Assembly: GCA_030698495.1 (NCBI GenBank)
Contig: JAUYKA010000008.1
Coordinates: forward strand, 14,895 to 78,894
Reading direction: 5' to 3'
Length of the DNA: 64,000 nucleotides
Source of the DNA: a bacterium
Lineage (GTDB): Bacteria > Patescibacteriota > Andersenbacteria > UBA10190
This document shows, one piece after another, positions 1 to 64,000 of the stretch. Both the position numbers and the translations under genes were made by a program. How positions within the stretch are numbered: the stretch's first letter is position 1; every line of letters starts with the position of its first letter. Under the pieces are notes generated by a model that saw nothing but the letters and a program-made list of their open reading frames with translations, did no database searches and had not been told where the DNA came from.

Positions 1-225
1 TTTAATGCCAGTCCACATGATTACGTCGTGGTAATGAAGGACGAGGTAGGCGCGACAGGATGGTTTGTGCGGGCGCGATTGGAGAACCACCATGATGATA
101 AGGCGGGATTTGATGAAGAGCAGGGGCGAAATTATTATTATCGCTATGTTAATCCGACTAATTCAACTTTCTACGAAGTATGCGGCGGGGAGTTGCGCTG
201 TGATTTTAGCGGAGTTAGGGAATGA
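1..225 (+). CDS. C-terminal fragment of a hypothetical protein. The ORF is open to the window edge.
   Basis: The frame of ORF 28..225 has no stop codon back to position 1. I recognise no motif. Confidence 0.3.
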   Translation, partial: FNASPHDYVVVMKDEVGATGWFVRARLENHHDDKAGFDEEQGRNYYYRYVNPTNSTFYEVCGGELRCDFSGVRE

Positions 226-310
226 TGAATCGGTTGATTAAAAAAAGCGGCGTGGTGTTGGTGGTTAAGGTGTTGTTGTTTGTTTTTGTAGCGGTGTTAT
301 TTGTCGGTTA

Positions 311-2273
311 TTGTCTGGTCAACTGGAAAAATTATATGATGGAAAATCATTAAATTATAACCTTGCTTTTTCTTTGCGTCATACTGCTTTTGTAGATGAA
401 GGTGTGCGCCAAGGATTGCTGGCGGGGATAGCAGTTTTACTAGCAATGTTTCTGGTATCGCGAATTCAGTCTGGACGTTGGCGTTGGATAGCAGTGTTAG
501 TGGCGGCGGCGGTTCTGTTTCCGTTAGGAGTGCTGGGGTTTTGGTACTCGACTGGTAAGTTGGGAATAGCGGATTGGGATTTGAATAAAGCGGTACAGGA
601 CTCTTATCGTATTGCTATCTTAAATTATCGTCAGCTGCCGTTGTGGAATCCTCTTGCTTGCGGCGGCGGCGCGGGATTGGCGAATCCGGAAAATTCCATT
701 TTTTCTCTGCCTTTTTTATTTGTGCTGTTAGCAGGAACACTGACGGGTTTTAAAATGGGGATTTTGTTTTCAATAATAGTTCTGGCAATGGGAATGATAA
801 TCCTGGGAAAGGCGGCGCGCTTGACGCCCCTCGGTGCTTTTTTAGCGTCTTTAACGGTGGTAGCGGGTAGCGCTTTTGTTTTGCGTTTGGTGGAGGGGCA
901 TGTTTATATCGCTTTTGCTTATGCTTGGATTCCCTGGGTGTTGTGGGGCTGGTATAAGGCCTACGCCAATTTTCAATTTTCATAGAAATACCAAGGCACA
1001 AAAAATAGACAGGGGCGGCGTTGGTTTGAAAATTGGTCATTGGAAATTCAATGAAAATTGGTCATTGAAAATTGGAAATTTTAACTATTATTCTCTTCTC
1101 ACCGGTATCTTTCTGGCTCTGATGTTTTACTAGGGGGGTATTTATCCTCTAATGTACACGGGTTTTATTTTGCTCTTTTTGGTATTGGTGGCAAGACGAA
1201 AGGTAAGAGCATTATTAGTAACAGTGGTAAGCAGTGTTTGGGCGTTGGGCCTGTCGGCGTTCAAATTGGTGCCGGCTTTGTTTTGGATGAGCGGAGTTCA
1301 TCAAGGGGCCTACACGCAGTCCAGTTATACTTGGCGTTATTTAGGAAAAATATTTTTAGGACGCAACTGGCATGGTGCCAATGTTTTTTATAACCAGGGT
1401 ATAGGCTGGCATGAGTATGGGGCTTATGTTGGTCCGGTGATAGTTGTATTGGCGATAGTGGCGCTATTGGGTTGGCGGCGGGATCGGATAACGCGGCTGC
1501 TGGTGATTGGTGTGGTAATTACAATTACAGTGTCCACGCTTGGTCCGTTGGCGGGAGCGGCGCTGGCAAAGTTAGAGTTTTTACCCCGTTCGAATGTTTC
1601 CCGGTTGGTTCTTGTGGGTGTAATACCGCTGGCGTTATTGGCGGGCAAAGGGCTGGATGTGTTGGGTAGTCGCCGGTGGTTGTGGTGGATACCGGCAGCG
1701 ATGATCGGGTTGGCGGCGATAGATTTATTTACTTTGTCTTACCCTGTGTCTACGCAGGCGTTTACTATGGATGCCGTGCGAGAGAAGATGCCGGTACTTG
1801 TTAACCCGATTGCGTATAGCCGAGCGAGATATCCCGAAGGTCGGGGCGGTAGGGAATACACGCGTTTTTCCGCGTTAGTGGAGCAGGGTTACGGCTGGCT
1901 TGATTATTGCCCCCCGCTGAACCCTTCTCCGGCGGTAGTGAGCGCGGAAGCTAACGCTAAGGCACAATTCGCGGAAATAAAAGGAGGTGGGGAAGCCAGG
2001 GTTAGCGGTTGGTCGCCAAATGGTTTTGATGTTGATTACCGGGCGGAGGAGGAATCGATAGTTGTTTTTAACGAGAACTTTGGGTTTGGTTGGACGGTTA
2101 ATGGCGCGCCCGCGTTGAACGACAAGGGGCGGCTGGCAGCGAAGGTGCCGGCGGGAGAGGGACAAATAAAGATGAGATATAGAGCGCGGGGAATAGGGGT
2201 CGGCATAGCTATAGTCATCGCAACGGTTGGACTGGTTATAGGGTTAATGACAAGCAAACGTAGGTTTAGGTAA
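311..2273 (+). pseudogene. YfhO-family (GT-C-like) membrane glycosyltransferase, apparently disrupted. The N-terminal TM part is in frame +2 (311..985) and the C-terminal part in frame +3 (876..1133 and 1152..2273).
   Basis: The N-terminal piece has multi-TM helices and the motif LPLWNPLACGGG, shared with the two downstream paralogs (FPLWNPYFCGGSP and LPVWSNLFGFGQP). The C-terminal piece has TMs, a beta-rich domain and a terminal TM like the paralogs. Pieces are separated by an AT-rich repeat tract and TAG stops at 983..985 and 1131..1133. Confidence 0.5.
966..1090. repeat. AT-rich short direct and inverted repeats that interrupt the YfhO-like gene. The recurring unit is gaaaattggtcattg(g)aaatt.
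   Basis: gaaaattggtcattggaaatt lies at about 1027..1047 and gaaaattggtcattgaaaattggaaatt at about 1059..1086. The inverted partner ccaattttcaattttc lies at 966..981. Confidence 0.5.
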
Positions 2274-4712
2274 CTATTCAACTTTTGAAAGTACGATCAG
2301 GATTGTGATGGCAGATACTAAACTGATGAGACTGCCCCAAATAAAAGAGTTTGGCAGAAACTTTATAGTGATTGTTTGTCCGATATCCGCGGCGGATATA
2401 TAAAATGCGGGGCGGAAGTTTTGGGCGAAAACTGAACGATTCGACGCGCGCCAACCGGCGGCGTATTTTTGGTTGACAATGATCGTATCTTGGCCGTTGT
2501 CCGGTGTAATTGAGTTTACTTTGAAGGTAATTTTGTTGGGGGTGTATTGTATTAATGTAATACCGCTGCCGTTTTGCGCGAATAATTCGCCGCGGTATCG
2601 CTCGTTTTGGTGTCCGGTTATGGAGGCGTTAGATTGCCAGAGTTGAAGATGCGCCGGGCACTGATTGGCGGCACCGTCGCCTGCGTTGACGGTATGATAG
2701 CTGATGTCATTTCTGTTTTCTTCTTGGGTGAAGGTATTGCCATAGGGGCTGGCGGTTATAGGGGGCAGACTAAATATCTGCTGCCATGGATATGCCGCTG
2801 TCAGACTAAGATCTATGAATATTATACCTGCAACAATTGTAGTAACGGCGGGTCTAAAAGCAATTGGTAAGAAACGATTGATAATGGTTTGGGTGCCCAT
2901 GGCCGCCAGAAGAGAAAGGGCGAGGACAACCATAATCATTGCTCTGCCGGAGTTGCGGAGTTGGTTGAGTACGGGGAAAAAATCAATAAAGCTATGACTG
3001 GCAGGGGCGGTTACAATAAGCAAAAAGGAGAGACCGGATATGATAAAAAGGAAAAAGAGAAGACGGCGGCGTACTTGAAGGATGGCGGTTAAACCGGCAA
3101 GCGCTAATATTAGCGGAAACCAACCGATATAGGAGGAGTATTCGTGCCAAGGTTGTTCCAGCCAAGGCAGGAAATAATATAAATCAATATGTCGGTCGAG
3201 GAGGACGGTGGGTACATGAAGCCAGGGAGTGCCGTTGTTTTTTGCGAGTGCTCCGCTGACATAGCGGAGAAAATCCAGGATAGGCAAAATTTTTATAGCA
3301 CCCAGGGAGAGGGTTAGAATAAAAAATATACAAGTGTTGCGAATGATGGTTGATCTTAGGGGTGAGAGAAAGATAGCAACAAGAGCAGAAAATAAGATTA
3401 TAAAAAGAGATATATAGGTTACTAGATGCACGCGGCCTTCCAGTAAAATAAGAAGTAAAAATATTACCGACATAATAATATATCGGCGTTTCCTGAAAGA
3501 GCGGAGAAAGTAATAAAAAACCCAGGGGACCCAGGCCACTGATAGCCAGAGGAGTTGTCCGGCGGCAAGATGACTAGAGACGAAGCCATTGCCCATAAAT
3601 ATAATTGCTGGAATCAGGGCGGATGCTTTACTTAGCTTTAATTGGAGAGAGAGTAAATATGATCCTATAAGCCCAAGTGCTAGGTATGTGGTAATGGCTA
3701 TTTTAGAACCGATTATATCTCCGAAAACAATAGTGAGAAGGAAGGTTAGGGATGGCCAATAAGTTTGTGGATTGCCCCAACTGGGCGAGCCGCCGCAAAA
3801 GTAGGGATTCCAGAGGGGGAATTGTCCGGCCGCTAAGCTGTGCCGGGCGGCGCTGTAATGACTGGCCGCTTCGGTCCAGTCCCATGTCCCCCAATTGGTT
3901 GCGTTTTGATATACCGGTAAGGAGAAAAACAAAGCCAGGATAATAAATAATAAAATAGGCGGAGATGACAGGAGGCGGTGACTTTTAATTTGTCTGGCTA
4001 TTAAAAGTGATTCGATAGCAACCAGAGCTAGAAAAACAATGAGTACGATGTCGTATAGGCGTGATTGTTCGAATATCAAAGATTGAAGCCGTTGCAGAAA
4101 AGAGGCGCGGTAATAAGTGCGGAAGCTTAAGCTATTGGGTTTTACGCGGCCATTAACGGATATACTGCCGTCGGTGTATTTTGTGGCATCAATTTCCGAT
4201 GGAAGTAGTAATCCTTCGGCATCCGTTCGTAAGGAAAATTGGGAGGTAGTACCGGTTTTTAGAGAAACCGGTTCAAATCGGAATAACAACCAGCGGCCGG
4301 GTGTCAACGACTGTTCATTAAGAGCCGGTTGATTCGATTGCGAAGTAATAAGAAAATTTTGTATGTTATCGGTGCGGCTGACGACTATGGTTCCTGACGA
4401 AGACTTGACGGTAAAAGTTCCGTTAATATTTTTATCACCGGCAGTGTCCGGCTTGATTTGGACGGCGATGCCCGAGATAGGCTGACGTGTGACCAGGAAA
4501 CTTTGTGTGATTGTGTCGTGGGCGTCGAAGGTATGTTCGGAGCCAGGGAGAACGGCGAGTGATTGATCGGTAAGATTGGACGGCGCTGCAAGGAAAGCCA
4601 AAACAAAGCGCGCGGAGATAAAGACGATAACCAGGCAAATAATAACAGCAAATGACGCGGTTATTATCGATGTGGGTTTTAGCGCGGAACTATGAAAGAC
4701 TGGATCGCGCAT
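2274..4712 (-). CDS. YfhO-family polytopic membrane protein, a putative GT-C glycosyltransferase for extracytoplasmic glycosylation.
   Basis: 812 aa with more than 10 TM helices and the motif AAGQFPLWNPYFCGGSPSWGNP. It has a large C-terminal extracytoplasmic domain with AAGWRASN and a final TM anchor. Confidence 0.7.
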   Translation of the reverse strand: MRDPVFHSSALKPTSIITASFAVIICLVIVFISARFVLAFLAAPSNLTDQSLAVLPGSEHTFDAHDTITQSFLVTRQPISGIAVQIKPDTAGDKNINGTFTVKSSSGTIVVSRTDNIQNFLITSQSNQPALNEQSLTPGRWLLFRFEPVSLKTGTTSQFSLRTDAEGLLLPSEIDATKYTDGSISVNGRVKPNSLSFRTYYRASFLQRLQSLIFEQSRLYDIVLIVFLALVAIESLLIARQIKSHRLLSSPPILLFIILALFFSLPVYQNATNWGTWDWTEAASHYSAARHSLAAGQFPLWNPYFCGGSPSWGNPQTYWPSLTFLLTIVFGDIIGSKIAITTYLALGLIGSYLLSLQLKLSKASALIPAIIFMGNGFVSSHLAAGQLLWLSVAWVPWVFYYFLRSFRKRRYIIMSVIFLLLILLEGRVHLVTYISLFIILFSALVAIFLSPLRSTIIRNTCIFFILTLSLGAIKILPILDFLRYVSGALAKNNGTPWLHVPTVLLDRHIDLYYFLPWLEQPWHEYSSYIGWFPLILALAGLTAILQVRRRLLFFLFIISGLSFLLIVTAPASHSFIDFFPVLNQLRNSGRAMIMVVLALSLLAAMGTQTIINRFLPIAFRPAVTTIVAGIIFIDLSLTAAYPWQQIFSLPPITASPYGNTFTQEENRNDISYHTVNAGDGAANQCPAHLQLWQSNASITGHQNERYRGELFAQNGSGITLIQYTPNKITFKVNSITPDNGQDTIIVNQKYAAGWRASNRSVFAQNFRPAFYISAADIGQTITIKFLPNSFIWGSLISLVSAITILIVLSKVE

Positions 4713-7539
4713 GGGCTGATACGGGGTAGATTATAAGGCAAAAAACCAATATTAAAGCAACGAGTGTGATAATTTTGGCTTGGGCGATTGCGGGCGAGTG
4801 GTAGCGGAAAGTTACCGTGTGGTTGCCGGCGGGAACGTAGGCGGTTTTAAACACGGTATCGGCGACGTAGTACGGCGCCGGTTGGCCGTCTATGGTAGTT
4901 TGCCACATAGGCAGGGTGCTGTCGGTGACCACCAGCCAGGCGGCATTTTGCGTATCCACGTTAACGGTAGCTTCGCCGTCGCCGTAATCAGTAATAGTAG
5001 CAGTGCCGATAACGGGCGGATTATTGAGCGTGTCGTCGGCGGGAGGCTTCGGGCCGGAGACATATATCAATTCCGCGGGATTGAAATTGTTTTGCGTCAT
5101 GGCGGCGCGCGCTTCGTCATCGGCCGGCTGAAAAATCGCGTTTGGTACCAGAAAGGCTTTGGGAAAGGCTTGGGGGTTGATGTAGAGATTGGCGGAACCG
5201 ATGTTAGTGTCGACACTGTCTGTTAACTGAAAGTTATTGGCCGGCATATTGTCTTGGCCCTGCGGCGGAACTATTTGGGCCAAATGAGTGACGCCGGCCA
5301 GGTCTAGGGTTTTGCGATGGCGCTGGATGGCGTGTAAGCCCTCGCCATCGAAGGGTTGATCGTTGTCGTTGGCAAAGAATGTTTCGATGAATTCCCGATA
5401 AGGCCGGATGGATAGAGCGCCAATCCAGCGGGCGCTGCTGGTATTGGCAGTGGCTTGTAAGTGTCGGGCAAAGATAAGATTTTCGGGGTCGGTTTGCGCG
5501 GAAGAAGTTTCGGCGACTTCCAGACGGTTATACTTCTGCGACTGTTCGATTTGTTCGGTGGTGGGGTTGGCGACGCGGACAAAATAGGCTGATTTGGCGG
5601 TGGAAGTGGAATAAGTGTAAAGGCTGATGCCGTTATCTGTTTGGGATTTAAAGGAAAGATAATAAGTGGCATCGGGAGAGGGGAGGCTTACGTTAAAACA
5701 AAATGTTTGATCGTGAACTTGTGAGATATTGTAGGCGGTAATTGTTTGCGTGGCTACAGGTGGTCCGGTAACTGTTTGGCTTAACGCAATTTCTATGTTG
5801 CCGTCAGCGTTAGGCGGTGCGTACATGGGGGCTGAAAAACAAGGATTATTTGTATTATGGACAATAATAGGCTGGTAAGCGGAAAAATCCGGAGATAAAA
5901 GCGAAGTTGGTTTGATAGTGTACTTGTTGGCGTCTGTTAAGATGGTGTCGCGACTGTAAAGGCGTGGCGGGACGGCGTTATCCAGAGTGTATTGTTCAAG
6001 AGGTGAGGCCAGCGGCGACCGGACGGCTAAAGAAGGCAGCGTCGTTGGATTATAGGCGAAGCCATAAGCGACTAGAGAAAAAGACGCCGTTATAACCAGG
6101 GCCGGCGGCCAGAGGTTAGCGGCGCGGGGGAAACGATGGATAAAAATTCCAAGCAAGAAAACGATCAGGCCGATCAGGGCAATTACGAGCTGCCAGTTGT
6201 AGGTTTTAAGAAGACTGATAAGGCGTGCGGTGATAGTTGGGTCGTGCAGGGATAACAGAAAAGGCAGGAAAATTAAAAGGACTATGAAGGCAGAGAGCAA
6301 AACAGCAAGAGGAGTACGTTTGGGTTTTTTTGTCAGTGATTCAAATCCCAGGGCAGCTAAAATGGCGACGGCAAAATCAACGAAGTAGACGAAGCGGCCA
6401 GCGACGCTAAGGGTGGTTAGGTAACGGTGTTCGACAAGATATCGATAAACGGGCGAATATTGACCCAGGGCAAGTGCGATACCCGATAAAAACAGGATAA
6501 GGGCGGCAATACGCAGCTGTTTATGGTCGCGCCAGTAGAATAAGGAAACGGCTGTCAGCAGTAACGGGATAATACCGGTGAACGCGGCCAGTTCCTGAAA
6601 GCCTTTGGCGCCCCAGTAACGGGCGTGGTCGCCGAAGAAGTAAGGCGCGACTAATGTGATGGCGTGAGCCGGAGGATAACTAAAATCAAAGAGTTCTGTT
6701 TCAGGCAGGTCGGCGTTGCGTTCGGTGAAGGGGATAAATTCTTTTAAAGGGAGGATGGAGAAGGAAGAGAGAGATAAGGCGAGAAGGGCGGAGATAAGAG
6801 TATATACTATGACTAGTGATGTGTATTTTATGATTGAATTGTTAAATTGCTGAATTGTTAAATTGCTTTTTAGGTTAGCGAAGAACAAGGCTAGGCCGAC
6901 AGTGGCAGCGATGATGAAGCTATATAAAACTACTTGTGGTTGGGCGGACATCGTCATGGCAGTGGCGATCAGAGCCATGGCGGCGGCGGCGCGGCGGCGG
7001 GGGCGGTCAAGAAAAGATTTGATGGCGACCAGTAGCCAAGGCAGTAGCATGACGCCGGTATAGAAGTTAACGTGGTTGAGATGGCCGATATTAAAACCGG
7101 AAAAGGTGAAGACAATAGCGCCGAGGGCGGATGAAAGTTGGGATAGGTTAAACTTTCTCAAGAAAACATAAAAACCGGTAAGGCCAATGAGAAAATATGT
7201 TACGACTGATATTTGCAGCAAGATGAGCGGTGGGATATAAAGGGCGCGCATGAACAAATGGAGGGGCGTGAAGAAGCCGAGTTGCCCCCAGGCCATTAGC
7301 GGCTGACCGAAGCCGAACAGGTTGCTCCAGACCGGTAGCTGCCAAGAATGCTGAAACCGCGCGTAAACGGTTTCCAGGGGGTAGTAAATTATTTTTAGAT
7401 CGTCGAGGAAGTAGAACCTTTGTCCGGAGATTATTGGAAAGAAAAAAAACAGCCAGGCTCCGGTAATAATTAACAACCCGGTTCTGTTTTTTGAGACTAA
7501 CGAGAGCAGTTTTTGAAATAAAATAGCGGGGCTTGCCAT
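4690..7539 (-). CDS. YfhO-family polytopic membrane protein, a paralog of the 2274..4712 gene.
   Basis: 949 aa with a multi-TM N-terminus and the motif SWQLPVWSNLFGFGQP. It has a long soluble domain and a C-terminal TM. Its stop overlaps the start of the downstream paralog by 23 nt. Confidence 0.7.
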   Translation of the reverse strand: MASPAILFQKLLSLVSKNRTGLLIITGAWLFFFFPIISGQRFYFLDDLKIIYYPLETVYARFQHSWQLPVWSNLFGFGQPLMAWGQLGFFTPLHLFMRALYIPPLILLQISVVTYFLIGLTGFYVFLRKFNLSQLSSALGAIVFTFSGFNIGHLNHVNFYTGVMLLPWLLVAIKSFLDRPRRRAAAAMALIATAMTMSAQPQVVLYSFIIAATVGLALFFANLKSNLTIQQFNNSIIKYTSLVIVYTLISALLALSLSSFSILPLKEFIPFTERNADLPETELFDFSYPPAHAITLVAPYFFGDHARYWGAKGFQELAAFTGIIPLLLTAVSLFYWRDHKQLRIAALILFLSGIALALGQYSPVYRYLVEHRYLTTLSVAGRFVYFVDFAVAILAALGFESLTKKPKRTPLAVLLSAFIVLLIFLPFLLSLHDPTITARLISLLKTYNWQLVIALIGLIVFLLGIFIHRFPRAANLWPPALVITASFSLVAYGFAYNPTTLPSLAVRSPLASPLEQYTLDNAVPPRLYSRDTILTDANKYTIKPTSLLSPDFSAYQPIIVHNTNNPCFSAPMYAPPNADGNIEIALSQTVTGPPVATQTITAYNISQVHDQTFCFNVSLPSPDATYYLSFKSQTDNGISLYTYSTSTAKSAYFVRVANPTTEQIEQSQKYNRLEVAETSSAQTDPENLIFARHLQATANTSSARWIGALSIRPYREFIETFFANDNDQPFDGEGLHAIQRHRKTLDLAGVTHLAQIVPPQGQDNMPANNFQLTDSVDTNIGSANLYINPQAFPKAFLVPNAIFQPADDEARAAMTQNNFNPAELIYVSGPKPPADDTLNNPPVIGTATITDYGDGEATVNVDTQNAAWLVVTDSTLPMWQTTIDGQPAPYYVADTVFKTAYVPAGNHTVTFRYHSPAIAQAKIITLVALILVFCLIIYPVSAHARSSLS

Positions 7540-8632
<1,093 letters not shown>

Positions 8633-8653
8633 ACCGCCAAGTACTTTATTAGT

Positions 8654-9475
8654 ATGCCGATTATAAAAGACTACATAATTAAAACTACTCTAAAAGGGAT
8701 AGAAAACACGGTCGGGTTGTTTGGTAAAGAGTTGTCAATCGGCGGTGAAAGGGGAGAGGTAACTTTATTTATGGGATTGCCAAAAGACATGGATCCTGCT
8801 TTTCAGCGCATATATAAAGAATGCCGTCCTTACACAATGACTTCTGTAGAGCGAATGTATGCCCTATACCAGGCCACAAAATATATTATTGTTCAGCATC
8901 TTCCTGGTGATTTTGTCGAGTGCGGGGTGTGGAGGGGAGGAAGTGTGATGCTGGTGGCTAAAACTCTTAAAGAACTTGGCGTAACTGATAGGCGTATACA
9001 CCTATTTGACACATTTAAGGGGATGACTACTCCAACTGACCGTGATGCAAGGATATCTGACAATCTGCCGGCAACTTCCCTATGGAAGACGCAAGCTCGC
9101 GGTGACTATAACGAATATGCTTATGCTCCCCTTGAAGATGTGCAGCGAAACTTGTCGACTACGGGATATCCCGAGGAAAATTTTGTTATTGTTGCCGGTC
9201 CAGTGGAAGAGACTTTACCACGATTAGCCCCACCAAAAATTGCTCTTTTGCGTTTAGATACGGACTGGTATGAGTCTACTAAACATGAATTGGAACATCT
9301 TTTCCCGCTGCTTGTACAAAATGGCATTCTAATCATTGATGATTACGGGCATTTCACCGGTGCACGGGATGCAGTTGACGAATATTTTAAGGAGAAAGGC
9401 ATTAATCTTCTATTAAACAGAGTGGACTACACTGGGCGATTGGCTATTAATACCGCGCCGCAAAATAACGGCTAA
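8654..9475 (+). CDS. TylF/MycF-family SAM-dependent sugar O-methyltransferase.
   Basis: The motifs FVECGVWRGGSVM and LRLDTDWYESTK are typical of macrocin O-methyltransferase-like class I methyltransferases. Confidence 0.8.
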   Translation: MPIIKDYIIKTTLKGIENTVGLFGKELSIGGERGEVTLFMGLPKDMDPAFQRIYKECRPYTMTSVERMYALYQATKYIIVQHLPGDFVECGVWRGGSVMLVAKTLKELGVTDRRIHLFDTFKGMTTPTDRDARISDNLPATSLWKTQARGDYNEYAYAPLEDVQRNLSTTGYPEENFVIVAGPVEETLPRLAPPKIALLRLDTDWYESTKHELEHLFPLLVQNGILIIDDYGHFTGARDAVDEYFKEKGINLLLNRVDYTGRLAINTAPQNNG

Positions 9476-11151
9476 TTTGCTCTGTTTTTCGCCGCGTAAA
9501 TTTCTTGCTCGTCGAGCAAGTTGATTGGAATAACAAATTTTCCTTTAAGCAGGTTGTTTGGTGTGGAAGGTTTAGCGTTTAGATGCTTGCTCGCGCGGTA
9601 GAGAAGGTAACTTAGGCTAAAATAGCGGGTGTGCGAGGTGGCTTTAATGATGGAGAGATTGTGTTTTTTCAAGAGGACAGCCAGGGACTTTCGGGAAAAA
9701 TAGTGAAGATGAGAAGGAAAAATGCAGTACCATGAACGTCCCATCATTTTAGCCAACAAACTATCAAAGCGAGGAGTAGTTAGCACAAATAAGCCATCAG
9801 GTTTTAGTAAGCGCGCTGCTTGAGAAATTAATTTTTGGGGTTCGGGATGGTGTTCAATAACGTCTAGCATAGCTATAACATCAAAACTGGCGCTATCTAA
9901 TTTAGCGAGAGCGTTGTTATCAGTTTGAATATTTGTTAAGCCAAATTCAGCTTCGGCATAAGAGGCTGAGGCAATTGAAGGCTCGATACCGGTAACCCGC
10001 CATCCCTGCTTTTTTGCTTCATTTAAGAAGAAGCCTGGCCCAGCCCCTATATCAAGAAGGTGCCCCGGTTTTTTATTGGCTGAAATCCTGCTTAGGATTT
10101 TACGCGCTGTTTTTTGTCTGGTAACTTTTTCTGATAGATAGACTGTGTCTAAGGGTGCGTATTTATAGAGATGAGAGAGCTGTTCAAAGCTGTTGTTGAG
10201 GGGCGTGAATCCATGAGAGCATGAGGGGCAGCGGTAAATTGGCAATTGCTTATTTGTGTCTTCAATAGAGATGCGGTATTGGTGCTGTTTGAAGAAAACG
10301 CTTGGTTTAATATTTCCTTTTTGAAACAGTTTTGTTTTGTGGCTGCAAATGGGACATTTTTGAGGCGACAGGCTGCCGCTGGGCTTAAGGGTTTTAAGAG
10401 TTGACAGGCCATATTTAACTGATGATGCAAAAGGGATAGACGACGATTCGTTTGTATAGCGGCAGGGGATGGCCGCTTCGGCAAAACGGAATTTTTGGCG
10501 GGCGGCGGAGGCAATCATTTCCGAGTCAAAGACGAAGCTGTCAGAGAACTCTTCGAAAGGCAGCGACTCTAAGAGTTGTTTTGAGTAGGCCCGGTAACCG
10601 GAGTGACATTCTGACAGCGATATTCCCAAAATTTTATTTTGTAGAAAGGTGAGCAGCCTGTTGCCCCAATATCGCCACCAAACCATGCCGAATTCTCGCG
10701 GGTCTTGTTTTAAAAATCTTGAACCAATAACAAAATCGGCTTCCTGATGTAAAATTGGCTTGATCATTTGCGGCACATAGCGCGGATCATACTGAAAATC
10801 AGGGTGTATCATTACCACAATATCCGCTCCATGCTGCAAGGCTTCCTTGTAACAGGTTTTCTGGTTTCCGCCATAGCCCTTGTTCTGCCGATGTTTCACG
10901 ACCTTTAACCCGTCTATTGTTTCAGCAACCTTGACCGTATTATCACTACTGGCATCGTCTACCAAAATCACTTCATGAACATGGGTTTTTGGTATGGCTT
11001 TGTATGTTTTGGCCAGTGTTTGCTCGGCGTTGAAGGCCGGTAATACTGCGATGATGTATGGCTTTGGTTGTGCAGGCTGATCGTTGTCGAAACTCCTGAT
11101 AGCAGTTGACTGTTTCTCTGTTTTGGTTGGCTGTCTTGTTAATACGTCCAT
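9472..11151 (-). CDS. Fusion protein: an N-terminal GT2 (GT-A) glycosyltransferase, a CxxC...CxxC zinc ribbon, and a C-terminal class I SAM methyltransferase.
   Basis: The N-terminus has AVLPAFNAEQTL...VILVDDASSDNT...VIGSRF, which is DPM/GtrB-like. The middle has CPICSH...CPSCSH. The C-terminus has LLDIGAGPGFF...FDVIAMLDVIEHHPEP...LKPDGLFVLTTP. Confidence 0.75.
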   Translation of the reverse strand: MDVLTRQPTKTEKQSTAIRSFDNDQPAQPKPYIIAVLPAFNAEQTLAKTYKAIPKTHVHEVILVDDASSDNTVKVAETIDGLKVVKHRQNKGYGGNQKTCYKEALQHGADIVVMIHPDFQYDPRYVPQMIKPILHQEADFVIGSRFLKQDPREFGMVWWRYWGNRLLTFLQNKILGISLSECHSGYRAYSKQLLESLPFEEFSDSFVFDSEMIASAARQKFRFAEAAIPCRYTNESSSIPFASSVKYGLSTLKTLKPSGSLSPQKCPICSHKTKLFQKGNIKPSVFFKQHQYRISIEDTNKQLPIYRCPSCSHGFTPLNNSFEQLSHLYKYAPLDTVYLSEKVTRQKTARKILSRISANKKPGHLLDIGAGPGFFLNEAKKQGWRVTGIEPSIASASYAEAEFGLTNIQTDNNALAKLDSASFDVIAMLDVIEHHPEPQKLISQAARLLKPDGLFVLTTPRFDSLLAKMMGRSWYCIFPSHLHYFSRKSLAVLLKKHNLSIIKATSHTRYFSLSYLLYRASKHLNAKPSTPNNLLKGKFVIPINLLDEQEIYAAKNRAN

Positions 11152-11209
11152 GGATATTAGCAGTTTATGGCTTTGTGCGCTGCGGCGCGCTCTGATATGA
11201 TATTACACT

Positions 11210-13066
11210 ATGTCTAATCTTGGGCAACAAAAAAATAATATACGTATAGTGAGTATTGGTTTGCTAATAATAGGTGTGCTTGCTAGTGTTTTCCAGCTGT
11301 TATATGGCGTGGTTAGTGCTTCTATAGACCGCGATACCTATTTTTTGCTGGCGGCGGGCAGGGAAGTGGCATTAAGTGGAATTCCGCGCCTTCCTTTTTT
11401 TGTGAATAGTACGCCCGGAATCGATATTCTCTTTTGGACACACCAAGTGCCCGCCTTCTTATATGGGGCAATAGTGAAATTTTTGGATGTAAATATTTTT
11501 AGTTTTACCTGGGTTGTCATTGCCCAATTGATACTGACTATGGTTATTAGCTTCTTGTTTTTACGGGAGTTGTTGAAATGGTGTGAGCCGGGACTGGTGC
11601 GCTATGCACCGGTGTTCCTGTTGTTCCTGCTATATGATCCGATATTTAACATTCTTTTCCTGAATATAAAAATGTTTTTGCAATGGGCATATATTTGGTC
11701 TGTCTTAGCCATAATATTTTTAATATGGTTTTGGCATAACCCCCGCGGATGGCGTGGTTTAGTTTGGCTGTTTTTAAGCAGTTGTTCAGTGGCATTAGCT
11801 CCATTATCTTTTATAAGCTTGGGCATTCCGGCGGCACTTGGCATTGCCATCACAGAACTCTTGTTTGTGAGGTGGAGAACAAAAGGAATTTCACGAGAAT
11901 ATGCCATAAAAGCCTTTCTGGCCTGTATTTTAGGCTGGTTTATACCAGTGCTTTTTTTGTTAGTGTATTTGGGTGGTAAGCTGGATCCTGGCCAATGGAA
12001 AACTTTATGGGTTCTGGTTGGCTCTTATGGAGAAAACGCTTCCGTTCTAAGCATAAAACAATATATTCTCCAGCTTGGTTTTTTTGGGAGCACCATGTTT
12101 ATACCGCTACAGGGGTTCAGCTTGCTGCCAATCGGATTAATCTCAATATTTTCTAATTTTGTGCGGCGGCACAGTCTGGCTATCCAGCAGCAGTATTTGG
12201 TGTGGATGTCTTTTGTGTTGGTTGCAGCTTGGTTATTAGCGGCTTCTGTGGGGAGCACGCATTTTGCCAGCCACTTAATGATATGGATTTTGCCCATAAT
12301 GTTAGTGAATATTGCTATTATTTTAGGTTCAAAGAAGAACAGCGACACAAGAGCGATATTTTTGACGGCAGCATCGATTATTATTCTGGGGCAGGCTAGT
12401 TATCACTTAGTGCTTAATTCCTTAAACTATCTGGCAATTGCCGCGGCAGCAGGTGTGACATCGGGGATGATAATAGTTTTGTATTATCAAAAATGGAAAT
12501 TGCCGGTCTTTATAAGTTTGTTTATTTCTTTGTTGTTTTTTGTGCCGGTTGTACAAACAAGGTTAGTTTCCCTACATTCTTTTGCCCCAACGGTTTTACG
12601 GGAGGTCGGACGTGATAAATTATGGTCGTACGATAATTTTTTATTGGCTACTCGTGAAGTAACTAGCCGTTATGTTCAACCAAATGATTGGGTGTTAACT
12701 AATTTACCAGTGACTGAGCTTTTTCCCGAGGGCGTGAAGTTACAAATTCTTTATAACTATCGTGGTTTATTTAGCGGTGCTCGCCTTGAGCCGGGTGATG
12801 TGGCTATTCTTTTTGGTTCTACTGAAGCGAAGAGCATTGCTAATTATCAAAATATGAGTGTAGGTGAAGTATTTTCTTACCGTTTGTTTGAATATGAAAT
12901 ATTGAAGCGAGAAGAACTTTCTGCTGGGCATTATTTGTTAGTTGCTAAGCCAGCGGCCAGTTTAGATGCTAATAAGCAAGTTATTGAAGATGATCGAGCT
13001 GCTTCCAAAAGTGAGGTACGAAATTATTTGCAATGGCGGTTGGAGAACAATTTGCCAATTAAATAG
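11210..13066 (+). CDS. Large polytopic membrane protein of unknown function, a GT-C-like candidate with a C-terminal soluble domain.
   Basis: 618 aa with about 12 predicted TM helices, then a roughly 180-aa hydrophilic C-terminus. The first extracytoplasmic loop contains DRD. I recognise no family motif. Confidence 0.5.
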   Translation: MSNLGQQKNNIRIVSIGLLIIGVLASVFQLLYGVVSASIDRDTYFLLAAGREVALSGIPRLPFFVNSTPGIDILFWTHQVPAFLYGAIVKFLDVNIFSFTWVVIAQLILTMVISFLFLRELLKWCEPGLVRYAPVFLLFLLYDPIFNILFLNIKMFLQWAYIWSVLAIIFLIWFWHNPRGWRGLVWLFLSSCSVALAPLSFISLGIPAALGIAITELLFVRWRTKGISREYAIKAFLACILGWFIPVLFLLVYLGGKLDPGQWKTLWVLVGSYGENASVLSIKQYILQLGFFGSTMFIPLQGFSLLPIGLISIFSNFVRRHSLAIQQQYLVWMSFVLVAAWLLAASVGSTHFASHLMIWILPIMLVNIAIILGSKKNSDTRAIFLTAASIIILGQASYHLVLNSLNYLAIAAAAGVTSGMIIVLYYQKWKLPVFISLFISLLFFVPVVQTRLVSLHSFAPTVLREVGRDKLWSYDNFLLATREVTSRYVQPNDWVLTNLPVTELFPEGVKLQILYNYRGLFSGARLEPGDVAILFGSTEAKSIANYQNMSVGEVFSYRLFEYEILKREELSAGHYLLVAKPAASLDANKQVIEDDRAASKSEVRNYLQWRLENNLPIK

Positions 13067-13102
13067 CTTTTGTTACTTTACATATTTTGATAGACTATTT
13101 TA

Positions 13103-14032
13103 ATGCATAACAGCGAAGCAAAACCGAATGATTGGCTGAGCCGGATAGCTTTTGATGAAACTGTTGCCAACTATACCTCTCAAAGGGGCGAAGACAGGAT
13201 ACTGCAAAAGTTGTTTGAAACAATAGGTATAAAAAATAAGTGGTGTGCGGAGTTTGGGGCGGCTGACGGCAAGCATCGAAGCAATACCTGGTATTGGATA
13301 AATAAGCAGGGGTGGTTTGGTGTGCAGATAGAAGCGGCACGGGATGTTAATTTGGGCTTGAGGATACCTTGGCACGATAGTTTTGAGGCTTTACGGCGCC
13401 GTTACAAGAATAATAAGAAGATTGTGTGCTTCAATAAGTGGGTGGGGACCAAAGGTGAGAACGCATTAGATCAGATTTTTCGAGAGACTGGCATTCCGAA
13501 AGATTTTGATTTGCTTTCAATGGATGTGGATGGCGCCGAGTATGATATTTGGCAAGCGATGGTCGAATATAAGCCGCGAGTGATGGTTATTGAATATGAT
13601 AAAACGATACCGGTAGAAATTGATTTCCATTCGGATCGCGGATCGAGTTTACGGGCGTTGGCGCGATTGGGTAGAGAAAAAGGATATGAGTTGGCGGCGG
13701 CTAATGATTTGAACGGGGTTTTTGTAAGAAAGGAATTTTTTGGGATGCTGGGCATTAGCGACAATGATCCGGCCCGGTTGTGGTCAGGGTATGAACAGTA
13801 CAGGGTTTACGCGCAGAAGAATAATAAGGGGAGCTTAGAATTTTTTGGCCCAAACAATTTAAGGTGGGTTAGCGGCAAGGACGGAACTTTGAGAGGACAG
13901 TTTGAGTCGGGACAATATATCTGGATTAAACCCGGAGAAACTTCTATTAAAAGCAAAAAAGAAAATAGTAAGATGACTTGGTATTTAACGGGGTGGCTGC
14001 GTCACTGGTTTTATTATTTGACGGGAACTTAA
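13103..14032 (+). CDS. FkbM-family SAM-dependent methyltransferase.
   Basis: The N-terminal pattern SQRGEDRIL...WCAEFGAADGKHRSNT...GWFGVQIEA matches the FkbM signature (SQxGED..., fvDvGAnDG..SNT...GW.Gl.iEp). Confidence 0.6.
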   Translation: MHNSEAKPNDWLSRIAFDETVANYTSQRGEDRILQKLFETIGIKNKWCAEFGAADGKHRSNTWYWINKQGWFGVQIEAARDVNLGLRIPWHDSFEALRRRYKNNKKIVCFNKWVGTKGENALDQIFRETGIPKDFDLLSMDVDGAEYDIWQAMVEYKPRVMVIEYDKTIPVEIDFHSDRGSSLRALARLGREKGYELAAANDLNGVFVRKEFFGMLGISDNDPARLWSGYEQYRVYAQKNNKGSLEFFGPNNLRWVSGKDGTLRGQFESGQYIWIKPGETSIKSKKENSKMTWYLTGWLRHWFYYLTGT

Positions 14033-14953
14033 ATGAGGAAAATTGTAGTCTTGCAATCGCCGGCAAAGTTATACGAAGTTGTACCGGTGTTTTATAAAGA
14101 GCTAAACAAAGCTAATTACTTTGATGAATTTTATCTAGCGACAGACAAAAAGGAGCCCCATGGACTTGGTGGTAATGTAAAAGTAATAAATTTAGAGAAA
14201 GATTTAGGATGGGAGGCGAATTTAAAGATTTTACTAGAAAATATTCCGGAAGATATTTTTGTGATGATGTGCGATGATCATGTGACTGTTGGCGAGCAAA
14301 AAGTGGAGCTAGATAAATATTTTGAGGTGATGAAGCAAGCGCCGGAGTTGGGACGTTTGCAGCTTTCTCCTCCCACCAGGAATTATTATAAGTTTTTAAA
14401 GGTTCGCGGGTTGCCGGTTGTGATACCGGACGATAAGAAAGGGTGGTACCCCTACGACAAAAGATATCGCTGGCATCTTAATTTTCAACCATCTATCTGG
14501 CGCAAGGATTTTTTAAGTGAAGTGATCGAAGGCGGCGGCAATAGAAGCCAAATGGAAATTCGAGCAGCGGAGCGGGCAAGAAGAAGCAAGAGATATGTTT
14601 CCGGTTATATTGGCAGTTATGCTTTGCGGTATGAAAATTTTCTGGCCAGTTGCCAGGTTGATCATATTGATTTTACCCATCATCGCAAAAAGAAGACGTC
14701 GGTATATCGGGAGGAGTTTATTCGTTATGCTAAAAGAAACAATTACCAGCTTGATTCAAATAAAATGGCCTATATCAGACAAGCCGGTTTACAGGCTTTA
14801 ATGCCATCAAAATATGCCGTTGACCATTTTGGTGATCGCGAAGCTTATAAAAAATATGCAATCAAAAGAAGTTCGTTGGCTTATCGGTGGTCCAGGCTAA
14901 AGAGGCGTTTAAGGGCGAGAATAGCTCCTTTTATTTCAGTCTCCGGCCGGTAA
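14033..14953 (+). CDS. Hypothetical protein. It could be a nucleotide-sugar transferase-like enzyme but is unassigned.
   Basis: A 306-aa soluble protein. It is translationally adjacent (TAA-ATG) to the FkbM-like gene. It has an acidic FVMMCDDHV segment, and I recognise no family. Confidence 0.4.
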   Translation: MRKIVVLQSPAKLYEVVPVFYKELNKANYFDEFYLATDKKEPHGLGGNVKVINLEKDLGWEANLKILLENIPEDIFVMMCDDHVTVGEQKVELDKYFEVMKQAPELGRLQLSPPTRNYYKFLKVRGLPVVIPDDKKGWYPYDKRYRWHLNFQPSIWRKDFLSEVIEGGGNRSQMEIRAAERARRSKRYVSGYIGSYALRYENFLASCQVDHIDFTHHRKKKTSVYREEFIRYAKRNNYQLDSNKMAYIRQAGLQALMPSKYAVDHFGDREAYKKYAIKRSSLAYRWSRLKRRLRARIAPFISVSGR

Positions 14954-15655
14954 TTGTTTTTGTTTGGGGGTAATGATATGCTGGAACGCATGAAAACAAC
15001 GGTAAAAGACAAAGCGATTAAATTATGGAGGCGCGCTAATGGCCAGCCAAAAAAAATGTTTAATTGGTATGTTTTAGGTAATAAGGCGACCATTCCTCCT
15101 GATTTGTATAAACAGCGGATGGTTAAGAAAATTGGTCGGAAGTCTGGAATTAGGGTGTTTGTAGAGACTGGCACCTATAAGGGGGACATGACTTTGGCGG
15201 CCAGCAGGGTTTTTGAAAAAGTTTATTCCATAGAGTTACACAAGCCTTTTTATGATAAGGCGGTTGAGCGTTTTGCCGGTAATAATCGAGTGGAGATATT
15301 GTATGGAGACAGCGCTTCTGTTGTGAAGGATTTAATGCGTAAAATAGACGAACCTTGCGTCTTTTGGCTAGATGCTCATGGCGGGCAAGCGTCTAAAGAC
15401 GGGGCTGGTATTGAGGGTCCCGCTCCTGTTGATCCTGAATTAAGGGCTATCTTAAACCATTCTAAAGCGGCACAGCATATAATTTTGATTGATGATGCCC
15501 ATACTTTTATCCGTGATCAGAAGTGGGGAAAAGGTGTTTGGGGGCAAATAGAAAATCTGCGTAAAGAATGGCTAGAAAAGCACCCAGAGTGGGTTTGGAA
15601 GATAAAAGATAATGTTGTTCATATTTATAAAACAGGCAATGAGCAACGCTCTTGA
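14954..15655 (+). CDS. Class I SAM-dependent methyltransferase (Methyltransf_24 / CmcI-like).
   Basis: VFVETGTYKGDMTLAA resembles the glycine-rich SAM loop of the Methyltransf_24 family (vEiGtykGgSt). Confidence 0.55.
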   Translation: MFLFGGNDMLERMKTTVKDKAIKLWRRANGQPKKMFNWYVLGNKATIPPDLYKQRMVKKIGRKSGIRVFVETGTYKGDMTLAASRVFEKVYSIELHKPFYDKAVERFAGNNRVEILYGDSASVVKDLMRKIDEPCVFWLDAHGGQASKDGAGIEGPAPVDPELRAILNHSKAAQHIILIDDAHTFIRDQKWGKGVWGQIENLRKEWLEKHPEWVWKIKDNVVHIYKTGNEQRS

Positions 15656-15861
15656 GGACCAAGAAAGTCATGACAATAAAATGCCCGTTTGGCAGCTGAC
15701 TGACGGTACGGTGGTTATACAAAGCGAAGAGGATCCAGCGTTGGCTATCAATCGAGGGCGTATAAAATGGACGACAGACAAGGGCGTTGCTAGAAGAAAG
15801 ACTTTTTTCGAGACGCTAAAGCATTCAGCACGAAAAATACTGGAGCATATTTGATTTAATG

Positions 15862-16530
15862 TTATCTCCAGGGCTTGAGAATATTTCCGGCTATTTTGTT
15901 TAAATAAGAGACAGTTTTAGTCCGCAATAAATATTGGCGGCGGAATTTTTTGATGTCTTGTGTGCTGATATTAAGTGTTCTTGTTCGGGTAACAATTGAA
16001 TATAGTTTGATTAATGAAAGGTCTTTTTCGGTGAAATTAGCGGGTTTAATGACTTTGATAAATACCCCCGGTTTTTTGGAGTCTGACCCCATTTTAACTA
16101 TTTCGCAGTCAGAGAATATTGCCTGAAAGTCTTTTATTTCATAACGCCAGTAATCATCTGGGTACCCGTGATAGCGAAAACCTTTGGATCTAGTGGTAAC
16201 TAATATGATACCTTCCGGTTTACAAACCTGTTTGATGTTTGATATTGTTTCTCGCCAATAGCGAGTATGCTCTATTAATTCGGTGGCTATAACAACATCG
16301 AAACGATTGTTGCCAAATCTTTTTACTAGTTCTTCGGCTTTACAAACTTCGTCTACGTTTGGTCCGGCTTCTATGTCTACGCCGATATATGATTTGGGCT
16401 GGTGTATAGACAGGAGTGGTTTTAGGCTGCCGTTTACGTCGTATGATCCTACCTCGAGGATGTCTTTGTCTTTAATGTCTTCTGGTAACAAGTTGGTGGC
16501 ACCAAACATGACACCGTCCACAGTACACAT
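15862..16530 (-). CDS. Class I SAM-dependent methyltransferase.
   Basis: It has ILEVGSYDVNGS (motif I), FDVVIATELIEH (motif II) and KPEGIILVTT (motif III). Confidence 0.75.
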   Translation of the reverse strand: MCTVDGVMFGATNLLPEDIKDKDILEVGSYDVNGSLKPLLSIHQPKSYIGVDIEAGPNVDEVCKAEELVKRFGNNRFDVVIATELIEHTRYWRETISNIKQVCKPEGIILVTTRSKGFRYHGYPDDYWRYEIKDFQAIFSDCEIVKMGSDSKKPGVFIKVIKPANFTEKDLSLIKLYSIVTRTRTLNISTQDIKKFRRQYLLRTKTVSYLNKIAGNILKPWR

Positions 16531-16628
16531 AGTTAATAGAAATAAAGAAAAAAGAAGCCGTTTGCAATTCTTTATAAAGCTAAGTTACGCTGGTTGGTGG
16601 TGTTAATATTAACAGTTGTTACTGAAAT

Positions 16629-17834
16629 ATGCGAGTAGCTTTGGCGGTGGGGGGAATTAGTTATCTTAAGATTTTTGGATCTTTGATAAAGGAGAGCCAT
16701 AGATTTGGAATAGAGCCGATTATTCTGTATTGGCATCCGGAGAAAGATAGCAAAATTTATGAGAACATAACGGGGGATGCTTTATTGAGAACTTTTCCCG
16801 AACTATCCACCGAACAGTTGCATGAATTTGATCCCGCCAACATAAAGGATGTCCTGATTAGAACAAATTGTCAGGCAGTGTTATTTCTTTCGGCATATAA
16901 GCAATATTGTGACCAACTATCTGAAATAGAAGAGCATAACATTTCTACCTGGCGCCTGGAACATTTTGTGAATTCAATTTATGAAACAGCGAAGACAGAA
17001 TATGGTGCCGACGTAGATATGGCCATGAAGCATCTAACGGGTAAGTTTGTGGCCACTGATTTTTGGAAAAATTTGGAATTTAAAATCAAACCGGAGCTAT
17101 CAGCCGTGGCAGATAAATATTATATAGTTGGAAACTTGGTGGCTGACGTTTATAGGTATATAGAACCGGAAAATGCCAGACGAATTTTAAATATTAAGTC
17201 TAATGAAAAAATAATTACTTTTTTTGCCCCTAATATTAGAAAGCACCATTCTTATTATGTTTGGGGTTGGCGCTCGCAGAAGAAATTAGAAACGTTATTA
17301 AAGGAGCTTAGAAATTATTGTGATGAGTTCGGGTATAAACTAGTTATTAAATCCAGAAGAAAACAGTGGGATAATCCTTTGTATAAGGAATACGCCGACC
17401 ATTTTTTTACTGATGTTGTTAGTGCTGCTTATCCCCATGCGTCAGCTTTATTATTGAGTTTGTCTGAATTAATGGTTCATATGGGCTCCATGGCAGTATT
17501 GGAAGCGGCGGCTGTCAATGTTCCTTCTTTGGGGGTGGGAGTGTCGTCAATTGATAAGTTACACGGCTATATGAGTAAGCGGGCCAGACAAATCATTAAA
17601 AAAGATTTGTTTGGAGAGGAGGAGGGATGTCCGTTTTCCTTTAAGGGTGTGTCGGAGCAGATCTCGGTGAACCGAATTAAGAAGGATCTGCCGGAGAGGT
17701 GTGATAGTTTGATTAACTTGAGGGTTAAAAACATGAATAAAATGTTGGACTACAAAAGTAAATTTATAGGTACGTCCCGGTTGTCGGCGGATCGAATTTG
17801 GGAAGAAATTAAAAAACATCATGCGAGCAGTTAA
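16629..17834 (+). CDS. GT-B-fold-like transferase of unknown family. It is a candidate glycosyl- or glycerophospho-transferase, or the missing nonulosonate transferase.
   Basis: 401 aa. The C-terminal half has SELMVHMGSMAVLEAAAVNVPSL, typical of a GT-B C-domain. I could assign no family. Confidence 0.35.
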   Translation: MRVALAVGGISYLKIFGSLIKESHRFGIEPIILYWHPEKDSKIYENITGDALLRTFPELSTEQLHEFDPANIKDVLIRTNCQAVLFLSAYKQYCDQLSEIEEHNISTWRLEHFVNSIYETAKTEYGADVDMAMKHLTGKFVATDFWKNLEFKIKPELSAVADKYYIVGNLVADVYRYIEPENARRILNIKSNEKIITFFAPNIRKHHSYYVWGWRSQKKLETLLKELRNYCDEFGYKLVIKSRRKQWDNPLYKEYADHFFTDVVSAAYPHASALLLSLSELMVHMGSMAVLEAAAVNVPSLGVGVSSIDKLHGYMSKRARQIIKKDLFGEEEGCPFSFKGVSEQISVNRIKKDLPERCDSLINLRVKNMNKMLDYKSKFIGTSRLSADRIWEEIKKHHASS

Positions 17835-18834
17835 AGAAATTCAAGGGTTGCAGGTGGCAGCTAACGATGTGCTTAATTGGCTTCTTCAGAATAGGTCGAA
17901 AAGACTTAATAAGGAAGAATCATATGTTATGAGTATGTTTCGTCAGCAGTTATTGAAAACATATGAAATTTTACCAGTTGGCAGCAAGGGGCAAACAGTG
18001 AAGCTAAAACAATATCGAGTTCCTACAGAAAAAAAATATTTAGCTATTTATGAACTTCAGCAACAATTTCAAGAATTGAGAAACTATTTTAAAGCAGTGA
18101 TTATTCATGGGAGTTTGGCTGATGGATATGTTGTCGATAATTGGAGTGATGTGGATATTCTAGCAATTGTCAAAGACGATGTTTTTGAAAGTACAGAAAA
18201 ATTTGTAACTCTGCGTAAAAAACTATTATCGCTAGAGGAAGGATTGTATAAGTATGATCCGTGGCAACACCATGGGGTGCAGTACATAAGTGAGTCTGAT
18301 CTGGGTTTTTATCCTGAATATTTTTTACCAATTAATGTTATTAAGGAAGGCAGGTTGTTGGTGGGACAAAGTAGGTTGGTTTTTAATTTACGTGGTTCGG
18401 CGGAAGAACAAAGCGCTCGTTTGTACGCAATAAAAGATTTATTTATGGAGTCGGCTAAAAATGGGGAAATGAAGCATCATGCCAGGGACGGAAAATATCT
18501 TCAAGAAGATTTTCGTATGGCAAAAGATAATTTTTATCAGTTCAAGTATTTTATTTCACTAATTTTGTTGATGCCCAGTTTATTTATTGCGCTAGTTGAT
18601 AAACCGATTGATAAAAGGAAGTCTTTTGAAGTTATAAAGAATTATTTTTCTGAAGGCGATTTGGAATTAATCAGGGCAGGTGAGGAAGCGAGGTCTTTGG
18701 CGCCTGATTTTCATATCAAGAACAACGAAATTCCTCTTATTGTCCAAGAAACTCTTGGTGGGGGTTACTTTAAAAGGGCGAGTAAAATATTGAATCTATT
18801 TGTTAAAGAATATGAGTTACGTAAATCTGCCTAA
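17821..18834 (+). CDS. Polymerase-beta-like nucleotidyltransferase-fold protein.
   Basis: VIIHGSLADGYVVDNWSDVDILAIV matches the hG[GS]x9-13Dh[DE]h nucleotidyltransferase motif. A roughly 200-aa helical domain follows. Confidence 0.5.
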   Translation: MRAVKEIQGLQVAANDVLNWLLQNRSKRLNKEESYVMSMFRQQLLKTYEILPVGSKGQTVKLKQYRVPTEKKYLAIYELQQQFQELRNYFKAVIIHGSLADGYVVDNWSDVDILAIVKDDVFESTEKFVTLRKKLLSLEEGLYKYDPWQHHGVQYISESDLGFYPEYFLPINVIKEGRLLVGQSRLVFNLRGSAEEQSARLYAIKDLFMESAKNGEMKHHARDGKYLQEDFRMAKDNFYQFKYFISLILLMPSLFIALVDKPIDKRKSFEVIKNYFSEGDLELIRAGEEARSLAPDFHIKNNEIPLIVQETLGGGYFKRASKILNLFVKEYELRKSA

Positions 18835-19825
18835 AAAGACCGGATATGAAGTATATCGAGTGTGCGAAGAAGAGTTTGTAGAAACAGCTCGAAAATACGC
18901 GGATATTCTGGCGGTATATTCCGGTGGCACAGTCAAGCATCCGGGAATATCGGATTTAGATTTTATTGTTTTTCTAAAAAATCAACTTTCAGTTCGAATG
19001 GATATAGAAAATCGGTTGCCGCAAAAAGTAGTAAAGATGCTAAAAGGAGGGACGATTTTGAAAATTAACGAAAGGAACATACGTGATATTCAAATTATCG
19101 ACCCGTTGCCCTTAAAGCATTTATATGGAGACAAGTATGTATTCCGTCGATACGATGGCACTACTTTCAGTATTTGTCGTATTCTTGATTGGTTGCCAGA
19201 AAGAATTTTTTCTTTATGGCAATATGTATCGCAAGATAGGCGCGATGTTTCCAGGGGCTTGTTGCTATTAAAATCTCTCACAGTCAGTTTGGACCTGGTG
19301 GATCAGCTAAAAGGCGATGGGGCGTATGCTGCTTATCACGAAGAAGTGCATAGTCTCCGCCGCTTGTGGTTTGTATCAGAAAAATCTTTGGAAAATTTTA
19401 ATATTCTGTTAAAACGGGGTATGTGTTTGGCACAAGAAGCTCTTGATAGTATTTCTTTGTGGCTTGTTGATCAAAAATATATATCAGGTAGCCCCGAATT
19501 TATTAAGGGAGCGGTGTTTGATATTCCAAGTGGGCCTACATTTCATTTTGACCAAAAAACACATATAGTGAGAAGCCGCTTATATATTCCATGGGTAGTT
19601 GCAATATTTTTAGCGCAGCAAGCTCAAAGCGGGAAAGGATATCTGTCTATGAGGCTTAAAAAATCATTTGATACTATCATAGATGCAAATCAATATGATA
19701 TAAATTGGGCGTTTGCTAATACAATAACTAAACGTATTGCGTATGTGGAATCCCTGATTAAATTTTTTCATGACAATGGCCTGTCACGGGGTTTGCTGAA
19801 ATACGGTTGGTATTTAAAAGACTAG
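18800..19825 (+). CDS. Polymerase-beta-like nucleotidyltransferase-fold protein, a paralog of the 17821..18834 gene.
   Basis: AVYSGGTVKHPGISDLDFIVFL is a nucleotidyltransferase motif. Its length and layout match the upstream gene. Confidence 0.5.
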   Translation: MLKNMSYVNLPKKTGYEVYRVCEEEFVETARKYADILAVYSGGTVKHPGISDLDFIVFLKNQLSVRMDIENRLPQKVVKMLKGGTILKINERNIRDIQIIDPLPLKHLYGDKYVFRRYDGTTFSICRILDWLPERIFSLWQYVSQDRRDVSRGLLLLKSLTVSLDLVDQLKGDGAYAAYHEEVHSLRRLWFVSEKSLENFNILLKRGMCLAQEALDSISLWLVDQKYISGSPEFIKGAVFDIPSGPTFHFDQKTHIVRSRLYIPWVVAIFLAQQAQSGKGYLSMRLKKSFDTIIDANQYDINWAFANTITKRIAYVESLIKFFHDNGLSRGLLKYGWYLKD

Positions 19826-19828
19826 GGT

Positions 19829-21097
19829 ATGGATGCTAAAAAAATATACGAACAGCTTTTTTATCTGGATCGCTCACTTATGGGGTCGGCTAATGACAAA
19901 GCTCTTGAATTGATAGGGGCCGAAATACCTTTGAGGATTTATAGTTTTCGCAGCGGCGATAAAGTTTTTGATTGGCAGATTCCTAAAGAGTGGATATTTC
20001 ATTCGGGACACATGGTCGATCAAGATACGGGTAAAACGTTGCTGAATGCTGCCGATAATATACTGCGCGTTGTTAATTACAGCGAGAAATTCCACGGCAC
20101 CGTAGAGTACAAGCAGTTGGTAAAGCATCTTCATTATAGTCATGTCATGCCCAATGCGATCCCTTATCTTACTAGTTATTATGCTAAAAACTGGGGGTTG
20201 TGTATGCCCCAAAAACAATTTCATCAGTTAAACAAGAAACATACGTATAAGGTTGAAATTGATGTCGAACGGAAGAGCGGAGTAATGAATATTGGGGAAG
20301 CGGTAATAAAAGGGAAGTCAGACAAAGAGGTTGTATATTCTTCCTATTTATGTCATCCCAGACAAGCCCATGATGGGTTGTCGGGAGTTGTTATGATGTT
20401 GTTGTTATTCCATCTCTTACGAGATAGCAATAATTATTATACTTATCGTTTTTTATTTATTCCTGAAACGATTGGCAGCATCGCTTTGTTGTCGCGCAAT
20501 ATTATACGTCCTTCTCGGGTGGAATATGCCCTTGTCGTTACGTGTGTCGGCAGGGGAGAGCATATTAATTATAAAAAGACGTTTTTGGCAAACCACACTA
20601 TTGATCGTGTTGTGGAACGAGTGCTTAAGAAAAAGGGAAGAAAATATACAGTGCGAACATTTTGGCCCCAAGGCAGTGACGAGCGACAGTTTTCGAGTCC
20701 AAGCATAAGAATTCCCACCGGGTCTATTATGGGAAATGTTTATCAGGAATACCCCGAATATCATACTTCGGCGGACAATTTGAATTATGTATCTTTGCCT
20801 GCGGTGAAAAAATTTGCTCAATTATACTATCAAGTTGCTAAAGAGTATGAGCAGTACCCTAAATTGATCAATAATCTACCGGGGGGTGAGCCTTTTTTGA
20901 CTAAGTATGGTTTGTATCGTGTATTAGGAGTACCCGGGCATACGTCACAAGAGACAATTCGCAGTTGGATATTGTTTCTGGCCGATGGCAGCCATACAAT
21001 TGTTGATATGGCGGCAGAAACCGGTTTTACTGAACGTGAGCTAAAGCCGTTTGTGGCACAATTACTTAAGATGAAGTTAATAAAAGAAACTGAATAA
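19829..21097 (+). CDS. Hypothetical protein, possibly an M28-peptidase-like (DUF4910-type) domain protein with a C-terminal winged helix.
   Basis: 422 aa. The assignment is from memory of the family (IYSFRSGDKVFDWQIPKEW, FIPETIGSIALL) and is tentative. Confidence 0.35.
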   Translation: MDAKKIYEQLFYLDRSLMGSANDKALELIGAEIPLRIYSFRSGDKVFDWQIPKEWIFHSGHMVDQDTGKTLLNAADNILRVVNYSEKFHGTVEYKQLVKHLHYSHVMPNAIPYLTSYYAKNWGLCMPQKQFHQLNKKHTYKVEIDVERKSGVMNIGEAVIKGKSDKEVVYSSYLCHPRQAHDGLSGVVMMLLLFHLLRDSNNYYTYRFLFIPETIGSIALLSRNIIRPSRVEYALVVTCVGRGEHINYKKTFLANHTIDRVVERVLKKKGRKYTVRTFWPQGSDERQFSSPSIRIPTGSIMGNVYQEYPEYHTSADNLNYVSLPAVKKFAQLYYQVAKEYEQYPKLINNLPGGEPFLTKYGLYRVLGVPGHTSQETIRSWILFLADGSHTIVDMAAETGFTERELKPFVAQLLKMKLIKETE

Positions 21098-21098
21098 A

Positions 21099-22904
21099 AT
21101 GGATATGTTTGTGCAGAAACCATACGTTCTGGCGGAAATTGCCGGGGCTCACGATGGCAGTGAAGAGCGATTATTTCAATTGATTGATGCTATTGGTGAA
21201 ACAGGAGCCCATGGAGTTAAATTCCAATTATTTCAAGCCGAAGGGCTGGCCACACAAGATCATCCACAGTATGCAATATGGCAGCGCCTTTCCTTTACAA
21301 CAGATATATGGCTTAGGGCTATGGACAAGGCGCGAGGCCTCGGGTTGAATGTGTGGATCGATGTCTTTGATGACTGGGCGCAGGATTTTTGTCTAAAGCA
21401 CGAGAAAAAAATATATGGGTATAAGTTTCATGCAACAAAGGTATTTGACCCGAGAGTTCCCCGTGTTTTTTACGGGAGTAAGAAGCATATCCTTATTGGC
21501 ATAAGCGGTTATGAAGACAGCGAGGTGCATAAACTTGTAAATTTATACTCCAGGTTACGACACGCCTCAATAATTCTCGAACATGGTTTTCAGCAATACC
21601 CCACGCCTTTAAAGGAAGCCAGTCTGGCGCGCATTCGACACTTAAAAGATAGTTTTATGTTACCGGTTGCGTTTGCCGACCATACTAAAGGGGGCTCAAG
21701 GGAAGCCATGATGATTCCGGAATATGCTTATATGGTCGGTGCCTCTTTGATTGAAAAACATGTTTGTCTTTCCCGAGCCACTACGAAGTATGATTATCAT
21801 TCTTCGCTGGAACCGGGGGAATTAAAGAGAATGGTTGAGCGGCTACGTGTTTGTAATGATGTATTGGGTGAGGATACGCCCACTATTGCACAAATTGAAA
21901 ACACGAAACAAGTTGTAGTAAAACCGGTGTTAAAAAGAAGTATAAAAAAAGGGGTTGTGGTGGGCGAGAAAGATGTGACTTATCTTCGTTCCCCTAATCG
22001 TAACGCTTTAACTGCTGAACGGTTTCAATCTCTTTTTCCGGCAGTTACCGACATGGATCTGGTTGCGGGGCGTGTTATTGAGGGAAGAGATGTACATCGT
22101 CCTCGTGTTATTGCGGTTGTGCCTTGTCGAATGAAATCCACTCGTTTACCCAAGAAGGCTCTATTAGAAATAGGCGGAATGCCTTCTGTTAAACGAGCAT
22201 TGATAAACATAAAGACTTTTCCGGTGAGCCAGGTTGTGTTGGCAACTTCTATTAATGGCGAAAATGATGAGCTGGTGGAGTATGCCAAGGAATTAGATGT
22301 CTCGGTAGTGAGAGGACCAGAGGATGATGTGTTAGAGAGAATTATTTTAGCAGTCAATAAGTATCAGGCAGAGTATGTAATTCGTTGTCCGGCTGATTCC
22401 ATTTTTGCAAGCGGTGACATTATGCGTTTTCTGATCGAGCGGCATATTACATCCGGATATGATTTGACGACTCCCGCTCAACCATATTCTATTGGCACGG
22501 CGGGGGAAGTGTATACCGTCGAAGCGCTTTATAAATTACGCAAATTACTTTTTAAAACCGAGTATAGTGAATACTTGCCGATGTATTTTACTAATAATCC
22601 GTCTATTTTTACCGCACAGCGGGTTCTTCTTCCTGAACAATTTCGTAATGATCAATGGAGATTAACTCTAGATGAAGAAAGAGACTTGGAATTATTTCGT
22701 AAAATTTATGATTACCTTAAACCCGGCCACAATCCTGTTTTCTATGAGCAGGTTGCCGAGTTTTTTGCCGCCTATCCGGGTGCGGAGAAGATTAACGCGG
22801 GAGTTTCTACTAAATGGTGTGATGACTATGAATTAGTAAGAAAAATTACAGAGAAAACTACTATTTCAAAAAAAGTTATATTAACGAATCGGGCAGTTGT
22901 TTGA
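21099..22904 (+). CDS. Bifunctional fusion: an N-terminal NeuB/SpsE-like nonulosonic-acid synthase domain (TIM barrel plus SAF-like) and a C-terminal SpsF/NeuA-like cytidylyltransferase domain.
   Basis: The N-terminus has VLAEIAGAHDGS...HGVKFQLF...AFADHT...IEKHVCLS, which is NeuB-like with a variant NHNG. The C-terminus has IAVVPCRMKSTRLPKKALLEI...VLATS...VVRG, the cytidylyltransferase signature. Confidence 0.7.
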   Translation: MDMFVQKPYVLAEIAGAHDGSEERLFQLIDAIGETGAHGVKFQLFQAEGLATQDHPQYAIWQRLSFTTDIWLRAMDKARGLGLNVWIDVFDDWAQDFCLKHEKKIYGYKFHATKVFDPRVPRVFYGSKKHILIGISGYEDSEVHKLVNLYSRLRHASIILEHGFQQYPTPLKEASLARIRHLKDSFMLPVAFADHTKGGSREAMMIPEYAYMVGASLIEKHVCLSRATTKYDYHSSLEPGELKRMVERLRVCNDVLGEDTPTIAQIENTKQVVVKPVLKRSIKKGVVVGEKDVTYLRSPNRNALTAERFQSLFPAVTDMDLVAGRVIEGRDVHRPRVIAVVPCRMKSTRLPKKALLEIGGMPSVKRALINIKTFPVSQVVLATSINGENDELVEYAKELDVSVVRGPEDDVLERIILAVNKYQAEYVIRCPADSIFASGDIMRFLIERHITSGYDLTTPAQPYSIGTAGEVYTVEALYKLRKLLFKTEYSEYLPMYFTNNPSIFTAQRVLLPEQFRNDQWRLTLDEERDLELFRKIYDYLKPGHNPVFYEQVAEFFAAYPGAEKINAGVSTKWCDDYELVRKITEKTTISKKVILTNRAVV

Positions 22905-23562
22905 AATTGCTATGCAGCACATGAATAATAGAAACAATACTTATCTAACCAAAAGCGAAGAAAGTCGTTTACGGTTATTGGAGAAAAATTCTCATGAATA
23001 TCTAGAACAACTGCAGGACAGTGCTCTTAAGTGGTCGTGGAGAGGGTGGATACCGCGGGCGCTGGGGAGATCTAAGTATTCCTTGTGGGCATGGCAAACA
23101 CGAGTTCCTCTGGCGCATCGTTGGTCCTTAATTCTTCAGCAATGTGAAGAATTAAGGACTTTTTTGATCCAGTCGGATTCATGGGAAAAAGCGCGATGTA
23201 TGAATGTGCTTGATTTGGGATGTGGTTTTGGCATGTATTGGCCAATATTGAGGGAATATGGATTCCGTAAGTTTGTGGGAATAGATTTATTCGATATGAG
23301 GGGGAGGCAGCAATATTTTAAAGCGGCGAGAAAATATATTGGAAAATTTTGTTCGGACTGTGAAACTCAATTAATTATGGACGATGTTCGAAATCTAGAT
23401 AAACATAAACTGCTGGCTGATAAGTTTGATATAATTTTAAATATAGCAACTACCTCCACAAAACTTAGATCCACCGGTATTCCCCACGATATTCTAGAGA
23501 GTGTCGGGAAAAAACATGGGGCAGAAAATTGCCTTATAGTCGACGTTGCCAAGGCCCATTAA
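22897..23562 (+). CDS. Class I SAM-dependent methyltransferase.
   Basis: It has VLDLGCGFGMYW (motif I), FDIILNI and a post-I acidic residue. Confidence 0.6.
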   Translation: MFEIAMQHMNNRNNTYLTKSEESRLRLLEKNSHEYLEQLQDSALKWSWRGWIPRALGRSKYSLWAWQTRVPLAHRWSLILQQCEELRTFLIQSDSWEKARCMNVLDLGCGFGMYWPILREYGFRKFVGIDLFDMRGRQQYFKAARKYIGKFCSDCETQLIMDDVRNLDKHKLLADKFDIILNIATTSTKLRSTGIPHDILESVGKKHGAENCLIVDVAKAH

Positions 23563-24636
23563 TTGCATGTTATGACACACACTTATGTGATAGGTGAAAT
23601 AGGGCAGAACCATAATGGTTCTGTGGGTCTGGCAAAACGCATCATTGATATAGCGTCTATGCCGGTTATTGACAATAATGGCCGTGAGTACAAGGCAATG
23701 GATGCGATCAAGCTGCAAAAAAGGGACCTACGTGAAGAGATGACTGCTTCAGAGAGGCTAAAAGCGTATGATAGTACAAATTCTTTTGGTAGAACATACG
23801 GAGAGCACAGAGCGTATTTAGAATTAAGCAACGAGCAGCATGCGGAGCTTTATTACTACGCTAAAAATAGAGGGCTGGAGGTGGTGGAAACCATTTGCAG
23901 TGTGGGAGCGCTGGAGCTGCTTGATTTTTTTAAACCAGATAAATTAAAAGTTGCTTCAAGGGATCTGACTAATTTGCCATTGGTTGAGGCGATGGCAAGA
24001 ACTAAAATACCCCTTATTCTTTCGACGGGGATGTCGGGAATTGAAGATTTGGCAGAAGCTTTAAAAATTGTCAGTGCGTATCAATCCAGAATTACTATTT
24101 TGCATTGTCTTTCCCAGTATCCGGCGGATTATAAAAATATAAATTTGCATACCATTACATATCTTCGCCGGGAATATCCTCAACATATTATCGGTTACTC
24201 TGACCATAGTGAAGGCATTATGATTCCAGTTGCGGCGGTGTCTTTGGGCGCTCAAGTTATTGAAAAGCATTTAACATTGAATCGTGCAATGAAAGGATCT
24301 GATCATCGGGGGGCCTTGGCCCCTGATGGTGTTTTTCGGATGATGCGCGATATACGACATTTGGAGTTGGCTCTAGGAGAGCCAATAATGGAAGCTCATC
24401 CTGCAACTACCATCGCAAGGGATAAACTGGAAAGGTCAGTTGCTGCCAGAAGAGACCTGATGATTGGAGAGATTATAACAGAGGAAGATATCCATTTGCT
24501 TAGTCCGGGGATGGGGTTGAAATGGAGAGATAGAGGAAAGATTCTAGGACGCAAAGTCAAGCAGGTTGTCAAAAAAGATGAGCTGATACTATTGGAAGAT
24601 TGCACGCAGGAGACCGTGCTGCAAAAAGTAGCCTAA
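23563..24636 (+). CDS. NeuB-family nonulosonic acid synthase (N-acetylneuraminate / legionaminate / Kdn-type).
   Basis: VIGEIGQNHNGS, PLILSTGMSG, ILHCLSQYP, IGYSDHSEG and VIEKHLTLNRAMKGSDH align with NeuB catalytic motifs. A C-terminal SAF domain follows. Confidence 0.85.
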   Translation: MHVMTHTYVIGEIGQNHNGSVGLAKRIIDIASMPVIDNNGREYKAMDAIKLQKRDLREEMTASERLKAYDSTNSFGRTYGEHRAYLELSNEQHAELYYYAKNRGLEVVETICSVGALELLDFFKPDKLKVASRDLTNLPLVEAMARTKIPLILSTGMSGIEDLAEALKIVSAYQSRITILHCLSQYPADYKNINLHTITYLRREYPQHIIGYSDHSEGIMIPVAAVSLGAQVIEKHLTLNRAMKGSDHRGALAPDGVFRMMRDIRHLELALGEPIMEAHPATTIARDKLERSVAARRDLMIGEIITEEDIHLLSPGMGLKWRDRGKILGRKVKQVVKKDELILLEDCTQETVLQKVA

Positions 24637-24643
24637 ATTAGCC

Positions 24644-25207
24644 CTATATCGTTTTGGCGATCAGTAGTAATTCTAGTATTTCTCTGACGGCGCCGTCCCC
24701 GCCTGAAGATTTAGTAATGTACCCTTTTGTTTTTTGGACAAAATCAATGACTGGCGGGTAAGAATCTTTTACGGCAATGGGCAATCCAACTGCCCGGAGA
24801 CAGTCAAGGTCATTTAAATCATTGCCAACATATATTGTATTTTTCAAAGAGATTTTTCTTGATTTAGTCTGTTTTTGTAACTCAATTAATTTATTGGTGA
24901 CGCCGTGATATGCTTTAATTTTTAATTTGTTGGCACGAGAGACGACGATGTTGTTTGCTTCTGCGGATATGATTATAAATTTAAGACCCAGGGCGACTAA
25001 TTCTTTATAACCAAAAAAGTCACTGCGATCACATTGAACATACTCTAACCCCTCTCGATCTATTAATACTTTATTATTGGTGATTACTCCATCGAAATCT
25101 AAAACAACAAGCTTACAATTGCTAAGTATTTCTTTAGTTTTCTTGGGTAATCTATCAAATCTATTTTTAGCCTCTTTATTTTTGATGATGATATTGACGT
25201 AGTTCAT
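24644..25207 (-). CDS. HAD-superfamily KdsC/YrbI-family phosphatase (Kdo-8-P or nonulosonate-9-P phosphatase type).
   Basis: LVVLDFDGVITNN (DxD motif I), YVGNDLNDL and GDGAVREI are the classic KdsC family motifs. Confidence 0.85.
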   Translation of the reverse strand: MNYVNIIIKNKEAKNRFDRLPKKTKEILSNCKLVVLDFDGVITNNKVLIDREGLEYVQCDRSDFFGYKELVALGLKFIIISAEANNIVVSRANKLKIKAYHGVTNKLIELQKQTKSRKISLKNTIYVGNDLNDLDCLRAVGLPIAVKDSYPPVIDFVQKTKGYITKSSGGDGAVREILELLLIAKTI

Positions 25208-25219
25208 ATTAATGTCTCT

Positions 25220-26131
25220 CTATTTCTTACGGCAAACTACACGCTTAACACTACTGCCGTTCATTGTAATTTTGCCTTCTATAGCACGAAAATTATTTTT
25301 GATGAACTTGAGTACCTCCAAGCGCTGGTTGGTTGATCCGATAGTATCAAGGCCATCGCCGTCAGAGCTAATATAGTCGAAGATAAAGTAACCACCTGTT
25401 TGCAGCTGCCGGTGCAGATGCCGGACTATTGACAGCGGGCGGGGGAGATGCTCAAGAACAGTCAAACAAGTAATAACATCATAAGTATTTTTTAGAGGAG
25501 CGGTGTCAATGGGATCAAGGGTTTTTATCTCCACATTTTTATAGTTTTGCAGTTTCCAGCGAGCGAAGTGAAGCAGTATGTTTGGTATATCTGTTCCGGT
25601 TAATTTTAAATTAAGTTCGGGATAATAGCGGGCTAGGTTTTGTGTGATCGGCGCAAGTCCGCAGCCATACTCGCAAACAGAATCTCTTTTTTTGATATAT
25701 TTGCGAATACTCCAGACAGAGATCGGGTGGAGAGCCAGTTTGTATTGATAGGCAAAAATAAGGTAGGTTGTGGCGGGGTCCTGCCATGTCGATAAAAAGG
25801 ATTCCCTGTTTTGTTCTTGGTTAGCGGCTATTCTAACGAACTGAAATTTTGATCTATAGAGTCCATAAAGGTAGAAAAAATCAGGAAGAGACAATCGGCA
25901 TAATTGAAGTTCGTATTTCCAATAGTTTTGAAATTCATTAAACCACCCCAGCACCAGATTGGCATATACCATTCTTTTCCATATCCCGCTGATTTGTAAC
26001 GCTGCCAAACTCCAAAATTGTATTTTTCTGGTTAGCATTAGACCCGGCTTTTGGGTGCTTTGGGATCTTGGCGGAGAGGATAATAACCTATTAATATCCA
26101 ATTCTACTAGGTCGTAGTGGTTTTTAAGCAT
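25220..26131 (-). CDS. Class I SAM-dependent methyltransferase.
   Basis: It has VCEYGCGLAP, YDVITCLTVLEHLP and TGGYFIFD. Confidence 0.6.
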   Translation of the reverse strand: MLKNHYDLVELDINRLLSSPPRSQSTQKPGLMLTRKIQFWSLAALQISGIWKRMVYANLVLGWFNEFQNYWKYELQLCRLSLPDFFYLYGLYRSKFQFVRIAANQEQNRESFLSTWQDPATTYLIFAYQYKLALHPISVWSIRKYIKKRDSVCEYGCGLAPITQNLARYYPELNLKLTGTDIPNILLHFARWKLQNYKNVEIKTLDPIDTAPLKNTYDVITCLTVLEHLPRPLSIVRHLHRQLQTGGYFIFDYISSDGDGLDTIGSTNQRLEVLKFIKNNFRAIEGKITMNGSSVKRVVCRKK

Positions 26132-26170
26132 ATTTTGAGTCTACTGCCAAAATATGTACGATGAAAGGAT

Positions 26171-26845
26171 ATGGCAGGATACACATCAAAATTAGGCTAT
26201 TGGTGGTCAGCTACTTATCGTCGTAAGGCTCTGGATAGGTTGCAGTCTCAATATGCCGGCTATTATAGGGGGGTGGTGATTGATATCGGCGGACGTGATC
26301 GCGGGCGTTTTAATAAACCCAAGAAAAAGGTTGATAGGTGGGTTTTCGCCGATATAGAAGTGGGCCATAAACCGGATATTGTTTTAGATGTGATGGATAT
26401 GCAGGGTGTAGAAAGCGGGAGCGTGGATGTGGTTAATGCTATCGAGTTGTTTGAACACGTTGCAGATCCCAGGAAGGGGTTAGGTGAATGTTGGCGAGTA
26501 TTAAAGCCCAGGGGTGTTTTGGCGGTTTCTACTCCTTTTTTGTATCCCATTCATGGCGATCCGCACGACTATCAGCGCTGGACAGAAAAGCAGTGGCGAG
26601 TGTCTCTAGAATTGGCAGGTTTCAAAGTTGTACATTGTAATATTATGGGCAGATACTTTTTTGTATTGGCTGACATACTTAAAGATGGTTTGAAACAGCT
26701 ACCGGGTCTTTTGAAGTGGTTGGGCATTCCTTTAATGTTGCTGTTGGATTTGTTGACAGTTCTAGATAGGTCTGAACTTGTTCTTAAATCTAAGAAACTT
26801 AGTCAATACCATGGAGGATATTTTATAGTTGCTAAAAAAACATAA
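26171..26845 (+). CDS. Class I SAM-dependent methyltransferase (Methyltransf_11-like).
   Basis: It has VVIDIGGRD, VDVVNAIELFEHV and LKPRGVLAVST. Confidence 0.7.
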   Translation: MAGYTSKLGYWWSATYRRKALDRLQSQYAGYYRGVVIDIGGRDRGRFNKPKKKVDRWVFADIEVGHKPDIVLDVMDMQGVESGSVDVVNAIELFEHVADPRKGLGECWRVLKPRGVLAVSTPFLYPIHGDPHDYQRWTEKQWRVSLELAGFKVVHCNIMGRYFFVLADILKDGLKQLPGLLKWLGIPLMLLLDLLTVLDRSELVLKSKKLSQYHGGYFIVAKKT

Positions 26846-27732
26846 TGGCAGGACATGAAATTATAATCCAGGGATCTTCGTATCAGATTGATCTTTTGCA
26901 GAAATATAACGAGGATAGCAGTGTGCCAAGGTTGGTTATTATTAGTTACCTGCCGAATAAAGAGGCGCAGAGAATATTGCAGACAGCCTTGCGAGCGATT
27001 GAGGTTTTCACGCCCGGGAAGAAAGAAGTGTGGGTAATAGATAACGCGTCTCCTGATGAGGCGGTTCGGTGGCTGCAGAAGCAAGAGAATATAAATATTG
27101 TTTTGAATAAGACTGTCCCCGTATTACCTTGGGGTTTTTTGCGCCGGTTACCTTATTTTAAAAAAAGAATGAGTTCGGGCAGTTTTGCCAATGCTGTGGG
27201 TCTAGAGATAGCTAGTAAACTTATTGACCCCAACTCGAAATATTTTATGTCCCTGCACATGGACGTTATGCCGACTAGGATAGGGTGGCTGAGTTTTATG
27301 TTGTCTAAGTTGAATGACCGAGTGAAGGCAGCCGGAGTGCGTCTTGATAAGGCCCGTTCCCCTGAAGGGGTTTTGCATATTCTGGGATGTCTTTTTGATT
27401 GGCAGTTGTTCCAACAACTCAACGTATCTTTTTTGCCGGCATTACCGGAATTTGATGTAGGGGATAAAATAACAACGGAGTTTAGAGCTGCTGGCTATGG
27501 CGTTTATGCTTGTCCTAATACAATATGGAATCCAAGGCTGGCAGATGATTTGTCCGCGTCATCTCCTTTTAAAAATTTTAATGTTGACCGATCTTTTGAC
27601 GATGAGGGAGATGTTATTTTTTTACATCTGGGAAGGGGAATAAAAAAATCATCTTCTAATCGCAGCAGCTCTTATAAGGTTGATGCAGAAAAGTGGATTG
27701 AGTTTGGTGAGCAGCTTTTAAAAGATGGCTAG
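26845..27732 (+). CDS. Putative GT2-like (GT-A) glycosyltransferase.
   Basis: It has VWVIDNASPDEAV and a downstream HMDVMP acidic motif. The assignment is weak. Confidence 0.45.
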   Translation: MAGHEIIIQGSSYQIDLLQKYNEDSSVPRLVIISYLPNKEAQRILQTALRAIEVFTPGKKEVWVIDNASPDEAVRWLQKQENINIVLNKTVPVLPWGFLRRLPYFKKRMSSGSFANAVGLEIASKLIDPNSKYFMSLHMDVMPTRIGWLSFMLSKLNDRVKAAGVRLDKARSPEGVLHILGCLFDWQLFQQLNVSFLPALPEFDVGDKITTEFRAAGYGVYACPNTIWNPRLADDLSASSPFKNFNVDRSFDDEGDVIFLHLGRGIKKSSSNRSSSYKVDAEKWIEFGEQLLKDG

Positions 27733-27734
27733 GA

Positions 27735-28718
27735 TCAAAGAAAAATTTTACTTAGCTGGTACAGGCGATATTTTAGCAATAATTTTTTTTGGACGAGCTT
27801 GGGTGGCGTCAGATGTTTTTGTTTGGTTGTTTGATTAGCAAATGACAAATAATCTTGAGAGACTTTTTGTATGGAATGGTCTGCTTTTTTATAGATATTT
27901 TTATCTAAGTTTTTGGATACTCTATTAATAATTTCCAAAATATCTTTCTGTCCCTTGAATAGTTCTCCTTGCGATCCGATTAGTTCTGGGTGTCCTCCGC
28001 TATTCAATGCAATGGCCGGAAGACCGCAAGAAAGTGCCTCTATCAGTGAATTTGAGCAGGGATCATTTTTTGAAGCAGTAATATACATATCGTGTTGTCG
28101 CAGAATATTAGCTAGTTCGTTAGAGTGAAGAGGTTTAATAATCTTAATATTTTTGAAGTCTACTGTTGTGTTGCCAACAAAAGTCATGTCGTATTTGCTG
28201 AAATCTAGATTATTGTCTAAATATTGATATATTTGAAATCCTTTTCTGGGATTGCCCGACCAGGAAGTGGTAATGATTTTTATTTTATGGTTGCTATGAT
28301 GATTGTTGCTTGGGAAGAATATTCTAGAATCAGCGGCATTGCTAATGATTGTGCTGTTTTGGTGGGTGATATTAAAAATCTTCTCATTTTCTTTCTTGGA
28401 CCACTTTGACTGAAAAACTATTCCGTCTGCATATAATGTAATGAATTCTTTTATCAAATAATCGATATATTTATCCTTACCTCTTACTAAAGATATGGGG
28501 CCGTCTATTCGCGCAATGACTGGTTTTTGGTTGTTGGCGATCTTATTGATTAGTTCTGGTATTGCCGTTGGGTTAACGTTGGCTATCAGGCAATCTGCTG
28601 CTTGGTGGGTGTCAGAATATGCATTTTGGTTTTCTAACTCTTTTTTTAGTGCTTTGAGAAATTGATTTCCCCCACCATAAGGACCGTCAATCAAAGAGTT
28701 TAATATGTGGAACTTCAT
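27735..28718 (-). CDS. GT4-family (GT-B) glycosyltransferase.
   Basis: The C-terminus has ITASKNDPCSNSLIEALSCGLPAIALNSGGHPELI, the E-x7-E-like GT4 motif. Confidence 0.75.
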   Translation of the reverse strand: MKFHILNSLIDGPYGGGNQFLKALKKELENQNAYSDTHQAADCLIANVNPTAIPELINKIANNQKPVIARIDGPISLVRGKDKYIDYLIKEFITLYADGIVFQSKWSKKENEKIFNITHQNSTIISNAADSRIFFPSNNHHSNHKIKIITTSWSGNPRKGFQIYQYLDNNLDFSKYDMTFVGNTTVDFKNIKIIKPLHSNELANILRQHDMYITASKNDPCSNSLIEALSCGLPAIALNSGGHPELIGSQGELFKGQKDILEIINRVSKNLDKNIYKKADHSIQKVSQDYLSFANQTTKQKHLTPPKLVQKKLLLKYRLYQLSKIFL

Positions 28719-29818
28719 GTGTGTTGTTTGAGGAGGGGTTTATATAGTTCGTTATAGTATCTTTGGGCAATAAGAGGCCAGTCAAATTTTTTAGCTTGAG
28801 TATAAGCTTGTTCCGTTAGCTGCTTATTTAGTTCTTTGCTGCTTATTAATGTGGATATTTTTTGTGACAGCGTCTTTACGTCCTCACTATTTGCCAATAG
28901 TGCTGTCTTTTTATCATTGGCTATATCTGGTACCATGCCCACTTCTGTACTGATTACCGGTATTTTACTGGCCCATGCTTCCAATAATGCCAGTGGGCCA
29001 CCCTCTTCTCGGGATGTTATCAGATAAGCGTCTAGCGCGGAGTAATAGGGAGCTACTTCGTTAATGTCTGGGAGATATCCAAGATGAGTAAAGGGGACGC
29101 CGGCTTTTTTAAGGTTGGTTTTTACATAGCCCCTCGCTGGACCAATTAGCAGTACGTGTAGGGGGTGGCTTTTGTTAACCTCTTTCACTGTTTTTATAAA
29201 GATGTCCGGACCCTTTTCTAGTTTTGGTTGCAGGCCGTCTTGCCAGCCGATACCGTCTTTTTGGAACGATCCAATAACGAAAGAATTTTTAGGAATGTTT
29301 AATTTTTGTCTAATGGAACTTTTTTTGCCACTGTCGGCTGGTTTAAAAGTTTGAAGGTCAACTCCTAAAGGAATTACCTTGACTTTATTTTCAGGAATGC
29401 CTTTGTCGATTATTTTCTTTTTGGTATTTTCGCAAGAAGTATGGATATAGAAAACTTGGTTGGAAATTCGTACTAAGAAGAAAGGGTTACTTTTTTGGGG
29501 CAGTAAGTGAAAGATGGAGAGGACATATTTATTATTGAGTGTTAATTTCTTGGGCTGTTTACCCCGGAAGATGGTGTGCAGTGAGCCAAAATGAACCAAG
29601 CTGTTTCGAAGAGCAAAGTTTGTAGATGTTATGGTTGCTTTTATATCAGTTGAAGTATTTATGTTTTTGATGACTTGAGATCCAACATACCTTATTGCCC
29701 ATGATTTTGCTTCGACAACGTAGGACAGATCTCTCGGACTAATAATGTTATTAGCGAGACTCTTGGCAATGAAAGTTTTACTTTTCCAGTTTCTGAACAA
29801 CTGCATATAGTTCCCCAA
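28715..29818 (-). CDS. GT4-family glycosyltransferase.
   Basis: ITSREEGGPLALLEAWASKIPVISTEVGMVPDI. Confidence 0.8.
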   Translation of the reverse strand: MGNYMQLFRNWKSKTFIAKSLANNIISPRDLSYVVEAKSWAIRYVGSQVIKNINTSTDIKATITSTNFALRNSLVHFGSLHTIFRGKQPKKLTLNNKYVLSIFHLLPQKSNPFFLVRISNQVFYIHTSCENTKKKIIDKGIPENKVKVIPLGVDLQTFKPADSGKKSSIRQKLNIPKNSFVIGSFQKDGIGWQDGLQPKLEKGPDIFIKTVKEVNKSHPLHVLLIGPARGYVKTNLKKAGVPFTHLGYLPDINEVAPYYSALDAYLITSREEGGPLALLEAWASKIPVISTEVGMVPDIANDKKTALLANSEDVKTLSQKISTLISSKELNKQLTEQAYTQAKKFDWPLIAQRYYNELYKPLLKQHT

Positions 29819-30452
29819 AATTTATATGATAATGTAGTATTTTTAGGTTGGCTTCTTTAATCTCTTTAAAGAAGGAATGTAGATCGTATTCAATGTAGTG
29901 GGTGTCGTCTAGACGATAGGCAAATCCTTCATTCTTTTTATAGACACTAATCCAATCTCTGGTAATCATTGGTACTCTTATAAGTATGCGGGGTGCTATG
30001 CCGGATAGTTTTTTTAGAAAATCGACTCGGTTTTTTATATGCTCTAAGACGTTGGATAAAATTATTACATCGAATTTCTGGTTAAAGCGGTAGGTGGTAG
30101 CGTCTCCTACTATATAGCTTAAGTTAGTTGGAGTTTTATTTTCATCGGCTAATTGTATGTTTTTATTTGAGATATCTATGCCGACAACTTCTTTAGCTTT
30201 TTGACTGACGCTTCTCGCGACTTCTCCTTTCCCGCAACCAATATCTAGTACTGTGTTGTTTGCATCTATATTATCCAAGAAGAATTTGTGATAATTGATA
30301 ATTGTGTGTTTGGGGTGGGTACCGCTACTTGAGGCAAAAAATGAGATGAGCTGATAGGAGGCGTTGTGTATTGTGACTAGCAACCTAGTAATAGGGCGAT
30401 TTAGGCGCGATTTCCTAAGAATTATTAGCAGATAGTGGATTATTTGGCGCAT
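29778..30452 (-). CDS. Class I SAM-dependent methyltransferase.
   Basis: It has VLDIGCGKGEV, VGIDIS and FDVIILSNVLEHI. Confidence 0.75.
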   Translation of the reverse strand: MRQIIHYLLIILRKSRLNRPITRLLVTIHNASYQLISFFASSSGTHPKHTIINYHKFFLDNIDANNTVLDIGCGKGEVARSVSQKAKEVVGIDISNKNIQLADENKTPTNLSYIVGDATTYRFNQKFDVIILSNVLEHIKNRVDFLKKLSGIAPRILIRVPMITRDWISVYKKNEGFAYRLDDTHYIEYDLHSFFKEIKEANLKILHYHINFGELYAVVQKLEK

Positions 30453-30456
30453 CAGA

Positions 30457-31464
30457 TTATTCTAAGAGTGATTCAAATACTTTTAAATATCTAGTAGACA
30501 TTTTATTTAAAGCAAAGTCCGAGATGGCCTTATTTCTGGCTGCAGACTTGTAGGTTGGCAGGCCGTTGATTATTCTATGCATGTTTTTTGCTAATTCTTC
30601 CAAGTTGTAAGCTCTTCTTTTATAGAAGGCGTTAGAATTAATTCTGATTAATTCGGCTTCGTGACCACTACTAACAAGCTCTGGCATAGCTCCGTCGCCA
30701 ATTCCTGCTATGGGAAGCCCGCAGGACAGTGCTTCAACTACATTATTCGGGCAGGGAGGGTTTAGGTGTGTGAAAACAAAAACATCAGCTGCTCTTAAGT
30801 AGGCGGGAAGCTGCTTGTTTTCCACTATACCTACAAAATCTATGTTTTTTTCGCCTCTGTATTTAGAGGGAATATTTTTTGTTGATCTTGTGAAATTTCC
30901 CACTACTACCAGCTTACTGTTCGGGTTATATTTTTTTAGGTATGTCTTAAAAGCTGCGATAACGGGATTAATTTGATCTAGGCGTCTGAAGCGAGAGGCA
31001 GTTATGAAAACATTTTGGTTGGGGGTTGCTCTAAGTTGTTTGGTGTTTCCAATATTAGAAAAAAAGTCCGTATCTACTCCGTTATAAATTATGGTATGTG
31101 GCCGTGAGGTTTTTCCTAGAAATTTGTTGCAACAGTATAGGGAGAATTTGCTTTGATAAATTGTGTAATCAGTAAAAAAATGATGGATGATAAATAAGGG
31201 AGTGTTATATAGGGGGTATAACCAACTGGCAGTAGTTGTGGGGTAATACACGCCATCTAAGCGCTGCACTATTGGTTTGCCTCGCTTTTTTGCGTCAAAT
31301 AAGAATTTCCAGGGAGCGGTTGGCGAGGCTAGTAAAATATCATAGTTAGTTTCATAAGAAAAAATAACTGTATGTCCTAATTTTTGCAGTCCGGTTTGCA
31401 GTTTCTGGGCAAAAGACGAGGTGCCTCCGGTTGATCTTAATTTAATTGGTAAAAAGATAACCAT
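30457..31464 (-). CDS. GT4-family glycosyltransferase.
   Basis: THLNPPCPNNVVEALSCGLPIAGIGDGAMPELV. Confidence 0.8.
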   Translation of the reverse strand: MVIFLPIKLRSTGGTSSFAQKLQTGLQKLGHTVIFSYETNYDILLASPTAPWKFLFDAKKRGKPIVQRLDGVYYPTTTASWLYPLYNTPLFIIHHFFTDYTIYQSKFSLYCCNKFLGKTSRPHTIIYNGVDTDFFSNIGNTKQLRATPNQNVFITASRFRRLDQINPVIAAFKTYLKKYNPNSKLVVVGNFTRSTKNIPSKYRGEKNIDFVGIVENKQLPAYLRAADVFVFTHLNPPCPNNVVEALSCGLPIAGIGDGAMPELVSSGHEAELIRINSNAFYKRRAYNLEELAKNMHRIINGLPTYKSAARNKAISDFALNKMSTRYLKVFESLLE

Positions 31465-32260
31465 ATTTTCTGAATAATATTCTTAGCCGGTTCGGTACGA
31501 GCAACAGACTGATTGGTTGAATAAGATATAAATAATATTTTACCGGCGCCTGATATTTTTTCAGGTATTTAGTTGTAGTAGCTATTTGTTGGATGACCTG
31601 TTGTCTTTTGTTGGTGTTAGATTGGATTGTTCGATGGCAGAGCACATCTTCTAGGTTGGCCATTTGGGTTAGTGGTAAGAGCCTAAACCATAAATCACGA
31701 TCTTGTCCGTAGCGAATTTTTTCGTCGTATTTACTTGATTTATCTAATAGTGTTTTTTTTACAATAACGCAACTATGCCCAAAAGGGTTTTGTTTAAATA
31801 TATGTTTTTTGATTTCTCTGTTTGATAAAGGGACGAACACGTTTCGTTTGTGGTTTGAGTAGTGGTTGGTGTAGCAACTGCCTAATAATCCGTGGTCCGG
31901 GTGGTTGGTTAGCCAAGATATTTGTTTCGATAGCTTATTGGGTTCCCACCAATCATCTGCGTCAAGACGAGCGATATATTGACCCTTGGTTATCTCAATA
32001 CCTTTATTAAGAGATTTAGTCAGACCTATATTTTGTGTATTAGTTAGACAGCGAATGATTGGTGGATATTTCTTTTGCCATTGTTTTAACATCTTAGGAG
32101 TATTATCCGTTGAGGCATCGTCAATACAAACAATCTCAAGGTTTTGGTAGGTTTGGTTTATAACGCTTTGCAGGCAGCGATTAAGATGGGCGCTGCCGTT
32201 GTAGATTGATATTACTACCGATACTAACGGTTCAGTATTGAATGAAATAAATCGTTCCAT
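31442..32260 (-). CDS. GT2-family glycosyltransferase.
   Basis: It has VSVVISIYNGSAHLNRCLQSVINQTY, EIVCIDDASTDNT and ARLDADDWWEP (DxD). Confidence 0.85.
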   Translation of the reverse strand: MERFISFNTEPLVSVVISIYNGSAHLNRCLQSVINQTYQNLEIVCIDDASTDNTPKMLKQWQKKYPPIIRCLTNTQNIGLTKSLNKGIEITKGQYIARLDADDWWEPNKLSKQISWLTNHPDHGLLGSCYTNHYSNHKRNVFVPLSNREIKKHIFKQNPFGHSCVIVKKTLLDKSSKYDEKIRYGQDRDLWFRLLPLTQMANLEDVLCHRTIQSNTNKRQQVIQQIATTTKYLKKYQAPVKYYLYLIQPISLLLVPNRLRILFRKYGYLFTN

Positions 32261-33303
32261 AAGTTGGATACTTTATTTAAAGAATGGTTGTTCTCGGTAT
32301 ATGTTTTGGCATTCTGGGCTAATCTTTCTCTTAAGATGTGGTTGCTGATAAGAGCATCAAGTTGACTGATGAGTGATGTTAAATTCCTGTTTTTATACAG
32401 TAAACCGTTTTCTTGGTTATGAATAAGTTCTTGGTTGGCTTTGATGTCAGAAGTCAGACAGGGGAGACCCATATTCATGGCTTCAAGTAGCGCATTACTC
32501 ATACCCTCCCCCTCGGTTGGTAAAACAAAAATATCAGCGGCAGCAAGATGCGACCAAACCGATTCTTGTTGTCCTAGAAAGCGAATGTGCTGGCGGGAAG
32601 CGTATTCGCTTATCTGTCGACGAAGGGGCTTTTCTAGTGGTCCCTTACCCATAAGTAGAAGCCTAATGTTTGGGTGTTGTTTGTGAAGGTTATTAAATGC
32701 TTTTAATAAAAGGGAGTGTCCTTTGCCTTTTTTAAAGTTGGCGACGCAGATAATGTTAAGACTATTGTCTGTTGGGACTAGGTTGTTCTTATTGGTAGGA
32801 GGGGTAATGACGGTATTGGGGATGATGAATATCTTCGAAGGAGAAATTTTCCAGGAATTAATTAGTTCTGTTTTCCTGGCGCGGGTGTGTACCGTAAAAA
32901 AATCTGCTAACCGCTTGGTGGTTTTGTTAAGAGAAGCCAGAAAAGGATGGTGCACCAGGCTGCTTCTCTGGCTTGATACGTAAGCAACGTTTTTATTGTG
33001 GCAGGCAAAGCGCGAGATTACATCCGCTTCAACCAGATAGCCGACCACAATATCGGGTTTGAGTTTATTAATTGTTTTTGTAATGGATAAGAAAATCCCG
33101 GGACTGAACGGAAGTTTGCGATTGAGATATGTGACCGGTATGTCCTTGTCGACCAGAGCTTTGCCGGTTAAGGCCGGTCCTCTAAGACAAACAACACGGT
33201 TGTCGTATGATGACTGTAGGGTTGGTAGCAATAAAAGCAGCTGTTTTTCTGCGCCGCCGATACCGAGGTCGGAAATAATATGTAGGATGATAGGCCTTTT
33301 CAT
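32224..33303 (-). CDS. GT4-family glycosyltransferase.
   Basis: It has ILHIISDLGIGGAEKQ and VLPTEGEGMSNALLEAMNMGLPCLTSDIKANQELI. Confidence 0.85.
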   Translation of the reverse strand: MKRPIILHIISDLGIGGAEKQLLLLLPTLQSSYDNRVVCLRGPALTGKALVDKDIPVTYLNRKLPFSPGIFLSITKTINKLKPDIVVGYLVEADVISRFACHNKNVAYVSSQRSSLVHHPFLASLNKTTKRLADFFTVHTRARKTELINSWKISPSKIFIIPNTVITPPTNKNNLVPTDNSLNIICVANFKKGKGHSLLLKAFNNLHKQHPNIRLLLMGKGPLEKPLRRQISEYASRQHIRFLGQQESVWSHLAAADIFVLPTEGEGMSNALLEAMNMGLPCLTSDIKANQELIHNQENGLLYKNRNLTSLISQLDALISNHILRERLAQNAKTYTENNHSLNKVSNLWNDLFHSILNR

Positions 33304-33305
33304 AT

Positions 33306-34532
33306 TTAAACAGTAAGGCTATTAAGTATTTCTTGGTATTTTTGTATTGATTTATCCCAATTGAATTTTTCTATATTTTCTTGATAGGCCTTGATTCCCA
33401 TTTGTTTACGAAGTTCCGGGTGAGTTACTAAAAAGTTTATTTTTTCAGACATAATTTGAGGGCTGTGGGTTGGAATGAGGATGCCGGATTCACTGGAGGT
33501 AATAATTTCTTTTGTTCCGCCGACATCAGTTGCTATGATTGCTTTTTGGCAGAGCGCAGCTTCGATAACGGAAGTAGGCAGACCTTCCGTGTAGCTGGGA
33601 TTAATGAAAATATCAGAAGCTTTGATTATGGAGATTGTTTGTTCCCACGGCTGCGAGTCCAGAAAAGTAATCCTATCGGCCAGATCAAGGTTGGCAGCTT
33701 GCCGGCGCAGAGCGGATAGTTGGCTGCCTTGGCCTATTATAAAACAGTGGAAGTTTATTAACTGAAGATGATCGAGAGCGTTGAGGAGATCGGTTACTCC
33801 TTTGCCATCGATGAGGCGGCCGGCGTAGGTGATTATAGGGGTAGCAGGCAGCAGGTAGTAGGTAGTATGCAGGTTGACTGGTTGTATCTTCTGTATTTGC
33901 TGAATATCAACGCCGCGATAGATGACTGTGACCGGTTTTTGGAGCACGAATTTTTTGACAAAAGCGGCGGAGGCGTGGGAATTGGCAACGACGGCGTCGG
34001 CGGAACGCAATATGAGCCGGCCAAGCGTGAGATCGTAAAATTTGGCGATGAAGCTAAGTAGGGGGTTATGTAGGTGCACGTAATCGGAGCCGTGCTCGAT
34101 ATGTAGCCAAGGCATGCGGTGTGTTTTAGCATAAAACCCGGCCATTATAGAAGCGAAGAAGAAACGGGTTCTTGAAAGTACTATAGTTTGTAGTGAGTAG
34201 TTTGTGGTGAGTAGGGACTTTTTAACTAAGTGCCATTGTTCCCAAAAAAGAGGCTGCCAGAATTTTGGAACTGGATAATTAGGTATTATTTCCCAGGCGG
34301 GGAACCGAAAGATGTGTACTCCTTCTGATTTTTCCGTGAGTTTTGCATTTGGTGTGATGAGTGGAGTGAAAACAGTGATTTTATAGCCGCGCCTAGTCAT
34401 TTCCTGATCAAATTGCTGGGCATGGGTTTCAAGCCCCCCCACGTGGGGCGGATAAAGGGGGGAAAAGACAAGTATATGCCGCTGAATTTGGTTTTCAGGG
34501 GGAGTATGTGTATGATGTATAGTTGGTTTCAT
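33306..34532 (-). CDS. GT4-family glycosyltransferase. I chose an internal ATG start at 34532; the longest ORF extends to 34823.
   Basis: It has RHILVFSPLYPPHVGGLETH and INPSYTEGLPTSVIEAALCQKAIIATDVGGTKEII. The 5-prime extension to 34823 is hydrophilic, non-GT-like and overlaps the divergent gene. Confidence 0.75.
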   Translation of the reverse strand: MKPTIHHTHTPPENQIQRHILVFSPLYPPHVGGLETHAQQFDQEMTRRGYKITVFTPLITPNAKLTEKSEGVHIFRFPAWEIIPNYPVPKFWQPLFWEQWHLVKKSLLTTNYSLQTIVLSRTRFFFASIMAGFYAKTHRMPWLHIEHGSDYVHLHNPLLSFIAKFYDLTLGRLILRSADAVVANSHASAAFVKKFVLQKPVTVIYRGVDIQQIQKIQPVNLHTTYYLLPATPIITYAGRLIDGKGVTDLLNALDHLQLINFHCFIIGQGSQLSALRRQAANLDLADRITFLDSQPWEQTISIIKASDIFINPSYTEGLPTSVIEAALCQKAIIATDVGGTKEIITSSESGILIPTHSPQIMSEKINFLVTHPELRKQMGIKAYQENIEKFNWDKSIQKYQEILNSLTV

Positions 34533-35258
34533 ATGGCTATAAATATTCAGAAAAAGATTTGTATAATAGTACCGGCTTATAACGAGGAGGGGTTTTTGGC
34601 CGAGGTGGTGGGTGATATCAGAAAATATTGCCCAGAGGCCCAAATAGTGGTTGTGAATGATGCCTCTAGTGATAGTACTAAACTGGTTGCGTGGTCGCAA
34701 AGAGTGCCCGTTTTGGACTTGCCTACCAATTTGGGTATTGGCGGGGCTATGCAGACGGGGTTTTTGTATGCGGTGCGTAACGGTTTTGACGTTGCGATGC
34801 AGGTAGACGCCGACGGGCAACATGATCCTCGGTTCATACCTGTTTTATTGGAAGCGCTGGGGGAACGCGGGGCCGACATGGTAATCGGAAGTCGTTTTTT
34901 GGAGCGAGTCGGCTACCGGGCCTCGTTTATGAGGTTGTTTGGGATCAGATTTTTTGCCTGGTTGATTGGTATGATGACCAATAGGCGTGTTTATGACGCT
35001 ACCTCCGGATACCGTGCCTATAATAAAGAAGCTTTAAATTTCGTGGCAAAATATTATCCGTCTGATTTTCCGGAGCCGGAATCGATTGTCATTATGCTCC
35101 GTAACGGGTTCAAAATTAAAGAAGTGCCGGTCGTGATGAAACATCGCCAAGCAGGAACTTCCTCGGTGCGTCCTTTAAAGGGAACATATTTTGTGGTATC
35201 TAATGCTGTGGCGATTATAATCAGTGCTTTTAAAAGAAGGTTACGTTCAAGTTTATGA
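34533..35258 (+). CDS. GtrB/CsbB-like GT2 polyprenol-phosphate sugar transferase. I chose a start at 34533; the longest ORF starts at 34413.
   Basis: It has ICIIVPAYNEEGFL, VVVNDASSDST, MQVDADGQHDP and MVIGSRF, the classic dolichol/undecaprenol-phosphate glycosyltransferase signature. Confidence 0.85.
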   Translation: MAINIQKKICIIVPAYNEEGFLAEVVGDIRKYCPEAQIVVVNDASSDSTKLVAWSQRVPVLDLPTNLGIGGAMQTGFLYAVRNGFDVAMQVDADGQHDPRFIPVLLEALGERGADMVIGSRFLERVGYRASFMRLFGIRFFAWLIGMMTNRRVYDATSGYRAYNKEALNFVAKYYPSDFPEPESIVIMLRNGFKIKEVPVVMKHRQAGTSSVRPLKGTYFVVSNAVAIIISAFKRRLRSSL

Positions 35259-35641
35259 TTGATTTTTTGGTTTTCAGCGGTTCTATTCCGGCTCGTACAC
35301 AAACGTTTGCTATTGTTGTTAGCGGGGGTTTATTTTTATTGATTGTGTATTTAATACGTAGCGGTCGCCTGAAAGAGGGTTATTCGCTGATATGGTTTTT
35401 TATAGCGTTAGCTACGGTTGCCTTGTCGGTTTTTAGTGGACTGCTTGATGTTTTTGCCAGGTTTATCGGAATTGCTTATGTACCGGCAGCTCTGTTTTTA
35501 GTGTTGTTGGGCGGAGTGTATTTATTGGGTATTCATTTTTCTTTGCTGCTCAACAGGTATGATAAACGCATCCGACAATTGGCCCAAGAGCATGCTATAC
35601 TGAAGGAACAAATCGCTAAACTGCTTGATAAAAAGTTATGA
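35255..35641 (+). CDS. Small 3-4 TM membrane protein with a C-terminal amphipathic tail (GtrA-role or DUF2304-like). It is a likely partner of the GtrB-like enzyme.
   Basis: 128 aa, translationally coupled to the upstream GT2 by an ATGA overlap. It has hydrophobic helices then KRIRQLAQEHAILKEQIAKLL. Confidence 0.5.
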   Translation: MIDFLVFSGSIPARTQTFAIVVSGGLFLLIVYLIRSGRLKEGYSLIWFFIALATVALSVFSGLLDVFARFIGIAYVPAALFLVLLGGVYLLGIHFSLLLNRYDKRIRQLAQEHAILKEQIAKLLDKKL

Positions 35642-36624
35642 AAAAATTTCTCATAACCGGGGGGGCGGGGTTTATCGGGTCTCATCTTGCAGAGTATCTG
35701 TTAGCTAAGGGCGCGGGAGTTAGGGTTGTAGATAATTTGTCTACCGGGTCGGCAGACAATATGCGGTCTTTTTCGGGTAATCCGTCTTTTGAATTTACTA
35801 TCGGGGATGTTGTTGACAAAGAACTGATGACAAAGGAGATGTCGGGGGTGGATGGTGTGTTTCACCTAGCCGCTTCTGTGGGGGTAAAGCATATTATGGA
35901 GAACTTGGTGGCATCTATCAGAAATAATGTATTGGGCACGGAGGTGGTATTGGAGACGGCGAGTGATTTAGGGGTAAGGATTCTTTTAACGTCAACTTCG
36001 GAAGTATATGGAAAAATTAGTGATCAGCCATCGGCGGAAAGCGATGATTTTCGGATGGGTGAGCCGTTGAAAAGCCGTTGGTCTTATGCTTGTTCCAAGG
36101 CGTTGGATGAATATATGGCTTTTGCCTATTATCATGAGCGTAACTTGCCAGTTACGGTCACCAGATTGTTTAATACTGTCGGGCCAAGACAAACAAGTGC
36201 TTACGGAATGGTTATTCCGACATTTGTAAAACAAGCTGTAGCCGGGGAACCGATAACAATTCATGGTGACGGGAAGCAGTCTCGCTGCTTTGTGTATGTT
36301 AAGGATGTTGTATGGGCCTTGTATAATTTAATGTTTTCCGACGCGGCAGTGGGGGAAATATACAATATTGGCAGTACCGAAAAAATAACAATTGATGAGT
36401 TAGCGGACAGAATAATCAAAATAACCGGAAGCGCCAGCATTAAGAAATATTTTCCTTATGATCATGTTTATAAAGTTGGTTTTGACGATGCTTACAGTAG
36501 ACAGCCTAAAATTGATAAGGTGCAACAAGCGATAGGGTTTATGCCGCGGCATAAACTTGATGACATCATTAAATTGGTTTTAGAAAACATTGCGAAGCCT
36601 GAAAAAGCGGTGGTGAGTAATTAG
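35638..36624 (+). CDS. NAD-dependent sugar-nucleotide epimerase/dehydratase (UXS/ArnA-decarboxylase-like SDR).
   Basis: It has ITGGAGFIGSHL, TSTSEVYGK, the catalytic YACSK, and RLFNTVGPRQ. Confidence 0.8.
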   Translation: MKKFLITGGAGFIGSHLAEYLLAKGAGVRVVDNLSTGSADNMRSFSGNPSFEFTIGDVVDKELMTKEMSGVDGVFHLAASVGVKHIMENLVASIRNNVLGTEVVLETASDLGVRILLTSTSEVYGKISDQPSAESDDFRMGEPLKSRWSYACSKALDEYMAFAYYHERNLPVTVTRLFNTVGPRQTSAYGMVIPTFVKQAVAGEPITIHGDGKQSRCFVYVKDVVWALYNLMFSDAAVGEIYNIGSTEKITIDELADRIIKITGSASIKKYFPYDHVYKVGFDDAYSRQPKIDKVQQAIGFMPRHKLDDIIKLVLENIAKPEKAVVSN

Positions 36625-38480
36625 TTTTTAAAACTAGCAGACATTTGAGTTTTCCATTGCTTGGCGAATTGTCCATTAAGAGAGATAAGTTGCGTTAAGG
36701 TGCCGTGTTCTTTAATTTCGCCATGTTCCAGATAAATGACTTGACTCGCATTTTTTATAGTGGACAGGCGATGGGCTATAAGTAATAGTGTCTTATTCCG
36801 AAAAACTGTATTCATAGTGTTTTGAATATATCTTTCAGTGGCGGAATCCAGGGCACTGGTGGCTTCGTCAAGTAGTATTATTTCTGCTTTTTTGATTAGT
36901 GCCCTGGCGATAGCCACTCTTTGTTTTTCTCCGCCGGATAATTGGACGCCTCGGTCGCCAATAACAGTATCCAGGCCTTTTTCCAAACGGTTAATGAGCT
37001 CGTTCAGTTGTACTTGAGATATTATGTGTTGTAGTTGTTGGTCGCTGACTTCTTTTTGGCTGTAGGTAAGATTGTTTTTTAAGGAATCGTGTAATAAAAT
37101 CGGGTCTTGATCAACGATAGCAATATGCTGTCTTAATGATTTAAAATCTAAATCCCTAATATCGGTGTTATCAAAAAAAATGGTTCGGGGCGGACACTCG
37201 TAAAAGCGCATTAAGAGATTAATAATAGTTGATTTCCCGCTGCCGGAGGGTCCTACTAAAGCAGTAAGTTGTCCCTTAGGGACATTGAAGCTGACATGGC
37301 GCAATACCGGTTCTCTTCCTTCGTAAGTAAAGCTTAAATTTGATATTCTGATTTTGTTTTGAAGGCCGGTGAAAATTGTACTGCCTTCTCGCACTATATA
37401 TTTTCCTTTATTGTTAAAAGTGCCGATAATTTCCAGAAGAGGCGGAGTCATTTCTGAAATTGCAACCCAAATACTGTTAAACACTTTAAACAAAGGAACT
37501 GTTCGGGAGGCCACATAAAGAAAGATTATAATTCTGGTTAAATCCAGGCCGTTGTCACGGTGGATGGAGAAGGCGATGTAAGCTACTACAAAAAATAAGG
37601 TGAGGACGGTGATTAAGCGAGGAATCAGGATAGTAAAGTATCCCAGGGCTTCGGCCTTGAGTTGAACTTTTCTGAACTTTTCATTCATTTGAGCATAATG
37701 TTTTTTTGATTGTTCTTCTTGGGAGTAACTCCAGACCAGGGGCAAAGAAGACAAAATATTAAAAGATTCTCGGCTAAGATCCATGGTGACTTCTTTGGCT
37801 TGCCGCCAAAGAGTGTTAACTTTTTTCATGATTTGGCGGGAAGTTAGGTACAGAAGAGGAAATATCAGTAAAACCATTATCATTAGACGCCAGGATAGCC
37901 AAGTCATAACAGCCAGGTATCCGATCAGTTGGGTTAGGCTAGCCAGGTTGTTCTGGGATATTCTAACTAACTGTACGCTGCTGTTGGTGTATTCCAGGAC
38001 TTTTTTGATGGTGCCGTGGCTTGTTTTATCAAAAAATAATTTACCGAAGGAAAAATAGCGGTTATATACAAAAGTATGGAGATGCCATTGGTATTTTCCC
38101 TGAAGATAACGACCATAGTAGGTGTAGATAAAAGTGACAATTATTCCCAATAAATTAGTCAGAAATATTGTACCGGCCAGTATAAAAAATATGAGGGCGG
38201 GACTAATTTTGATATTAGTGTTGCGGAAGAAAAAACCCGCTGTTTTTGAAAGTGGTTCCGGCAGTTGAGCTGCCGTGAAGCCCGTTCCCGTGATGCCTTG
38301 TGCCAAAGGAACCAGTAGGCCGATACCCAAAACATCGAAAGTAGCAACGGCGATGGACAGAAGAATTAAGATAACAATCTGATACGGTTTGACATGCATT
38401 ACGTTCAGAAGGCGCCGAAGGAGCTTAATCTGTTGTCTTCGCTTATCAGAAAGCCAAAATTTGTTATTTGGGGTAAGCAT
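36621..38480 (-). CDS. ABC exporter with fused permease and ATPase (MsbA/PglK-like). It is a candidate lipid-linked oligosaccharide or glycolipid flippase.
   Basis: The N-terminus has 6 TM. It has Walker A GPSGSGKST, the signature LSGGEKQRVAIARAL and Walker B ILLDEATSALD. Confidence 0.9.
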   Translation of the reverse strand: MLTPNNKFWLSDKRRQQIKLLRRLLNVMHVKPYQIVILILLSIAVATFDVLGIGLLVPLAQGITGTGFTAAQLPEPLSKTAGFFFRNTNIKISPALIFFILAGTIFLTNLLGIIVTFIYTYYGRYLQGKYQWHLHTFVYNRYFSFGKLFFDKTSHGTIKKVLEYTNSSVQLVRISQNNLASLTQLIGYLAVMTWLSWRLMIMVLLIFPLLYLTSRQIMKKVNTLWRQAKEVTMDLSRESFNILSSLPLVWSYSQEEQSKKHYAQMNEKFRKVQLKAEALGYFTILIPRLITVLTLFFVVAYIAFSIHRDNGLDLTRIIIFLYVASRTVPLFKVFNSIWVAISEMTPPLLEIIGTFNNKGKYIVREGSTIFTGLQNKIRISNLSFTYEGREPVLRHVSFNVPKGQLTALVGPSGSGKSTIINLLMRFYECPPRTIFFDNTDIRDLDFKSLRQHIAIVDQDPILLHDSLKNNLTYSQKEVSDQQLQHIISQVQLNELINRLEKGLDTVIGDRGVQLSGGEKQRVAIARALIKKAEIILLDEATSALDSATERYIQNTMNTVFRNKTLLLIAHRLSTIKNASQVIYLEHGEIKEHGTLTQLISLNGQFAKQWKTQMSASFKN

Positions 38481-38552
38481 AACTACATATAATAACCTAT
38501 CATACAGGGAGCTGCCTATGCTAATATGGCGACATATTAAAAGTCGGTTTTT

Positions 38553-39659
38553 ATGGCTTTAATTAATAAAAAGATAAAGATTTTACACCAATATCATAAC
38601 AATGTTTTTGATATGGTAAAGGTTCTTGAAGAAAACAATGAAGTGGTTTTTTTATCTTATAGGACCAGTCGTTTGGTGCCAGGGATAAGGAATAACGAGC
38701 CGAGCACATTTAGGTTTATATGGCCGATGTACAATCCTTTTAAATTATCAAAATTACTGGGTAAAGATACTGATATATTGGTTTTAAAACATATAAACGA
38801 TCCAATTAACTTTTTTCCGTACATTTTGTCTTGGATTAAAGGAGTAAAATGCGTGGTGGCTGTTCAGCGACTTACTCATAAAAATTTTTGGGGCTACCGG
38901 TTTCTTTTTCGTTTGGGCGTACGCTTGTTGTGTCTGCTTGGAGTTAGAATTATGGCCGTAACGCAAGATAGTTATGAAGAGTTGTCCAAAACCCGCCTAA
39001 AGACTGTTTATATTCCAGCTTGTATCAAGGCGAGCTGCTGGGAATCGGTTAATGACCAGACGTCCCACTTAAGCGCTAACCAACTGTCAATTATCACCGT
39101 TGCGAAATATCAGAAGCGCAAAAACATCCCCCTACTGGTGAAGGCTGTAGCTGAATTAGTTAAAAAATATCCACTTATGGGGTTCCGGTTAGTAATAGTT
39201 GGTGATCTTTCCATTAGAAAGAAATCTCAAGATGAGTTTAGACGAGTTAAAAATTTAGTGAAGCAATATTGTCTTGAGGATATAATTATTCTTCGCTCTA
39301 ATGTTTCCCACAAAGAAATGCCCGCTATTTATAATCAGAATAATATTTTTGTATTGCCGGCCGGTAGTGAGCCGTTAGGTTATGCCGTGCTGGAAGCAAT
39401 GGCTAGCGGTAAACCGGTTATTTGCTCGGACCAAGTTGGGGCGGTTTCGTATATAGAGGAGGGAAAAAATGGTTATATATGTGAGGCCGGATCATTAAGC
39501 TCTCTCGTTCAAAGCCTGGAAAAGTTTATTAGAAACAATAATGAGATTAATATTCAAAAAATCGAAGAGTTTGGAAGATATGGTAAAACTTTAGTGGAAA
39601 GAAATCACAGCGCGGGTGTATTTTTAAATAAGTTTGAAGAATTAGTATGTATGAAATAA
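38553..39659 (+). CDS. GT4-family glycosyltransferase.
   Basis: VLPAGSEPLGYAVLEAMASGKPVICSDQVGAVSYIEEGKNGYI. Confidence 0.85.
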   Translation: MALINKKIKILHQYHNNVFDMVKVLEENNEVVFLSYRTSRLVPGIRNNEPSTFRFIWPMYNPFKLSKLLGKDTDILVLKHINDPINFFPYILSWIKGVKCVVAVQRLTHKNFWGYRFLFRLGVRLLCLLGVRIMAVTQDSYEELSKTRLKTVYIPACIKASCWESVNDQTSHLSANQLSIITVAKYQKRKNIPLLVKAVAELVKKYPLMGFRLVIVGDLSIRKKSQDEFRRVKNLVKQYCLEDIIILRSNVSHKEMPAIYNQNNIFVLPAGSEPLGYAVLEAMASGKPVICSDQVGAVSYIEEGKNGYICEAGSLSSLVQSLEKFIRNNNEINIQKIEEFGRYGKTLVERNHSAGVFLNKFEELVCMK

Positions 39660-41080
39660 TGAGAAGAAGAGACGTATCCTGGTTATTGGTGGTGGTCACA
39701 GCTGTTTTTGTGATTGTGCTTTGTTGGCAATATCCTTTGTCGGTTTCGTTTCCTGTCGGTGGAGATGTTATGCGCTATATAGCCAGAGCTAATGCGGTAA
39801 AGGACGCCTTGCAATTTTCTATACCAGACGGGTTCAGTCTTCTAATAAGAAATTCATCATACCCGGCTTCTATTTTGGTAGTTCTGGTGGCCGGTTTGGT
39901 GCCGATAGGGTGGCCCGAGAAGTGGCTATTGTTGATGTTTCTGGCTCAAATTGCTTGTGCGGGATCGCTTTATTATGTAGTCGGAAAAATTACCGGCAAC
40001 AGAATAACGGCTTGTTTAGCGGCCGCAGCCTGGGCGATTGTGGGTTTAAGTTTTACCCGCCATATTGAAGACGGGACATTTGCCCAACTTATGAGTCTGC
40101 CGGCTTTTGTGTTTTTTCTGGGGCAGTTGATGAATAAAAAGTATATCACGGCGATTTTTTGGGTGATGTTGTCGTTCTTGTTCCATCCGGTTACCGGCTT
40201 GGTCGCCGGGTTGGTTGCTGTTCTTTATCTGGTGACTAACCTTGATAATTTTGTAAGCTCGAGCAAAAAAAAGGTTGTTGGTTTGGTGTTGTTGGTGATT
40301 TCTTTGGGGGTAGCGATCTATTTTTTGAAAAAATATGATCATTTATTTTTATTGGACTATTCAAGTGATAATGGCATATCGTTGACTGATTTACTTAACT
40401 CTTCTTTTGGTACTTTGTTGGTCATGACTCCCTTGGGAATGATAGTGTTTTTGAGAAAATATAAGCGAGAGGGACAGGCCCTGGTTGTTGCTACGTTTAT
40501 ACTATTTCTCTTTATTTTTCAGAACCAGCTGGTGGGGGAGAGTATGTTTATTAACCGCATAAATTCTTATCCGGCCATTTTTGTTTCCATATTCTCGGCG
40601 ATTGCGATAGCTGAAGTGGTGAGAACCATTAGGGTTGCCAATATTCTTTTGCGGGTGCTTCTGGTCTTAGTGTTTTTTAGTATGGGTGTTAGCGTTTGGT
40701 CGCAGCAAGGAAATATTTATCGGTATTATGATGATCCGGGAAATTATGCCAGAGTGCACCCTGATGAACTGGCTGCTATTTACTGGTTACGCGATAATAC
40801 TGCTGCTGATGACGGAATTGTTTCTACCGTTGCTAACAGACATAGTGAGTGGATACCAATATTAAGCCAAAGACAGTGGGTCGGTTTGTATGCTGACGAC
40901 GTATTATTTACCGCCGATAATTTTTTGTTTAAGAAGATTAGCGGGGAAAAGGGCTATGATTACGCAGTGGTTTTTAAGAACCGTGAGGAGAGAGTTGATT
41001 TGATTAAAGGAGGGGTTTCGGAATCGTCTATTGTGTATCAGAATGACGCCGCGGAAATAATTAAAATATCACAGCTATGA
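39647..41080 (+). CDS. Polytopic membrane protein of unknown function, a GT-C-like candidate.
   Basis: 477 aa with 10-12 TM helices, then a roughly 120-aa soluble C-terminus. I recognise no motif. Confidence 0.5.
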   Translation: MYEIMRRRDVSWLLVVVTAVFVIVLCWQYPLSVSFPVGGDVMRYIARANAVKDALQFSIPDGFSLLIRNSSYPASILVVLVAGLVPIGWPEKWLLLMFLAQIACAGSLYYVVGKITGNRITACLAAAAWAIVGLSFTRHIEDGTFAQLMSLPAFVFFLGQLMNKKYITAIFWVMLSFLFHPVTGLVAGLVAVLYLVTNLDNFVSSSKKKVVGLVLLVISLGVAIYFLKKYDHLFLLDYSSDNGISLTDLLNSSFGTLLVMTPLGMIVFLRKYKREGQALVVATFILFLFIFQNQLVGESMFINRINSYPAIFVSIFSAIAIAEVVRTIRVANILLRVLLVLVFFSMGVSVWSQQGNIYRYYDDPGNYARVHPDELAAIYWLRDNTAADDGIVSTVANRHSEWIPILSQRQWVGLYADDVLFTADNFLFKKISGEKGYDYAVVFKNREERVDLIKGGVSESSIVYQNDAAEIIKISQL

Positions 41081-41463
41081 AAAATAACCGGAAAACATCC
41101 CTGGCGTTACTGGCTATTTTGGGTGTTGCTATTAGTGTTAATTTTCACGTACCAGTGGGGATAGTCATACTGGCGAGCACACTGTTGTACGTCGTGTATA
41201 TTGTGTCGGTCCATGATTATCAGATAATGGTGCGGGTATTTCCTTATGGGGCAGTAATTGGCCTGGCATATTTTATCAGAATACCGGTATTGGAAAACCA
41301 ACCTATTCTGCCAAGGGTGCTGACGGTGATTGCTTTATGGTCTATGGTTTTTTTATCTATTGCTTGGTTTACGGAATGGATTTTGCGAAGCAAGAACAAA
41401 ACCACCCTGCAGCGTGAGGATAGCAAGAGAGAGCCACATAATAATTTGGGAAAAAGCAATTAG
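41077..41463 (+). CDS. Small 4-TM membrane protein.
   Basis: 128 aa with an ATGA overlap to the upstream membrane gene. It overlaps the convergent 41353..42027 ORF by 111 nt. Confidence 0.4.
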   Translation: MKNNRKTSLALLAILGVAISVNFHVPVGIVILASTLLYVVYIVSVHDYQIMVRVFPYGAVIGLAYFIRIPVLENQPILPRVLTVIALWSMVFLSIAWFTEWILRSKNKTTLQREDSKREPHNNLGKSN

Positions 41464-42027
41464 TTTTTCTTTGCTGTTTAGCCTTTCAAGTAATAGCTCT
41501 AATCGTGTATTAGATTGGGTGAGTATCAGGCTGATGTTGCCCTGTTTAATGTTGTTGGCGATTTGGTAATGGCCTTGAGGAAAGGCATTGGCGTCTTTTT
41601 CAATAAAGACCGCGGGGGCTAAAGAAGATTCATCTGCGGGGATATGGTTGGCGTCTATGGTGATTGTTAGTACGCCATCCACAGGCGTTGGTGTGTCTAG
41701 CGGGAAATTGAATTGGTGGGTACCTTGGTTGGTGGTGACTGTCCAGGTCTGTAGTAAAGCACTGTTGTGAAGAAGGCTTACCGCGAAAGGCGTGCCTTGG
41801 TTTCGGGAGTAGATGGGTATGGTAAGACCGGACAAGCGATATAATCGGTTGAGGGTGATGTTTTCACTATAGACAAATTGAGCATATGCCGGATCGGCTA
41901 GTTCCGGTTCACTGTGTGCTTTGATATTATATAAAACGGTTTCTTGATTGGAGGATAAATAATAATAGGCCCCGGTCAGCCAGGCGGCAATAATAAGTGT
42001 TGAAATAATGGTTGTTTTAGTGCGCAT
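41353..42027 (-). CDS. Membrane-anchored hypothetical protein with an N-terminal signal anchor and a beta-rich ectodomain.
   Basis: 224 aa with an N-terminal TM IISTLIIAAWLTGAYYYL. Its 3-prime end overlaps the convergent small ORF, so one of the two may be shorter or spurious. Confidence 0.4.
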   Translation of the reverse strand: MRTKTTIISTLIIAAWLTGAYYYLSSNQETVLYNIKAHSEPELADPAYAQFVYSENITLNRLYRLSGLTIPIYSRNQGTPFAVSLLHNSALLQTWTVTTNQGTHQFNFPLDTPTPVDGVLTITIDANHIPADESSLAPAVFIEKDANAFPQGHYQIANNIKQGNISLILTQSNTRLELLLERLNSKEKLIAFSQIIMWLSLAILTLQGGFVLASQNPFRKPSNR

Positions 42028-42108
42028 ATTGTGATTATATCAGTCAAAGTTGAATAACAGGAGTAATACAGATAGGATAAACAATATTTACTTATTATAG
42101 GTTATATT

Positions 42109-43065
42109 ATGGCAAAGTATTTAGTAACGGGCGGAGCGGGCTTTATCGGATCACACTTAGTGCACCGTTTGGTGGCCGAGGGGAACGAAGTGATAGCGCT
42201 CGATAATCTTACCGCCGGTAAAATAGAAAATATTAAGGCAGTCGCAAGCCGGGTGACGTTTGTAAAGGGAGATATTAGACAAATTGATTTACTACAGAAA
42301 CTGATGGGGGGTGTTGAGGTGGTTTTGCACACGGCGGCGTTAAGATCCGTTCCTCTTTCAGTAGATAATCCGTCGGCAGTGAACGATGTAAATATCGGTG
42401 GAACTTTAAATATACTGTTGGCGGCCAGAGACAATGGGGTGAGGCGGGTGGTGATGTCCTCGTCTTCGTCGGTTTACGGGCAGATTGAAGCGGAGAAACA
42501 GGTGGAAACCTTGCCGACTCATCCGGAATCACCTTATGCGCTCACAAAACTGGCGGGCGAGCAGTATTGTCGTCTGTTCGGCGAGTTGTATGGGCTGGAT
42601 GCTATATGCTTGCGCTATTTTAATGTGTTTGGGCATTGGCAGGATCCAAATTCAAAGTATTCGGCGGTGATACCTATTTTTGTAAGCGCCCTGTTACGAG
42701 GACAGATGCCGACGATACATTGGGACGGCCAGCAGAGCCGTGATTTTACTTTTGTCGATAATGTGGTTGACGCTAATTTATGCGCGGCGCAGGCGCCAAT
42801 AAAAAGCCAGGGAAATGCTTATAATATCGCTAATGGCGGAACGACTTCCATAAATGAATTATTGGCGCAGATTCAGGAATTACTGGGGACGAATATTGTT
42901 CCCAGATATATGCCGAAAAGGGCGGGCGATATCGGCAGGACACGTGCTGATATTGAGCGGGCGAGGCGAGAATTAAACTGGGAGCCTAAGGTTTCGTTTA
43001 ATGAGGGGTTGGCGCGTTCGCTGGAATGGTATAAAGAGAACGCGGTAGAGCCGGTAGCGGTTTAG
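42109..43065 (+). CDS. WbpP/TviC/WbgU-family UDP-N-acetylhexosamine (uronic acid) 4-epimerase.
   Basis: It has VTGGAGFIGSHL, SSSSVYGQ, SPYALTKLAGEQY (the YxxxK triad), LRYFNVFGHWQDPNSKYSAVIP and NDVNIGGTLNIL. These align with WbpP motifs. Confidence 0.8.
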   Translation: MAKYLVTGGAGFIGSHLVHRLVAEGNEVIALDNLTAGKIENIKAVASRVTFVKGDIRQIDLLQKLMGGVEVVLHTAALRSVPLSVDNPSAVNDVNIGGTLNILLAARDNGVRRVVMSSSSSVYGQIEAEKQVETLPTHPESPYALTKLAGEQYCRLFGELYGLDAICLRYFNVFGHWQDPNSKYSAVIPIFVSALLRGQMPTIHWDGQQSRDFTFVDNVVDANLCAAQAPIKSQGNAYNIANGGTTSINELLAQIQELLGTNIVPRYMPKRAGDIGRTRADIERARRELNWEPKVSFNEGLARSLEWYKENAVEPVAV

Positions 43066-43089
43066 GACAAGCAACTAGCCAGAGAAGGT

Positions 43090-45249
43090 TTGCGGGCATA
43101 TATTGAGTTCATGAAAACGAGTGTAAAAACGCATGTTTTGGCAGTAGGATTCTATTTGCTAGCGACGGTAATTTTTAGCTTGCCGGTGGGGTTACATTTG
43201 ACCGACCAGGTGGTTGGGGCGGGAGGTGATCCGTGGCAGACAATGTGGAGATTTAGCCATTACGAGCAGCAAGTAGTAAGTAGTAAGCAGCAAGGAATGT
43301 TGCTGCAGTTAGTGCGAGAAACATTTGGCGGTGCCGGAGATTCACGTTTGGTTAATTTGTCGGCATGGCCGTGGATGTGGCTGCAGGTTATCGCGGGGCA
43401 GCCGCTAACATATAATTTGGTTTGGCTGGGCAGTTTCACATTGGCTGGTTACGCAATGTTTTTGCTGGCGCAATATTTATTAAAAAGACATTGGGATCAG
43501 ATAAAGGAAAAGGAAGAGATTAGAAATACGCCGGCTAGGCAAATTAAAGTGGCTGCATTTTTGGCCGGTTTTTATTATATGCTGCTTCCTTTTCATGTGG
43601 CGCATGCGCAAGGGCATTTCGGCGCGATGCAACTGGCGTGGCTGCCGCTGGCGATATTATTGATTTTTAAAATTTTGGATAAGCCGACTTGGGGGCGTGG
43701 TCTGGGGCTGGCAATTGTGGTAATTATTCAGGCGTGGACAGAGCACCACTATGCTCTGTGGCTGGCTGTATTTGCTTTAATTTTGGCGGTTTGGCGGTGG
43801 CGCAAAGTGATTGATATTATGCGAGGCAAGCGGTCGGTGGTGATTTGGGTCATGGCGGTGGTGATTGGGTTGGGGATTATTGTGCCATACTGGCCGACGG
43901 TGAGGTTGGTGGGGTCCGGTGATAGTGTTTTGAATTTAGGGACGGATCAGACAGTCAGGTTTTCGGCTGACGTATTTTCCTATCTGGTGCCGGCGCCGTT
44001 TCAAACATTGTGGGGAAAATACGCGCAGATGTTGTTTTCCCAGCGCTTTACCGGAAACTTTACCGAATCCACGCTTTTTCTCGGCTGGGTGCCTTTGTTG
44101 CTGATATTGTTCTTTAGTCAAAGAGTACCGCGCCAACAGCGAGTATTTTGGTTGGTAGTTGCCGGTTTTTTTGGATTGATTAGTTTAGGCCCGCTACTTC
44201 ATGTAATGGGAACAGTAACGCGTATTCCGTTACCGTACGCGCTGATTGATAGTTGGCCGATATTTAGCTCGGTTAGGGCGGTGGCTCGGGCAGGAGTAAT
44301 GGTAGAAATTAGCGTCGCGGTTTTGCTGGGTTGGGTGGTGGCCACTCAAGTAAATAGGAAAAGCATGGTTTTTGCGCTGGCGGGCGTGATTATGCTGGAG
44401 TTTATGTTTTGGCCGATGCCAATGCAGTCGGCGAGACTGTCTCAAGTGTATCGGCGTGTGAGCGAATTGCCGGGGAAGAGCGTGATAGAGATACCGGCAG
44501 CGACAAATTACACGACCGCATCTCGGGCTTTGTACGCGAGTGAGATTCATGGTAAAAAAGTTGTCGGCAGTATCGCGCTGGAGCGGGCTGAAGGCGATAG
44601 TGATAACGCAGAAATAAGATCTCTACCGGCCTTAAGGCAGCTGCTTTATTTGCGAACAACTCATGTCGAGCGGCAGAGTGATGATTTCTTCGGCCAGGTG
44701 TTGGCGGAAACACTGCCGGATGTTTTGAGGTATTTGGACGTGGGCGCGATTGTTATAAATAAAGATTCTTTATCAGATAATCAGTTGACGGTCGTGCGTC
44801 AGTTTCTGGAGCGGGAGATGAAGATGCAGGCGGAGGATTTTGGCGATGTTGTGTTATACCTGGCTGAAATTGATAAACTGCCGGCGGGCGACGGTGTTTT
44901 CTTGTCGCGGGATAGCCGCTGGGCCAACGTGGGGTATGACAGTAAGCGTGACAGTATTTTTGCCGAAATACCCAATGAGGCTGAAGTGGCACTGTATAAC
45001 GTAAGGGGTGAGAATGTCCAGGTTGGGTTAAGGTTTGATATCGCGCCAGAGTCACAAGGAAACATTTTGGTTAAATCCGCGGACAAAATGGTAACAGACT
45101 TACATTTACAAGGAGGTGAAGAGGCAAAAATTAGGATGACACTACCGTTGGGTAAAACAACTTTGACTTTCATTAATCGCGGTAGCGGGAAAGTGGTTAT
45201 CCAAAATCCCTTGCTGGAAGTCGCTGGGGTAGGAGTAGAGATTAATTGA
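43090..45249 (+). CDS. Large polytopic membrane protein with a C-terminal extracytoplasmic domain. It is a GT-C-like candidate, possibly an oligosaccharyltransferase or polymerase-type enzyme.
   Basis: 719 aa with about 12 TM helices. The first loop has LTDQVVGAGGDPWQ, an acidic motif. The C-terminal roughly 250 aa is hydrophilic and beta-rich. I assigned no family. Confidence 0.5.
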   Translation: MRAYIEFMKTSVKTHVLAVGFYLLATVIFSLPVGLHLTDQVVGAGGDPWQTMWRFSHYEQQVVSSKQQGMLLQLVRETFGGAGDSRLVNLSAWPWMWLQVIAGQPLTYNLVWLGSFTLAGYAMFLLAQYLLKRHWDQIKEKEEIRNTPARQIKVAAFLAGFYYMLLPFHVAHAQGHFGAMQLAWLPLAILLIFKILDKPTWGRGLGLAIVVIIQAWTEHHYALWLAVFALILAVWRWRKVIDIMRGKRSVVIWVMAVVIGLGIIVPYWPTVRLVGSGDSVLNLGTDQTVRFSADVFSYLVPAPFQTLWGKYAQMLFSQRFTGNFTESTLFLGWVPLLLILFFSQRVPRQQRVFWLVVAGFFGLISLGPLLHVMGTVTRIPLPYALIDSWPIFSSVRAVARAGVMVEISVAVLLGWVVATQVNRKSMVFALAGVIMLEFMFWPMPMQSARLSQVYRRVSELPGKSVIEIPAATNYTTASRALYASEIHGKKVVGSIALERAEGDSDNAEIRSLPALRQLLYLRTTHVERQSDDFFGQVLAETLPDVLRYLDVGAIVINKDSLSDNQLTVVRQFLEREMKMQAEDFGDVVLYLAEIDKLPAGDGVFLSRDSRWANVGYDSKRDSIFAEIPNEAEVALYNVRGENVQVGLRFDIAPESQGNILVKSADKMVTDLHLQGGEEAKIRMTLPLGKTTLTFINRGSGKVVIQNPLLEVAGVGVEIN

Positions 45250-45262
45250 TGAAATTTGCAAT

Positions 45263-46411
45263 ATGAAAGTTTTGATTTTTAATTTTGAATATCCGCCGTT
45301 GGGTGGGGGGGGAGGAGTGGCAACGAAACAGCTGGCAGAACAGCTGGGAAAAAATCATGATATTCATATCGTAACTACCAGATACGGAAAACTGCTTGCC
45401 CAAGAGACAATAAATCAAGTAACGGTGCACCGCGTTAAGGTATGGGGCAGGCGGAATTTGCCAACAGCCAGTATTGAGTCGTTGGTTACTTATGTGCCGG
45501 CGGCTATTTGGTGTGGCTGGCTAATTCTAAGAAATAATAATTTTGATGTTATTAACGCTCAATTTGTCATTCCCTCGGGGTTGCCGGCGTATGTTTTAGC
45601 TAAGTTTTTCGGATTGCCTTTAGTCATTAGCTTTATCGGCGGTGATATATTTGATCCGACAAAAGGGATTTCACCCCATCGCCATTGGTGGTTGCGGGTG
45701 TTGATCCGTTTTTTGGCGGGACAGGCACAGGCGAGAACAGCGATTTCGGAGGATACAAAAAGACGCGCTTGGCAATTGCATGGTGTGGATAAAAACATTG
45801 TTGTGACGCACCTAGGATTGGTGCCGAGCGGTTTTGTGGTACGAGACAGACACGCGCTTGGTTGGCCCGCCGATACGCCGATAATAGTAACAGTGGGAAG
45901 ATTGATATCGAGAAAAGGTTATTTGACGTTGCTGGAAGCGTGGCAAACAGTAACGGACGCGATGTTGGTTATTATTGGTGAGGGGGTGGAACGAAAAAAA
46001 ATTGAGCAGAAGATACGAAAATACGGTTTGGGGAATCGGGTAAAATTGGCCGGATGGGTGACAGAAGATAAAAAACAGAAGATGTTGGCGGCAGCCGACT
46101 TGTATGTTTCGGCAGCCGAGCACGAGGGATTTGGTATAGTTTTTTTAGAGGCGATGCAGGCGGGGCTGCCGATTGTGGCCACTACCGAAGGAGGACATAC
46201 TGATTTTTTGATGGAAGGAGAGAATGCTTTACTGGTAGCACCTAATGATCCGGTAGTGTTAGCCGTGAGTGTAAACAAGCTGTTGCATGATCGGCAGCTG
46301 CGTTTGCAAATAAGTGAGAATAATAAAGAAAAAGTGAGGGAGTTTTACATTGATAAAACCACGGCCAGGTTTGAGAAAGTGTTAGTAGGAGTGGTTAAAT
46401 CTAGGGTATGA
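45263..46411 (+). CDS. GT4-family glycosyltransferase.
   Basis: It has LIFNFEYPPLGGGGGV and VSAAEHEGFGIVFLEAMQAGLPIVATTEGGHTDFL. Confidence 0.85.
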   Translation: MKVLIFNFEYPPLGGGGGVATKQLAEQLGKNHDIHIVTTRYGKLLAQETINQVTVHRVKVWGRRNLPTASIESLVTYVPAAIWCGWLILRNNNFDVINAQFVIPSGLPAYVLAKFFGLPLVISFIGGDIFDPTKGISPHRHWWLRVLIRFLAGQAQARTAISEDTKRRAWQLHGVDKNIVVTHLGLVPSGFVVRDRHALGWPADTPIIVTVGRLISRKGYLTLLEAWQTVTDAMLVIIGEGVERKKIEQKIRKYGLGNRVKLAGWVTEDKKQKMLAAADLYVSAAEHEGFGIVFLEAMQAGLPIVATTEGGHTDFLMEGENALLVAPNDPVVLAVSVNKLLHDRQLRLQISENNKEKVREFYIDKTTARFEKVLVGVVKSRV

Positions 46412-47517
46412 GGATTGTTATTGAAGCAAGGGCGTTATCGTCTCCGGGAGGAGGCGTAAAAACTTATGTCCGGCAGTTGATTTTGGGGTTAGCGGCAGAT
46501 AAACAAAATTCTTTGACTGTTATTTACGATAGGGAAAACCCTAGGGATAAGTTTATCGGTGCCGGTGAAGCGATTATTAAGAGATACACAGACGCGGGGT
46601 TGAGCTGGTGGCTTAATCATCAGGTGCCAAGAATACTGGATAAAATAAAGCCGGACGTGGTTCATTTTACCAAAGCGGCTGTGCCGTCACGGAAGATATT
46701 ACCGACAGTGGTGACTATTTATGACGTAATTCCCCTGTTGTATCCGCAGGGACAGAAATTATCGAGGCGTTGGTATTGGCGACGAGCACTAAAACAGGCG
46801 GCACAGTTTTCAGATCGCATTATCACTATCTCAAATGTGAGTAAGAGAGATCTTGTAGAGCAGTTAGACGTATCGGCGGATAAGGTTACGGTAACGCCAT
46901 TGGCGGTCGATACTGATTTTTTCAAACCGGTTGATAGGAGGGGGGTAGTGAAACCTTATATTTTATTTGTCGGAACACTGGAGCCGAGAAAAAATGTGCC
47001 GATGTTGGTGCGGGCTTTTTCTCGAATCGCCGGGGAGGTGCCGCACGATTTGATCATAGCGGGGCGCCCAGAAAAGGATATAGCGGCAGTTAAACGGGAG
47101 ATTGACCGGAGTAAAGCGGTGGATAGGATAAAACTTATAGGCAGGGTGTCTGGCAACGACTTGCCGGCATTATACAGCGACGCCGATTTGTTTGTCTGGC
47201 CGTCTATTTATGAGGGTTGGGGATTCCCGCCGCAAGAGGCAATGGCGTGCGGTACGCCGGTAATTGTCAGTGACGGCGGATCACTGCCGGAAGTAGTGGG
47301 CGAGGTGGGTGAAGTTGTCAGTTTTGCCGAGATGGAAGTTTCGAGGCGAACTGGTGATGTTGATTTTGAAGAAAGATTAGCGAAAAGTGTGTTGGATCTC
47401 CTGAATAATAAAGAGAAAAGAAAAAATATGAGTGAACAGGGACTACTACAAGCTAGGGAAAATACGTGGCAACAAGTGGTGGAGATGACAATGTCCGTAT
47501 ATAAGCAGCTTACTTAG
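46408..47517 (+). CDS. GT4-family glycosyltransferase.
   Basis: VWPSIYEGWGFPPQEAMACGTPVIVSDGGSLPEVV. An ATGA overlap with the upstream GT4 indicates coupling. Confidence 0.85.
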   Translation: MRIVIEARALSSPGGGVKTYVRQLILGLAADKQNSLTVIYDRENPRDKFIGAGEAIIKRYTDAGLSWWLNHQVPRILDKIKPDVVHFTKAAVPSRKILPTVVTIYDVIPLLYPQGQKLSRRWYWRRALKQAAQFSDRIITISNVSKRDLVEQLDVSADKVTVTPLAVDTDFFKPVDRRGVVKPYILFVGTLEPRKNVPMLVRAFSRIAGEVPHDLIIAGRPEKDIAAVKREIDRSKAVDRIKLIGRVSGNDLPALYSDADLFVWPSIYEGWGFPPQEAMACGTPVIVSDGGSLPEVVGEVGEVVSFAEMEVSRRTGDVDFEERLAKSVLDLLNNKEKRKNMSEQGLLQARENTWQQVVEMTMSVYKQLT

Positions 47518-47550
47518 ATTATTTATCTATCATGATCACATATGGGTTGT

Positions 47551-47576
47551 ATTACCACATATCGATATGTGGTAAT
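47551..47576. promoter_or_regulatory. Perfect 26-bp palindrome attaccacatatcgatatgtggtaat, 9 bp upstream of the TrpR-like gene start. It is a candidate operator.
   Basis: The sequence equals its own reverse complement. It lies in the promoter region of the 47585 gene. Confidence 0.5.
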
Positions 47577-47584
47577 ATTTTGTT

Positions 47585-48043
47585 ATGGCTAAATATGATT
47601 ATCGTAAATTAAAAACAAAAGAGCGGGAGAAAATTACAGGACAACTCGTTAAAGCGTTTAGTAAAGCAAACAGCAAGCAGGAAGTTCAGCAGTTTATAGA
47701 CCAGCTGTTAACGCCGAGTGAAAAAATAATGTTGGGACGAAGAATTCAGGTGGCTCGATTACTTATTCGCGGGTATACATACGTGGAAATTAGGCAAAAA
47801 TTGAAAGCGGGGATAAGTACAATTAAGTCAGTAGATGGCTGGTTAGAGATGACAGTACCTGATTATCAGGAATTGAGAGATTGGTATCGCAAGTGGATCT
47901 ATACAGATAAGGCAAAAAAGCCGGAGAAAAAGCGGAGCGGCAGTAGGGAGCCGGATATGTTTGGCTCATTTGCCAGTGTTCGGCATCGTTATGCCGGCCA
48001 TTTCTTATTATTGAATTTGTTGTTAGACAGTAATGAGGAATAG
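47585..48043 (+). CDS. TrpR-like DNA-binding protein (YerC/YecD family).
   Basis: LTPSEKIMLGRRIQVARLLIRGYTYVEIRQKLKAGISTIKSV resembles the Trp-repressor-like HTH of YerC/YecD. 152 aa. Confidence 0.55.
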   Translation: MAKYDYRKLKTKEREKITGQLVKAFSKANSKQEVQQFIDQLLTPSEKIMLGRRIQVARLLIRGYTYVEIRQKLKAGISTIKSVDGWLEMTVPDYQELRDWYRKWIYTDKAKKPEKKRSGSREPDMFGSFASVRHRYAGHFLLLNLLLDSNEE

Positions 48044-48054
48044 TTGTGTGTATA

Positions 48055-48078
48055 GTTCCACATATCGATATGTGGTAA
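48055..48078. promoter_or_regulatory. Second copy of the palindrome, with the core ccacatatcgatatgtgg perfect over 18 bp, 14 bp downstream of the TrpR-like stop.
   Basis: The core at 48058..48075 is identical to the core of the upstream palindrome. The flanks differ slightly. Confidence 0.45.
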
Positions 48079-48107
48079 TAATGATAGTTAGTGTTTTTAA
48101 AAAGAGA

Positions 48108-48142
48108 AAACCGCCGGGAGATTTTTGTCTCGCGGCGGTTTG
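48108..48142. terminator. Bidirectional intrinsic terminator between convergent genes.
   Basis: aaaccgccgggag-atttttg-tctcgcggcggttt. It has a GC-rich stem of about 13 bp, an upstream A-tract and a downstream T-tract (ggtttgtaattt). Confidence 0.55.
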
Positions 48143-48157
48143 TAATTTGAAGTCCCT

Positions 48158-48637
48158 TCACGGTTTGGCGCTGCCGGTTTCTGGTGTTTCGGCGGCCGGA
48201 ACCTTGGCGAGGGGATCGGACTGCTCTGGGGCAGATGGGGTTTCGGGACGGGCGAGGATTTCGCGTTCACCTTTTTCGTTGGTGATGACAATAAAGCGGG
48301 GCGGGGGAGGCTCCCTGCCGTCGATTTCGAGCGTGACGGCATCTGTTTCGGCTTGTTCTTCTTTGTAGACTTGAGCGCGGTAGTAAAAAGGAGTGATTTG
48401 GGTGCCGCCTTCGATAGTGAGATAGACACATGTATCGAGGTCAGGAAGGTGTATGGGGTCGCCGCTCTTGTTCTGTGTTTCGACCCATATAGCAGTCATG
48501 ACTAGTATTAGTAAACATATGAGCGCAGCTCCTAGTAAGATGCGTAAGGCTTTGGGGCAGTTCTTCTCTACCAGGTTGGCTCCAAGGATCATTGCAATCA
48601 TACATAAACCAAGAATTAACAGTGTCAGGTCGACCAT
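48158..48637 (-). CDS. Small membrane protein with 2 TM helices and a proline-rich C-terminal tail. Hypothetical.
   Basis: 159 aa. It has LTLLILGLCMIAMILGANL and ALICLLILVMTAIWV helices, then a PPPPRF...PETPSAPEQSDP tail. Confidence 0.45.
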   Translation of the reverse strand: MVDLTLLILGLCMIAMILGANLVEKNCPKALRILLGAALICLLILVMTAIWVETQNKSGDPIHLPDLDTCVYLTIEGGTQITPFYYRAQVYKEEQAETDAVTLEIDGREPPPPRFIVITNEKGEREILARPETPSAPEQSDPLAKVPAAETPETGSAKP

Positions 48638-48737
48638 AATAAGTCTCCTACAACTTCAAGGTGGGATTGAATTGCCAAACGAACGATATTCGAATATATT
48701 GCAGATACTAAGTTATGTCAAGCGTGGTGGCGAATAA

Positions 48738-48863
48738 CTAGATTGCCGCGCCCGCCTATATTTTGCTGAAGCAAAACATAGGCGGGCTCCAGCCGTCGCT
48801 AATCCCACTTTACTAAAGCTACGCGGGACACAGAGCTATGGCCGGCACAGCGCAATGACGACG
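48738..48863. repeat. Intergenic repeat element, copy A. It contains a 17-bp-stem hairpin and the motif GCTATGGCCGGCACAGCGCAATGACG. It is related to 51541..51615.
   Basis: It shares tagattgccgcg...ctccagccg...gctaa...agctatggc(c/t)ggc(a/g)cagcgcaatgacg with copy B. The hairpin gcccgcctatattttgc/gcaaaacataggcgggc is at about 48747..48786. Confidence 0.45.
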
Positions 48864-48929
48864 ACTTTCACGTCAGCGAGCAGTTACTTAGAGACGATAG
48901 CTATGCTCAATTAAAGGAAGGTAAATAAT

Positions 48930-50096
48930 ATGAAAGTAGCCTATTTGACAAATTCGGGGGAGAGGACGGGGGTGGGTTTTAGGGCGGCTAATATCAGACA
49001 ATTGCTAGTATCCGATGGTATTGGGCTGGATGAGTTTTATGTTGATGGGGACAGGGGGGAGTTAAGAGTAAACGGCGAGGTACGGCAGATAATAAAAAAA
49101 TGGCCGGGAGTTTGGGGAAGTAAGACGGTTAACTGGGTCAGGTTGGGCTTGAAGACAAAAAAAGAGCTTGTGAGTGGCGGGTACGATATTGTTCATGCCA
49201 CTAATCAAACTTTGAGTTTTATAATTGACGGCAGTTTGCCGGCGGTGGTGACGGTGCATGATATTATTGAAGTGCTGGAGCCGCAAAGCGGATGGGGGGG
49301 ACTGGCGGCAAAATATTTGTATAGCGGCATAAAGAGAGCAGACCATATTATCGCGGTGTCGGAGTATACCAAGAAAACCATCATGGATTATTACGGTGTG
49401 GCGGCCGGTAAAATAACCGTGGTTTATAACGGAGTAGGCGAGGATTTTTATCCGCTGGAAAGTTTTAGGCAATCTATTGCTTATCAGCAGTGGTTGAGTC
49501 AGCTTAAAATATCAGCAGAGACAAGGGTGATATTGTATGTGGGGTCAGACCATTCTCGTAAAAACGTGATTGGCGCAGTACGGGCTTTTGCCGGGGTAAA
49601 AACTGCGCTTGAGGACGATGGGCAGAGGGCGGTGTTTGTTAAGGTGGGAAAACCGGGGCTGGCTGGCGGCCGAGAGCAATTGCTAAATGAAATTGATGAG
49701 CTGGGAATTAAGGGCAGTGTAAAGTTGATAGCGGATGTGGATAACGAGCAGTTAAACGAGTTGTATAATTTGGCGGACGTTTTGATTTACCCGTCTCGGT
49801 TTGAAGGGTTCGGCCTGCCGGTTTTACAGGCTTTCGCGGCCGGAACACCGGTGGTGACTTCGAATACGACTTCATTGCCGGAAGTCACGGGTGATGATGC
49901 AAAATACGGTAAATGCGCGGCGCTGGTTTATAATCCCGACGACATTGATCGTATGGCGGAAGGGTTAAAAGAGATATTAACTGATAATGACAGGGCGGAA
50001 GAGTTGAGGCTGGCCGGTTTGGAGCGAGCGAAGAAGTTTACCTGGGAGAAGGCAGTACAGAAAGTAAGGCGTGTTTATAGTGAATTGGCAGGTTGA
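48930..50096 (+). CDS. GT4-family glycosyltransferase.
   Basis: LIYPSRFEGFGLPVLQAFAAGTPVVTSNTTSLPEVTGD. A Shine-Dalgarno AAGGAAGG lies upstream. Confidence 0.85.
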   Translation: MKVAYLTNSGERTGVGFRAANIRQLLVSDGIGLDEFYVDGDRGELRVNGEVRQIIKKWPGVWGSKTVNWVRLGLKTKKELVSGGYDIVHATNQTLSFIIDGSLPAVVTVHDIIEVLEPQSGWGGLAAKYLYSGIKRADHIIAVSEYTKKTIMDYYGVAAGKITVVYNGVGEDFYPLESFRQSIAYQQWLSQLKISAETRVILYVGSDHSRKNVIGAVRAFAGVKTALEDDGQRAVFVKVGKPGLAGGREQLLNEIDELGIKGSVKLIADVDNEQLNELYNLADVLIYPSRFEGFGLPVLQAFAAGTPVVTSNTTSLPEVTGDDAKYGKCAALVYNPDDIDRMAEGLKEILTDNDRAEELRLAGLERAKKFTWEKAVQKVRRVYSELAG

Positions 50097-50121
50097 AAAT
50101 ATATCTATAAATAGCTTAAAT

Positions 50122-50150
50122 AAACGGCTCAACCGCCGCTTGAGCCGTTT
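50122..50150. terminator. Putative terminator hairpin after the GT4 gene.
   Basis: aaacggctcaa-ccgccgc-ttgagccgttt forms a 10-11 bp stem. The T-tract is only 3 T, so this is weak. Confidence 0.35.
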
Positions 50151-50315
50151 AGGAGTTAGCTGCTAATTTCATCTGCAGGTAGAACGGGGTTTATATTGAT
50201 GACTGGATTGCTCGGCTAAACCGGATGATGACATGCGACGTGGATCCCGGATCGTGTCCGGGATGACGACGAATAGTAAGTTGGACTTGGTATTTGTTTG
50301 TGCCATGATTAGGCT

Positions 50316-51539
50316 ATGAAAATATTGTTTTTGTCGGCCTTATATCCGCCGCAGACGCGCGGAGGCGGCGAGTTGTCAACACACTATATTGCCCAGGGAC
50401 TACGTCAAATCGGGCATGAAGTTCAAGTTGTGACGACAGGCGCGCGAAACGGAGCATATGAAGTTGAGGGCGTGCCGGTCAGGGTGTTGGCGGCTAATCT
50501 AACCGCGAAACCTTTGCTGGAAAGAAGGCATAGCCGGAAAATGGCGAAGATATTGGCGCGGGAAATTAATAGCGGTAAAAAATACGATGTCGTGCACGCA
50601 CATGATTTCAGGTCAGCTTTGGCGCTGGCGGAGTTAAACTTGCCTAACGCACTGGTAACGACACGCGATTACGCGCAGATTTGCGGTTCCCCGAATAATT
50701 TATTAGCGGACGGACGGGAATGTCCCGGCTGTACCAGTATTAAAAATGTTTTGCAAAATCGCAACGTGGTGGAAGCGCCGTTTTTGCGTAAACCGTTCAG
50801 AGTTTGGCAGTACCGGTACAATATTGGATATCGCTTGAAGGCTTTTCGTAAATTTAAACAGCAGGTTTTTATATCGCACGCACAATTGGCGGAAATAAAA
50901 AAAATACAGGATTTATCGCAAACCCAAACAACGGTGATTTATAATCCGGTACCGCCGGCTTATTTGAACAACGCTATCCAGCTGCCGGTGGGGCGGACTA
51001 TCTTGTTTGTTGGTACGATAGAATCGTATAAGGGAGTGGGGTTGTTACTGGAAGCGTTTAAACAAATAAGCCGTCAATATAACGACATCAATTTAAAGAT
51101 TGTCGGAGAAGGGGCGGGGAAGGAAGGATATCAAAACTGGGTAGAGAAAAACGGGTTACAGTACCGGGTGACTTTTGTGGGTCGGGTACCGTGGGATCAT
51201 ATGGGCAGGATTTATGATGAAGCGGCGATAGTGGTGGCGCCGCATATTTGGGTAGAACCTTTTGGCAGGACGGTCGCTGAAGCTATGGCGCGAGGTAAAA
51301 TAGTTATTAGCGCCAATATTGGCGGGCCGGCGGAGATCATCCAGCCTTTTAAGACAGGGGTATTATTCGAAAGGGGCTCCGTTGAAGATTTAATTTTATC
51401 AATTGGTGAGGTACTGGAGATGAATGAGTTCGATAAGAGGGAGATTAGCCGGGCGGCGCGAGAGTGGGTGGCGAATAATTTGAATATTGAGAAGATTGCG
51501 CGGGAATATGAGGAAGTTTACAAGAATTATTTGTGTTAG
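50316..51539 (+). CDS. GT4-family glycosyltransferase.
   Basis: It has ILFLSALYPPQTRGGGE and VVAPHIWVEPFGRTVAEAMARGKIVISANIGGPAEII. Confidence 0.85.
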   Translation: MKILFLSALYPPQTRGGGELSTHYIAQGLRQIGHEVQVVTTGARNGAYEVEGVPVRVLAANLTAKPLLERRHSRKMAKILAREINSGKKYDVVHAHDFRSALALAELNLPNALVTTRDYAQICGSPNNLLADGRECPGCTSIKNVLQNRNVVEAPFLRKPFRVWQYRYNIGYRLKAFRKFKQQVFISHAQLAEIKKIQDLSQTQTTVIYNPVPPAYLNNAIQLPVGRTILFVGTIESYKGVGLLLEAFKQISRQYNDINLKIVGEGAGKEGYQNWVEKNGLQYRVTFVGRVPWDHMGRIYDEAAIVVAPHIWVEPFGRTVAEAMARGKIVISANIGGPAEIIQPFKTGVLFERGSVEDLILSIGEVLEMNEFDKREISRAAREWVANNLNIEKIAREYEEVYKNYLC

Positions 51540-52753
51540 TTAGATTGCCGCGTCTCGCGATTTATCACGCACCTCCAGCCGGCGCTAAAGCTATGGCTGG
51601 CGCAGCGCAATGACGTTGCTTTAGAAACAATATCGGGTAAAACCATTTCGGGTGCTAGTTTTAGAAGGGTGGGATGGGTGTTTGAACCAAAATTGTAATT
51701 AGTATTGACGTCATAAACCGGTGTGGTTTCAGGGGCGCGAACCGACCAGCTTTGCCGGCCGCGAGGACCGGTTTTATTTTCATCGGTAGGGCCGAATAAA
51801 CCAAGGGTGGGTGTGCCAACGATGGCGGCTAGATGCATAAGTCCGGAGTCGTTGGATATAAAAAGTTGGCAGTTTTTCATGATGGCGGCGGTAGTGAGGA
51901 GATTGGTGGTATTTAGTATTTTGTATTTAGTATTTTGCCGCTTTAAAAGCTCTCCTAGTTTTTGCTTGATATCATTTTCATCATTACCGCCAAAGATGAG
52001 AAATATTGTTTGTTGATAGCGTGTTTGATTGGTGAGTAGTTCGGCTAGTTTGGCAAAGTTTTCTAATGGCCAGCGTTTCCATTTGAATTCCTGGCTGGAG
52101 CCGGGATGGAGGCCAACGAGGGTCGTCCCGGGTGGTATGTTGAGCGATTTTAAGATTTTATTTGCTTGTGCAGTTAATTTATTGGGGATGTTTATTTTGT
52201 AGGACGACCCAATTTCCAATTTCCCAGCCGTTGTTTGCGAGCTATGGCCGGCAAGGCAATTTCCCAGCCGTTGCTTGCGAGCTATGGCCGGCAAGGCAAT
52301 TTCCAATTTTGACAGTAAGTTGAGGTTTTGTTCTATGTCATGGAGTTTCGGGTTTGGCGGGACTGAATCTGTCAGTAAGAAACCGCTTTGCGGGTTATGA
52401 CGATAGGGATATTGATGGGCGAGACGTTTGGGGATGCCGGCTAAGTACATATAGGCGGCGCCTTTCCATAATTGGCCGGGGTGGAGCATGATGGCGATGT
52501 CATAATGGCCGCGGCGCAGACGCCACAGTTGTTGATAGTGGAAAAGAAGCGACCCTCTGATTGGCGCTTCGATAACTTCGTCGATATACGGATTGGTTTG
52601 AGCTAAAGCTTTAGTACCGCGTGGGGCAACCCAAACGACTAGACGGGCGTGAGGGTAGTGTTGTTTTAATGTGCGGAAGACCGGCGATTGTATGAGAAAA
52701 TTGCCAATACCGGCAAGAGAAAGTATCAGAATATTGGGTGATTTTTTTGACAT
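51536..52753 (-). CDS. GT9-family glycosyltransferase (ADP-heptose:LPS heptosyltransferase-like).
   Basis: The N-terminus has ILILSLAGIGNFLIQSPVFRTLKQHYPHARLVVWV. The C-terminus has LFISNDSGLMHLAAIVGTPTLGLFGPTD. Confidence 0.8.
   Translation of the reverse strand: MSKKSPNILILSLAGIGNFLIQSPVFRTLKQHYPHARLVVWVAPRGTKALAQTNPYIDEVIEAPIRGSLLFHYQQLWRLRRGHYDIAIMLHPGQLWKGAAYMYLAGIPKRLAHQYPYRHNPQSGFLLTDSVPPNPKLHDIEQNLNLLSKLEIALPAIARKQRLGNCLAGHSSQTTAGKLEIGSSYKINIPNKLTAQANKILKSLNIPPGTTLVGLHPGSSQEFKWKRWPLENFAKLAELLTNQTRYQQTIFLIFGGNDENDIKQKLGELLKRQNTKYKILNTTNLLTTAAIMKNCQLFISNDSGLMHLAAIVGTPTLGLFGPTDENKTGPRGRQSWSVRAPETTPVYDVNTNYNFGSNTHPTLLKLAPEMVLPDIVSKATSLRCASHSFSAGWRCVINRETRQSN
51541..51615. repeat. Repeat element copy B, a short version of 48738..48863. 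It overlaps the 3-prime end of the GT9 gene.
   Basis: tagattgccgcg...ctccagccggcgctaaagctatggctggcgcagcgcaatgacg. It encodes the last roughly 25 aa of the predicted GT9 protein. Confidence 0.45.
52217..52296. repeat. Perfect-but-one 40-bp tandem duplication inside the GT9 coding sequence. The unit is caatttcccagccgttg(t/c)ttgcgagctatggccggcaagg.
   Basis: The two units are at 52217..52256 and 52257..52296 and differ at one base. Caatttc heptamers flank them. The unit shares gctatggccggca with the intergenic repeats. Confidence 0.8.
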
Positions 52754-52833
52754 GGATTAATGATAAGTATACTACGTAATTGTAGGTACCTTGTCATCAA
52801 CAATCGGACTACTTGGTATAAAGGGGTGTACCG

Positions 52834-53223
52834 ATGAAGAAAAATGAAATATACCGAGTGTTTGTGTCAACGGGAACGAGAAATAGAAGCGCGGTGGATT
52901 GGTGGTGCCGTCAGGTTATCAGTCACGGTTGTATGCCAGAGATAATCGCGCCCGGTGACTTAGAGGCTGCGTTTTTGGTTTCATCCGTTCACGATGCTTT
53001 TTTGATTGATTTTGTTAATCCGGTGGAAGCGCCGGTTTTGGCCAGGTGCATTTACTTGATCAAGCGAGTATATCCGCGGAGATTGGCGCTGGTGCTGGTA
53101 TCCCAAGACGATCCGCTGGATATGGTGCGTCTGTTTGACGATATGATGTGGGTGCACCGCCATAACTGGGATATGCAGTGCGATTTGGCGAGAATATCCC
53201 GACGGGACATTGAAGCGGCGTAA
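52834..53223 (+). CDS. Hypothetical small soluble protein with a possible degenerate receiver-like (flavodoxin-like) fold.
   Basis: 129 aa with an alternating beta-alpha pattern (YRVFVSTG / DAFLIDF / LALVLVS). It lacks the canonical DD. Speculative. Confidence 0.35.
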   Translation: MKKNEIYRVFVSTGTRNRSAVDWWCRQVISHGCMPEIIAPGDLEAAFLVSSVHDAFLIDFVNPVEAPVLARCIYLIKRVYPRRLALVLVSQDDPLDMVRLFDDMMWVHRHNWDMQCDLARISRRDIEAA

Positions 53224-53235
53224 GCCGACAAGCGA

Positions 53236-54390
53236 TTACTGGTTGGTTGGTACCAGTTCTTGGTACAAATCAACCAGTTTTTTTATTGATTTTTCCCAAC
53301 TAAAGTTTTGCCGAACGTATGCCTGGCCGTTTTTACCAAGACGAGTGGACAGGGCTTTATTACGCAACAGACCATCCAAGGCGCGGGTCAGTTGGTTTTT
53401 GTCATTAAAGAGCAAAGATGATTGATTATGGGGAGCAACATAAGGTATGGCTGCAACATTACGGGCAACAACGGCCAGGCCGGCAGCGGAGGCTTCGGCG
53501 ATAACAATGCCGAACGCTTCGTAAAAAGAGGGGTGGACAAAAACATCGGCGTGCCGATAGGCGGCCAGTATTTCCCGGTCGGTCAGATGACCGATGAATT
53601 TTACGTGGCGGTCTACACCTTGCGCGCCGGCCAGTTTTAGTAATGTTTTTTTGACACCAAAATCATCACCGATGATGACGTACATGACGTCGGGGTGTTT
53701 TTTGATAATTTCCGGGAGCGCCAAAATCATGTCTTGGTAACCCTTGGCCGCTGAAATACGTCCGATCGAAAGAAGTATTCGGCCCGATATACTCCTGGCG
53801 GCAAACGGATTTTCGTTTGCGGGCGTTGATTGGTTGACCGTAACGCCCGGAGGAATTAAGACAAAACGTTTAACGGGAAAATTGTTTTTTTCTATCAGCT
53901 TTTGTTCATAGGGAGAAATGACAATGACAGCATCGGCGTTAGCAAAAGTTTTTTTGCCGATAGTGCCGGCATATAGCCGCCAGAGGGGCTTATGTCTGAT
54001 TTTGTTAGTGTAGAAAAACGGATTAAAAACGAAGGGTATATGATGTTTTTTGGCATAGCGCGAGGCGGTGTCAGCCGGTTGGTACCAAAAGCTATGGGCG
54101 TGAATAATGTCGGGCTGGTGGTGCTTCAGGTAATAGGGCAGCGCTTGAAGTTTAGGATAAGAAACAAAGGGGGTGGTGCCGGTAAAAAGACGCTGAATAT
54201 AAGGAGGATCATCCAGAAGCAGTTCGGGGTTTAATGTTGTGACGGGTCCGTGTGTGCGCATGGCGCTGGTTAAAACGCGTACGTCGCGGTGAGCCGATAT
54301 GTTGCGCGTTCTTTCAACGAGCTGTTTTACGTATGTTTCAACGCCGCCGGTGGCGGGAGGGTAACGCAGGCAGGTGTGGATGATTCTCAT
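53236..54390 (-). CDS. GT4-family glycosyltransferase.
   Basis: It has MRIIHTCLRYPPATGGVE and FVHPSFYEAFGIVIAEASAAGLAVVARNVAAIPYV. Confidence 0.85.
   Translation of the reverse strand: MRIIHTCLRYPPATGGVETYVKQLVERTRNISAHRDVRVLTSAMRTHGPVTTLNPELLLDDPPYIQRLFTGTTPFVSYPKLQALPYYLKHHQPDIIHAHSFWYQPADTASRYAKKHHIPFVFNPFFYTNKIRHKPLWRLYAGTIGKKTFANADAVIVISPYEQKLIEKNNFPVKRFVLIPPGVTVNQSTPANENPFAARSISGRILLSIGRISAAKGYQDMILALPEIIKKHPDVMYVIIGDDFGVKKTLLKLAGAQGVDRHVKFIGHLTDREILAAYRHADVFVHPSFYEAFGIVIAEASAAGLAVVARNVAAIPYVAPHNQSSLLFNDKNQLTRALDGLLRNKALSTRLGKNGQAYVRQNFSWEKSIKKLVDLYQELVPTNQ
53238..53286. terminator. Putative intrinsic terminator for the 52834..53223 gene. It lies within the 3-prime coding end of the convergent GT4 gene.
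   Basis: The outer stem is actggttg/caaccagt, with an inner hairpin gtacca-gttct-tggtac. A run of seven T residues follows. Confidence 0.35.
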
Positions 54391-54503
54391 GACTGCAGAA
54401 TGATAAATATTTGTCTAAATTGGAAGCTGGTATGTTGACGAATATCAAATATCAAATTACAAATGCCAAATAAATTCCAAAATCCAAATACCAAAATGAA
54501 GAT

Positions 54504-54567
54504 AGTATTTGTCATTTGGGCTTTGACATTGATTTAGTATTTGTCATTTGGGCTTTGACATTTAGTA
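54504..54567. repeat. 32-bp tandem direct repeat x2 (agtatttgtcatttgggctttgacatt...) spanning the stop codon of the GT2 gene.
   Basis: The copies are at 54504..54530 and 54536..54562. Copy 2 encodes NVKAQMTNT and copy 1 contains the TGA stop. A CAAAT-rich tract lies upstream at 54443..54498. Confidence 0.7.
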
Positions 54568-55396
54568 GATATTTGTTTCCCATTTCAAATTCATAATAAG
54601 CTGACAAGAGGCACCAAACTATACCAGACCAGCCATCCAGTATGCCGCGGCGGTAAAATAATAGTTTGATTAGTTGGTGCAGAGCTAGATAGTAGGGCAG
54701 AAAAAACGATGGGGAAACTTTGCGTCCCGAGCGGTGGCGACCGGTTTCGGCCATCAGGGAGGCATCGAGCGTGGTGTAATGGTGCATTTTTGTTAGGTAG
54801 GATTTTACGGTTTGGTGCGAATAATGGAGGAGGGGGGTTTCCAGGATTTTCGTGTCTTGGTCGCCTAGGTGGATCACATTTTGTTGCTTAGAGATTGCCG
54901 CGTCGTCGCCAGAGGCTCCTCCTCGCAATGACGGTATTACGCGAGTCACTTGTTCGTGGACTTTGTCGTCTGTCCAGCGGGCGGTGTCTTTTTTAAATAA
55001 ACGCAAGTTGTGCCCGTAGAGATGATTTAAGGGTTTGCCCAGAAAAACAGTTACTATTTTGAGCCAGTAATAATTAATGTATTTTGTATTTTGTATTTTG
55101 TATTTTGCGGTGACGGTCTTTATTTCATTGGCGAGTTCCGGTGATACTTCTTCATCGGCGTCGATAAATAATACCCACTCTCCGGAAGCGTGTTTAAGAC
55201 CGACGTTTTTTTGCGGGCCATAACCAAGCCAGCTTTGTTTAATTACTTGGGCGCCTAGGGTGTGAGCTATATCTACGGTGTTATCGGTGCTGTCTGAATC
55301 GACGATAATTTTTTGGTTAACAAAGTTAAGACCGTTCAGGCAGCGGCTGATGTTGGACTCTTCGTTTTTGGTGATGGTGACGGAAGTTATACTCAT
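54512..55396 (-). CDS. GT2-family glycosyltransferase of the WaaE/KdtX (LPS-core-type) subfamily.
   Basis: SVTITKNEESNISRCLNGL...IIVDSDSTDNTVDIA...GEWVLFIDADEEV closely matches the WaaE/KdtX N-terminal signature. Confidence 0.8.
   Translation of the reverse strand: MSITSVTITKNEESNISRCLNGLNFVNQKIIVDSDSTDNTVDIAHTLGAQVIKQSWLGYGPQKNVGLKHASGEWVLFIDADEEVSPELANEIKTVTAKYKIQNTKYINYYWLKIVTVFLGKPLNHLYGHNLRLFKKDTARWTDDKVHEQVTRVIPSLRGGASGDDAAISKQQNVIHLGDQDTKILETPLLHYSHQTVKSYLTKMHHYTTLDASLMAETGRHRSGRKVSPSFFLPYYLALHQLIKLLFYRRGILDGWSGIVWCLLSAYYEFEMGNKYLLNVKAQMTNTKSMSKPK
55078..55105. repeat. Heptanucleotide tandem repeat (TGTATTT)x4 inside the WaaE-like GT2 coding sequence.
   Basis: There are four perfect 7-nt units, followed by tg. 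The unit length is not a multiple of 3. Confidence 0.85.
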
Positions 55397-55402
55397 TGAT
55401 TT

Positions 55403-56038
55403 TTAGCTGCTGATGGTACGAATTTTGATAGGTAATTTACGGATAAAATTCAAGTGGCGGTGAAAATCTTTTAAAGATACAAAATAAGGGTAAGAAGACG
55501 GCGTGCTGGAGACCAGGTGGAATGTTTCGATAAGCCAGAGGTTATTGATACATGCCCAGACAGCTAATAAATTGGCTTTCCAGACGCGGTAATTAGCGGT
55601 TGTAAAATTGTAAGTTTTAAGAGCCATTGGTTCGGCCGGCGGTATTTTTTCAAAGCCTTTTTCTACGGTACGAGCGAAACGATAAAAACGAGAGGCGGCG
55701 GTTGTAACGGTTTGGTTGTATGCTCCGCCCGGATAAACCAGGGTTTGAGCATGAAGAAGACTGGCCGGTTGCTGTAATTCCGATAATAGTTGAGTTTTAT
55801 TTAGCTTAGTGAGATCTGCGTGAGAAATGGAGTGGGCAGCAATTTCGTGTCCGGATTGTTTAAGTGGCAGCCAACGGTCGGGTCCGGCCGTAGCTATTTT
55901 TTCTTGGGCGGCTACTGCCTGGCTCTGAATAGGCACGGCAAAGACAGCCGGAATTTTATGTTTATTGAGCATAGGAACAACTTCGTTTAAAACCGGCTCG
56001 TAGCCATCATCAAATACGAATGTAAGATAACCGGACAT
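55403..56038 (-). CDS. Polysaccharide deacetylase (CE4 / NodB-homology domain).
   Basis: LTFVFDDGYEP is motif 1 (TFDDG) and AAHSISHADL is motif 2 (H-S-x-x-H). Confidence 0.8.
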   Translation of the reverse strand: MSGYLTFVFDDGYEPVLNEVVPMLNKHKIPAVFAVPIQSQAVAAQEKIATAGPDRWLPLKQSGHEIAAHSISHADLTKLNKTQLLSELQQPASLLHAQTLVYPGGAYNQTVTTAASRFYRFARTVEKGFEKIPPAEPMALKTYNFTTANYRVWKANLLAVWACINNLWLIETFHLVSSTPSSYPYFVSLKDFHRHLNFIRKLPIKIRTISS

Positions 56039-56039
56039 T

Positions 56040-57215
56040 CTAAGAAGAGACTCTTTTAAGTAGATTGATTAAGCGCTGACTGCTTTGGCCGTCGGTGTAG
56101 GTGATAAGTTTTTTGATAGTGGCGAGACGAGTGTTTTGTTTGAAGGCGGGATCGGTCAGATATTTTTGCATGGCCAAAATAAGTTGTTTTTCATTATTGA
56201 CAACAGTGGTGCCGCCACTTGAAATAATATCACGGTAATGTTGCCGGAAATCACGGTAAACCATTGAGCGGTACCAACGCCACCAATCGAAGCGGCGGCC
56301 GTATTTTACGTTAACGACCGGGACATCGGCTAGCATGGATTCAATAGCCACGGTGGAAGATTGGTTGATGAGTATGGCAGAGTGTTTAAATAGGGCTACG
56401 TGCCGATAAATTTCTTCGTATGTCGGCAAGTAGTGAAAATGCGGTGAGGGCGAGTCTGACCTTCGGCCGAAGGAATATTCAACCTTGGCGCCGTATTGGC
56501 GATAGAACAAATGGCGGGAGATATCACCGCCGGGATGAACCGAAGCGTAAATTGAGGTGTTGCCAGGCAATTGGCGGCGGCTGACAGCTTGCTTAATGGA
56601 TTGAATAATGTAACCGAAGGGGTACAGCTCGGTGGTGGCGCAGTGAATAAGCTTTTGATCAGGCTTTAGCGATAGAGAGGTCAAGAACTGTTGGCGATCG
56701 GGAATTAGATGGTTATGATAGAAAAAATCAAAACGGGGAACGCCGATAATGTCTATTTTTTCTCTGTATTGAGAAAAGAGACGTAATGCGTGGTCACGCA
56801 TCATACTATTCCAAACAGCCAGATGGTCGGGCAGAGCGTATTCCCGACCGTATTTTATCAGACGCTCAATTTTATAAACATTGTCCCAACTGGCAATAAA
56901 CGCGCAGGAGGGGATATTGTGGCGGTGCGCGGCGCGAATTATGGGCAGGTCAGAACTATCAAGGCCGATAGTGGGGGTGACTACAATGTCCGGTTGCAGT
57001 TGGTTTAGCAGTTTGTCGTGCCCTGTTTGGTCGGAAGGGGTTTGGTGATAGCTGAATTTATCACCCAAGCTATTGAGGCGAGAGCGTAAATAATCGGCCG
57101 CGGGGGTTAAGACTTGAACGTGTGATATGACGGGGTCATTTTTCAATAAAGGAGCGAGAGGCAATAAGAGCTCGCGTGTGTTGAAGCCGGTGGGAGCAGA
57201 AACGGCTATTTTCAT
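56040..57215 (-). CDS. GT-B-fold-like transferase of unknown family. I chose a start at MKIAVSAPTGF (57215); the alternative is 57263.
   Basis: About 391 aa. It has a Rossmann-like N-domain and a C-terminal SSTVAIESMLADVPVVNV segment consistent with GT-B. I could assign no family. Confidence 0.4.
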   Translation of the reverse strand: MKIAVSAPTGFNTRELLLPLAPLLKNDPVISHVQVLTPAADYLRSRLNSLGDKFSYHQTPSDQTGHDKLLNQLQPDIVVTPTIGLDSSDLPIIRAAHRHNIPSCAFIASWDNVYKIERLIKYGREYALPDHLAVWNSMMRDHALRLFSQYREKIDIIGVPRFDFFYHNHLIPDRQQFLTSLSLKPDQKLIHCATTELYPFGYIIQSIKQAVSRRQLPGNTSIYASVHPGGDISRHLFYRQYGAKVEYSFGRRSDSPSPHFHYLPTYEEIYRHVALFKHSAILINQSSTVAIESMLADVPVVNVKYGRRFDWWRWYRSMVYRDFRQHYRDIISSGGTTVVNNEKQLILAMQKYLTDPAFKQNTRLATIKKLITYTDGQSSQRLINLLKRVSS

Positions 57216-57235
57216 GAGATAGGCTTTATGCGGGA

Positions 57236-57943
57236 TTATTTCCCCGTCAGCCGCAGTTTCCAAACTATAGCCATGGCTTCACGGACTATTTTGCCACTCA
57301 TTTTAGATTTCCCGGCCCGGCGTTCAGTAAAGACAATGGGTATTTCTTTAATGCGCAGATGTCGGCGCCATGACCGGAAGATGGTTATTACTTGAAAACC
57401 ATAGCCATCGGCACGGATTGTTGGTAAGTCAATAGTTTGAAGAGCGCTTGATCGCCAAGCGCGAAAGCCGCCGGTTGAATCTTTAAAAGGAAGGCCGGTA
57501 ATAAAACCGGCGTAAGCGTTGCCGCCGATGCTTAAAAGTAAGCGGCGCAGGGGCCAATTGACGATACTGATGCCGTTAACGTAGCGCGAGCCAATAACAA
57601 CATCGCTGCTTTCCAGGTGTTGGAGTAGTCGGGGGACATCATGGGGGTTATGAGAAAAGTCCGCATCCATCTGCACGACACTATCCGCCCCTTTTGCGAC
57701 GGCGTATTGAAAACCATGAATGTAGGCGCGGCCGAGGCCGGATTTTTTGGGGCGGACGACGAGTTGCAGTTTTGGAAAGTTGGTTTGCAGACGGCGCACT
57801 ATATCGGCCGTGCGGTCGGGAGAGTTATCGTCAATAATAAGAACGGAAATATTGGGTACGTTAAGAGCGAACAAAGATTTGATCATTTGTTCGATATTCA
57901 TTTTTTCGTTGTAGGTAGGTATGACTACCCAAGGATTGTTCAT
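57236..57943 (-). CDS. Dpm1/Ppm1-like GT2 polyprenol-monophosphate sugar synthase (dolichol-phosphate mannosyltransferase family).
   Basis: It has VVIPTYNEKMNI, VLIIDDNSPDRT, GLGRAYIHGF, VQMDADFSHNP and VVIGSRY. Confidence 0.9.
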   Translation of the reverse strand: MNNPWVVIPTYNEKMNIEQMIKSLFALNVPNISVLIIDDNSPDRTADIVRRLQTNFPKLQLVVRPKKSGLGRAYIHGFQYAVAKGADSVVQMDADFSHNPHDVPRLLQHLESSDVVIGSRYVNGISIVNWPLRRLLLSIGGNAYAGFITGLPFKDSTGGFRAWRSSALQTIDLPTIRADGYGFQVITIFRSWRRHLRIKEIPIVFTERRAGKSKMSGKIVREAMAIVWKLRLTGK

Positions 57944-58005
57944 ATGCCAAGATTAGCAGTATATGGGGTTATTAGTAAACCCTGCGGATGCAGGCAAATA
58001 AGTAA

Positions 58006-59052
58006 TTAACCGGGCGGAAGAATGTCTTGAAGCACAGTCATGATTTCGGACACGGTAATGGCCGCCAGGCCGGACTTGGTTGATTGTTTGCCGGGACGCG
58101 TCCAATTTTTATAGTGTTGTCGGTTTACCTCGGCGGATGTTAATTCGGGCGGAGGATTCGGGCTTTTTAGGATAGTATACGGAAGAGAAGATGGTCCGAG
58201 TAGAGTACGGTGTCGGCGTTGTTTATCCGCAATATATTTATTAAGAAAAAAGGCCGGAGCTGATCGGTGTAACGCCTGATCGCAAAAAAGGGTAAGCGTA
58301 GGCGCACCGACGGCCGCGGCAAAATGGAGAGGTCCGGACATTACGCCGATAGCCGCATCGGCAAAAGTCAACGTGGCCATGTTTTCTCTTAACGTAAGGG
58401 GGCGCCCTTTGTATTCCGGCGTATATTTACCGCCAAACCAGATAGGCGCGACGCGGTATATTTTTTTTATTTGCGATGACAAATCGTCTATTTTACCGGG
58501 GTCCCAACCGCGAGTAGTGGCGCCTTCCAGTCCTTCCAGCAGAATAATGCGGGGGTGAGGCGCGCTGGCCATAACGTTGGAGGCAATATATTCGTCTTGA
58601 GGTGTTAAATATATTTTATAGTTGGTAAAATCCGCTTGCGGTAATCCCAGGTGCCGATATATTTTTTTTAATGGGTTGTCTTCGTGGCCGATGCCGAAAT
58701 CAAGTTCGTATGTGTTAGTATAGGAGCCGGAATTTTTTTGTTGATTAAAATACTGACGGTTCCAGGTGGGGAAACACCGGCCATCTTCACAACAAGTGCG
58801 GGCTGACAGGTCAAGCTTGGTATCATGCCAATGGATTAATTGATCTATGTGAGGGTTAGTCATGATGAGACTGACGCAGAAACCGTCCTGATTTCTTTTG
58901 CCCCAGCGGCCGTGTTTATCTTTAAATCCCCAGGGTGTTATAAAGGTAATATGGCAGTCTGGATATTTTTGTTTCAGGACAGATAATATGGGCGGTATAA
59001 AAAAAACCAGATCACCCATGTTGCCGACGTGTTTTATTAAAAATTTTTTCAT
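58006..59052 (-). CDS. GT9-family (heptosyltransferase-like) glycosyltransferase.
   Basis: It has KHVGNMGDLVFFIPPILSVLKQKYPDCHITFIT at the N-terminus and GVMSGPLHFAAAVGAPTLTLF at the C-terminus. Confidence 0.6.
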   Translation of the reverse strand: MKKFLIKHVGNMGDLVFFIPPILSVLKQKYPDCHITFITPWGFKDKHGRWGKRNQDGFCVSLIMTNPHIDQLIHWHDTKLDLSARTCCEDGRCFPTWNRQYFNQQKNSGSYTNTYELDFGIGHEDNPLKKIYRHLGLPQADFTNYKIYLTPQDEYIASNVMASAPHPRIILLEGLEGATTRGWDPGKIDDLSSQIKKIYRVAPIWFGGKYTPEYKGRPLTLRENMATLTFADAAIGVMSGPLHFAAAVGAPTLTLFCDQALHRSAPAFFLNKYIADKQRRHRTLLGPSSLPYTILKSPNPPPELTSAEVNRQHYKNWTRPGKQSTKSGLAAITVSEIMTVLQDILPPG

Positions 59053-59135
59053 GGCTTATTTTTAAGCATATACATAAGAAGGAAAAGTGGAAGCGCCTTA
59101 ATAGACAATCAGAAGAGCTGTAATATAATAAAGCT

Positions 59136-60179
59136 ATGTATGACAAGAGCTTAAGAGGCGGGTTTGTGTTGGCGGAGTTGTTGATTGTAATAGCGATCTT
59201 TGGAATTCTAACGGCAATTATTGTAGTGGCGGTAATGTCGGCAAACAGGAGCGCTCATTTAGCGCGGGTTAAGGTGCATGCCGCGCAGGTTAATCGATAT
59301 ATCGAAGCTGATTGCGTCAGTAAAATTGATATTACCGACAGCGCGCCACTGGACAGCTGTGCCGGTGCCAGCGTAACTACTTATGGTAATCCGCAAGTGG
59401 TGGAGGGTTTTGACGGCAAGAAGGCGTGGCATTTTACGGGTAATGAGTATGTTGAGGTATCAGACGTGCCAGCTTTAGGTGATTCATGGACAATAGCCAG
59501 CTGGTTTAAGCCCGATGATGTGGCTACGTTGAACGGGGCGGTAATTAGCGCTGTCGGAAACAGCGGTTCTTATTATCATATTTTTGTTGCCGGCAAGACC
59601 GTTTATGCCTACATGATAACTCCATTGTTGGATATTCAACTGACAGGTCTTGATGTGTTATCTGCAGACGATTGGAATCATATCGCTTTTACTTACGATA
59701 ATACGAAGAAGTTGGCGAGCCTGGTGGTCAACGGGGAACTGGTGGATCAAGTGTTAAAGTCCGACACGGCCGCGCTGAAGCAAAGTTCTCTAGCACTAAG
59801 TCGTCAAGAGGGGCGTGTGGCGGGAATTATGGACGAGGCGGGTTTTGATCGGATTGTCATTGGTAATTATGCAAGTTCATATCCGGTAGAGGGTTTGGTT
59901 ATGGGTGTGATAGAATCAAACGTTTCCGTACCGACAGCGGTGATCAGTACCTCACCGACGGCGCAGCCAACGGATTCACCGACACCTACACCGACTATTA
60001 CGCCGACCGATTCACCGGTCTACTCTCCAACTTACACACCGACGGATTCACCAACTTGGTCGCCAACACCATCAGAAACACCAACGATAACCCCGACGTG
60101 GACTCCGACATTGACCCCAACTCCGACTTCGTCATGGACGCCAACTCCAACAATTACTCCCACAACATCCCCGACTTAA
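59136..60179 (+). CDS. Type IV pilin-like protein with an N-terminal prepilin motif, a LamG/concanavalin-like domain and a C-terminal Pro/Thr-rich tail.
   Basis: RGG|[20 protein letters not shown] has a Glu at +5 relative to the putative cleavage site. [27 protein letters not shown] is a LamG signature. The last roughly 80 aa are SPT/PTP repeats. Confidence 0.7.
59941..60176. repeat. Low-complexity coding repeat of ccgac/ccaac-rich units that encodes the PT-rich tail.
   Basis: It holds many reiterations of acnccgac(g/t). It translates to [12 protein letters not shown]...TPTPT. Confidence 0.7.
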
Positions 60180-61296
60180 TTTTTTGGGTTAAACTTTGAT
60201 CTACAAGCGCCATTAATCGCTCGGCGGATGGCTGATAGTCATATTTAATTAAGTTATCAAGGGCTATCTGAACTGTCTGTTGGTAGTAATCACTGTCAGT
60301 GAGTAGTCGGATGGCTTGACCAATAAGGTCAGTAACGTCGGCAGGATCAGGAGAGTAAAGATCGGGATATAAGTCGCGTTGGCCGTCGGAGTTGGCGCCG
60401 ATGCTGGGCGTGCCAACGGCGGCGCAATCGGTTTGCACACGCCCGCGTGTAAACGTGGCGTCAGTATTTATAACTAAGCGAGCGCGCGCGATGGTTTGCA
60501 GATGTTTAGACCATTGCTCAAAGGGAAGAAATTCGTATTTTGATTGGCCGAGGTTAGTTGTGTCGTAGTCGAGTTCGGGGACTTTAGGAATTAAGATTCT
60601 TAAATCAGGATATTTTTTCTGGATGGCGGCCGCGACAAGCTGCCCTTTGGTAATATCGGAGCGCTGGGTAACTCCGGCAATAATAATAGTGTTGTTCTTG
60701 TGGCCGCCGTCTTTAAAAAACTTGGTGGCATAATGGGTCGGGTACGGCTGGGGGAGGTAACTCGCTTTGACACCAGATATTTTAGTGTACCAATCCACCG
60801 TATCACGGACTACGCTAATAAAAATATCACATGATTGAATAAAGTCTACCAAGTCTTTTTTACTGATCGGATTGTTTTCTACGGCCTGGCGCAGAATGCC
60901 GTACGGCTGTGTAGGGACGCCGATTATAAATGGACGGGGTGATGTCTCGCGCAGATGATTGACGGCCTTAATCATTTCACGGGTGTCACTTAGTTGGTGA
61001 ACGGTCATGATCGTGTCGAAGCGGCGCAGATACTCAAGGTTGTAGTCGTCCGGCCAGGATCCGGACAAGCGCTTTATTATTTTGCGAAAAAGGACGGCGG
61101 CGGGAGAAACATGGTTTACTGGACCGACAATTAGACCCAGCAGCGGAACATGTTCTCCCTTGAGAGCGGAAACATAACAGCCGAAGCTGGTGGGATCTAT
61201 TTCTGTTTGGGGATTACACAGGTAGTTGGGCTTGTTCTCTTGGTGGCGCCAGACGCGGCCGGATTTTGATGTGTATTCAAGAACGGCGAATTTCAT
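60154..61296 (-). CDS. GT-B-fold glycosyltransferase-like protein (degenerate GT4-like).
   Basis: 380 aa. The C-terminus has [37 protein letters not shown], resembling the GT4 E-x7-E region. The assignment is uncertain. Confidence 0.45.
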
Positions 61297-61316
61297 AAGT
61301 TATAAAAAAGATTTTA

Positions 61317-62906
61317 TTATATGGTAAGATCCGGTGTTTTAGAACGCGTTAACTTATTTTTGGCAATTGCGACAATGTCGTGAATTTCTTCGATGCGCCA
61401 GAGGTAAGCGGCCGTTAGGTAGAAGGCGGCGCCGGTTATGATAGGTATTATAACCTGGATTAGGTTGCTAAGCGCTGGCTGGTCGGGGAAAATAGATAAG
61501 AGAGGGAAGACAAGCCGGAGAAGGAAAAACATGGCGACGGTTAGTACTATGATTTTGGGGTAGGAAGAATGCCAATAGGCAAGGTGGAGGCGAGGAATGA
61601 AACGAGAGAGGTAAAGGAAATACAGTCCGGCTATAACTAGCGGTACAAGTGAAGAAGCCAGGGCTAATCCGGCCACACCCATTCTGGGGGTGAGTAGGAC
61701 GAAGAGAAAAATCGCAACAGCTTGGGAAGATATAGATACGGCGACAGCCGCGCGAGTTTCCTGCAGAGCCAGAACGGTGTGACCGAGAATAGAGCTTAAA
61801 CCGTTGATAGCTAGGCCTAACCCCAAGAAGAGGAGAGCGATGCTGGTTAGGCGAGTATCAGCCGCGGAAAAAGATCCGTGTTGGTAAAGTAATGATATCA
61901 GCGGCAGGCGCAGTATGATTATGCCGGCGATAACTGGCAGGGTAATAAGGAATATCAGGCGGCTGGCATAGCCGATGGTGTCGCGCATGCCGGTAAAATC
62001 TTGCTGGCTGGACTTGGCGGACAAGAGGGGAAAAATGACAACTGTGATTGAATTTAGAAACATGATTGCCAGAAGTTGAGTGATTTTCTCGGCATATTTT
62101 AGAGAGGAAAGGCTGCCGGCGGAAAGATCAGATACAAGGACGCGATAAACGATACCAGCTCCTTGCGTAACTAGGACGGAAAAAAGAAAGGGATAGGTAA
62201 GACGAAGCATTTTTTTGAAAGCGGGATCAAGCGGGGCAAAGACAAAACGATAATGAAAATTTTTGCGTCCAAGCGTCCAAAAGACCAAAAGTAATTGCAG
62301 GCAGGATCCCGCCAATACGCCAATTGCCAGCGAGTAGATGCCAATTAATGAAGTGAGAGTGGCCACCGCTATTAAAGAAACGGCGGGGGCAATTACGCGC
62401 AGTAGAGCCGGTACAATAAACGACTTAAGCGAATAGAGTATGGATACAGCCAAATCCACCAGATACAGAAACAGGAAAGAGGGCAGCATGATGCGCAATA
62501 GCGCCACGGTCAGGTCGGTGGTGACAGGATCAAACCCGGGTGCGATAAAGGCGACGAATGGCCTGGCAAAAAGAGCCAGGAGAGTAATTAAAATGATAAA
62601 GATACAACCGGTGACATGTAGGATGTTTAAACCGAGTTGCCAAGCTTCCTGGTGTCGGTTTTTGGCGATGCGGTTAACAAACATAGGTAGAAATACGGCG
62701 GTAATAGAACCGCCGAGCAACAACTTACTAAGCATCTCCGATGTTGATTGTGCCATAAAGAAGGCATCGGTTTTAGATGAGGCGCCGAAGAAGTAGGCAA
62801 CCGTTAACTGAAGGAGAAATCCGACCAGCGCGCCGCCCAGGGCGGCCGAGCTGATCAAGCTGGCGGACCCGATTGTTTGTTGTGACTCCTTGGTGTTTTT
62901 ATTCAT
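61317..62906 (-). CDS. murJ: MurJ/MviN-family (MOP superfamily) lipid-linked glycan flippase.
   Basis: 529 aa with about 14 TM. The N-terminal LQLTVAYFFGASSKTDAFFMAQSTSEMLSKLLLGGSITAVFLPMF matches the MurJ N-terminal signature (fGas..tDAff.A...P....eGa...afvP.f). Confidence 0.7.
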   Translation of the reverse strand: MNKNTKESQQTIGSASLISSAALGGALVGFLLQLTVAYFFGASSKTDAFFMAQSTSEMLSKLLLGGSITAVFLPMFVNRIAKNRHQEAWQLGLNILHVTGCIFIILITLLALFARPFVAFIAPGFDPVTTDLTVALLRIMLPSFLFLYLVDLAVSILYSLKSFIVPALLRVIAPAVSLIAVATLTSLIGIYSLAIGVLAGSCLQLLLVFWTLGRKNFHYRFVFAPLDPAFKKMLRLTYPFLFSVLVTQGAGIVYRVLVSDLSAGSLSSLKYAEKITQLLAIMFLNSITVVIFPLLSAKSSQQDFTGMRDTIGYASRLIFLITLPVIAGIIILRLPLISLLYQHGSFSAADTRLTSIALLFLGLGLAINGLSSILGHTVLALQETRAAVAVSISSQAVAIFLFVLLTPRMGVAGLALASSLVPLVIAGLYFLYLSRFIPRLHLAYWHSSYPKIIVLTVAMFFLLRLVFPLLSIFPDQPALSNLIQVIIPIITGAAFYLTAAYLWRIEEIHDIVAIAKNKLTRSKTPDLTI

Positions 62907-63078
62907 GGTTCCAATAAAAAACTATGGCCAATGTCAGTAATAGGATGCCGGCATAAAAAAGGGACGTGTCCGCATAAGGGGTAAATAACGCTGACTGCAG
63001 CCAGCGCATGGCAGTAACAAGCGTAGATGCTACTAAGAACGACAAGGCGAGAAAAATAGTTACCTGTTCAAGTTTCAT
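62899..63078 (-). CDS. Small 2-TM membrane protein (59 aa), translationally coupled to murJ. It is below the ORF-track length cut-off.
   Basis: It reads MKLEQVTIFLALSFLVASTLVTAM...ILLLTLAIVFYWNHE. Its stop overlaps the murJ ATG (cATGAATAA). Its start overlaps the upstream gene stop. Confidence 0.3.
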   Translation of the reverse strand: MKLEQVTIFLALSFLVASTLVTAMRWLQSALFTPYADTSLFYAGILLLTLAIVFYWNHE

Positions 63079-63677
63079 ACAGCTCGCTCGCGTAATAGTA
63101 TACCGCGCAGAAAACGAATAGTTGGTAAAATGGTAGGTTGGGTGGTCTTGATGTGTGCGTTTATGTTACGCAATGTCCATAGTGCCGTCTGATTGTTCTC
63201 ATCCAGTGCTTTAAGGGGGTCGTTATTATCAGTAAAGAACATTAGATCGAGCGATTGGTCAGCCGCGGCCAGTTTGTCGGTTAAATCAATTGTAATAGAA
63301 GCTGTTTGCGGGTCGGTGATGTCGCGGCCGGTTTCGTTTTTATAAAAGGTGACGGGCTGATAACTTAGCCAGAATTGGTTCTGTCTGATGCCGACCGATA
63401 GGCTGGCCGTGCGTCGGGGGATAAAATCGACAGTAAGGTTTAATTGTTTGGCAAAGACCGGTTGATGAATAACAATATCGCTGTGGGCTAAATTTTCCGT
63501 GATTAGCGTTTCGTTGTTTGGCTGCGGGAAGGGGATCCCGTCGATATTGGTCGGCGCGGAAATATAGACATTGCCAGTAAAGATAAGCGACCACACAAAA
63601 ATCGACGCTGCTATCATCAGCGCGAAATAGCAAACAGCTACCAAATATATAATTGCGGCGAAGACCTTAGGCAGCAT
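63075..63677 (-). CDS. Membrane-anchored hypothetical protein with an N-terminal TM and an extracytoplasmic domain.
   Basis: 200 aa with an N-terminal AAIIYLVAVCYFALMIAASIFVWSLIF. It is in an operon with murJ. Confidence 0.5.
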   Translation of the reverse strand: MLPKVFAAIIYLVAVCYFALMIAASIFVWSLIFTGNVYISAPTNIDGIPFPQPNNETLITENLAHSDIVIHQPVFAKQLNLTVDFIPRRTASLSVGIRQNQFWLSYQPVTFYKNETGRDITDPQTASITIDLTDKLAAADQSLDLMFFTDNNDPLKALDENNQTALWTLRNINAHIKTTQPTILPTIRFLRGILLRERAV

Positions 63678-63682
63678 AAAAT

Positions 63683-64000
63683 CTACCGGATTATTTTATT
63701 AAGACGGGGATTAAGCGAGGCGAGACGAGCGCGATCAGCCGGGGTTATTTCTCTTAATAAAATCATTACGGCTAAATATATAACCAGCGCTAACAGGTAG
63801 TGTAGAGGCAGGTTCAGCGGCGTAGTGCGCCATAGATAAGTCGGTAAGACAGCGGTGAAACTGGCAATGGATATATTAATAATACTGTGGATTGGCAGCG
63901 GAATTTTAAAGGAGCGAAAAGTGTATAGGCTTATGACGATTAACCCAATAAGTCCGGTGGTGGTGGTTTGCCAGGCAGCGCCGATGAGACCTAGGCGAGG
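63683..64000 (-). CDS. C-terminal fragment of a polytopic membrane protein (possibly a Wzx-like polysaccharide flippase). It continues beyond the window.
   Basis: The reverse-strand frame is open from 64000 to the stop at 63683..63685. It is hydrophobic: ...GLIGLIVISLYTF...IINISIASFTAVLPTYLW...LLALVIYLAVMILL. There is no start codon in the window. Confidence 0.35.
   Translation of the reverse strand, partial: PRLGLIGAAWQTTTTGLIGLIVISLYTFRSFKIPLPIHSIINISIASFTAVLPTYLWRTTPLNLPLHYLLALVIYLAVMILLREITPADRARLASLNPRLNKIIR

Follow-up and report, generated by a model that had tools for sequence, protein, structure and literature searches.

We found that the three adjoining genes A, B and C, which span positions 222-7539 of the window (the whole 64,000-nucleotide stretch of DNA analysed), are very likely anciently diverged YfhO-like GT-C paralogues, B and C being sugar transferases and A a pseudogene. 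The YfhO-like branch of GT-C membrane glycosyltransferases includes all three, and by analogy with characterised relatives the enzymes of the trio probably attach sugars to the cell surface. Within a large surface-glycan biosynthesis island the trio occupies one edge, and it is an ordinary instance of a gene array common in Andersenbacteria. Each motif quoted in an earlier note was located in its reading frame: QLPLWNPLACGGGAG in the ORF 311-985 of gene A, QFPLWNPYFCGGSPS in gene B and QLPVWSNLFGFGQPL in gene C. That note described three tandem genes beginning at 311. The genes do adjoin and an ORF does lie there, but the remnant of gene A begins at about 222 and the order is not head-to-tail, as A converges on B with stop codons abutting at 2273/2274, while C and B run in the same direction and overlap by 23 nt.

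Coordinates of the trio, the lesions of gene A and the neighbouring genes in the window.
Feature	Position	Strand	Description and evidence
Gene A remnant	222..353	+	43-aa ORF (MMNRLIKKSGVVLVVKVLLFVFVAVLFVGYCLV...), N-terminal TM helix, frame 0, cut off from the rest; frame translations
Gene A, N-terminal fragment	311..985	+	224-aa ORF, frame 2; carries ADWD and QLPLWNPLACGGG in its first extracytoplasmic loop
Palindromic insertion in gene A	966..1082	.	About 110-118 nt; causes a +1 frameshift and introduces stops
Gene A, C-terminal part	1098..2273	+	Frame 0; ORF from ATG 1152, 373 aa
In-frame TAG in gene A	1131..1133	+	Stands where orthologues conserve a Gln (FYQGG / FQGG); tblastn with P0132 and P0135
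Gene B	2274..4712	-	Intact, 812 aa; AlphaFold pLDDT 85, pTM 0.83; Foldseek; orthologues
Gene C	4690..7539	-	Intact, 949 aa; 270 homologues; AlphaFold pLDDT 90.6
NAD-dependent epimerase/dehydratase (GDP-sugar type)	7652..8632	+	Pfam Epimerase E 6e-55, GDP_Man_Dehyd; divergent from C
GT2 fused to SAM methyltransferase	9472..11151	-	Pfam Glycos_transf_2, Methyltransf_23
GT2 (34413-35258) and DUF2304 small membrane protein (35255-35641)	34413..35641	+	PDB sequence matches; DUF2304 E 2.5e-21
Fourth, distant YfhO-like GT-C homologue	43090..45249	+	719 aa, GGDPW loop; hhalign; 36 kb from the trio
TagB/TagF-type glycerophosphotransferase domain protein	56040..57263	-	Pfam Glyphos_transf 40.2 bits (cut-off 22.1)

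In sequence comparisons the homology of A, B and C goes far beyond chance similarity. BLASTP aligned A with B over 504 aa (26% identity, E 1e-26) and B with C over 413 aa (22.5% identity, E 5e-10), and the profile of the A/B family matched that of the C family over 350 columns (99.95% probability, E 1.5e-38) with the motifs aligned together. In every family a conserved Asp stands about 27 aa N-terminal of the P-x-W motif in the motif alignments. Pairwise identity among the copies is only 16-26%, against 40-56% between each copy and its own Andersenbacteria orthologues, with which each also clusters in the NJ tree; thus A, B and C are ancient paralogues that were brought or kept together. The earlier note had instead read the locus as a local, datable triplication after which donor or acceptor specificity diverged. 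A recent event of this kind would suit three adjoining homologues, two of them co-directional and overlapping, but given these identities, the opposite orientation of gene A, and relatives in which other GT-C genes separate the A and C orthologues and the B orthologues are located elsewhere, it already looks refuted and we give it hardly any credence. Ongoing turnover of the gene family, also suggested there, agrees with the differing gene content of such loci among relatives, where variable arrays near the C orthologue hold up to five YfhO-like and four (or more) PMT/PMT_2-type GT-C genes.

Gene C is the core YfhO-family orthologue, found Andersenbacteria-wide. The Pfam YfhO model (PF09586) matched 42 of 43 aligned sequences (C and 42 homologues) at E<=1e-3, with a best E value of 1.2e-18. 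The YfhO assignment therefore holds in Pfam for the orthologue family of C but not for the window proteins individually, all of which stay under the gathering cut-off of 28.5 bits (C 27.9, the A fragment 20.9, B no match); an NCBIfam search of the trio proteins returned nothing. Gene B matched no Pfam model of its own, and its homologues matched YfhO (15/67), GT-C_AftD (8/67), PTPS_related (3/67) and, in one case, PMT_2, while PF09586 was matched by 16 and PF10131 by 6 of 37 A/B-family members. The AlphaFold models of B and C share the architecture proposed earlier (many TMs in a bundle, then a large C-terminal domain rich in beta structure and a single last TM helix), and the expected GT-C topology applies to all three genes. 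In gene B a signal-anchor TM and an N-terminal beta ectodomain (44-204) precede the TM bundle (219-646), which carries TWDWT and QFPLWNPYFCGGSP and is followed by the C-terminal beta domain and the last TM helix (788-811). Gene C has LDDLK and QLPVWSNLFGFGQP in its loop and a large extracytoplasmic domain (about 500-915) ahead of its last TM helix (916-948).

Against the PDB, Foldseek matched the B model to STT3, PglB, AftA, AftD, ArnT, Emb and Pmt, and B has orthologues of 34-41% identity covering 81-96% of its length. Together, profile comparison and the confident AlphaFold model place B as a predicted divergent YfhO/AftD-N-like GT-C. The C model found mycobacterial AftD (PDB 6w98, a GT-C arabinofuranosyltransferase; E 3.5e-8) first, followed by PglB and STT3, and its soluble part gave CBM6-like matches. 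TM-scores against solved GT-C enzymes are only 0.3-0.5, and no solved YfhO structure exists for comparison. The proteins might have a GT-C-like fold without being sugar transferases of the YfhO type, and act as glycan polymerases or ligases, or as arabinofuranosyl- or mannosyltransferases building a lipoglycan backbone, in the manner of AftD or PMT-type enzymes. AftD as the best structural match of C, the B homologues matching the AftD N-terminal GT-C model or PMT_2, and the PMT_2 and DUF2079 genes mixed with trio-like genes in relatives all speak for this. We nevertheless consider it unlikely, as among Pfam families YfhO alone is matched by the orthologues on a broad scale, and the C-terminal beta domain with the terminal TM helix fits the final 78 positions of that model. 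Such alternatives would still be GT-C reactions dependent on a polyprenyl-phosphate sugar, so that the mechanism would differ only in acceptor and product. AftD does resemble C in joining a GT-C module to large extracytoplasmic beta domains of the carbohydrate-binding type and a C-terminal TM helix, but sequence identity is about 10% with TM-scores of 0.29-0.38; at about 1,300-1,400 aa AftD is also a much larger protein and has an acyl carrier protein partner, and no arabinan pathway is evident in the window.

In contrast to the intact YfhO-like genes B and C, gene A is a pseudogene with three lesions: the N-terminal helix is stranded in a different frame and the ectodomain of the best orthologue is missing, a frame-shifting palindrome of about 112-118 nt has been inserted, and a TAG stands in frame. 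As the earlier note had noticed, it is split across frames: in tblastn, residues 154-364 of the orthologue P0132 matched positions 341-976 in frame 2 (50% identity) and residues 368-754 matched 1098-2261 in frame 0 (45%). The homologous part of the N-terminal fragment stops at about 964-976, where 121 nt of gene A occupy the span of three orthologue residues. Downstream, a CAG-to-TAG nonsense change interrupts the C-terminal part, which holds the remaining TM bundle, the C-terminal beta domain and the last TM helix and is annotated by NCBI as a separate hypothetical protein, U1C49_02455. The short 43-aa ORF is likewise called as a separate gene in other assemblies. P0132 has an equivalent first TM helix followed by a beta ectodomain of about 110 aa that has no counterpart in gene A; since natural short forms of the family exist, this loss may not itself be a lesion. 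The inactivation was probably recent, as the catalytic-loop signature is still kept.

The disruption is not an assembly error, because three other assemblies from different runs, SRR13727534, GCA_034372665.1 and SRR26726065, carry the sequence at 100% identity, in an identical 7.0-7.7 kb stretch with all lesions. Although the source is a metagenome-assembled genome and low-complexity, palindromic sequence such as the insert can mis-assemble, this agreement and the three different kinds of lesion reduce the probability of an assembly or sequencing artefact to next to nothing. It is also very improbable that gene A still works, whether its two or three pieces act together as a split enzyme or recoding restores it, with TAG read as Gln or programmed frameshifting across the insert. 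The exact placement of TAG at a conserved Gln codon, the long fragments free of further stops with their catalytic-loop motifs, and weak sigma-70-like matches in the insert oriented towards the downstream fragment would fit a functional A. However, TAG is an ordinary stop here, terminating 16 of the 54 window ORFs including B and C; the insert brings stops in all frames and breaks the TM bundle; the three lesions are independent; and the promoter-like matches agree weakly with the consensus, with no excess of gene starts downstream of the element's other copies (36% vs 32% in controls).

The insertion that helped to inactivate gene A has inverted-repeat arms, CCAATTTTCAAT... and ...ATTGAAAATTGG, made of period-7 units (ATTGAAA / ATTGGTC), and its DNA hairpin has a folding energy of -19.6 kcal/mol (z = -2.8). 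It is single-copy within the window. Exact copies of its 22-mer occur in at least 119 stretches of other genomes, most of them CPR and most of the copies intergenic; these relatives occupy the 120-135 nt that separate co-directional genes and lie in both orientations. As an imperfect palindrome of about 110 nt with dispersed, multi-copy, mostly intergenic relatives it resembles REP/BIME/MITE-type repeats, from which it differs in its period-7 units and in the exact 22-mers that many CPR lineages and some other phyla have in common. We identified no associated transposase and saw no target-site duplication, and a literature search found no published name for this repeat.

Characterised YfhO-family relatives include YfhO of B. 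subtilis and S. aureus (LTA GlcNAc) and Lmo1079 of L. monocytogenes (WTA GlcNAc) (PMC5836110, PMC8035078, bioRxiv 10.1101/2024.05.05.592596), and the streptococcal enzymes PgtC2 and PgfM1/M2 act in protein O-glycosylation (bioRxiv 10.1101/2024.05.05.592596). The trio resembles this family in its GT-C membrane module, whose first outer loop opens with an acidic residue, in the large extracytoplasmic C-terminal beta domain and last TM helix, in the PF09586 matches of C orthologues and many A/B relatives, and in the DPMS/GtrB-like GT2 genes nearby. It differs in the extra N-terminal signal-anchor and beta ectodomain of B and of long A-family forms, in the arrays of many GT-C paralogues instead of one GT-A/GT-C pair, in that no GtrA/GtcA-family flippase was found in the 64 kb window, and in its CPR host. 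The host, a Candidatus Andersenbacteria (CPR/Patescibacteria), is a tiny-genome groundwater bacterium.

By analogy with the CsbB/GtcA/YfhO systems, we infer donor, acceptor, operon structure and catalytic residues as follows. A cytoplasmic DPMS/GtrB/ArnC-like GT2 would put a sugar on polyprenyl phosphate, the lipid-linked sugar would cross the membrane via a flippase, and B and C, probably co-transcribed C then B, would each pass the sugar to a cell-surface acceptor outside the membrane. For catalysis they would rely on the Asp conserved at the beginning of the first extracytoplasmic loop and, further downstream, on the P-x-W-(N/S) loop, and the beta-rich, CBM-like ectodomains would bind the acceptor, perhaps a glycopolymer, teichoic-like or otherwise, or a surface protein rich in Ser/Thr.

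The same three steps, loading by a GT2, flipping and transfer by a GT-C, are found in the Gtr O-antigen glucosylation cassettes, in ArnC/ArnT and in mycobacterial Rv3631/Rv3632 with a GT-C partner. The nearest candidate for the loading enzyme is the methyltransferase fusion, whose GT2 part best matched Dol-P-Man synthase (5mlz, E 8e-8) and ArnC (9hwj, E 1e-5) in the PDB; unlike CsbB/GtrB it is a fusion and has no predicted TM segment. The GT2 at 34413-35258 is a second, stronger candidate polyprenyl-phosphate sugar synthase, as polyprenyl-phosphate glycosyltransferases make up all of the best 7 among its 9 PDB sequence matches (DPMS E 2.5e-13, GtrB (sll0501) E 8e-9, ArnC E 6.5e-8). Its true start probably lies later, since the GT2 domain begins at residue 50. 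As in the Gtr/Arn/Rv3631 systems it is paired with a small membrane protein, and Rv3632 is presumably also a DUF2304 protein. Rv3631 and Rv3632 have a reported role in the GalN substituent of arabinogalactan (PMC5389812). Unlike in the Gtr/Arn systems, the candidate GT2s lie 2 kb and 27 kb from the trio, and the GT2-GT-C pairing is putative.

Genes of the surrounding island encode GT2, epimerase, NeuB, GT4, TagF-like and MurJ proteins; the TagB/TagF-type protein hints that the island may make a polyol-phosphate (teichoic-like) polymer. The fourth homologue matched no Pfam model, and hhalign related it to the A/B family (97.2% probability, E 4.6e-11, 328 columns) and to the C family (91.9%). 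Furthermore, an epimerase similar to the one beside C occurs near the C orthologue in the syntenic loci of three relatives (L126, L127 and L128).

Based on the ORF listing and three-frame translation of positions 1-7700, this part of the window carries three neighbouring genes, A, B and C, each encoding a large polytopic membrane protein, and the window genes match the NCBI proteins U1C49_02445, U1C49_02450 and U1C49_02455 at 100%. The three peptide motifs quoted in the earlier note were found letter for letter in genes A, B and C, thus the underlying observation was correct. The genes were also described as tandem, which is loose wording because gene A lies on the opposite strand: they are adjacent but not arranged head to tail. 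The start of gene B overlaps the end of gene C by 23 nt, so that the two genes appear to form a single transcription unit. At position 7065, inside gene C, contig JAXMKP010000056.1 of GCA_034372665.1 and Logan SRR26726065 (same strain; loci L003 and L004) both stop exactly, and the window and SRR13727534 continue through it. The shared end may reflect strain heterogeneity or a coverage break, or alternatively the two assemblies may have been built from the same reads. Outside the window, on the upstream side of gene A, a 500-aa gene on the minus strand is present in L003 and L004 where locus L002, from another assembly, has small ORFs only (90, 87, 42, 48 and 127 aa), a difference that may represent another decaying gene or a strain difference.

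Features of the YfhO-like genes, of their structural models and of the surrounding glycan genes. Positions are nucleotides of the window unless marked as residues.
Feature	Position	Strand	Description
Gene A		+	converges on gene B; stop of A ends at 2273, stop of B begins at 2274
Gene A, piece 1	222-353	+	43-aa ORF, frame 0
Gene A, piece 2	311-985	+	224-aa ORF, frame 2
Gene A, piece 3	1152-2273	+	373-aa ORF, frame 0
Gene B	2274-4712	-	812 aa
Gene B model	residues 13-42		signal-anchor helix
Gene B model	residues 44-204		beta-sandwich ectodomain
Gene B model	residues 219-646		helical bundle
Gene B model	residues about 650-785		C-terminal beta domain
Gene B model	residues 788-811		last helix
Gene C	4690-7539	-	949 aa
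Gene C model	residues 1 to about 500		bundle
Gene C model	residues about 500-915		very large beta-rich domain
Gene C model	residues 916-948		last helix
GT2 and SAM methyltransferase fusion	9472-11151	-	best PDB matches of the GT2 domain: Dol-P-Man synthase (E 8e-8) and ArnC (E 1e-5)
Protein D	11210-13066	+	618 aa; about 14 TM segments predicted, C-terminal part soluble; adjoins the GT2-methyltransferase gene
Two NeuB	within 19829-24636		one fused to a CMP-sugar cytidylyltransferase domain
GT2	34413-35258	+	seven best PDB matches all DPMS, GtrB or ArnC (E 2.5e-13 to 1e-7)
Fourth distant YfhO-like GT-C homologue (E)	43090-45249	+	719 aa; no Pfam match, detected by profile comparison alone
TagB/TagF-type glycerophosphotransferase domain protein	56040-57263		

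The assignment of the three proteins to the YfhO family holds in the sense of YfhO-like GT-C enzymes and through the PF09586 matches of their orthologues, but none of the window proteins reaches the gathering threshold of the Pfam YfhO model (PF09586, 28.5 bits). Gene C remains narrowly under it with 27.9 bits (E 1e-6), the C-terminal fragment of gene A scores 20.9 bits and rejoined A 9.1 bits, and gene B matches no Pfam or NCBIfam model; an NCBIfam scan of A, B, C and protein D gave nothing useful. Recognition through homologues is strong for gene C, moderate for gene A and weak for gene B, as judged by the fraction of relatives that match PF09586. Gene C has 270 homologues, and 42 of the 43 aligned C-family sequences (gene C and 42 of these homologues) match the model, with a best E value of 1.2e-18. 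In the A/B family the matches number 16 of 37 (best E 5e-13), and many of the intact gene A homologues of 600-820 aa, the best of which is P0132 at 47% identity, carry PF09586. An exhaustive HMMER scan with gene B gave 3,885 representative homologues at E<=1e-3 and 316 at E<=1e-30; among the 67 scanned against Pfam, 15 matched YfhO, 8 GT-C_AftD (the AftD N-terminal GT-C model) and 3 PTPS_related, and the majority matched nothing. Pairwise BLASTP aligned A with B at 26% identity over 504 aa (E 1e-26) and B with C at 22.5% over 413 aa (E 5e-10), and A matched C only weakly and in the C-terminal regions. Profile-profile comparison joined the C family to the A/B family with 99.95% probability (E 1.5e-38, 350 columns) and to the wider B family with 99.8% probability (E 3.6e-30), and in both alignments the quoted motifs fall on one another. 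The label YfhO-like GT-C is essentially right, in a strict sense for the C orthologue group, more loosely for A and most loosely for B.

Structure prediction led to the same superfamily. AlphaFold models built with the family alignments as input were confident for both gene B (pLDDT 85, pTM 0.83) and gene C (pLDDT 90.6, pTM 0.89). Together with hydropathy, these predict the architecture typical of YfhO, in which a multi-TM module at the N terminus is followed by a large C-terminal domain outside the cytoplasm and a single TM helix at the end, the inside/outside orientation being deduced from the positive-inside rule only; the large extracytoplasmic domain expected in the earlier note is thus predicted for B and C, and gene A shares the architecture by collinear alignment to its intact orthologues. 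In structure comparison the TM module of the models resembles solved GT-C enzymes, and the top Foldseek matches in the PDB were exclusively GT-C enzymes: STT3, PglB, AftA, AftD, ArnT, EmbB and Pmt4 for gene B, and AftD (E 3.5e-8) followed by PglB, STT3, AftA and Pmt4 for gene C, the soluble part of which gave CBM6-type matches. A PDB sequence search with the family profiles yielded no matches, hence, judged by sequence search, no YfhO-like structure has been solved. All families share a nearly invariant aspartate just past a TM helix, approximately 27 residues before a P-x-W-(N/S) motif, in the context ADWD in A, TWDWT in B, LDDLK in C and GGDPW in the fourth homologue, E, and these residues align mutually. 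Within the C family, D47 never varies and D46 is nearly invariant; in the A/B and B families the nearly invariant residue is D278. GT-C enzymes carry their catalytic acidic residue at this position in the first extracytoplasmic loop, and the conserved aspartate is probably the catalytic residue here as well.

The proposal that the locus arose by tandem triplication proved wrong. The copies share 16-26% identity with one another against 40-56% with their orthologues; over shared alignment columns, identity among A, B and C is 16-19%, and identity to their own orthologues is 47.5% (A), 44.8% (B) and 55.6% (C). A neighbour-joining phylogeny of the three copies places each inside its own family, with the A and B families nearer to each other than to C, and gene A lies on the opposite strand, so that the genes are neither closest relatives nor arranged head to tail as recent tandem duplicates would be. 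Profile comparison related the fourth homologue of the window to the A/B profile with 97.2% probability and to C with 91.9%. Protein D was considered as a further paralogue and rejected, with a probability of 1.3% against the A/B profile and no Pfam or NCBIfam match; it is possibly a membrane glycosyltransferase or polymerase of a different kind. In relatives, the C orthologue lies near variable GT-C gene arrays and usually also near an NAD-dependent epimerase. A single stretch of 22 kb contains up to five YfhO-like and four or more PMT/PMT_2-type genes, locus L001 has three genes between its A and C orthologues (one with a DUF2079/PMT_2 match, one with a PMT_2 match and a third without Pfam match), and B orthologues were found in other gene contexts. 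According to these loci, the arrangement is a trait of the lineage and did not come from a local event.

That the first copy is split across frames was confirmed with P0132, the best intact orthologue of gene A. In tblastn, its residues 154-364 align to window positions 341-976 in frame 2 and residues 368-754 align collinearly to 1098-2261 in frame 0, and these two blocks expose three lesions. First, residues 1-153 of P0132, comprising a TM helix and ectodomain, have no counterpart except for the frame-0 TM-helix ORF at 222-353; natural short forms of the family also lack this N-terminal ectodomain, hence its loss alone need not be lethal, although the frame break is real. Second, 121 nt span only three P0132 residues, and the additional 112-118 nt at about 966-1082 form an AT-rich imperfect palindrome that shifts the frame from 2 to 0 and brings in stops. 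Third, an in-frame TAG at 1131-1133 replaces a glutamine conserved in orthologues (FYQGG). Recoding of TAG was rejected as an explanation because TAG closes 16 of 54 ORFs of the window, including B and C, and is thus an ordinary stop, which makes the third lesion a nonsense mutation; the CAG-to-TAG change is a C-to-T change on the plus strand, a strand strongly depleted in C. An assembly artefact was likewise rejected, since the whole 7.0-7.7 kb stretch with its lesions is 100% identical in Logan SRR13727534, Logan SRR26726065 and GCA_034372665.1. Gene A is accordingly a pseudogene, broken in frame and prematurely stopped relative to intact orthologues. The remaining frames are clean and the catalytic-loop signature is kept, which suggests that the inactivation was recent.

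The palindrome within gene A has relatives far beyond this locus. Its 22-mer TGAAAATTGGTCATTGNAAATT has exact matches in at least 119 stretches of GTDB genomes (loci L007-L125), where by our own estimate from collection size and pattern length fewer than one would be expected by chance. The matches listed are mostly from CPR/Patescibacteria, with several copies per genome, and those outside the CPR come from Bacteroidota, Verrucomicrobiota and Proteobacteria MAGs and from other groups, Saprospiraceae and Algoriphagus being among the taxa represented. Elsewhere, TGAAAATTGGTCATTGNAAATT sits in imperfect palindromes that are 100-130 nt long and composed of period-7 units. Among the matches listed, 89 of the 102 classifiable copies are intergenic, and a typical copy, lying in one orientation or the other, fills a 120-135 nt spacer between genes that point the same way; the sole copy in the 64-kb window is the one inside the coding sequence of gene A, a search for others there having found none. 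The Rfam search returned chance-level miRNA matches and no family, and no published name for the element was found in the literature. A role as a promoter cassette was not supported, as gene starts lie downstream of copies elsewhere in 36% of cases versus 32% of controls, no clear excess, and both orientations occur between genes. The insert fits a REP/MITE-like element inserted into gene A, and we infer that it is mobile; the analysis revealed neither a transposase nor a target duplication nor an empty site. A joint reading, which we hold to be rather unlikely as a whole, would make the site beside the C orthologue a hypervariable GT-C cassette site and would place the ~110-nt insert that disabled gene A in an undescribed family of mobile palindromes made of heptamers, which CPR would share with a few further phyla and which would still be actively inserting. 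Under such a scheme Andersenbacteria may swap, gain and lose GT-C genes and so vary a surface glycoconjugate, for which serotype-converting Gtr cassettes are the proposed analogue.

The window as a whole is one large glycan island. Besides the tabulated genes it encodes GDP-sugar epimerases and dehydratases, a TylF-type and several other methyltransferases, about a dozen GT4, several GT2 and two GT9-type glycosyltransferases, an ABC exporter and MurJ. Two GT2 domains resemble polyprenyl-phosphate glycosyltransferases, unlike the GT2s that build polymers, and are candidate makers of the lipid-linked donor. The gene at 34413-35258 is followed by a DUF2304 small membrane protein (pair at 34413-35641); as listed, the ORF of this GT2 runs into the end of a GT4 gene on the opposite strand (33306-34823) and therefore probably begins further downstream in reality. 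The window ORFs contain no recognised GtrA-family flippase; a search that took in the small ones turned up DUF2304 and an unassigned 4-TM ORF at 41077-41463. The protein encoded at 9472-11151 is an unusual fusion of, in order, a DPMS/ArnC-like GT2, two Cys-x-x-Cys pairs (CPICS, CPSCS) and a SAM methyltransferase whose best PDB matches include sugar C-3-methyltransferases of the TcaB9 type; no TM segment was predicted in it. By analogy, a GT2 would most likely place a sugar on polyprenyl phosphate, the lipid-linked sugar would be flipped across the membrane, and B and C would pass it on to an acceptor outside. The CsbB/GtcA/YfhO systems, which add GlcNAc to LTA or WTA (PMC5836110, PMC8035078), and the GtrB/PgtC2 and Pgf systems, which carry out protein O-glycosylation in streptococci (bioRxiv 10.1101/2024.05.05.592596), serve as the models for this mechanism. 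Teichoic-acid glycosylation, the function that the earlier note gave for YfhO-type enzymes, would be one possibility: the TagF-like gene hints at a teichoic-like or polyol-phosphate polymer and the CBM-like ectodomains of B and C at a glycan acceptor, but a protein acceptor is equally possible. The NeuB pair together with the TagB/TagF-type protein suggests that the surface of a CPR cell carries sialic-acid-like sugars and a polyol-phosphate polymer. A literature search on Andersenbacteria glycosylation found nothing relevant.

CPR/Patescibacteria have very small genomes and rely on contact with host cells, and to our knowledge their envelopes are almost uncharacterised. The lineage keeps one conserved YfhO-type enzyme, C, ringed by a variable GT-C set that includes decaying copies, which suggests that surface glycosylation of an extracytoplasmic, lipid-carrier-dependent kind is a trait both maintained and evolving. 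Concrete candidates for heterologous work are also available from the locus, namely genes B and C and the DPMS-like GT2 together with DUF2304. Taken alone, it is one more example of a known enzyme class and reveals no new mechanism; the more unusual side features are the cross-phylum palindromic element and a very strong compositional strand skew. The plus strand of the window contains 17,194 G and 10,849 C, a uniform GC skew of +0.23 that lies between 0.15 and 0.30 in every 4-kb block. The skew does not depend on gene strand: at third codon positions, genes on the plus strand range from +0.17 to +0.57 and those on the minus strand from -0.19 to -0.52. Loci of related Andersenbacteria reach just 0.04-0.14, and the 95th percentile of 103 pieces of 8 kb, mostly from CPR, is 0.22.

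Follow-up and report, generated by a model that had tools for sequence, protein, structure and literature searches.

The window, by which we mean the whole 64,000-nucleotide stretch of DNA analyzed here, contains numerous GT4 genes as well as an ABC exporter 25 kb from the gene of interest, and as a whole forms a large glycan island. That gene, an open reading frame with an ATG start, codes for a 559-aa polypeptide that combines a GT2 glycosyltransferase module, a four-cysteine zinc ribbon, and a class I SAM methyltransferase (MT). The initial annotation claimed exactly this composition, with two CxxC pairs, and the open reading frame, Pfam matches, and residue conservation all agree with it. 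The features of the fused gene and its surroundings are as follows.

2274..4712, minus strand: polytopic membrane protein, 812 aa, distantly YfhO-like (homologue: an 846-aa protein in locus L001)
4690..7539, minus strand: YfhO-like polytopic membrane protein, candidate GT-C, 949 aa (homologue: an 856-aa protein in locus L007)
7652..8632, plus strand: GDP-L-fucose synthase (Fcl)-like SDR, a possible donor-sugar source
8654..9475, plus strand: TylF-family O-methyltransferase, convergent with the fused gene, its last 4 bases overlapping the 3' end of that gene
9472..11151, minus strand: fused gene (559 aa), with GT2 module, short linker, four-Cys zinc ribbon, and class I SAM methyltransferase
9481..10218, minus strand: SAM-dependent methyltransferase domain and C-terminal strands, residues 312-557
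10219..10356, minus strand: zinc-ribbon segment, C266, C269 ... C308, C311
10357..10383, minus strand: linker PSGSLSPQK, nine residues, 257-265
10384..11079, minus strand: GT2 module, residues 25-256
11210..13066, plus strand: membrane protein, 618 aa, about 14 hydrophobic segments, divergent, its start 58 bp from the fused gene

Conservation is evident in the two modules, and each is intact. In Pfam, residues 36-196 match Glycos_transf_2 (PF00535; E = 5.7e-24) and residues 345-503 match Methyltransf_23 (E = 8.4e-31), with further matches to Methyltransf_11, 12, 25, and 31. Of the profiles that the initial annotation had proposed for the two halves, Glycos_transf_2 and Methyltransf_23 match strongly, whereas Methyltransf_13 and Methyltransf_14 (PF08484) have none at E <= 0.1. 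Residues 1-24 are unconserved and are modeled with low confidence, but the AF2 model of the fused protein has a mean pLDDT of 90.2 and a pTM of 0.72, with the GT2 region confident. The linker bridges the end of stand-alone GT2 relatives and the start of stand-alone MT relatives.

A homologue search with the fused protein gave 628 matches, and among the retrieved proteins, on which the fused and split classes were assigned, 125 are fused, 78 in the order GT-MT and 47 in the order MT-GT. More than 120 protein clusters contain both modules, more than 60 proteins of 520-610 aa cover 87-95% of the query at 36-45% identity, and a 100% identical protein (P0001) already bears the NCBI name 'bifunctional glycosyltransferase/class I SAM-dependent methyltransferase'. 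The arrangement had been thought uncommon, which does not hold for the databases overall, but is true only of the Peribacteria-like clade (candidate phyla radiation) to which the window belongs, with two fused relatives against more than 100 split ones. Here the nearest relatives of each module are stand-alone genes lying side by side, divergently in four loci (L001, L002, L009, and L010) and convergently in a fifth (L007), and the GT tree puts the window protein within a split-gene clade in 30/30 bootstraps. The GT2/MT pairing is found in Patescibacteria (candidate phyla radiation), Omnitrophota, Actinomycetota, and other phyla; hundreds of uncultured bacteria have it next to membrane glycosyltransferases. 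The occurrence of both fusion orders, or of adjacent genes, in many lineages suggests that the GT and MT are functionally coupled. We found no paper that characterizes a DPM1-type GT2 either fused to such an MT or forming a gene pair with one.

The scarcity of fused relatives in the window's own clade, almost wholly split across more than 100 clusters, speaks for an assembly or gene-calling artefact that joined two separate genes, as does a frameshift elsewhere in the gene of the sole close fused relative (L008). Such an artefact is nonetheless hardly credible. The reading frame is continuous across the GT2-MT junction, with neither the stop nor the frameshift that the initial annotation had named as a possible sign of artefactual fusion, and the identical 559-aa open reading frame is present on a separately assembled Logan contig (100% over 2612 bp), possibly built from the same reads. 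The L008 gene, which is 48% identical and from a different sample, is also in frame at the junction. Moreover, neither loss of a stop codon nor a frameshift could have made the fused gene from split genes, whose arrangement in the relatives is divergent or convergent, and the search found more than 120 fused homologues. The fusion is therefore genuine and not an artefact.

By sequence (NCBIfam and PDB), the GT2 module is closest to enzymes that load sugars onto polyprenyl or dolichyl phosphate, namely DPMS, ArnC, AglJ, and PpgS. The best NCBIfam matches are AglJ (4.9e-23) and PpgS (2.2e-20), followed by dolichyl-phosphate hexose transferase (1.5e-09) and ArnC (1.9e-07), but equivalog cut-offs are missed by far (AglJ, 81.9 versus 325 bits; PpgS, 73.0 versus 370; ArnC, 30.4 versus 529). 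Searched against PDB sequences, the GT2 profile matches DPMS at 2.7e-15, ArnC at 2.7e-9, GpgS at 3e-6, and GtrB at 2e-4. The same search aligns HPDFQ of the module with the DADLQ metal motif of DPMS and ArnC, such that the second Asp and the Gln are in register and the first Asp is replaced by His. This substitution is invariant in the family, where H116-P-D118-x-Q120-Y-D-P (x being Phe in the window protein) stands in place of the usual DxD as an HxD motif. A second distinctive motif is GYGGNQKTCY. Structural comparison is less discriminating: Foldseek matches the GT half to ArnC, GtrB, and DPMS at target-normalized TM-scores of 0.50-0.57, and to the soluble GpgS just as closely, and since all E-values are about 1e-11 it leaves a GpgS-like enzyme undistinguished from an ArnC/GtrB/DPMS-like one. 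Between these, the sequence profile favors DPMS and ArnC.

A hydropathy scan (threshold 1.6) gives no transmembrane segment in the GT2 module. C-terminal transmembrane helices are not universal among polyprenyl-phosphate glycosyltransferases, as human DPM1 and mycobacterial PpgS are without them. The module does contain an aromatic amphipathic helix at residues 158-175 (WWRYWGNRLLTFLQNKIL) followed by H183-S-G-Y-R-A-Y, and the ArnC alignment spans the interface helix and xG(F/Y)R region of that enzyme up to chain position 183; the fused enzyme is probably attached to the membrane peripherally. These features define a large family of DPM1-like GT2 proteins with an HxD motif and no transmembrane helix, present in at least 600 species genomes. 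The genome scan used the GT alignment, the MT alignment having no sufficiently conserved stretch, and among the 80 best GT2 loci, 73 lack an MT at distances up to 8 kb. In this GT2 family the MT is accessory, since most members have none nearby, and the GT2 modules of MT-linked and MT-less loci are still about 50% identical.

The zinc ribbon begins directly after the linker, with C266-P-I-C269 (window 10345-10356) and C308-P-S-C311 (window 10219-10230). All four cysteines are invariant among 62 full-length homologues, and Pfam finds only weak zinc-ribbon matches in the region (RUBY_RBDX, 0.0023; Zn_ribbon_8, 0.043). The SAM-binding motif, whose absence from the C-terminal domain would have counted against the initial annotation, is present as LLDIGAGPGFF, with G373 invariant and G369 near-invariant in the same homologues, as are D430, E433, and H434 (all invariant). 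Other conserved features of the MT module include GxGxG at 369-373, E390, W474, H481, R509, and R519. The best Foldseek matches to the MT half are KijD1, MtmC, and TcaB9 (E about 1e-13, about 315 aligned columns), and the nearest solved structures are all of nucleotide-sugar enzymes, with none for lipid-linked sugars. The MT-module profile aligns with TcaB9 chain positions 13-267, including both Cys pairs and the SAM domain (109-267), and pairs two invariant residues, H434 and H481, with TcaB9 H181 and H225. TcaB9 and KijD1 are TylC3-type C-methyltransferases, and it is to their zinc and SAM domains that the MT module is homologous.

The resemblance is incomplete. TcaB9 Y222 and E224 are replaced by F478 and S480 (Ala or Ser at the latter position in relatives), and the alignment ends at chain position 267, with about 40 residues left in the MT module. 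Nothing in the module corresponds to the last third of TcaB9 (Methyltransf_14 in Pfam, chain about 268-416), a C-terminal domain that contributes the dTDP-sugar site in structures of that enzyme. Membership in the TylC3 family is rejected because that domain is missing and Methyltransf_13 and 14 have no match. The comparison with TylC3-type enzymes made in the initial annotation has a real footing in the zinc and SAM domains and in the structural matches, and not in the C-terminal domain, the family profiles, or the Y222/E224 pair.

It is also conceivable that the MT does not methylate a sugar, acting instead on another membrane target (a lipid, carrier, or protein) or serving as a structural or oligomerization domain for a GT2 that lacks a transmembrane anchor, although we regard this as quite improbable. 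UbiG and phosphatidylethanolamine N-methyltransferase are among the MT sequence matches, and the GT2 module is without the transmembrane helices that anchor and oligomerize GtrB, ArnC, and DPMS. However, the UbiG and phosphatidylethanolamine N-methyltransferase matches cover the generic Rossmann core alone, whereas the zinc domain and two invariant His residues are specifically common to sugar methyltransferases, and the SAM-binding residues are all conserved. An MT is also not needed as an anchor, because the GT2 relatives stand alone and so many of their loci are without one.

The genes around the GT2 family often code for membrane proteins. A polytopic protein (at least 400 aa with at least seven hydrophobic segments) is encoded within 3 kb at 45 of 80 GT2 loci, and 6 of 10 sampled partners match YfhO, PMT_2/PMT, or GT87 (GT87 weakly), several of them below the Pfam threshold. 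Polytopic membrane proteins are the usual neighbors of the family, and several of them have GT-C matches. A PMT_2-like gene overlaps the fused gene in L003, a DUF2079 gene lies 5 bp upstream in L004, and YfhO is nearby in L005; small EamA-type membrane proteins are found in some related loci. Both YfhO-like proteins of the window have homologues in such settings: that of the 4690..7539 protein is in one operon with the split GT2 in L007, and that of the 2274..4712 protein (28% over 585 aa, E = 4e-45) is coded by a gene overlapping the split MT gene in L001. The divergent 618-aa membrane protein finds no family in Pfam, NCBIfam, or PDB sequence searches and no BLAST similarity to the GT-C partners of relatives, and its single-sequence AF2 model is unusable (pLDDT 44.3). 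We identified no flippase gene adjoining the fused gene in the window, found no tRNA genes in the window, and a promoter and terminator scan of 7400-13200 gave counts not above those of shuffled sequence.

Three loci (L002, L007, and L009) carry minimal three-gene MT/GT2/GT-C modules set among housekeeping genes, with no other glycan-assembly genes. A sugar 4,6-dehydratase is absent from the 6-8 kb flanks of these modules (it could lie elsewhere in the genomes), so no 4-keto sugar is supplied locally. This bears on whether the MT acts on a nucleotide sugar before transfer, either through O-methylation or through C-methylation of a 4-keto intermediate in the TylC3 manner, with the GT2 then transferring the methylated sugar. 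The structural closeness of KijD1, MtmC, and TcaB9, all NDP-sugar C3-methyltransferases, and the alignment across zinc and SAM domains with two shared His residues are in accord with this order of events, and so is the Fcl-like gene adjoining in the window. The Fcl substrate is GDP-4-keto-6-deoxyhexose; two Patescibacteria loci, L003 and L065, have an Fcl-like copy 62-63% identical to that of the window in the vicinity of this GT2 type, and L003 has a Gmd-like gene as well. We nevertheless consider methylation of the nucleotide sugar somewhat less likely than methylation on the lipid, given the missing C-terminal domain, the unmatched family profiles, the unconserved Y222 and E224, and minimal modules with no dehydratase in their flanks. 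Moreover, the similarity between GT2 modules of MT-linked and MT-less loci would be unexpected if their donors differed.

Capping of the kind performed by WsaE or WbdD would have the GT2 add a terminal sugar to a cytoplasmic Und-PP-linked glycan and the MT methylate it, stopping growth and marking the chain for ABC export. The characterized WsaE pairs an N-terminal methyltransferase with two glycosyltransferase domains and makes a 2-O-methyl cap (PMC2943079). Wzt/Wzm-type ABC genes lie about 3 kb from the GT2/MT pair in L001, the only locus with ABC genes near the pair, and the GT4 genes and exporter of the window would suit such a scheme. It is unlikely, however, as the GT module is nearest to polyprenyl- and dolichyl-phosphate sugar synthases, the recurrent adjoining gene codes for a polytopic, in several loci GT-C-matching, membrane protein and not an ABC transporter, the minimal modules stand apart from other glycan-assembly genes, and the exporter in the window is distant.

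We favor the reading, to which we give a probability of roughly one in three, that the MT methylates a polyprenyl-phosphate-linked monosaccharide on the cytoplasmic face directly after the attached GT2 makes it. The wider proposition, of a bifunctional cytoplasmic enzyme in extracytoplasmic glycosylation with methylation added before flipping, probably at the lipid-linked stage, seems to us not far short of an even chance. It has points against it: the solved structures nearest to the MT module are of nucleotide-sugar enzymes; the GT module is without a transmembrane helix, misses the equivalog cut-offs by far, and is structurally as near to GpgS as to ArnC, GtrB, or DPMS; several GT-C partners match Pfam only below threshold; the 618-aa membrane protein finds no family; and no flippase gene was identified beside the fused gene. 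From homology and gene context, the GT2 would resemble DPM1, ArnC, and GtrB in charging polyprenyl phosphate with the sugar of a nucleotide-sugar donor, and in the window that donor may be a GDP-6-deoxyhexose from the neighboring Fcl-like enzyme. The zinc-ribbon MT would then methylate the same sugar on the cytoplasmic side, most likely once it is on the lipid, by analogy with the changes made to lipid-linked monosaccharides by ArnD (deformylation), NaxD (deacetylation), and DprE1/E2 (epimerization). Since the cell interior is the only place with SAM, methylation has to precede passage of the sugar across the membrane. Once methylated, the lipid-linked sugar would presumably be flipped and used by the neighboring YfhO-like GT-C on a surface polymer or protein. 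To our knowledge, methylation of a polyprenyl-phosphate monosaccharide has not been described, nor did we find a described case in the literature. The suggestion in the initial annotation that the sugar is methylated just before or after transfer fits all of these findings.

Because the pairing recurs beside membrane glycosyltransferases, it probably supplies methylated sugar for cell-surface decoration. If the favored reading is correct, repeated fusion in both orders would reflect direct hand-over of a membrane-bound intermediate, and the gene pair would mark a widespread, unstudied route for methylated sugars onto the cell exterior. As compact systems of a single polypeptide, the fused enzymes make it possible to ask whether lipid-linked monosaccharides can be methylated, and the generic 'bifunctional' label can be replaced by a testable pathway role.

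Comparison with known systems clarifies what is shared and what is different. With TcaB9, KijD1, and MtmC (PDB 3ndi, 5t64, and 4rv9), the MT module has in common an N-terminal four-Cys zinc domain followed by a class I SAM domain, but identity is just 16-18%, about 150 C-terminal residues (Methyltransf_14) are lacking, and the module is instead fused or adjacent to a GT2, usually with no 4,6-dehydratase nearby. With DPMS (5mlz), ArnC (9hwj and 9bhc), GtrB (5ekp), AglJ, and PpgS, the GT2 module shares the GT-A fold, an xxD-x-Q in register, a helix followed by SG(Y/F)R, and linkage to GT-C genes; it differs in having no transmembrane helices, HxD for DxD, the GYGGNQKTCY motif, and scores under the cut-offs. 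In the ArnC-ArnD, FlmF2-NaxD, and DprE1/E2 systems, a lipid-linked monosaccharide is modified before flipping, by deformylation, deacetylation, and epimerization, respectively. The proposed logic matches theirs, with the sugar altered after loading onto polyprenyl phosphate and before use by a GT-C, although we know of no methylation among these chemistries, no relationship of these enzymes to this MT, and none that is fused to a GT2.

WsaE of Geobacillus stearothermophilus, with its methyltransferase and two rhamnosyltransferase domains, terminates an Und-PP-linked chain and works with a Wzm/Wzt exporter (PMC2943079). It too combines methyltransferase and glycosyltransferase domains in one glycan-synthesis protein, but the window protein has a single DPM1-type GT2, to which WsaE is unrelated, and no zinc ribbon is described for WsaE. 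A methyltransferase also accompanies lipid loading in Haloferax volcanii, where AglP esterifies a hexuronic acid of a tetrasaccharide with a methyl group. In that archaeon the first sugar is put on dolichol phosphate by AglJ, the enzyme that gives the GT module its best NCBIfam match, and AglP is a SAM methyltransferase of the same pathway (PMC3871713), but these are separate archaeal proteins. A parallel in gene context is three-component extracytoplasmic glycosylation by CsbB/GtrB, GtcA/GtrA, and YfhO/GtrC (PMC7389260, PMC11127046), in which the gene for a GT2 lipid-sugar synthase likewise adjoins a YfhO- or PMT-type GT-C gene. We found no methylation step described in the literature for these systems, whereas here a SAM methyltransferase is added, tightly linked or fused, and, should the favored reading hold, GT2, MT, flippase, and GT-C would make up a methylating, four-part version of the bacterial three-component systems.

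The gene at 9472..11151 (-) begins with ATG and codes for 559 amino acids, in agreement with the coordinates and length in the initial annotation, which had described a GT2 module, a zinc ribbon, and a class I SAM methyltransferase (MT) in a single polypeptide. This composition is borne out by Pfam matches to Glycos_transf_2 over residues 36-196 (5.7e-24) and to Methyltransf_23 over residues 345-503 (8.4e-31), with related Methyltransf_11/12/25/31 models also matching; the zinc-ribbon matches between the two domains are weak, and the two claimed CxxC pairs are located at C266/C269 and C308/C311. The Methyltransf_13 and Methyltransf_14 models that had also been proposed give no Pfam match at E <= 0.1. 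Across 62 aligned full-length homologues, none of these four cysteines varies, and the same is true of H116-P-D118-x-Q120-Y in the GT part and of G373, D430, E433, H434, and H481 on the MT side; G369 and E390 are almost invariant. The AlphaFold2 model built from this alignment is confident (mean pLDDT 90.2, pTM 0.72), with disorder confined to residues 1-24, and no transmembrane segment is seen by hydropathy scan.

An artefactual fusion, which had been raised as a concern, is ruled out by an in-frame junction in a relative from another sample and by more than 120 other fused homologues. The relative, at locus L008 (ERR10503176), is 48% identical and shares the short in-frame junction (…YGLTTLATVLPHKRRQLREICPVC…). 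A public protein from an unclassified MAG, annotated as 'bifunctional glycosyltransferase/class I SAM-dependent methyltransferase', is 100% identical. A Logan contig from a separate assembly (SRR26726065) is also 100% identical to the window along 2612 bp that span the complete gene, although this match is weak evidence alone because it may share the window's reads. We note that the L008 gene (1591-3382), the sole close fused relative, has a frameshift near 2007, between the GYGGNQKTCY and HPD motifs, and is either a pseudogene or affected by an assembly error.

The arrangement had been thought uncommon, but a full-length protein search yields 628 matches at E <= 1e-5, and 125 of the retrieved proteins are fused, in two domain orders. 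By module HMMs these are 78 GT-MT and 47 MT-GT proteins, alongside 120 with GT only and 184 with MT only, and the fused architecture is thus recurrent rather than rare. Nearly all of the best 120 of the 628 are 520 to 620 aa long with both Pfam domains, and they derive from Patescibacteria (Sungbacteria, Harrisonbacteria, and Minisyncoccia), Omnitrophota, and Actinomycetota. The alignment shows the GT-zinc ribbon-MT order in the window, Patescibacteria, and some Actinomycetota, and the zinc ribbon-MT-GT order in Omnitrophota and other Actinomycetota; the main fused clade has a longer helical segment between GT and zinc ribbon. In two retrieved proteins, P0378 and P0384 (764 and 768 aa), the zinc-ribbon MT module is C-terminal, following about 470 residues unmatched by the model of the HxD-type GT2 (H-P-D in place of DxD), and this pair may point to a third type of fusion partner. 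The Sungbacteria locus L003 codes for a second, shorter fused gene (1718-3121; 467 aa, Methyltransf_23 then Glycos_transf_2), which adjoins a 122-aa EamA-type membrane protein and has a fused homologue 4 kb downstream.

In the window's own clade the two modules are mostly split, and their closest relatives are stand-alone proteins. More than 100 clusters of stand-alone GT2s (∼226 aa), some labeled Andersenbacteria or Peribacteria, are 60 to 71% identical to the GT module; fused proteins reach at most ∼54%. The MT module is nearest to stand-alone proteins of ∼300 aa (39 to 45% identity). Such GT2 and MT genes are adjacent in several loci, being divergent and 26 to 83 bp apart in L001, L002, L009, and L010, and convergent and overlapping in L007. 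The GT2 beside a split MT is 65% identical to the window GT module, and its C-terminal end coincides exactly with the linker start. In neighbor-joining trees, the window protein falls by its GT part inside a clade otherwise composed only of split GT2s (30/30 bootstraps), and by its MT part with six split MTs, beside the main fused clade. Fusion or fission has thus happened several times, and repeated events of this type are classic evidence that the GT and MT activities work together. We found no paper in the literature on GT2 and MT pairing, and the window protein is an uncharacterized member of this recurrent architecture.

The top NCBIfam models for the GT module are AglJ (4.9e-23) and PpgS (2.2e-20), followed by a dolichyl-phosphate hexose transferase (1.5e-09) and ArnC (1.9e-07); all four scores are far under their cut-offs, and all four families make lipid-phosphate sugars. 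When PDB sequences are searched with a profile of 25 GT modules, the strongest match is DPMS (2.7e-15), ahead of ArnC (2.7e-9), GpgS (3e-6), and GtrB (2e-4). The DADLQ motif of the DPMS/ArnC type aligns with the window-type HPDFQ, and with ArnC the alignment extends past the catalytic core over a helix and an SG(Y/F)R motif; for the GT part, Foldseek gives no separation between GpgS and the ArnC, GtrB, and DPMS group. With each species represented by one genome, a scan places the HxD-type GT2 at no fewer than 600 loci in many phyla, with the two best matches in Peribacteria (60 to 62% identity). It is also present on contigs assigned to archaeal MAGs (L026 and L034; Nanoarchaeota and Bathyarchaeia) at 51 to 54% identity.

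The genes near the GT2 point to membrane-bound partners. Of the 80 best GT2 loci, 45 encode, within 3 kb, a protein with seven or more hydrophobic segments and a length of 400 aa or more, mostly on the same strand as the GT2 gene and often overlapping it, and six of ten sampled partners match YfhO (3e-24), PMT_2/PMT (6e-15, 1.4e-8, and 2.7e-6), or, weakly, GT87. At fused loci, the fused gene overlaps a PMT_2-like gene in L003, has a DUF2079 gene 5 bp upstream of it in L004, and lies close to YfhO in L005. The window has two large membrane proteins, both with distant YfhO likeness:

2274-4712, 812-aa membrane protein, homologous to the 846-aa partner of the split genes in L001 (E 5e-45)
4690-7539, 949-aa membrane protein, homologous to the 856-aa partner of the split genes in L007 (E 1e-33)

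Polyprenyl-phosphate sugars are the donors of GT-C enzymes, and this gene context therefore supports a lipid-sugar synthase role for the GT module. A 373-aa membrane protein at 1152-2273 (+) is similar only to the C-terminal halves of the 812-aa protein and the L001 846-aa protein, and may be a truncated paralogue.

Nearly all of window positions 1-62000 form one glycan-biosynthesis island, with at least ten GT4 genes, about ten methyltransferases (TylF, FkbM, and Methyltransf_23/11), several SDR epimerase/dehydratases, and the following genes:

19829-21097 (+), 422-aa protein in mid-island with DUF4910, DUF2172, and a winged-helix HTH_47 domain at the C-terminus, plus a weak match to M28 peptidase
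21099-22904 (+), second fused gene, 601 aa, with a NeuB-family domain (28-258) and a cytidylyltransferase CTP_transf_3 (338-551)
23563-24636, separate NeuB+SAF gene
36621-38480, ABC exporter
51536-52753, GT9 heptosyltransferase-like gene

The strand asymmetry is unusually strong, with a plus-strand GC skew of +0.226 over 1-64000 (G 17194, C 10849) that is positive in all 2-kb bins; it is about equal in plus-strand (0.25) and minus-strand (0.21) genes, and is thus independent of transcription direction.

The MT is an accessory to the GT2. No such MT is found within 8 kb in 73 of the 80 best GT2 loci; it is a neighbor in six and fused in one. The smallest units comprise MT, GT2, and a membrane protein of either ∼400 aa (GT87/PMT_2-like) or ∼850 aa (YfhO-like), set among housekeeping genes (PilB, PurH, SufB, LigA, and FtsH). 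No sugar-nucleotide-modifying gene is present in their flanks, which suggests that the donor in these units is a common nucleotide sugar and argues against C-methylation beside a 4-keto group. The window fused gene has a TylF-family O-methyltransferase directly beside it, together with an Fcl-like GDP-fucose synthase (3.9e-93). Near the same GT2 type, Patescibacteria loci L003 and L065 also have Fcl-like genes (62 to 63% identical), and a GDP-6-deoxyhexose is therefore a reasonable guess for the window donor. The TylF-family gene (8654-9475, +) and the fused gene converge, their 3' ends sharing four bases (9472-9475).

The MT module had been likened to TylC3-type enzymes, and this holds in part. 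For the whole model, the top Foldseek matches are KijD1, MtmC, and TcaB9 (E ∼1e-13; 311 to 326 aligned columns; 16 to 18% identity). A profile of 24 MT modules best matches an uncharacterized Bacillus cereus methyltransferase (3cc8, 2.7e-23), then UbiG, then TcaB9 (1.4e-14; chain positions 13-267 of 416). Both cysteine pairs are in register with TcaB9, whose H181 and H225 correspond to H434 and H481 (chain numbering is offset by 2, as checked by the Y222F mutation); E224 and Y222 are replaced by S480 and F478. Nothing in the MT module corresponds to the C-terminal third of TcaB9, and with this partial alignment we consider it related to the TylC3-type enzymes but shorter than them and outside their family.

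SAM is cytoplasmic and GT-C enzymes work outside the membrane, so methylation would have to precede flipping, with the nucleotide sugar or the lipid-linked sugar as its target. We favor the lipid-linked stage, with a probability of roughly 0.4, because the MT has no equivalent of the domain by which the TcaB9 family binds nucleotide sugars, because the GT modules of loci with a linked MT remain ∼50% identical to those of loci without one, and because the longer helical segment parts GT from zinc ribbon in the main fused clade. There is also precedent in ArnD, NaxD, and DprE1/E2, which modify lipid-linked monosaccharides before flipping. Methylation of the nucleotide sugar before transfer, as the alignment with TcaB9 might lead one to expect, is a serious rival, which we rate only somewhat lower. 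We give lower odds to a capping role like that of WsaE (PMC2943079) and to an MT that acts on something other than a sugar. The fused protein is most likely a methylating variant of the known systems that combine a lipid-sugar synthase with GT-C glycosylation, such as the bacterial three-component glycosylation systems (PMC7389260, PMC11127046).

Follow-up and report, generated by a model that had tools for sequence, protein, structure and literature searches.

A methyltransferase-dense core within a multi-module glycan supercluster of an Andersenbacteria genome

Organization of the locus

Positions 8654–30452 of the window, by which we mean the whole 64 000-nucleotide stretch that was analysed, form the methyltransferase-dense core of a multi-module glycan supercluster of more than 75 kb. 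The glycan locus runs more than 10 kb past the window, where further glycosyltransferases and a Polysacc_synt flippase are found. The host belongs to the CPR/Patescibacteria, and the named relatives of its MurJ (55–58% identity) are all Candidatus Andersenbacteria. It is uncultured, ultra-small and known from metagenomes only.

Nine of the 21 genes of the core encode methyltransferases, whereas a scan of the 36 other ORFs of the window detected none, an excess with p = 3e-5 in a Fisher test and, against an assumed background of 2%, p = 1e-10 in a binomial test. The density that had been claimed in a sequence-only reading of this DNA is thus far above the window background, and all nine coordinates given there coincide with true ORF boundaries. 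For the minus-strand genes 9472, 15862, 25220 and 29778 these coordinates are the low-coordinate, C-terminal ends.

8654–9475, plus strand: methyltransferase 1, class I, TylF family (macrocin O-methyltransferase type); Pfam TylF 151.9 bits (cut-off 23), Methyltransf_24 54.8
9472–11151, minus strand: methyltransferase 2, fused to a GT2 glycosyltransferase; Pfam GT2 85.4 bits, Methyltransf_23 107.3 bits
13103–14032, plus strand: methyltransferase 3, divergent FkbM type, module A; Pfam FkbM 24.9 (cut-off 22.7)
14954–15655, plus strand: methyltransferase 4, cation-dependent O-methyltransferase (CCoAOMT/COMT) fold, module A; family motifs, AlphaFold2 and Foldseek
15862–16530, minus strand: methyltransferase 5, small, Methyltransf_23/11 type; Pfam Methyltransf_23 44.5 bits, Methyltransf_11 30.2 bits
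22897–23562, plus strand: methyltransferase 6, small class I enzyme of a rare family; Methyltransf_23 25.6 (cut-off 27), family motifs
25220–26131, minus strand: methyltransferase 7, Methyltransf_23/12, 303 residues, the first 140 or so being an N-terminal extension; Pfam 57.6/51.9 bits
26171–26845, plus strand: methyltransferase 8, small, Methyltransf_11 type; Pfam Methyltransf_11 40.4, Methyltransf_23 28.7
29778–30452, minus strand: methyltransferase 9, canonical Methyltransf_23/11/25, between GT4 genes; Pfam 64.7/63/61 bits

For comparison we used the Saccharibacteria loci L012 and L006 (contig CAYJWL010000006.1) and L005/L014.

Assignment of the nine methyltransferases

A glycine-rich motif I, followed 20–28 residues further on by the β2 acidic residue, is present in every one of the nine proteins. 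The class I SAM features claimed for all of them are thereby borne out, with SAM binding itself predicted from sequence. The canonical GxGxG occurs in only four, the other five having variant glycine loops. Classification by HMM succeeds in part: seven proteins pass the Pfam gathering cut-offs, including 8654 and, marginally, 13103 for the TylF and FkbM families previously proposed for them, while 22897 falls just under and 14954 has no match.

Methyltransferase 1 carries the motifs VECGVWRGG and LDTDWYES/IIDDYGH. In the 9472 fusion a Dpm1/AglJ/PpgS-like GT2 domain (residues 36–196) is followed by a four-cysteine linker (CPICS...CPSCS) and a Methyltransf_23 domain (residues 345–503, about 9643–10119, motif LLDIGAGPG), which is indeed C-terminal, at the low-coordinate end of the gene. 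Its best NCBIfam matches are the polyprenyl-phosphate-sugar synthases AglJ and PpgS. FkbM is matched by 30 of 46 homologues of 13103, and the best Foldseek matches of its AlphaFold2 model (pLDDT 84.9) are class I methyltransferases, the top one being Mycobacterium hassiacum MeT1 (6g80), although at a TM score of 0.36–0.5 and 14–15% identity. Neither 14954 (likely start 14978) nor any of its at least 849 homologues contains a Pfam domain, making this an unannotated family. It conserves the motifs ETGTYxG...E...GDS...FWLDAH...IDD, and its AlphaFold2 model (pLDDT 90.9) matches class I methyltransferases only, with cation-dependent O-methyltransferases as the best hits (Foldseek E 4e-9, probability 1.0). 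Protein 22897 (likely start 22921) has the canonical motif VLDLGCGFG. Methyltransf_23 is matched by 19 of the 21 members of its family, which share LDLGCGFGMYWP, FVGIDLF, DDVRN and FDxIL.

Pairwise identity among the nine does not exceed 30%, the value for 15862 and 26171, and they are therefore not recent duplicates. Such divergence is what enzymes with differing substrates or regiospecificities would show.

We consider it highly improbable that the locus is a chimera of metagenome assembly or that several of these proteins are inactive relics. The genome is indeed metagenome-assembled, the GC content across 8–40 kb (0.37–0.43) lies under that of the flanks (0.45–0.49), and the glycine loops of the five variant proteins could be read as degenerate. 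An independent Logan assembly of SRR13727534, however, gives the same sequence in a 51.6 kb contig spanning the region, the right part is recovered in a second NCBI assembly and a second run, and gene order is kept in Saccharibacteria contigs. All nine ORFs are full-length, closely packed and free of frameshifts, and the family-conserved motifs are still present.

Module A and the left flank

Module A consists of a GDP-fucose-synthase-like enzyme, the FkbM-like methyltransferase, a 306-residue protein and the COMT-fold methyltransferase. To these this genome adds the TylF methyltransferase and the polyprenyl-phosphate-sugar-synthase–methyltransferase fusion, beside GT-C-like membrane proteins.

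1152–2273 (plus strand), 2274–4712 and 4690–7539 (both minus strand): YfhO-like/GT-C-like polytopic membrane proteins at the left end, mutually similar, 6–12 hydrophobic segments
7652–8632, plus strand: GDP-L-fucose-synthase-like SDR (3,5-epimerase/4-reductase type), opening module A; Pfam Epimerase 186.6 bits
11210–13066, plus strand: membrane protein with 12 hydrophobic (TM) segments, candidate GT-C/polymerase-like, adjoining the GT2–methyltransferase fusion
14033–14953, plus strand: conserved 306-residue protein between two module A methyltransferases, with a syntenic homologue in L012

The SDR scores 312 bits for NCBIfam GDPFucSynFcl, under the cut-off of 500. Sub-threshold YfhO matches are found in Pfam for 1152–2273 and 4690–7539 and not for 2274–4712. 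Pfam and NCBIfam scans gave no match for 11210–13066 or 14033–14953; the latter is possibly a GT-A-like enzyme. The most likely products of module A are O-methylated hexose or 6-deoxyhexose units. A share of these would be supplied in the form of lipid-linked monosaccharides to glycosylation reactions outside the membrane.

A nonulosonic acid cassette at the centre

The methyltransferases had been described as interleaved with glycosyltransferases. This holds only for the firm glycosyltransferase domains at 9472 (in the fusion), 27735 and 28715, but the middle of the region is filled by a nonulosonic acid biosynthesis cassette. The earlier reading makes no mention of this Kdn/sialic-type cassette.

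16629–17834, 17821–18834 and 18800–19825, plus strand: conserved trio preceding the nonulosonic acid genes, syntenic in L005 and L006
19829–21097, plus strand: DUF4910/DUF2172/HTH_47 (M28-peptidase-like) protein; Pfam DUF4910 242.4 bits
21099–22904, plus strand: divergent NeuB-like synthase (residues 1–325) fused to a CTP_transf_3 cytidylyltransferase (residues 338–551); Pfam NeuB 109.2, CTP_transf_3 63.2
23563–24636, plus strand: NeuB-type nonulosonic acid synthase with SAF domain; Pfam NeuB 224.9, SAF 35.2
24644–25207, minus strand: C0-type HAD phosphatase, KdsC/Kdn-9-P phosphatase family; NCBIfam KdsC 100.9 bits, KDN-9-P phosphatase 87.7 bits

Module B thus comprises NeuB, a KdsC/Kdn-9-P-type phosphatase, a CMP-transferase and three methyltransferases (22897, 25220 and 26171). 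The synthase 23563–24636 scores 263 bits for NCBIfam NeuB_NnaB (cut-off 399.65) and the fused protein 21099–22904 about 120 bits for PseI/NeuB, also under the cut-off; PDB matches of the latter are pseudaminic acid synthase, SpsE and a cytidylyltransferase. Both NCBIfam scores of the phosphatase are likewise below cut-off, and its best PDB matches are YrbI/KdsC and the Bacteroides thetaiotaomicron-type phosphatase (3e81/3e8m). In the preceding trio, 17821–18834 has only a sub-threshold NTP_transf_2 (nucleotidyltransferase-fold) match and 18800–19825 no family match in Pfam or NCBIfam. No aminotransferase, N-acetyltransferase, PseB/LegB-type or UDP-GlcNAc 2-epimerase families were found in Pfam and NCBIfam scans of the window ORFs.

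Among 20 relatives of 22897, 12–13 are fusions of about 383 residues in which the methyltransferase is the C-terminal domain and the N-terminal domain matches CMP-Neu5Ac synthetases (E 2e-29). This fusion to a NeuA-like CMP-sugar synthetase suggests that the nonulosonic acid is methylated. Between the fused synthetase domain and the cytidylyltransferase encoded upstream of 22897 there is only a distant relationship (29% over 76 residues), and as a consequence the 'Rosetta-stone' link is indirect in this genome. For at least three of the methyltransferases, no other context is as informative as this Kdn/sialic-type cassette. A Kdn/sialic-type nonulosonic acid would be made by a phosphorylated route (NeuB-type synthase, KdsC/Kdn-9-P-type phosphatase and then CMP activation). 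The acid or its CMP derivative would receive methyl groups from 22897, 25220 and, in this genome, 26171 as well.

Assembly and export

26845–27732, plus strand: ORF with only a weak GT2-like match
27735–28718 and 28715–29818, minus strand: two GT4 glycosyltransferases
30457, 31442, 32224 and 33306, minus strand: GT4, GT2, GT4 and GT4, just beyond 30452
34413 and 35255, plus strand: Dpm1-like GT2 and DUF2304
35638, plus strand: 4,6-dehydratase-like SDR
36621–38480, minus strand: MsbA/HepA/PglK-like ABC exporter; HepA 368, MsbA 350, PglK 205 bits

Several transfer and export routes are represented: the ABC exporter, three Dpm1/PpgS-like GT2 enzymes, at least five large polytopic GT-C-like proteins and the flippase past the window. 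Neither a priming phosphoglycosyltransferase (WecA/WbaP type) nor an obvious ligase or oligosaccharyltransferase was recognized in the window. The GT4 and GT2 enzymes together with methyltransferase 29778 (module C) would carry out the cytoplasmic, lipid-carrier-bound assembly of an oligo- or polysaccharide, and the MsbA/PglK-like exporter would move this lipid-carried glycan outwards.

O-antigen and S-layer glycan systems are known to include terminator and modifier modules. Several of the methyltransferases might, rather than modifying sugar hydroxyls along the chain, place chain-terminating caps (WbdD/WsaE type, ABC-transporter-dependent) or act on non-sugar substituents (phosphate, amino, carboxyl, glycerate) or on lipid or protein acceptors. 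An ABC exporter is present, the fused 9472 and the GT4-flanked 29778 resemble such modules, and the acceptor atom cannot be read from an assignment to Methyltransf_11/23/25. We nevertheless regard this explanation as unlikely: the exporter is a fused MsbA/PglK/HepA type and differs from a Wzm/Wzt pair with a cap-binding domain, Pfam finds no kinase domain beside any methyltransferase, nine terminators far exceed the need of any such system, and the TylF, FkbM and COMT-fold families are usually O-methyltransferases.

Conservation in Saccharibacteria

Contig CAYJWL010000006.1 is collinear with 7652–33303 of the window at 31–69% identity and has 6–7 methyltransferase genes in about 38 kb, which makes methyltransferase richness a lineage trait; L005/L014 has three in 20 kb. 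In module A the syntenic L012 proteins are 69% (7652–8632), 57% (13103), 62% (14033–14953) and 55% (14954) identical. Homologues of the trio 16629–19825 are syntenic in L005 and L006 (29–44%), while tblastn found no counterpart of 19829–21097 in either. Syntenic identities in L005 and L006 are 54% and 49% for 22897 and 51% and 47% for 25220, whose position beside the phosphatase is conserved. The NeuB 23563–24636 is 68% identical in L006, and the GT4 enzymes 27735 and 28715 are 46–48% identical to syntenic L006 genes. The block 30457–38480 is syntenic in L005 and L006. The position of 29778 is taken in L006 by another Methyltransf_11 methyltransferase (24% identity), and 8654, 15862 and 26171 are particular to the window in this comparison. 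In L005, a CTP–methyltransferase fusion and a 25220-like methyltransferase occur although both NeuB and HAD are missing from the surrounding 10 kb, so that the linkage of the 22897 and 25220 types to that synthase is not strict. The modules vary independently among these relatives.

Proposed products

We slightly favour a supercluster in which modules A, B and C yield at least one surface glycoconjugate that is partly hydrophobic and bears several methyl groups, each of the nine divergent methyltransferases presumably having its own substrate or position. All substrates, the order of steps, the number of end products and the choice of O- over N- or C-methylation are inferred. All pathway enzymes lie below the NCBIfam equivalog cut-offs, and the sugar identities (Kdn or another nonulosonic acid, fucose or another 6-deoxyhexose) are hence guesses. 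The expectation of a highly methylated glycan is reasonable with nine divergent methyltransferase-fold proteins amid glycan genes, and stays a sequence-based prediction; the surface sugars of the host are probably unusually heavily methylated.

The notion of one glycan locus finds no support, given the size of the supercluster and its several modules and export or transfer routes, over whose products the methyl groups may be spread. Nine methyltransferases close-packed with glycan genes inside 22 kb would fit a single glycan with about nine distinct methyl groups or, by extension, a polymethylated cytoplasmic lipid-binding polymer resembling the mycobacterial MMP/MGLP. This is quite improbable, since the modules vary independently and the exporter, Dpm1-like synthases, GT-C-like proteins and flippases point to surface products, probably more than one.

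Comparison with known systems

The parallels drawn earlier with named methylated glycans fare less well. MeT1 of the MMP system is the best structural neighbour of 13103, but the likeness is at fold level only, and the MMP cluster arrangement meT1–mmpH–pmeT3–manT (PMC9883506) is not evident in the gene order of the region. The predicted export machinery also argues against a cytoplasmic MMP/MGLP-type polysaccharide. A flagellin or S-layer parallel finds no matching families (flagellin/Maf, S-layer/Wzm–Wzt/O-OTase) among the ORFs scanned. In the O-glycan cluster of Tannerella forsythia, three methyltransferases account for two methyl groups (PMC6120980); the number of methyltransferases therefore does not equal that of methyl groups, which again speaks against nine methyl groups on a single glycan.

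Nine methyltransferases of the class I fold

An open reading frame is present at each of the nine positions between 8654 and 30452 at which the sequence-only reading had placed a methyltransferase (MT). The genes at 9472, 15862, 25220 and 29778 are on the minus strand and the coordinate used for them is the low, C-terminal end; in 9472, which had been described as the C-terminus of a fusion, the MT domain indeed forms that end of the protein.

Methyltransferase genes of the locus and their Pfam matches (minus-strand genes are marked)
8654–9475: TylF, 151.9 bits
9472–11151, minus strand: GT2, 85.4 bits, and Methyltransf_23, 107.3 bits; MT domain at residues 345–503
13103–14032: FkbM, 24.9 bits against a cut-off of 22.7 (marginal)
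14954–15655: no match
15862–16530, minus strand: Methyltransf_23, 44.5 bits
22897–23562: Methyltransf_23, 25.6 bits against a cut-off of 27 (sub-threshold)
25220–26131, minus strand: MT match of 57.6 bits
26171–26845: Methyltransf_11, 40.4 bits
29778–30452, minus strand: MT match of 64.7 bits

HMM classification places seven of the nine above the Pfam gathering cut-off; 22897 and 14954 are supported by other evidence. A glycine-rich motif I loop, followed 20–28 residues downstream by an acidic residue at the end of β2 (ribose binding), is found in all nine, as had been claimed. A canonical GxGxG loop is present in 9472, 22897 and 29778 and a nearly canonical one in 25220; the other five have variants. 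We consider the predicted membership of all nine proteins in the class I (Rossmann-fold) SAM-dependent methyltransferase superfamily to be confirmed.

The clustering of these genes is likewise confirmed by their density, with nine MT domains in 21 genes versus none in the 36 other ORFs of the window (Fisher p = 3e-5). Recent paralogous expansion of a single MT is ruled out by an all-against-all BLASTP comparison, in which no pair exceeds 30% identity; this mutual divergence fits enzymes that differ in substrate or in the position they methylate. The MTs had also been described as interleaved with glycosyltransferases (GTs). Glycan genes do surround them, but the middle of the range is occupied by a sugar-acid biosynthesis cassette rather than by GTs.

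Two divergent methyltransferase families

The match of 8654 to PF05711 (TylF/macrocin O-methyltransferase; 151.9 bits) is of the full-length type, covering profile positions 68–259 of 264, and the protein has no NCBIfam equivalog match. The names TylF and FkbM recall natural-product pathways, a context that is ruled out here as no PKS or NRPS is present.

Structural models were made for the two weakest cases, 13103 and 14954. The PF05050 (FkbM) match of 13103 spans only profile positions 101–171 and its TIGR01444 score of 22.4 falls below the cut-off of 37.7. Among its 4,818 homologues, 30 of the 46 members that were aligned match PF05050, weakly. Sequence searches of the PDB with 13103, and with the gene at 16629, gave no matches. 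The AlphaFold model of 13103 (pLDDT 84.9) has exclusively class I MTs as its top PDB neighbours, the first being MeT1 from Mycobacterium hassiacum. The protein is best described as a member of a divergent FkbM-related family.

The family of 14954 has at least 849 homologues across bacteria and archaea. None of the 120 homologues listed contains a Pfam domain and, where the source names these, the name is 'hypothetical protein'. The family alignment contains the invariant motifs ETGTYxG, GDS, FWLDAH and IDD together with Glu86, and a profile built from it gives weak, motif-I-level matches in the PDB to class I MTs exclusively. The AlphaFold model (pLDDT 90.9, pTM 0.86) gives 505 Foldseek matches to PDB entries at E ≤ 1e-3, the top ones all being MTs. 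The top 30 are of the CCoAOMT/COMT/TrmR type, with E-values from 4e-9 to 1e-6, TM scores of 0.5–0.58 and a probability of 1.0 for the best. Family motifs, profile matches and predicted structure together rule out the possibility, raised by the lack of a Pfam match, that 14954 is not an MT. Sequence models do not make it a member of the cation-dependent O-methyltransferase family (CCoAOMT/COMT, PF01596-like). Its invariant residues Asp132, His134 and Asp172–Asp173, candidate metal ligands, align with LDTD and IIDD of the TylF-type protein 8654 at an hhalign probability of 55%. On the strength of the model, the family can now be annotated as a predicted COMT-fold MT linked to glycan genes.

A small ORF of 80 amino acids (15612–15854, plus strand) directly follows 14954. 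An ORF in the same position in a related Saccharibacteria locus (L012, 4882–5094) is 31% identical to it over 59 residues (pairwise E 4e-8).

A nonulosonic acid cassette with embedded methyltransferases

Three enzymes define the middle of the range.

Core enzymes of the cassette
21099–22904: fusion of a divergent NeuB-like domain (PF03102, 109.2 bits) and a CTP_transf_3 cytidylyltransferase (PF02348, 63.2 bits)
23563–24636: NeuB-family synthase with a SAF domain (PF03102, 224.9 bits)
24644–25207: C0 HAD phosphatase of the KdsC/Kdn-9-phosphate phosphatase family (KdsC 100.9 bits, KDN-9-P phosphatase 87.7 bits, both below cut-off)

The cassette also contains the three MTs 22897, 25220 and 26171. 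The PDB neighbours of the phosphatase include YrbI/KdsC and the entries 3e81 and 3e8m, which we take to be of the Bacteroides thetaiotaomicron Kdn-9-phosphate phosphatase type (BT1713). A synthase accompanied by a dedicated phosphatase implies a phosphorylated intermediate. Pfam and NCBIfam scans of the window ORFs found no PseB/C/H, LegB/C/H, NeuC, aminotransferase or N-acetyltransferase, a result that covers the window and is compatible with such genes elsewhere in the genome. As amino-sugar enzymes are lacking from the window, our best guess is that a phosphorylated route leads to an acid of the Kdn-like (deaminated) or sialic type. Both NeuB domains score under the NCBIfam NeuB/PseI equivalog cut-offs; since all three enzymes thus fall below such cut-offs, the identity of the acid is a prediction. 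In literature searches, no paper came up that connects Saccharibacteria to nonulosonic or sialic acids, nor anything relevant on Saccharibacteria or CPR bacteria with nonulosonic acids or methylated glycans.

Upstream of these genes lies a plus-strand trio (16629–19825) that is conserved in both Saccharibacteria loci compared below. It has no family assignment: the second gene has a sub-threshold NTP_transf_2 match alone and the third has no match. These genes may supply transferases or phosphotransferases that the route to the acid still lacks. Also inside the cassette is an M28-aminopeptidase-like gene (19829–21097, plus strand; DUF4910/DUF2172/HTH_47), for which tblastn found no counterpart in L005 or L006, one segment from each of the two Saccharibacteria contigs.

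A methyltransferase family fused to CMP-sugar synthetase

The 22897 family is rare, with 21 proteins found, 19 of which match Methyltransf_23 at E ≤ 0.01. In 22897 itself the loop reads VLDLGCGFG and the family conserves LDLGCGFGMYWP, FVGIDLF, DDVRN and FDxIL. The short length and sub-threshold score could have indicated a truncated or decayed MT; this is ruled out by the entire family being equally compact with conserved motifs.

Of the 20 relatives, 12–13 are proteins of about 383 amino acids with the MT as their C-terminal half; their N-terminal half matches CMP-Neu5Ac synthetases (E 2e-29). This fusion argues that the family works on a nonulosonic acid or its CMP derivative. The window protein stands alone, directly downstream of the NeuB-like/cytidylyltransferase fusion 21099 with an 8-nt overlap. 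The cytidylyltransferase domain of 21099 is only 29% identical over 76 residues to that of the fused relatives. This does not support 21099 and 22897 being a split version of that fusion, and the link of 22897 to the CMP-sugar step is thus positional and by analogy rather than by orthology. A 385-residue ORF upstream of the fusion gene in L006 is also unrelated to 21099. Through this rare fusion family, which joins a CMP-nonulosonate synthetase to an MT, O-methylated sialic-acid-like sugars would be formed; we know of no characterised bacterial enzyme for such sugars.

Related loci in Saccharibacteria

A scan of GTDB species genomes places the closest relatives of 22897 in two Candidatus Saccharibacteria MAGs. 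One contig, CAYJWL010000006.1 (loci L012 and L006), is collinear with the window. Its left part encodes homologues of the Fcl-like protein (69% identity), the FkbM-like MT (57%), a 306-residue protein (62%) and the COMT-fold MT (55%). After other genes follow homologues of 16629, 17821 and 18800, the cytidylyltransferase–MT fusion, NeuB (68%), the HAD phosphatase (47%) and a 25220-like MT (47%), and then the series GT4, GT4, GT4, GT2, GT4. A Methyltransf_11 gene lies between GT4 genes at the exact position of 29778 but is only 24% identical to it, and 29778 therefore looks like a non-orthologous replacement.

MT genes number six or seven over about 38 kb of this contig and three over 20 kb of the second (L005/L014), which has no NeuB or HAD nearby. 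MT richness is thus conserved in this CPR supercluster. No counterpart of 8654, 9472, 15862 or 26171 was detectable in the two Saccharibacteria loci compared.

Genomic context

Profile scans show glycan genes throughout the whole 64 kb window, very tightly packed: at least 12 GT4, several GT2 and two GT9-like transferases, a glycerophosphotransferase-like gene, a polysaccharide deacetylase and MurJ, the named relatives of which (55–58% identity) are all from Candidatus Andersenbacteria. These relatives and the synteny with Saccharibacteria are the basis of the taxonomic placement. Three polyprenyl-phosphate sugar synthases resembling Dpm1/AglJ/PpgS are encoded, at 34413 (with DUF2304), at 57236 and as the N-terminal domain of 9472. 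YfhO-like and other polytopic membrane proteins with 7–12 hydrophobic segments occur at 2274, 4690, 11210, 39647 and 43090, and a fused ABC exporter scores best against HepA, MsbA and PglK. Beyond the right end, glycan genes extend over at least another 10 kb (L002, 1–10000), with GT4, GT2 and GT1 genes, a 774-residue protein without assignment and a Polysacc_synt flippase. The window contains no tRNA genes and no Rfam matches, which rules out RNA elements or a tRNA-linked island.

A second NCBI assembly (GCA_034376345.1) and a second run (SRR26726065) contain proteins identical to ones from the window's right end, so this uncultured organism has been recovered more than once. GC skew, (G−C)/(G+C), is strongly positive (0.09–0.31) in every 2 kb window regardless of gene strand, and the whole stretch appears to belong to a single replichore, in a genome whose strand asymmetry is very strong. 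GC content is 0.37–0.43 in the MT- and GT-rich core (8000–40000) versus 0.45–0.49 in both flanks, a drop typical of glycan loci that vary or are exchanged.

Several individual genes deserve mention. Mutually related polytopic membrane proteins of 224–949 residues (311–7539 and 43090–45249; 22–27% mutual identity), of which 1152–2273 and 4690–7539 have faint YfhO similarity only, look like a putative CPR-specific GT-C-like expansion. The two GT9 (LPS heptosyltransferase-like) genes, 51536–52753 and 58006–59052 (both minus strand), one of which reaches 127.3 with the heptosyltransferase II model (cut-off 134.6), are an odd pair in a CPR bacterium, which is expected to be without LPS. The mechanically called ORFs 33306–34823 (minus strand) and 34413–35258 (plus strand) overlap antisense by 411 nt, as do those in the Saccharibacteria locus (L005, 18180–18581). 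This is most likely an ORF-extension artefact, since internal methionines at residues 98 and 41 give abutting divergent genes. In L014 the gene caller omitted the GT2 counterpart of 34413 altogether. A small Trp-repressor-family (YerC/YecD-like) protein at 47585–48043 is the only apparent non-glycan gene in the window. The 886 bp that follow it, up to 48929, hold overlapping short ORFs of 94–159 residues, none taken forward as a gene, and form the only sizeable apparent gap.

A possible pathway and its products

These genes can be arranged in a three-module mechanism, towards which we lean slightly. The Fcl-like protein, 13103, the 306-residue protein and 14954 would make O-methylated 6-deoxyhexose or hexose units. 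The polyprenyl-phosphate-sugar-synthase–MT fusion 9472, beside 12-TM and YfhO-like proteins, may provide a methylated lipid-linked monosaccharide for glycosylation outside the membrane. In the second module a methylated Kdn-like acid would be made and activated. In the third, the GT4/GT2 genes and 29778 would assemble a lipid-linked glycan, to be flipped by the ABC exporter. The proposal that the locus makes a glycan with many methyl groups is plausible, given nine MT-fold proteins among glycan genes, but that there is one single product is not established; modular variation between relatives and multiple export routes lead us to favour several products.

The locus is of a known kind, a glycan biosynthesis locus with tailoring MTs. 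What is notable is the density of MTs, the conservation in CPR bacteria, the family in which CMP-nonulosonate synthetase and MT are fused, and the large Pfam-less MT family. A collinear glycan supercluster that is unusually rich in MTs is conserved in two CPR lineages and would account for much of what is presumably a small genome; genomes of the Andersenbacteria and Saccharibacteria lineages are typically small. Cultivated CPR/Patescibacteria are obligate episymbionts (PMC11623550), so their surface molecules presumably matter for host-cell contact. If the chemistry is confirmed, the locus would represent a heavily methylated type of surface glycan outside actinobacteria and giant viruses, and would offer handles for CPR cell surfaces (antibodies, lectins and metabolic labels).

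A wider reading would join several proposals, and we think it rather unlikely that the whole of it holds. Andersenbacteria and Saccharibacteria would conserve an MT-rich glycan supercluster, the product of which would be a heavily O-methylated surface glycan containing a Kdn-like acid. The nonulosonic acid would be methylated, as the free acid or the CMP-sugar, by the uncharacterised MT family fused to CMP-sugar synthetase, and the Pfam-less COMT-fold family with its at least 849 members would be a widespread sugar O-methyltransferase. The resulting methyl-capped, partly hydrophobic coat could, as a lineage-specific trait, govern host-cell attachment or phage evasion in these episymbionts.

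Comparison with known systems

The sequence-only reading had named methylated flagellin or S-layer glycans and the mycobacterial methylated polysaccharides as closest parallels. The first two are ruled out by the window scans. Among 56 ORFs there is no flagellin, Maf/PseE or flagellar family. S-layer (slg) clusters and ABC-transporter-dependent O-antigen clusters with methyl caps are defined by a Wzm/Wzt ABC-2 transporter, a WsaE/WbdD-type terminator and a WaaL/WsaB-type ligase; the scanned ORFs contain no ABC2_membrane, Wzy_C or kinase–MT architecture. The only ABC transporter is of the fused MsbA/HepA/PglK type.

The parallel with the methylmannose and methylglucose polysaccharides (MMP/MGLP) is not established. 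The MMP cluster is meT1-mmpH-pmeT3-manT (PMC9883506). Shared features are dedicated sugar O-methyltransferases clustered with a GT4-type transferase and the idea of a polymer made hydrophobic by methylation; MeT1 is also the top structural neighbour of 13103, a likeness at fold level only. However, the polymers MMP and MGLP are cytoplasmic and actinobacterial, and each cluster has two MTs along with a hydrolase for recycling, whereas the window has exporters, lipid-linked sugar synthases, GT-C-like proteins and a nonulosonic acid cassette. The exporters predicted here speak against a product of this type that stays in the cytoplasm, and neither the four-gene arrangement nor that of GpgS/GpgP/Rv3030–3037c is evident in the gene order of the window.

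Regiospecific O-methylation of 6-deoxyhexoses (rhamnose, fucose, 6-deoxytalose or allose) is known from the mycobacterial glycopeptidolipid locus (rmt2, rmt3, rmt4 and fmt) and from macrolide deoxysugar tailoring (TylF, TylE and MycF). The window resembles these in its multiple MTs and in the TylF-family gene 8654 adjoining a GDP-fucose-synthase-like gene. Those loci, from actinobacteria, belong to lipid, NRPS or PKS pathways and have about three or four MTs, whereas the window has no PKS or NRPS and a CPR envelope-glycan context.

The Kdn pathway of Bacteroides thetaiotaomicron comprises the Kdn-9-phosphate synthase BT1714, the phosphatase BT1713 and a CMP-Kdn synthetase. As in that pathway, a NeuB-family synthase, a C0 HAD phosphatase and a CMP-transferase occur together and amino-sugar enzymes are absent, which implies a phosphorylated, deaminated or sialic-type route. 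The window differs in that the cytidylyltransferase is fused to an additional, divergent NeuB-like domain, that three MTs are embedded in the cassette, and that all three enzymes score below the equivalog cut-offs.

Multiple methylated sugars are also a feature of the capsid glycans of giant viruses (chloroviruses; PMC9614988). Their small genome encodes GT–MT multidomain enzymes, and their glycans carry several O-methylated rhamnose or xylose units. A GT–MT fusion is likewise seen in 9472, a likeness of architecture. The chlorovirus machinery is viral and works in the eukaryotic cytoplasm without lipid carriers or exporters.

The closest functional analogue is the general protein O-glycosylation cluster of Tannerella forsythia, a 27 kb locus with GtfS/M/I/L and other GTs, MtfJ/O/Y and a terminal Pse/Leg nonulosonic acid (PMC6120980). 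No more than two methyl groups are added there by the three MTs (PMC6120980), a warning that the number of MT genes need not equal the number of methyl groups. The window differs in having nine MTs in 22 kb, in the absence of the amino-sugar enzymes by which the Pse/Leg-type acid is made, and in showing no identified protein target or oligosaccharyltransferase, whereas T. forsythia is a diderm of the Bacteroidota in which the S-layer is the defined target. Both are cytoplasmic stepwise glycan loci that combine GTs with several class I MTs and a CMP-activated nonulosonic acid. The T. forsythia product is a methylated surface glycan and, by analogy, the same kind of product is predicted for the window.
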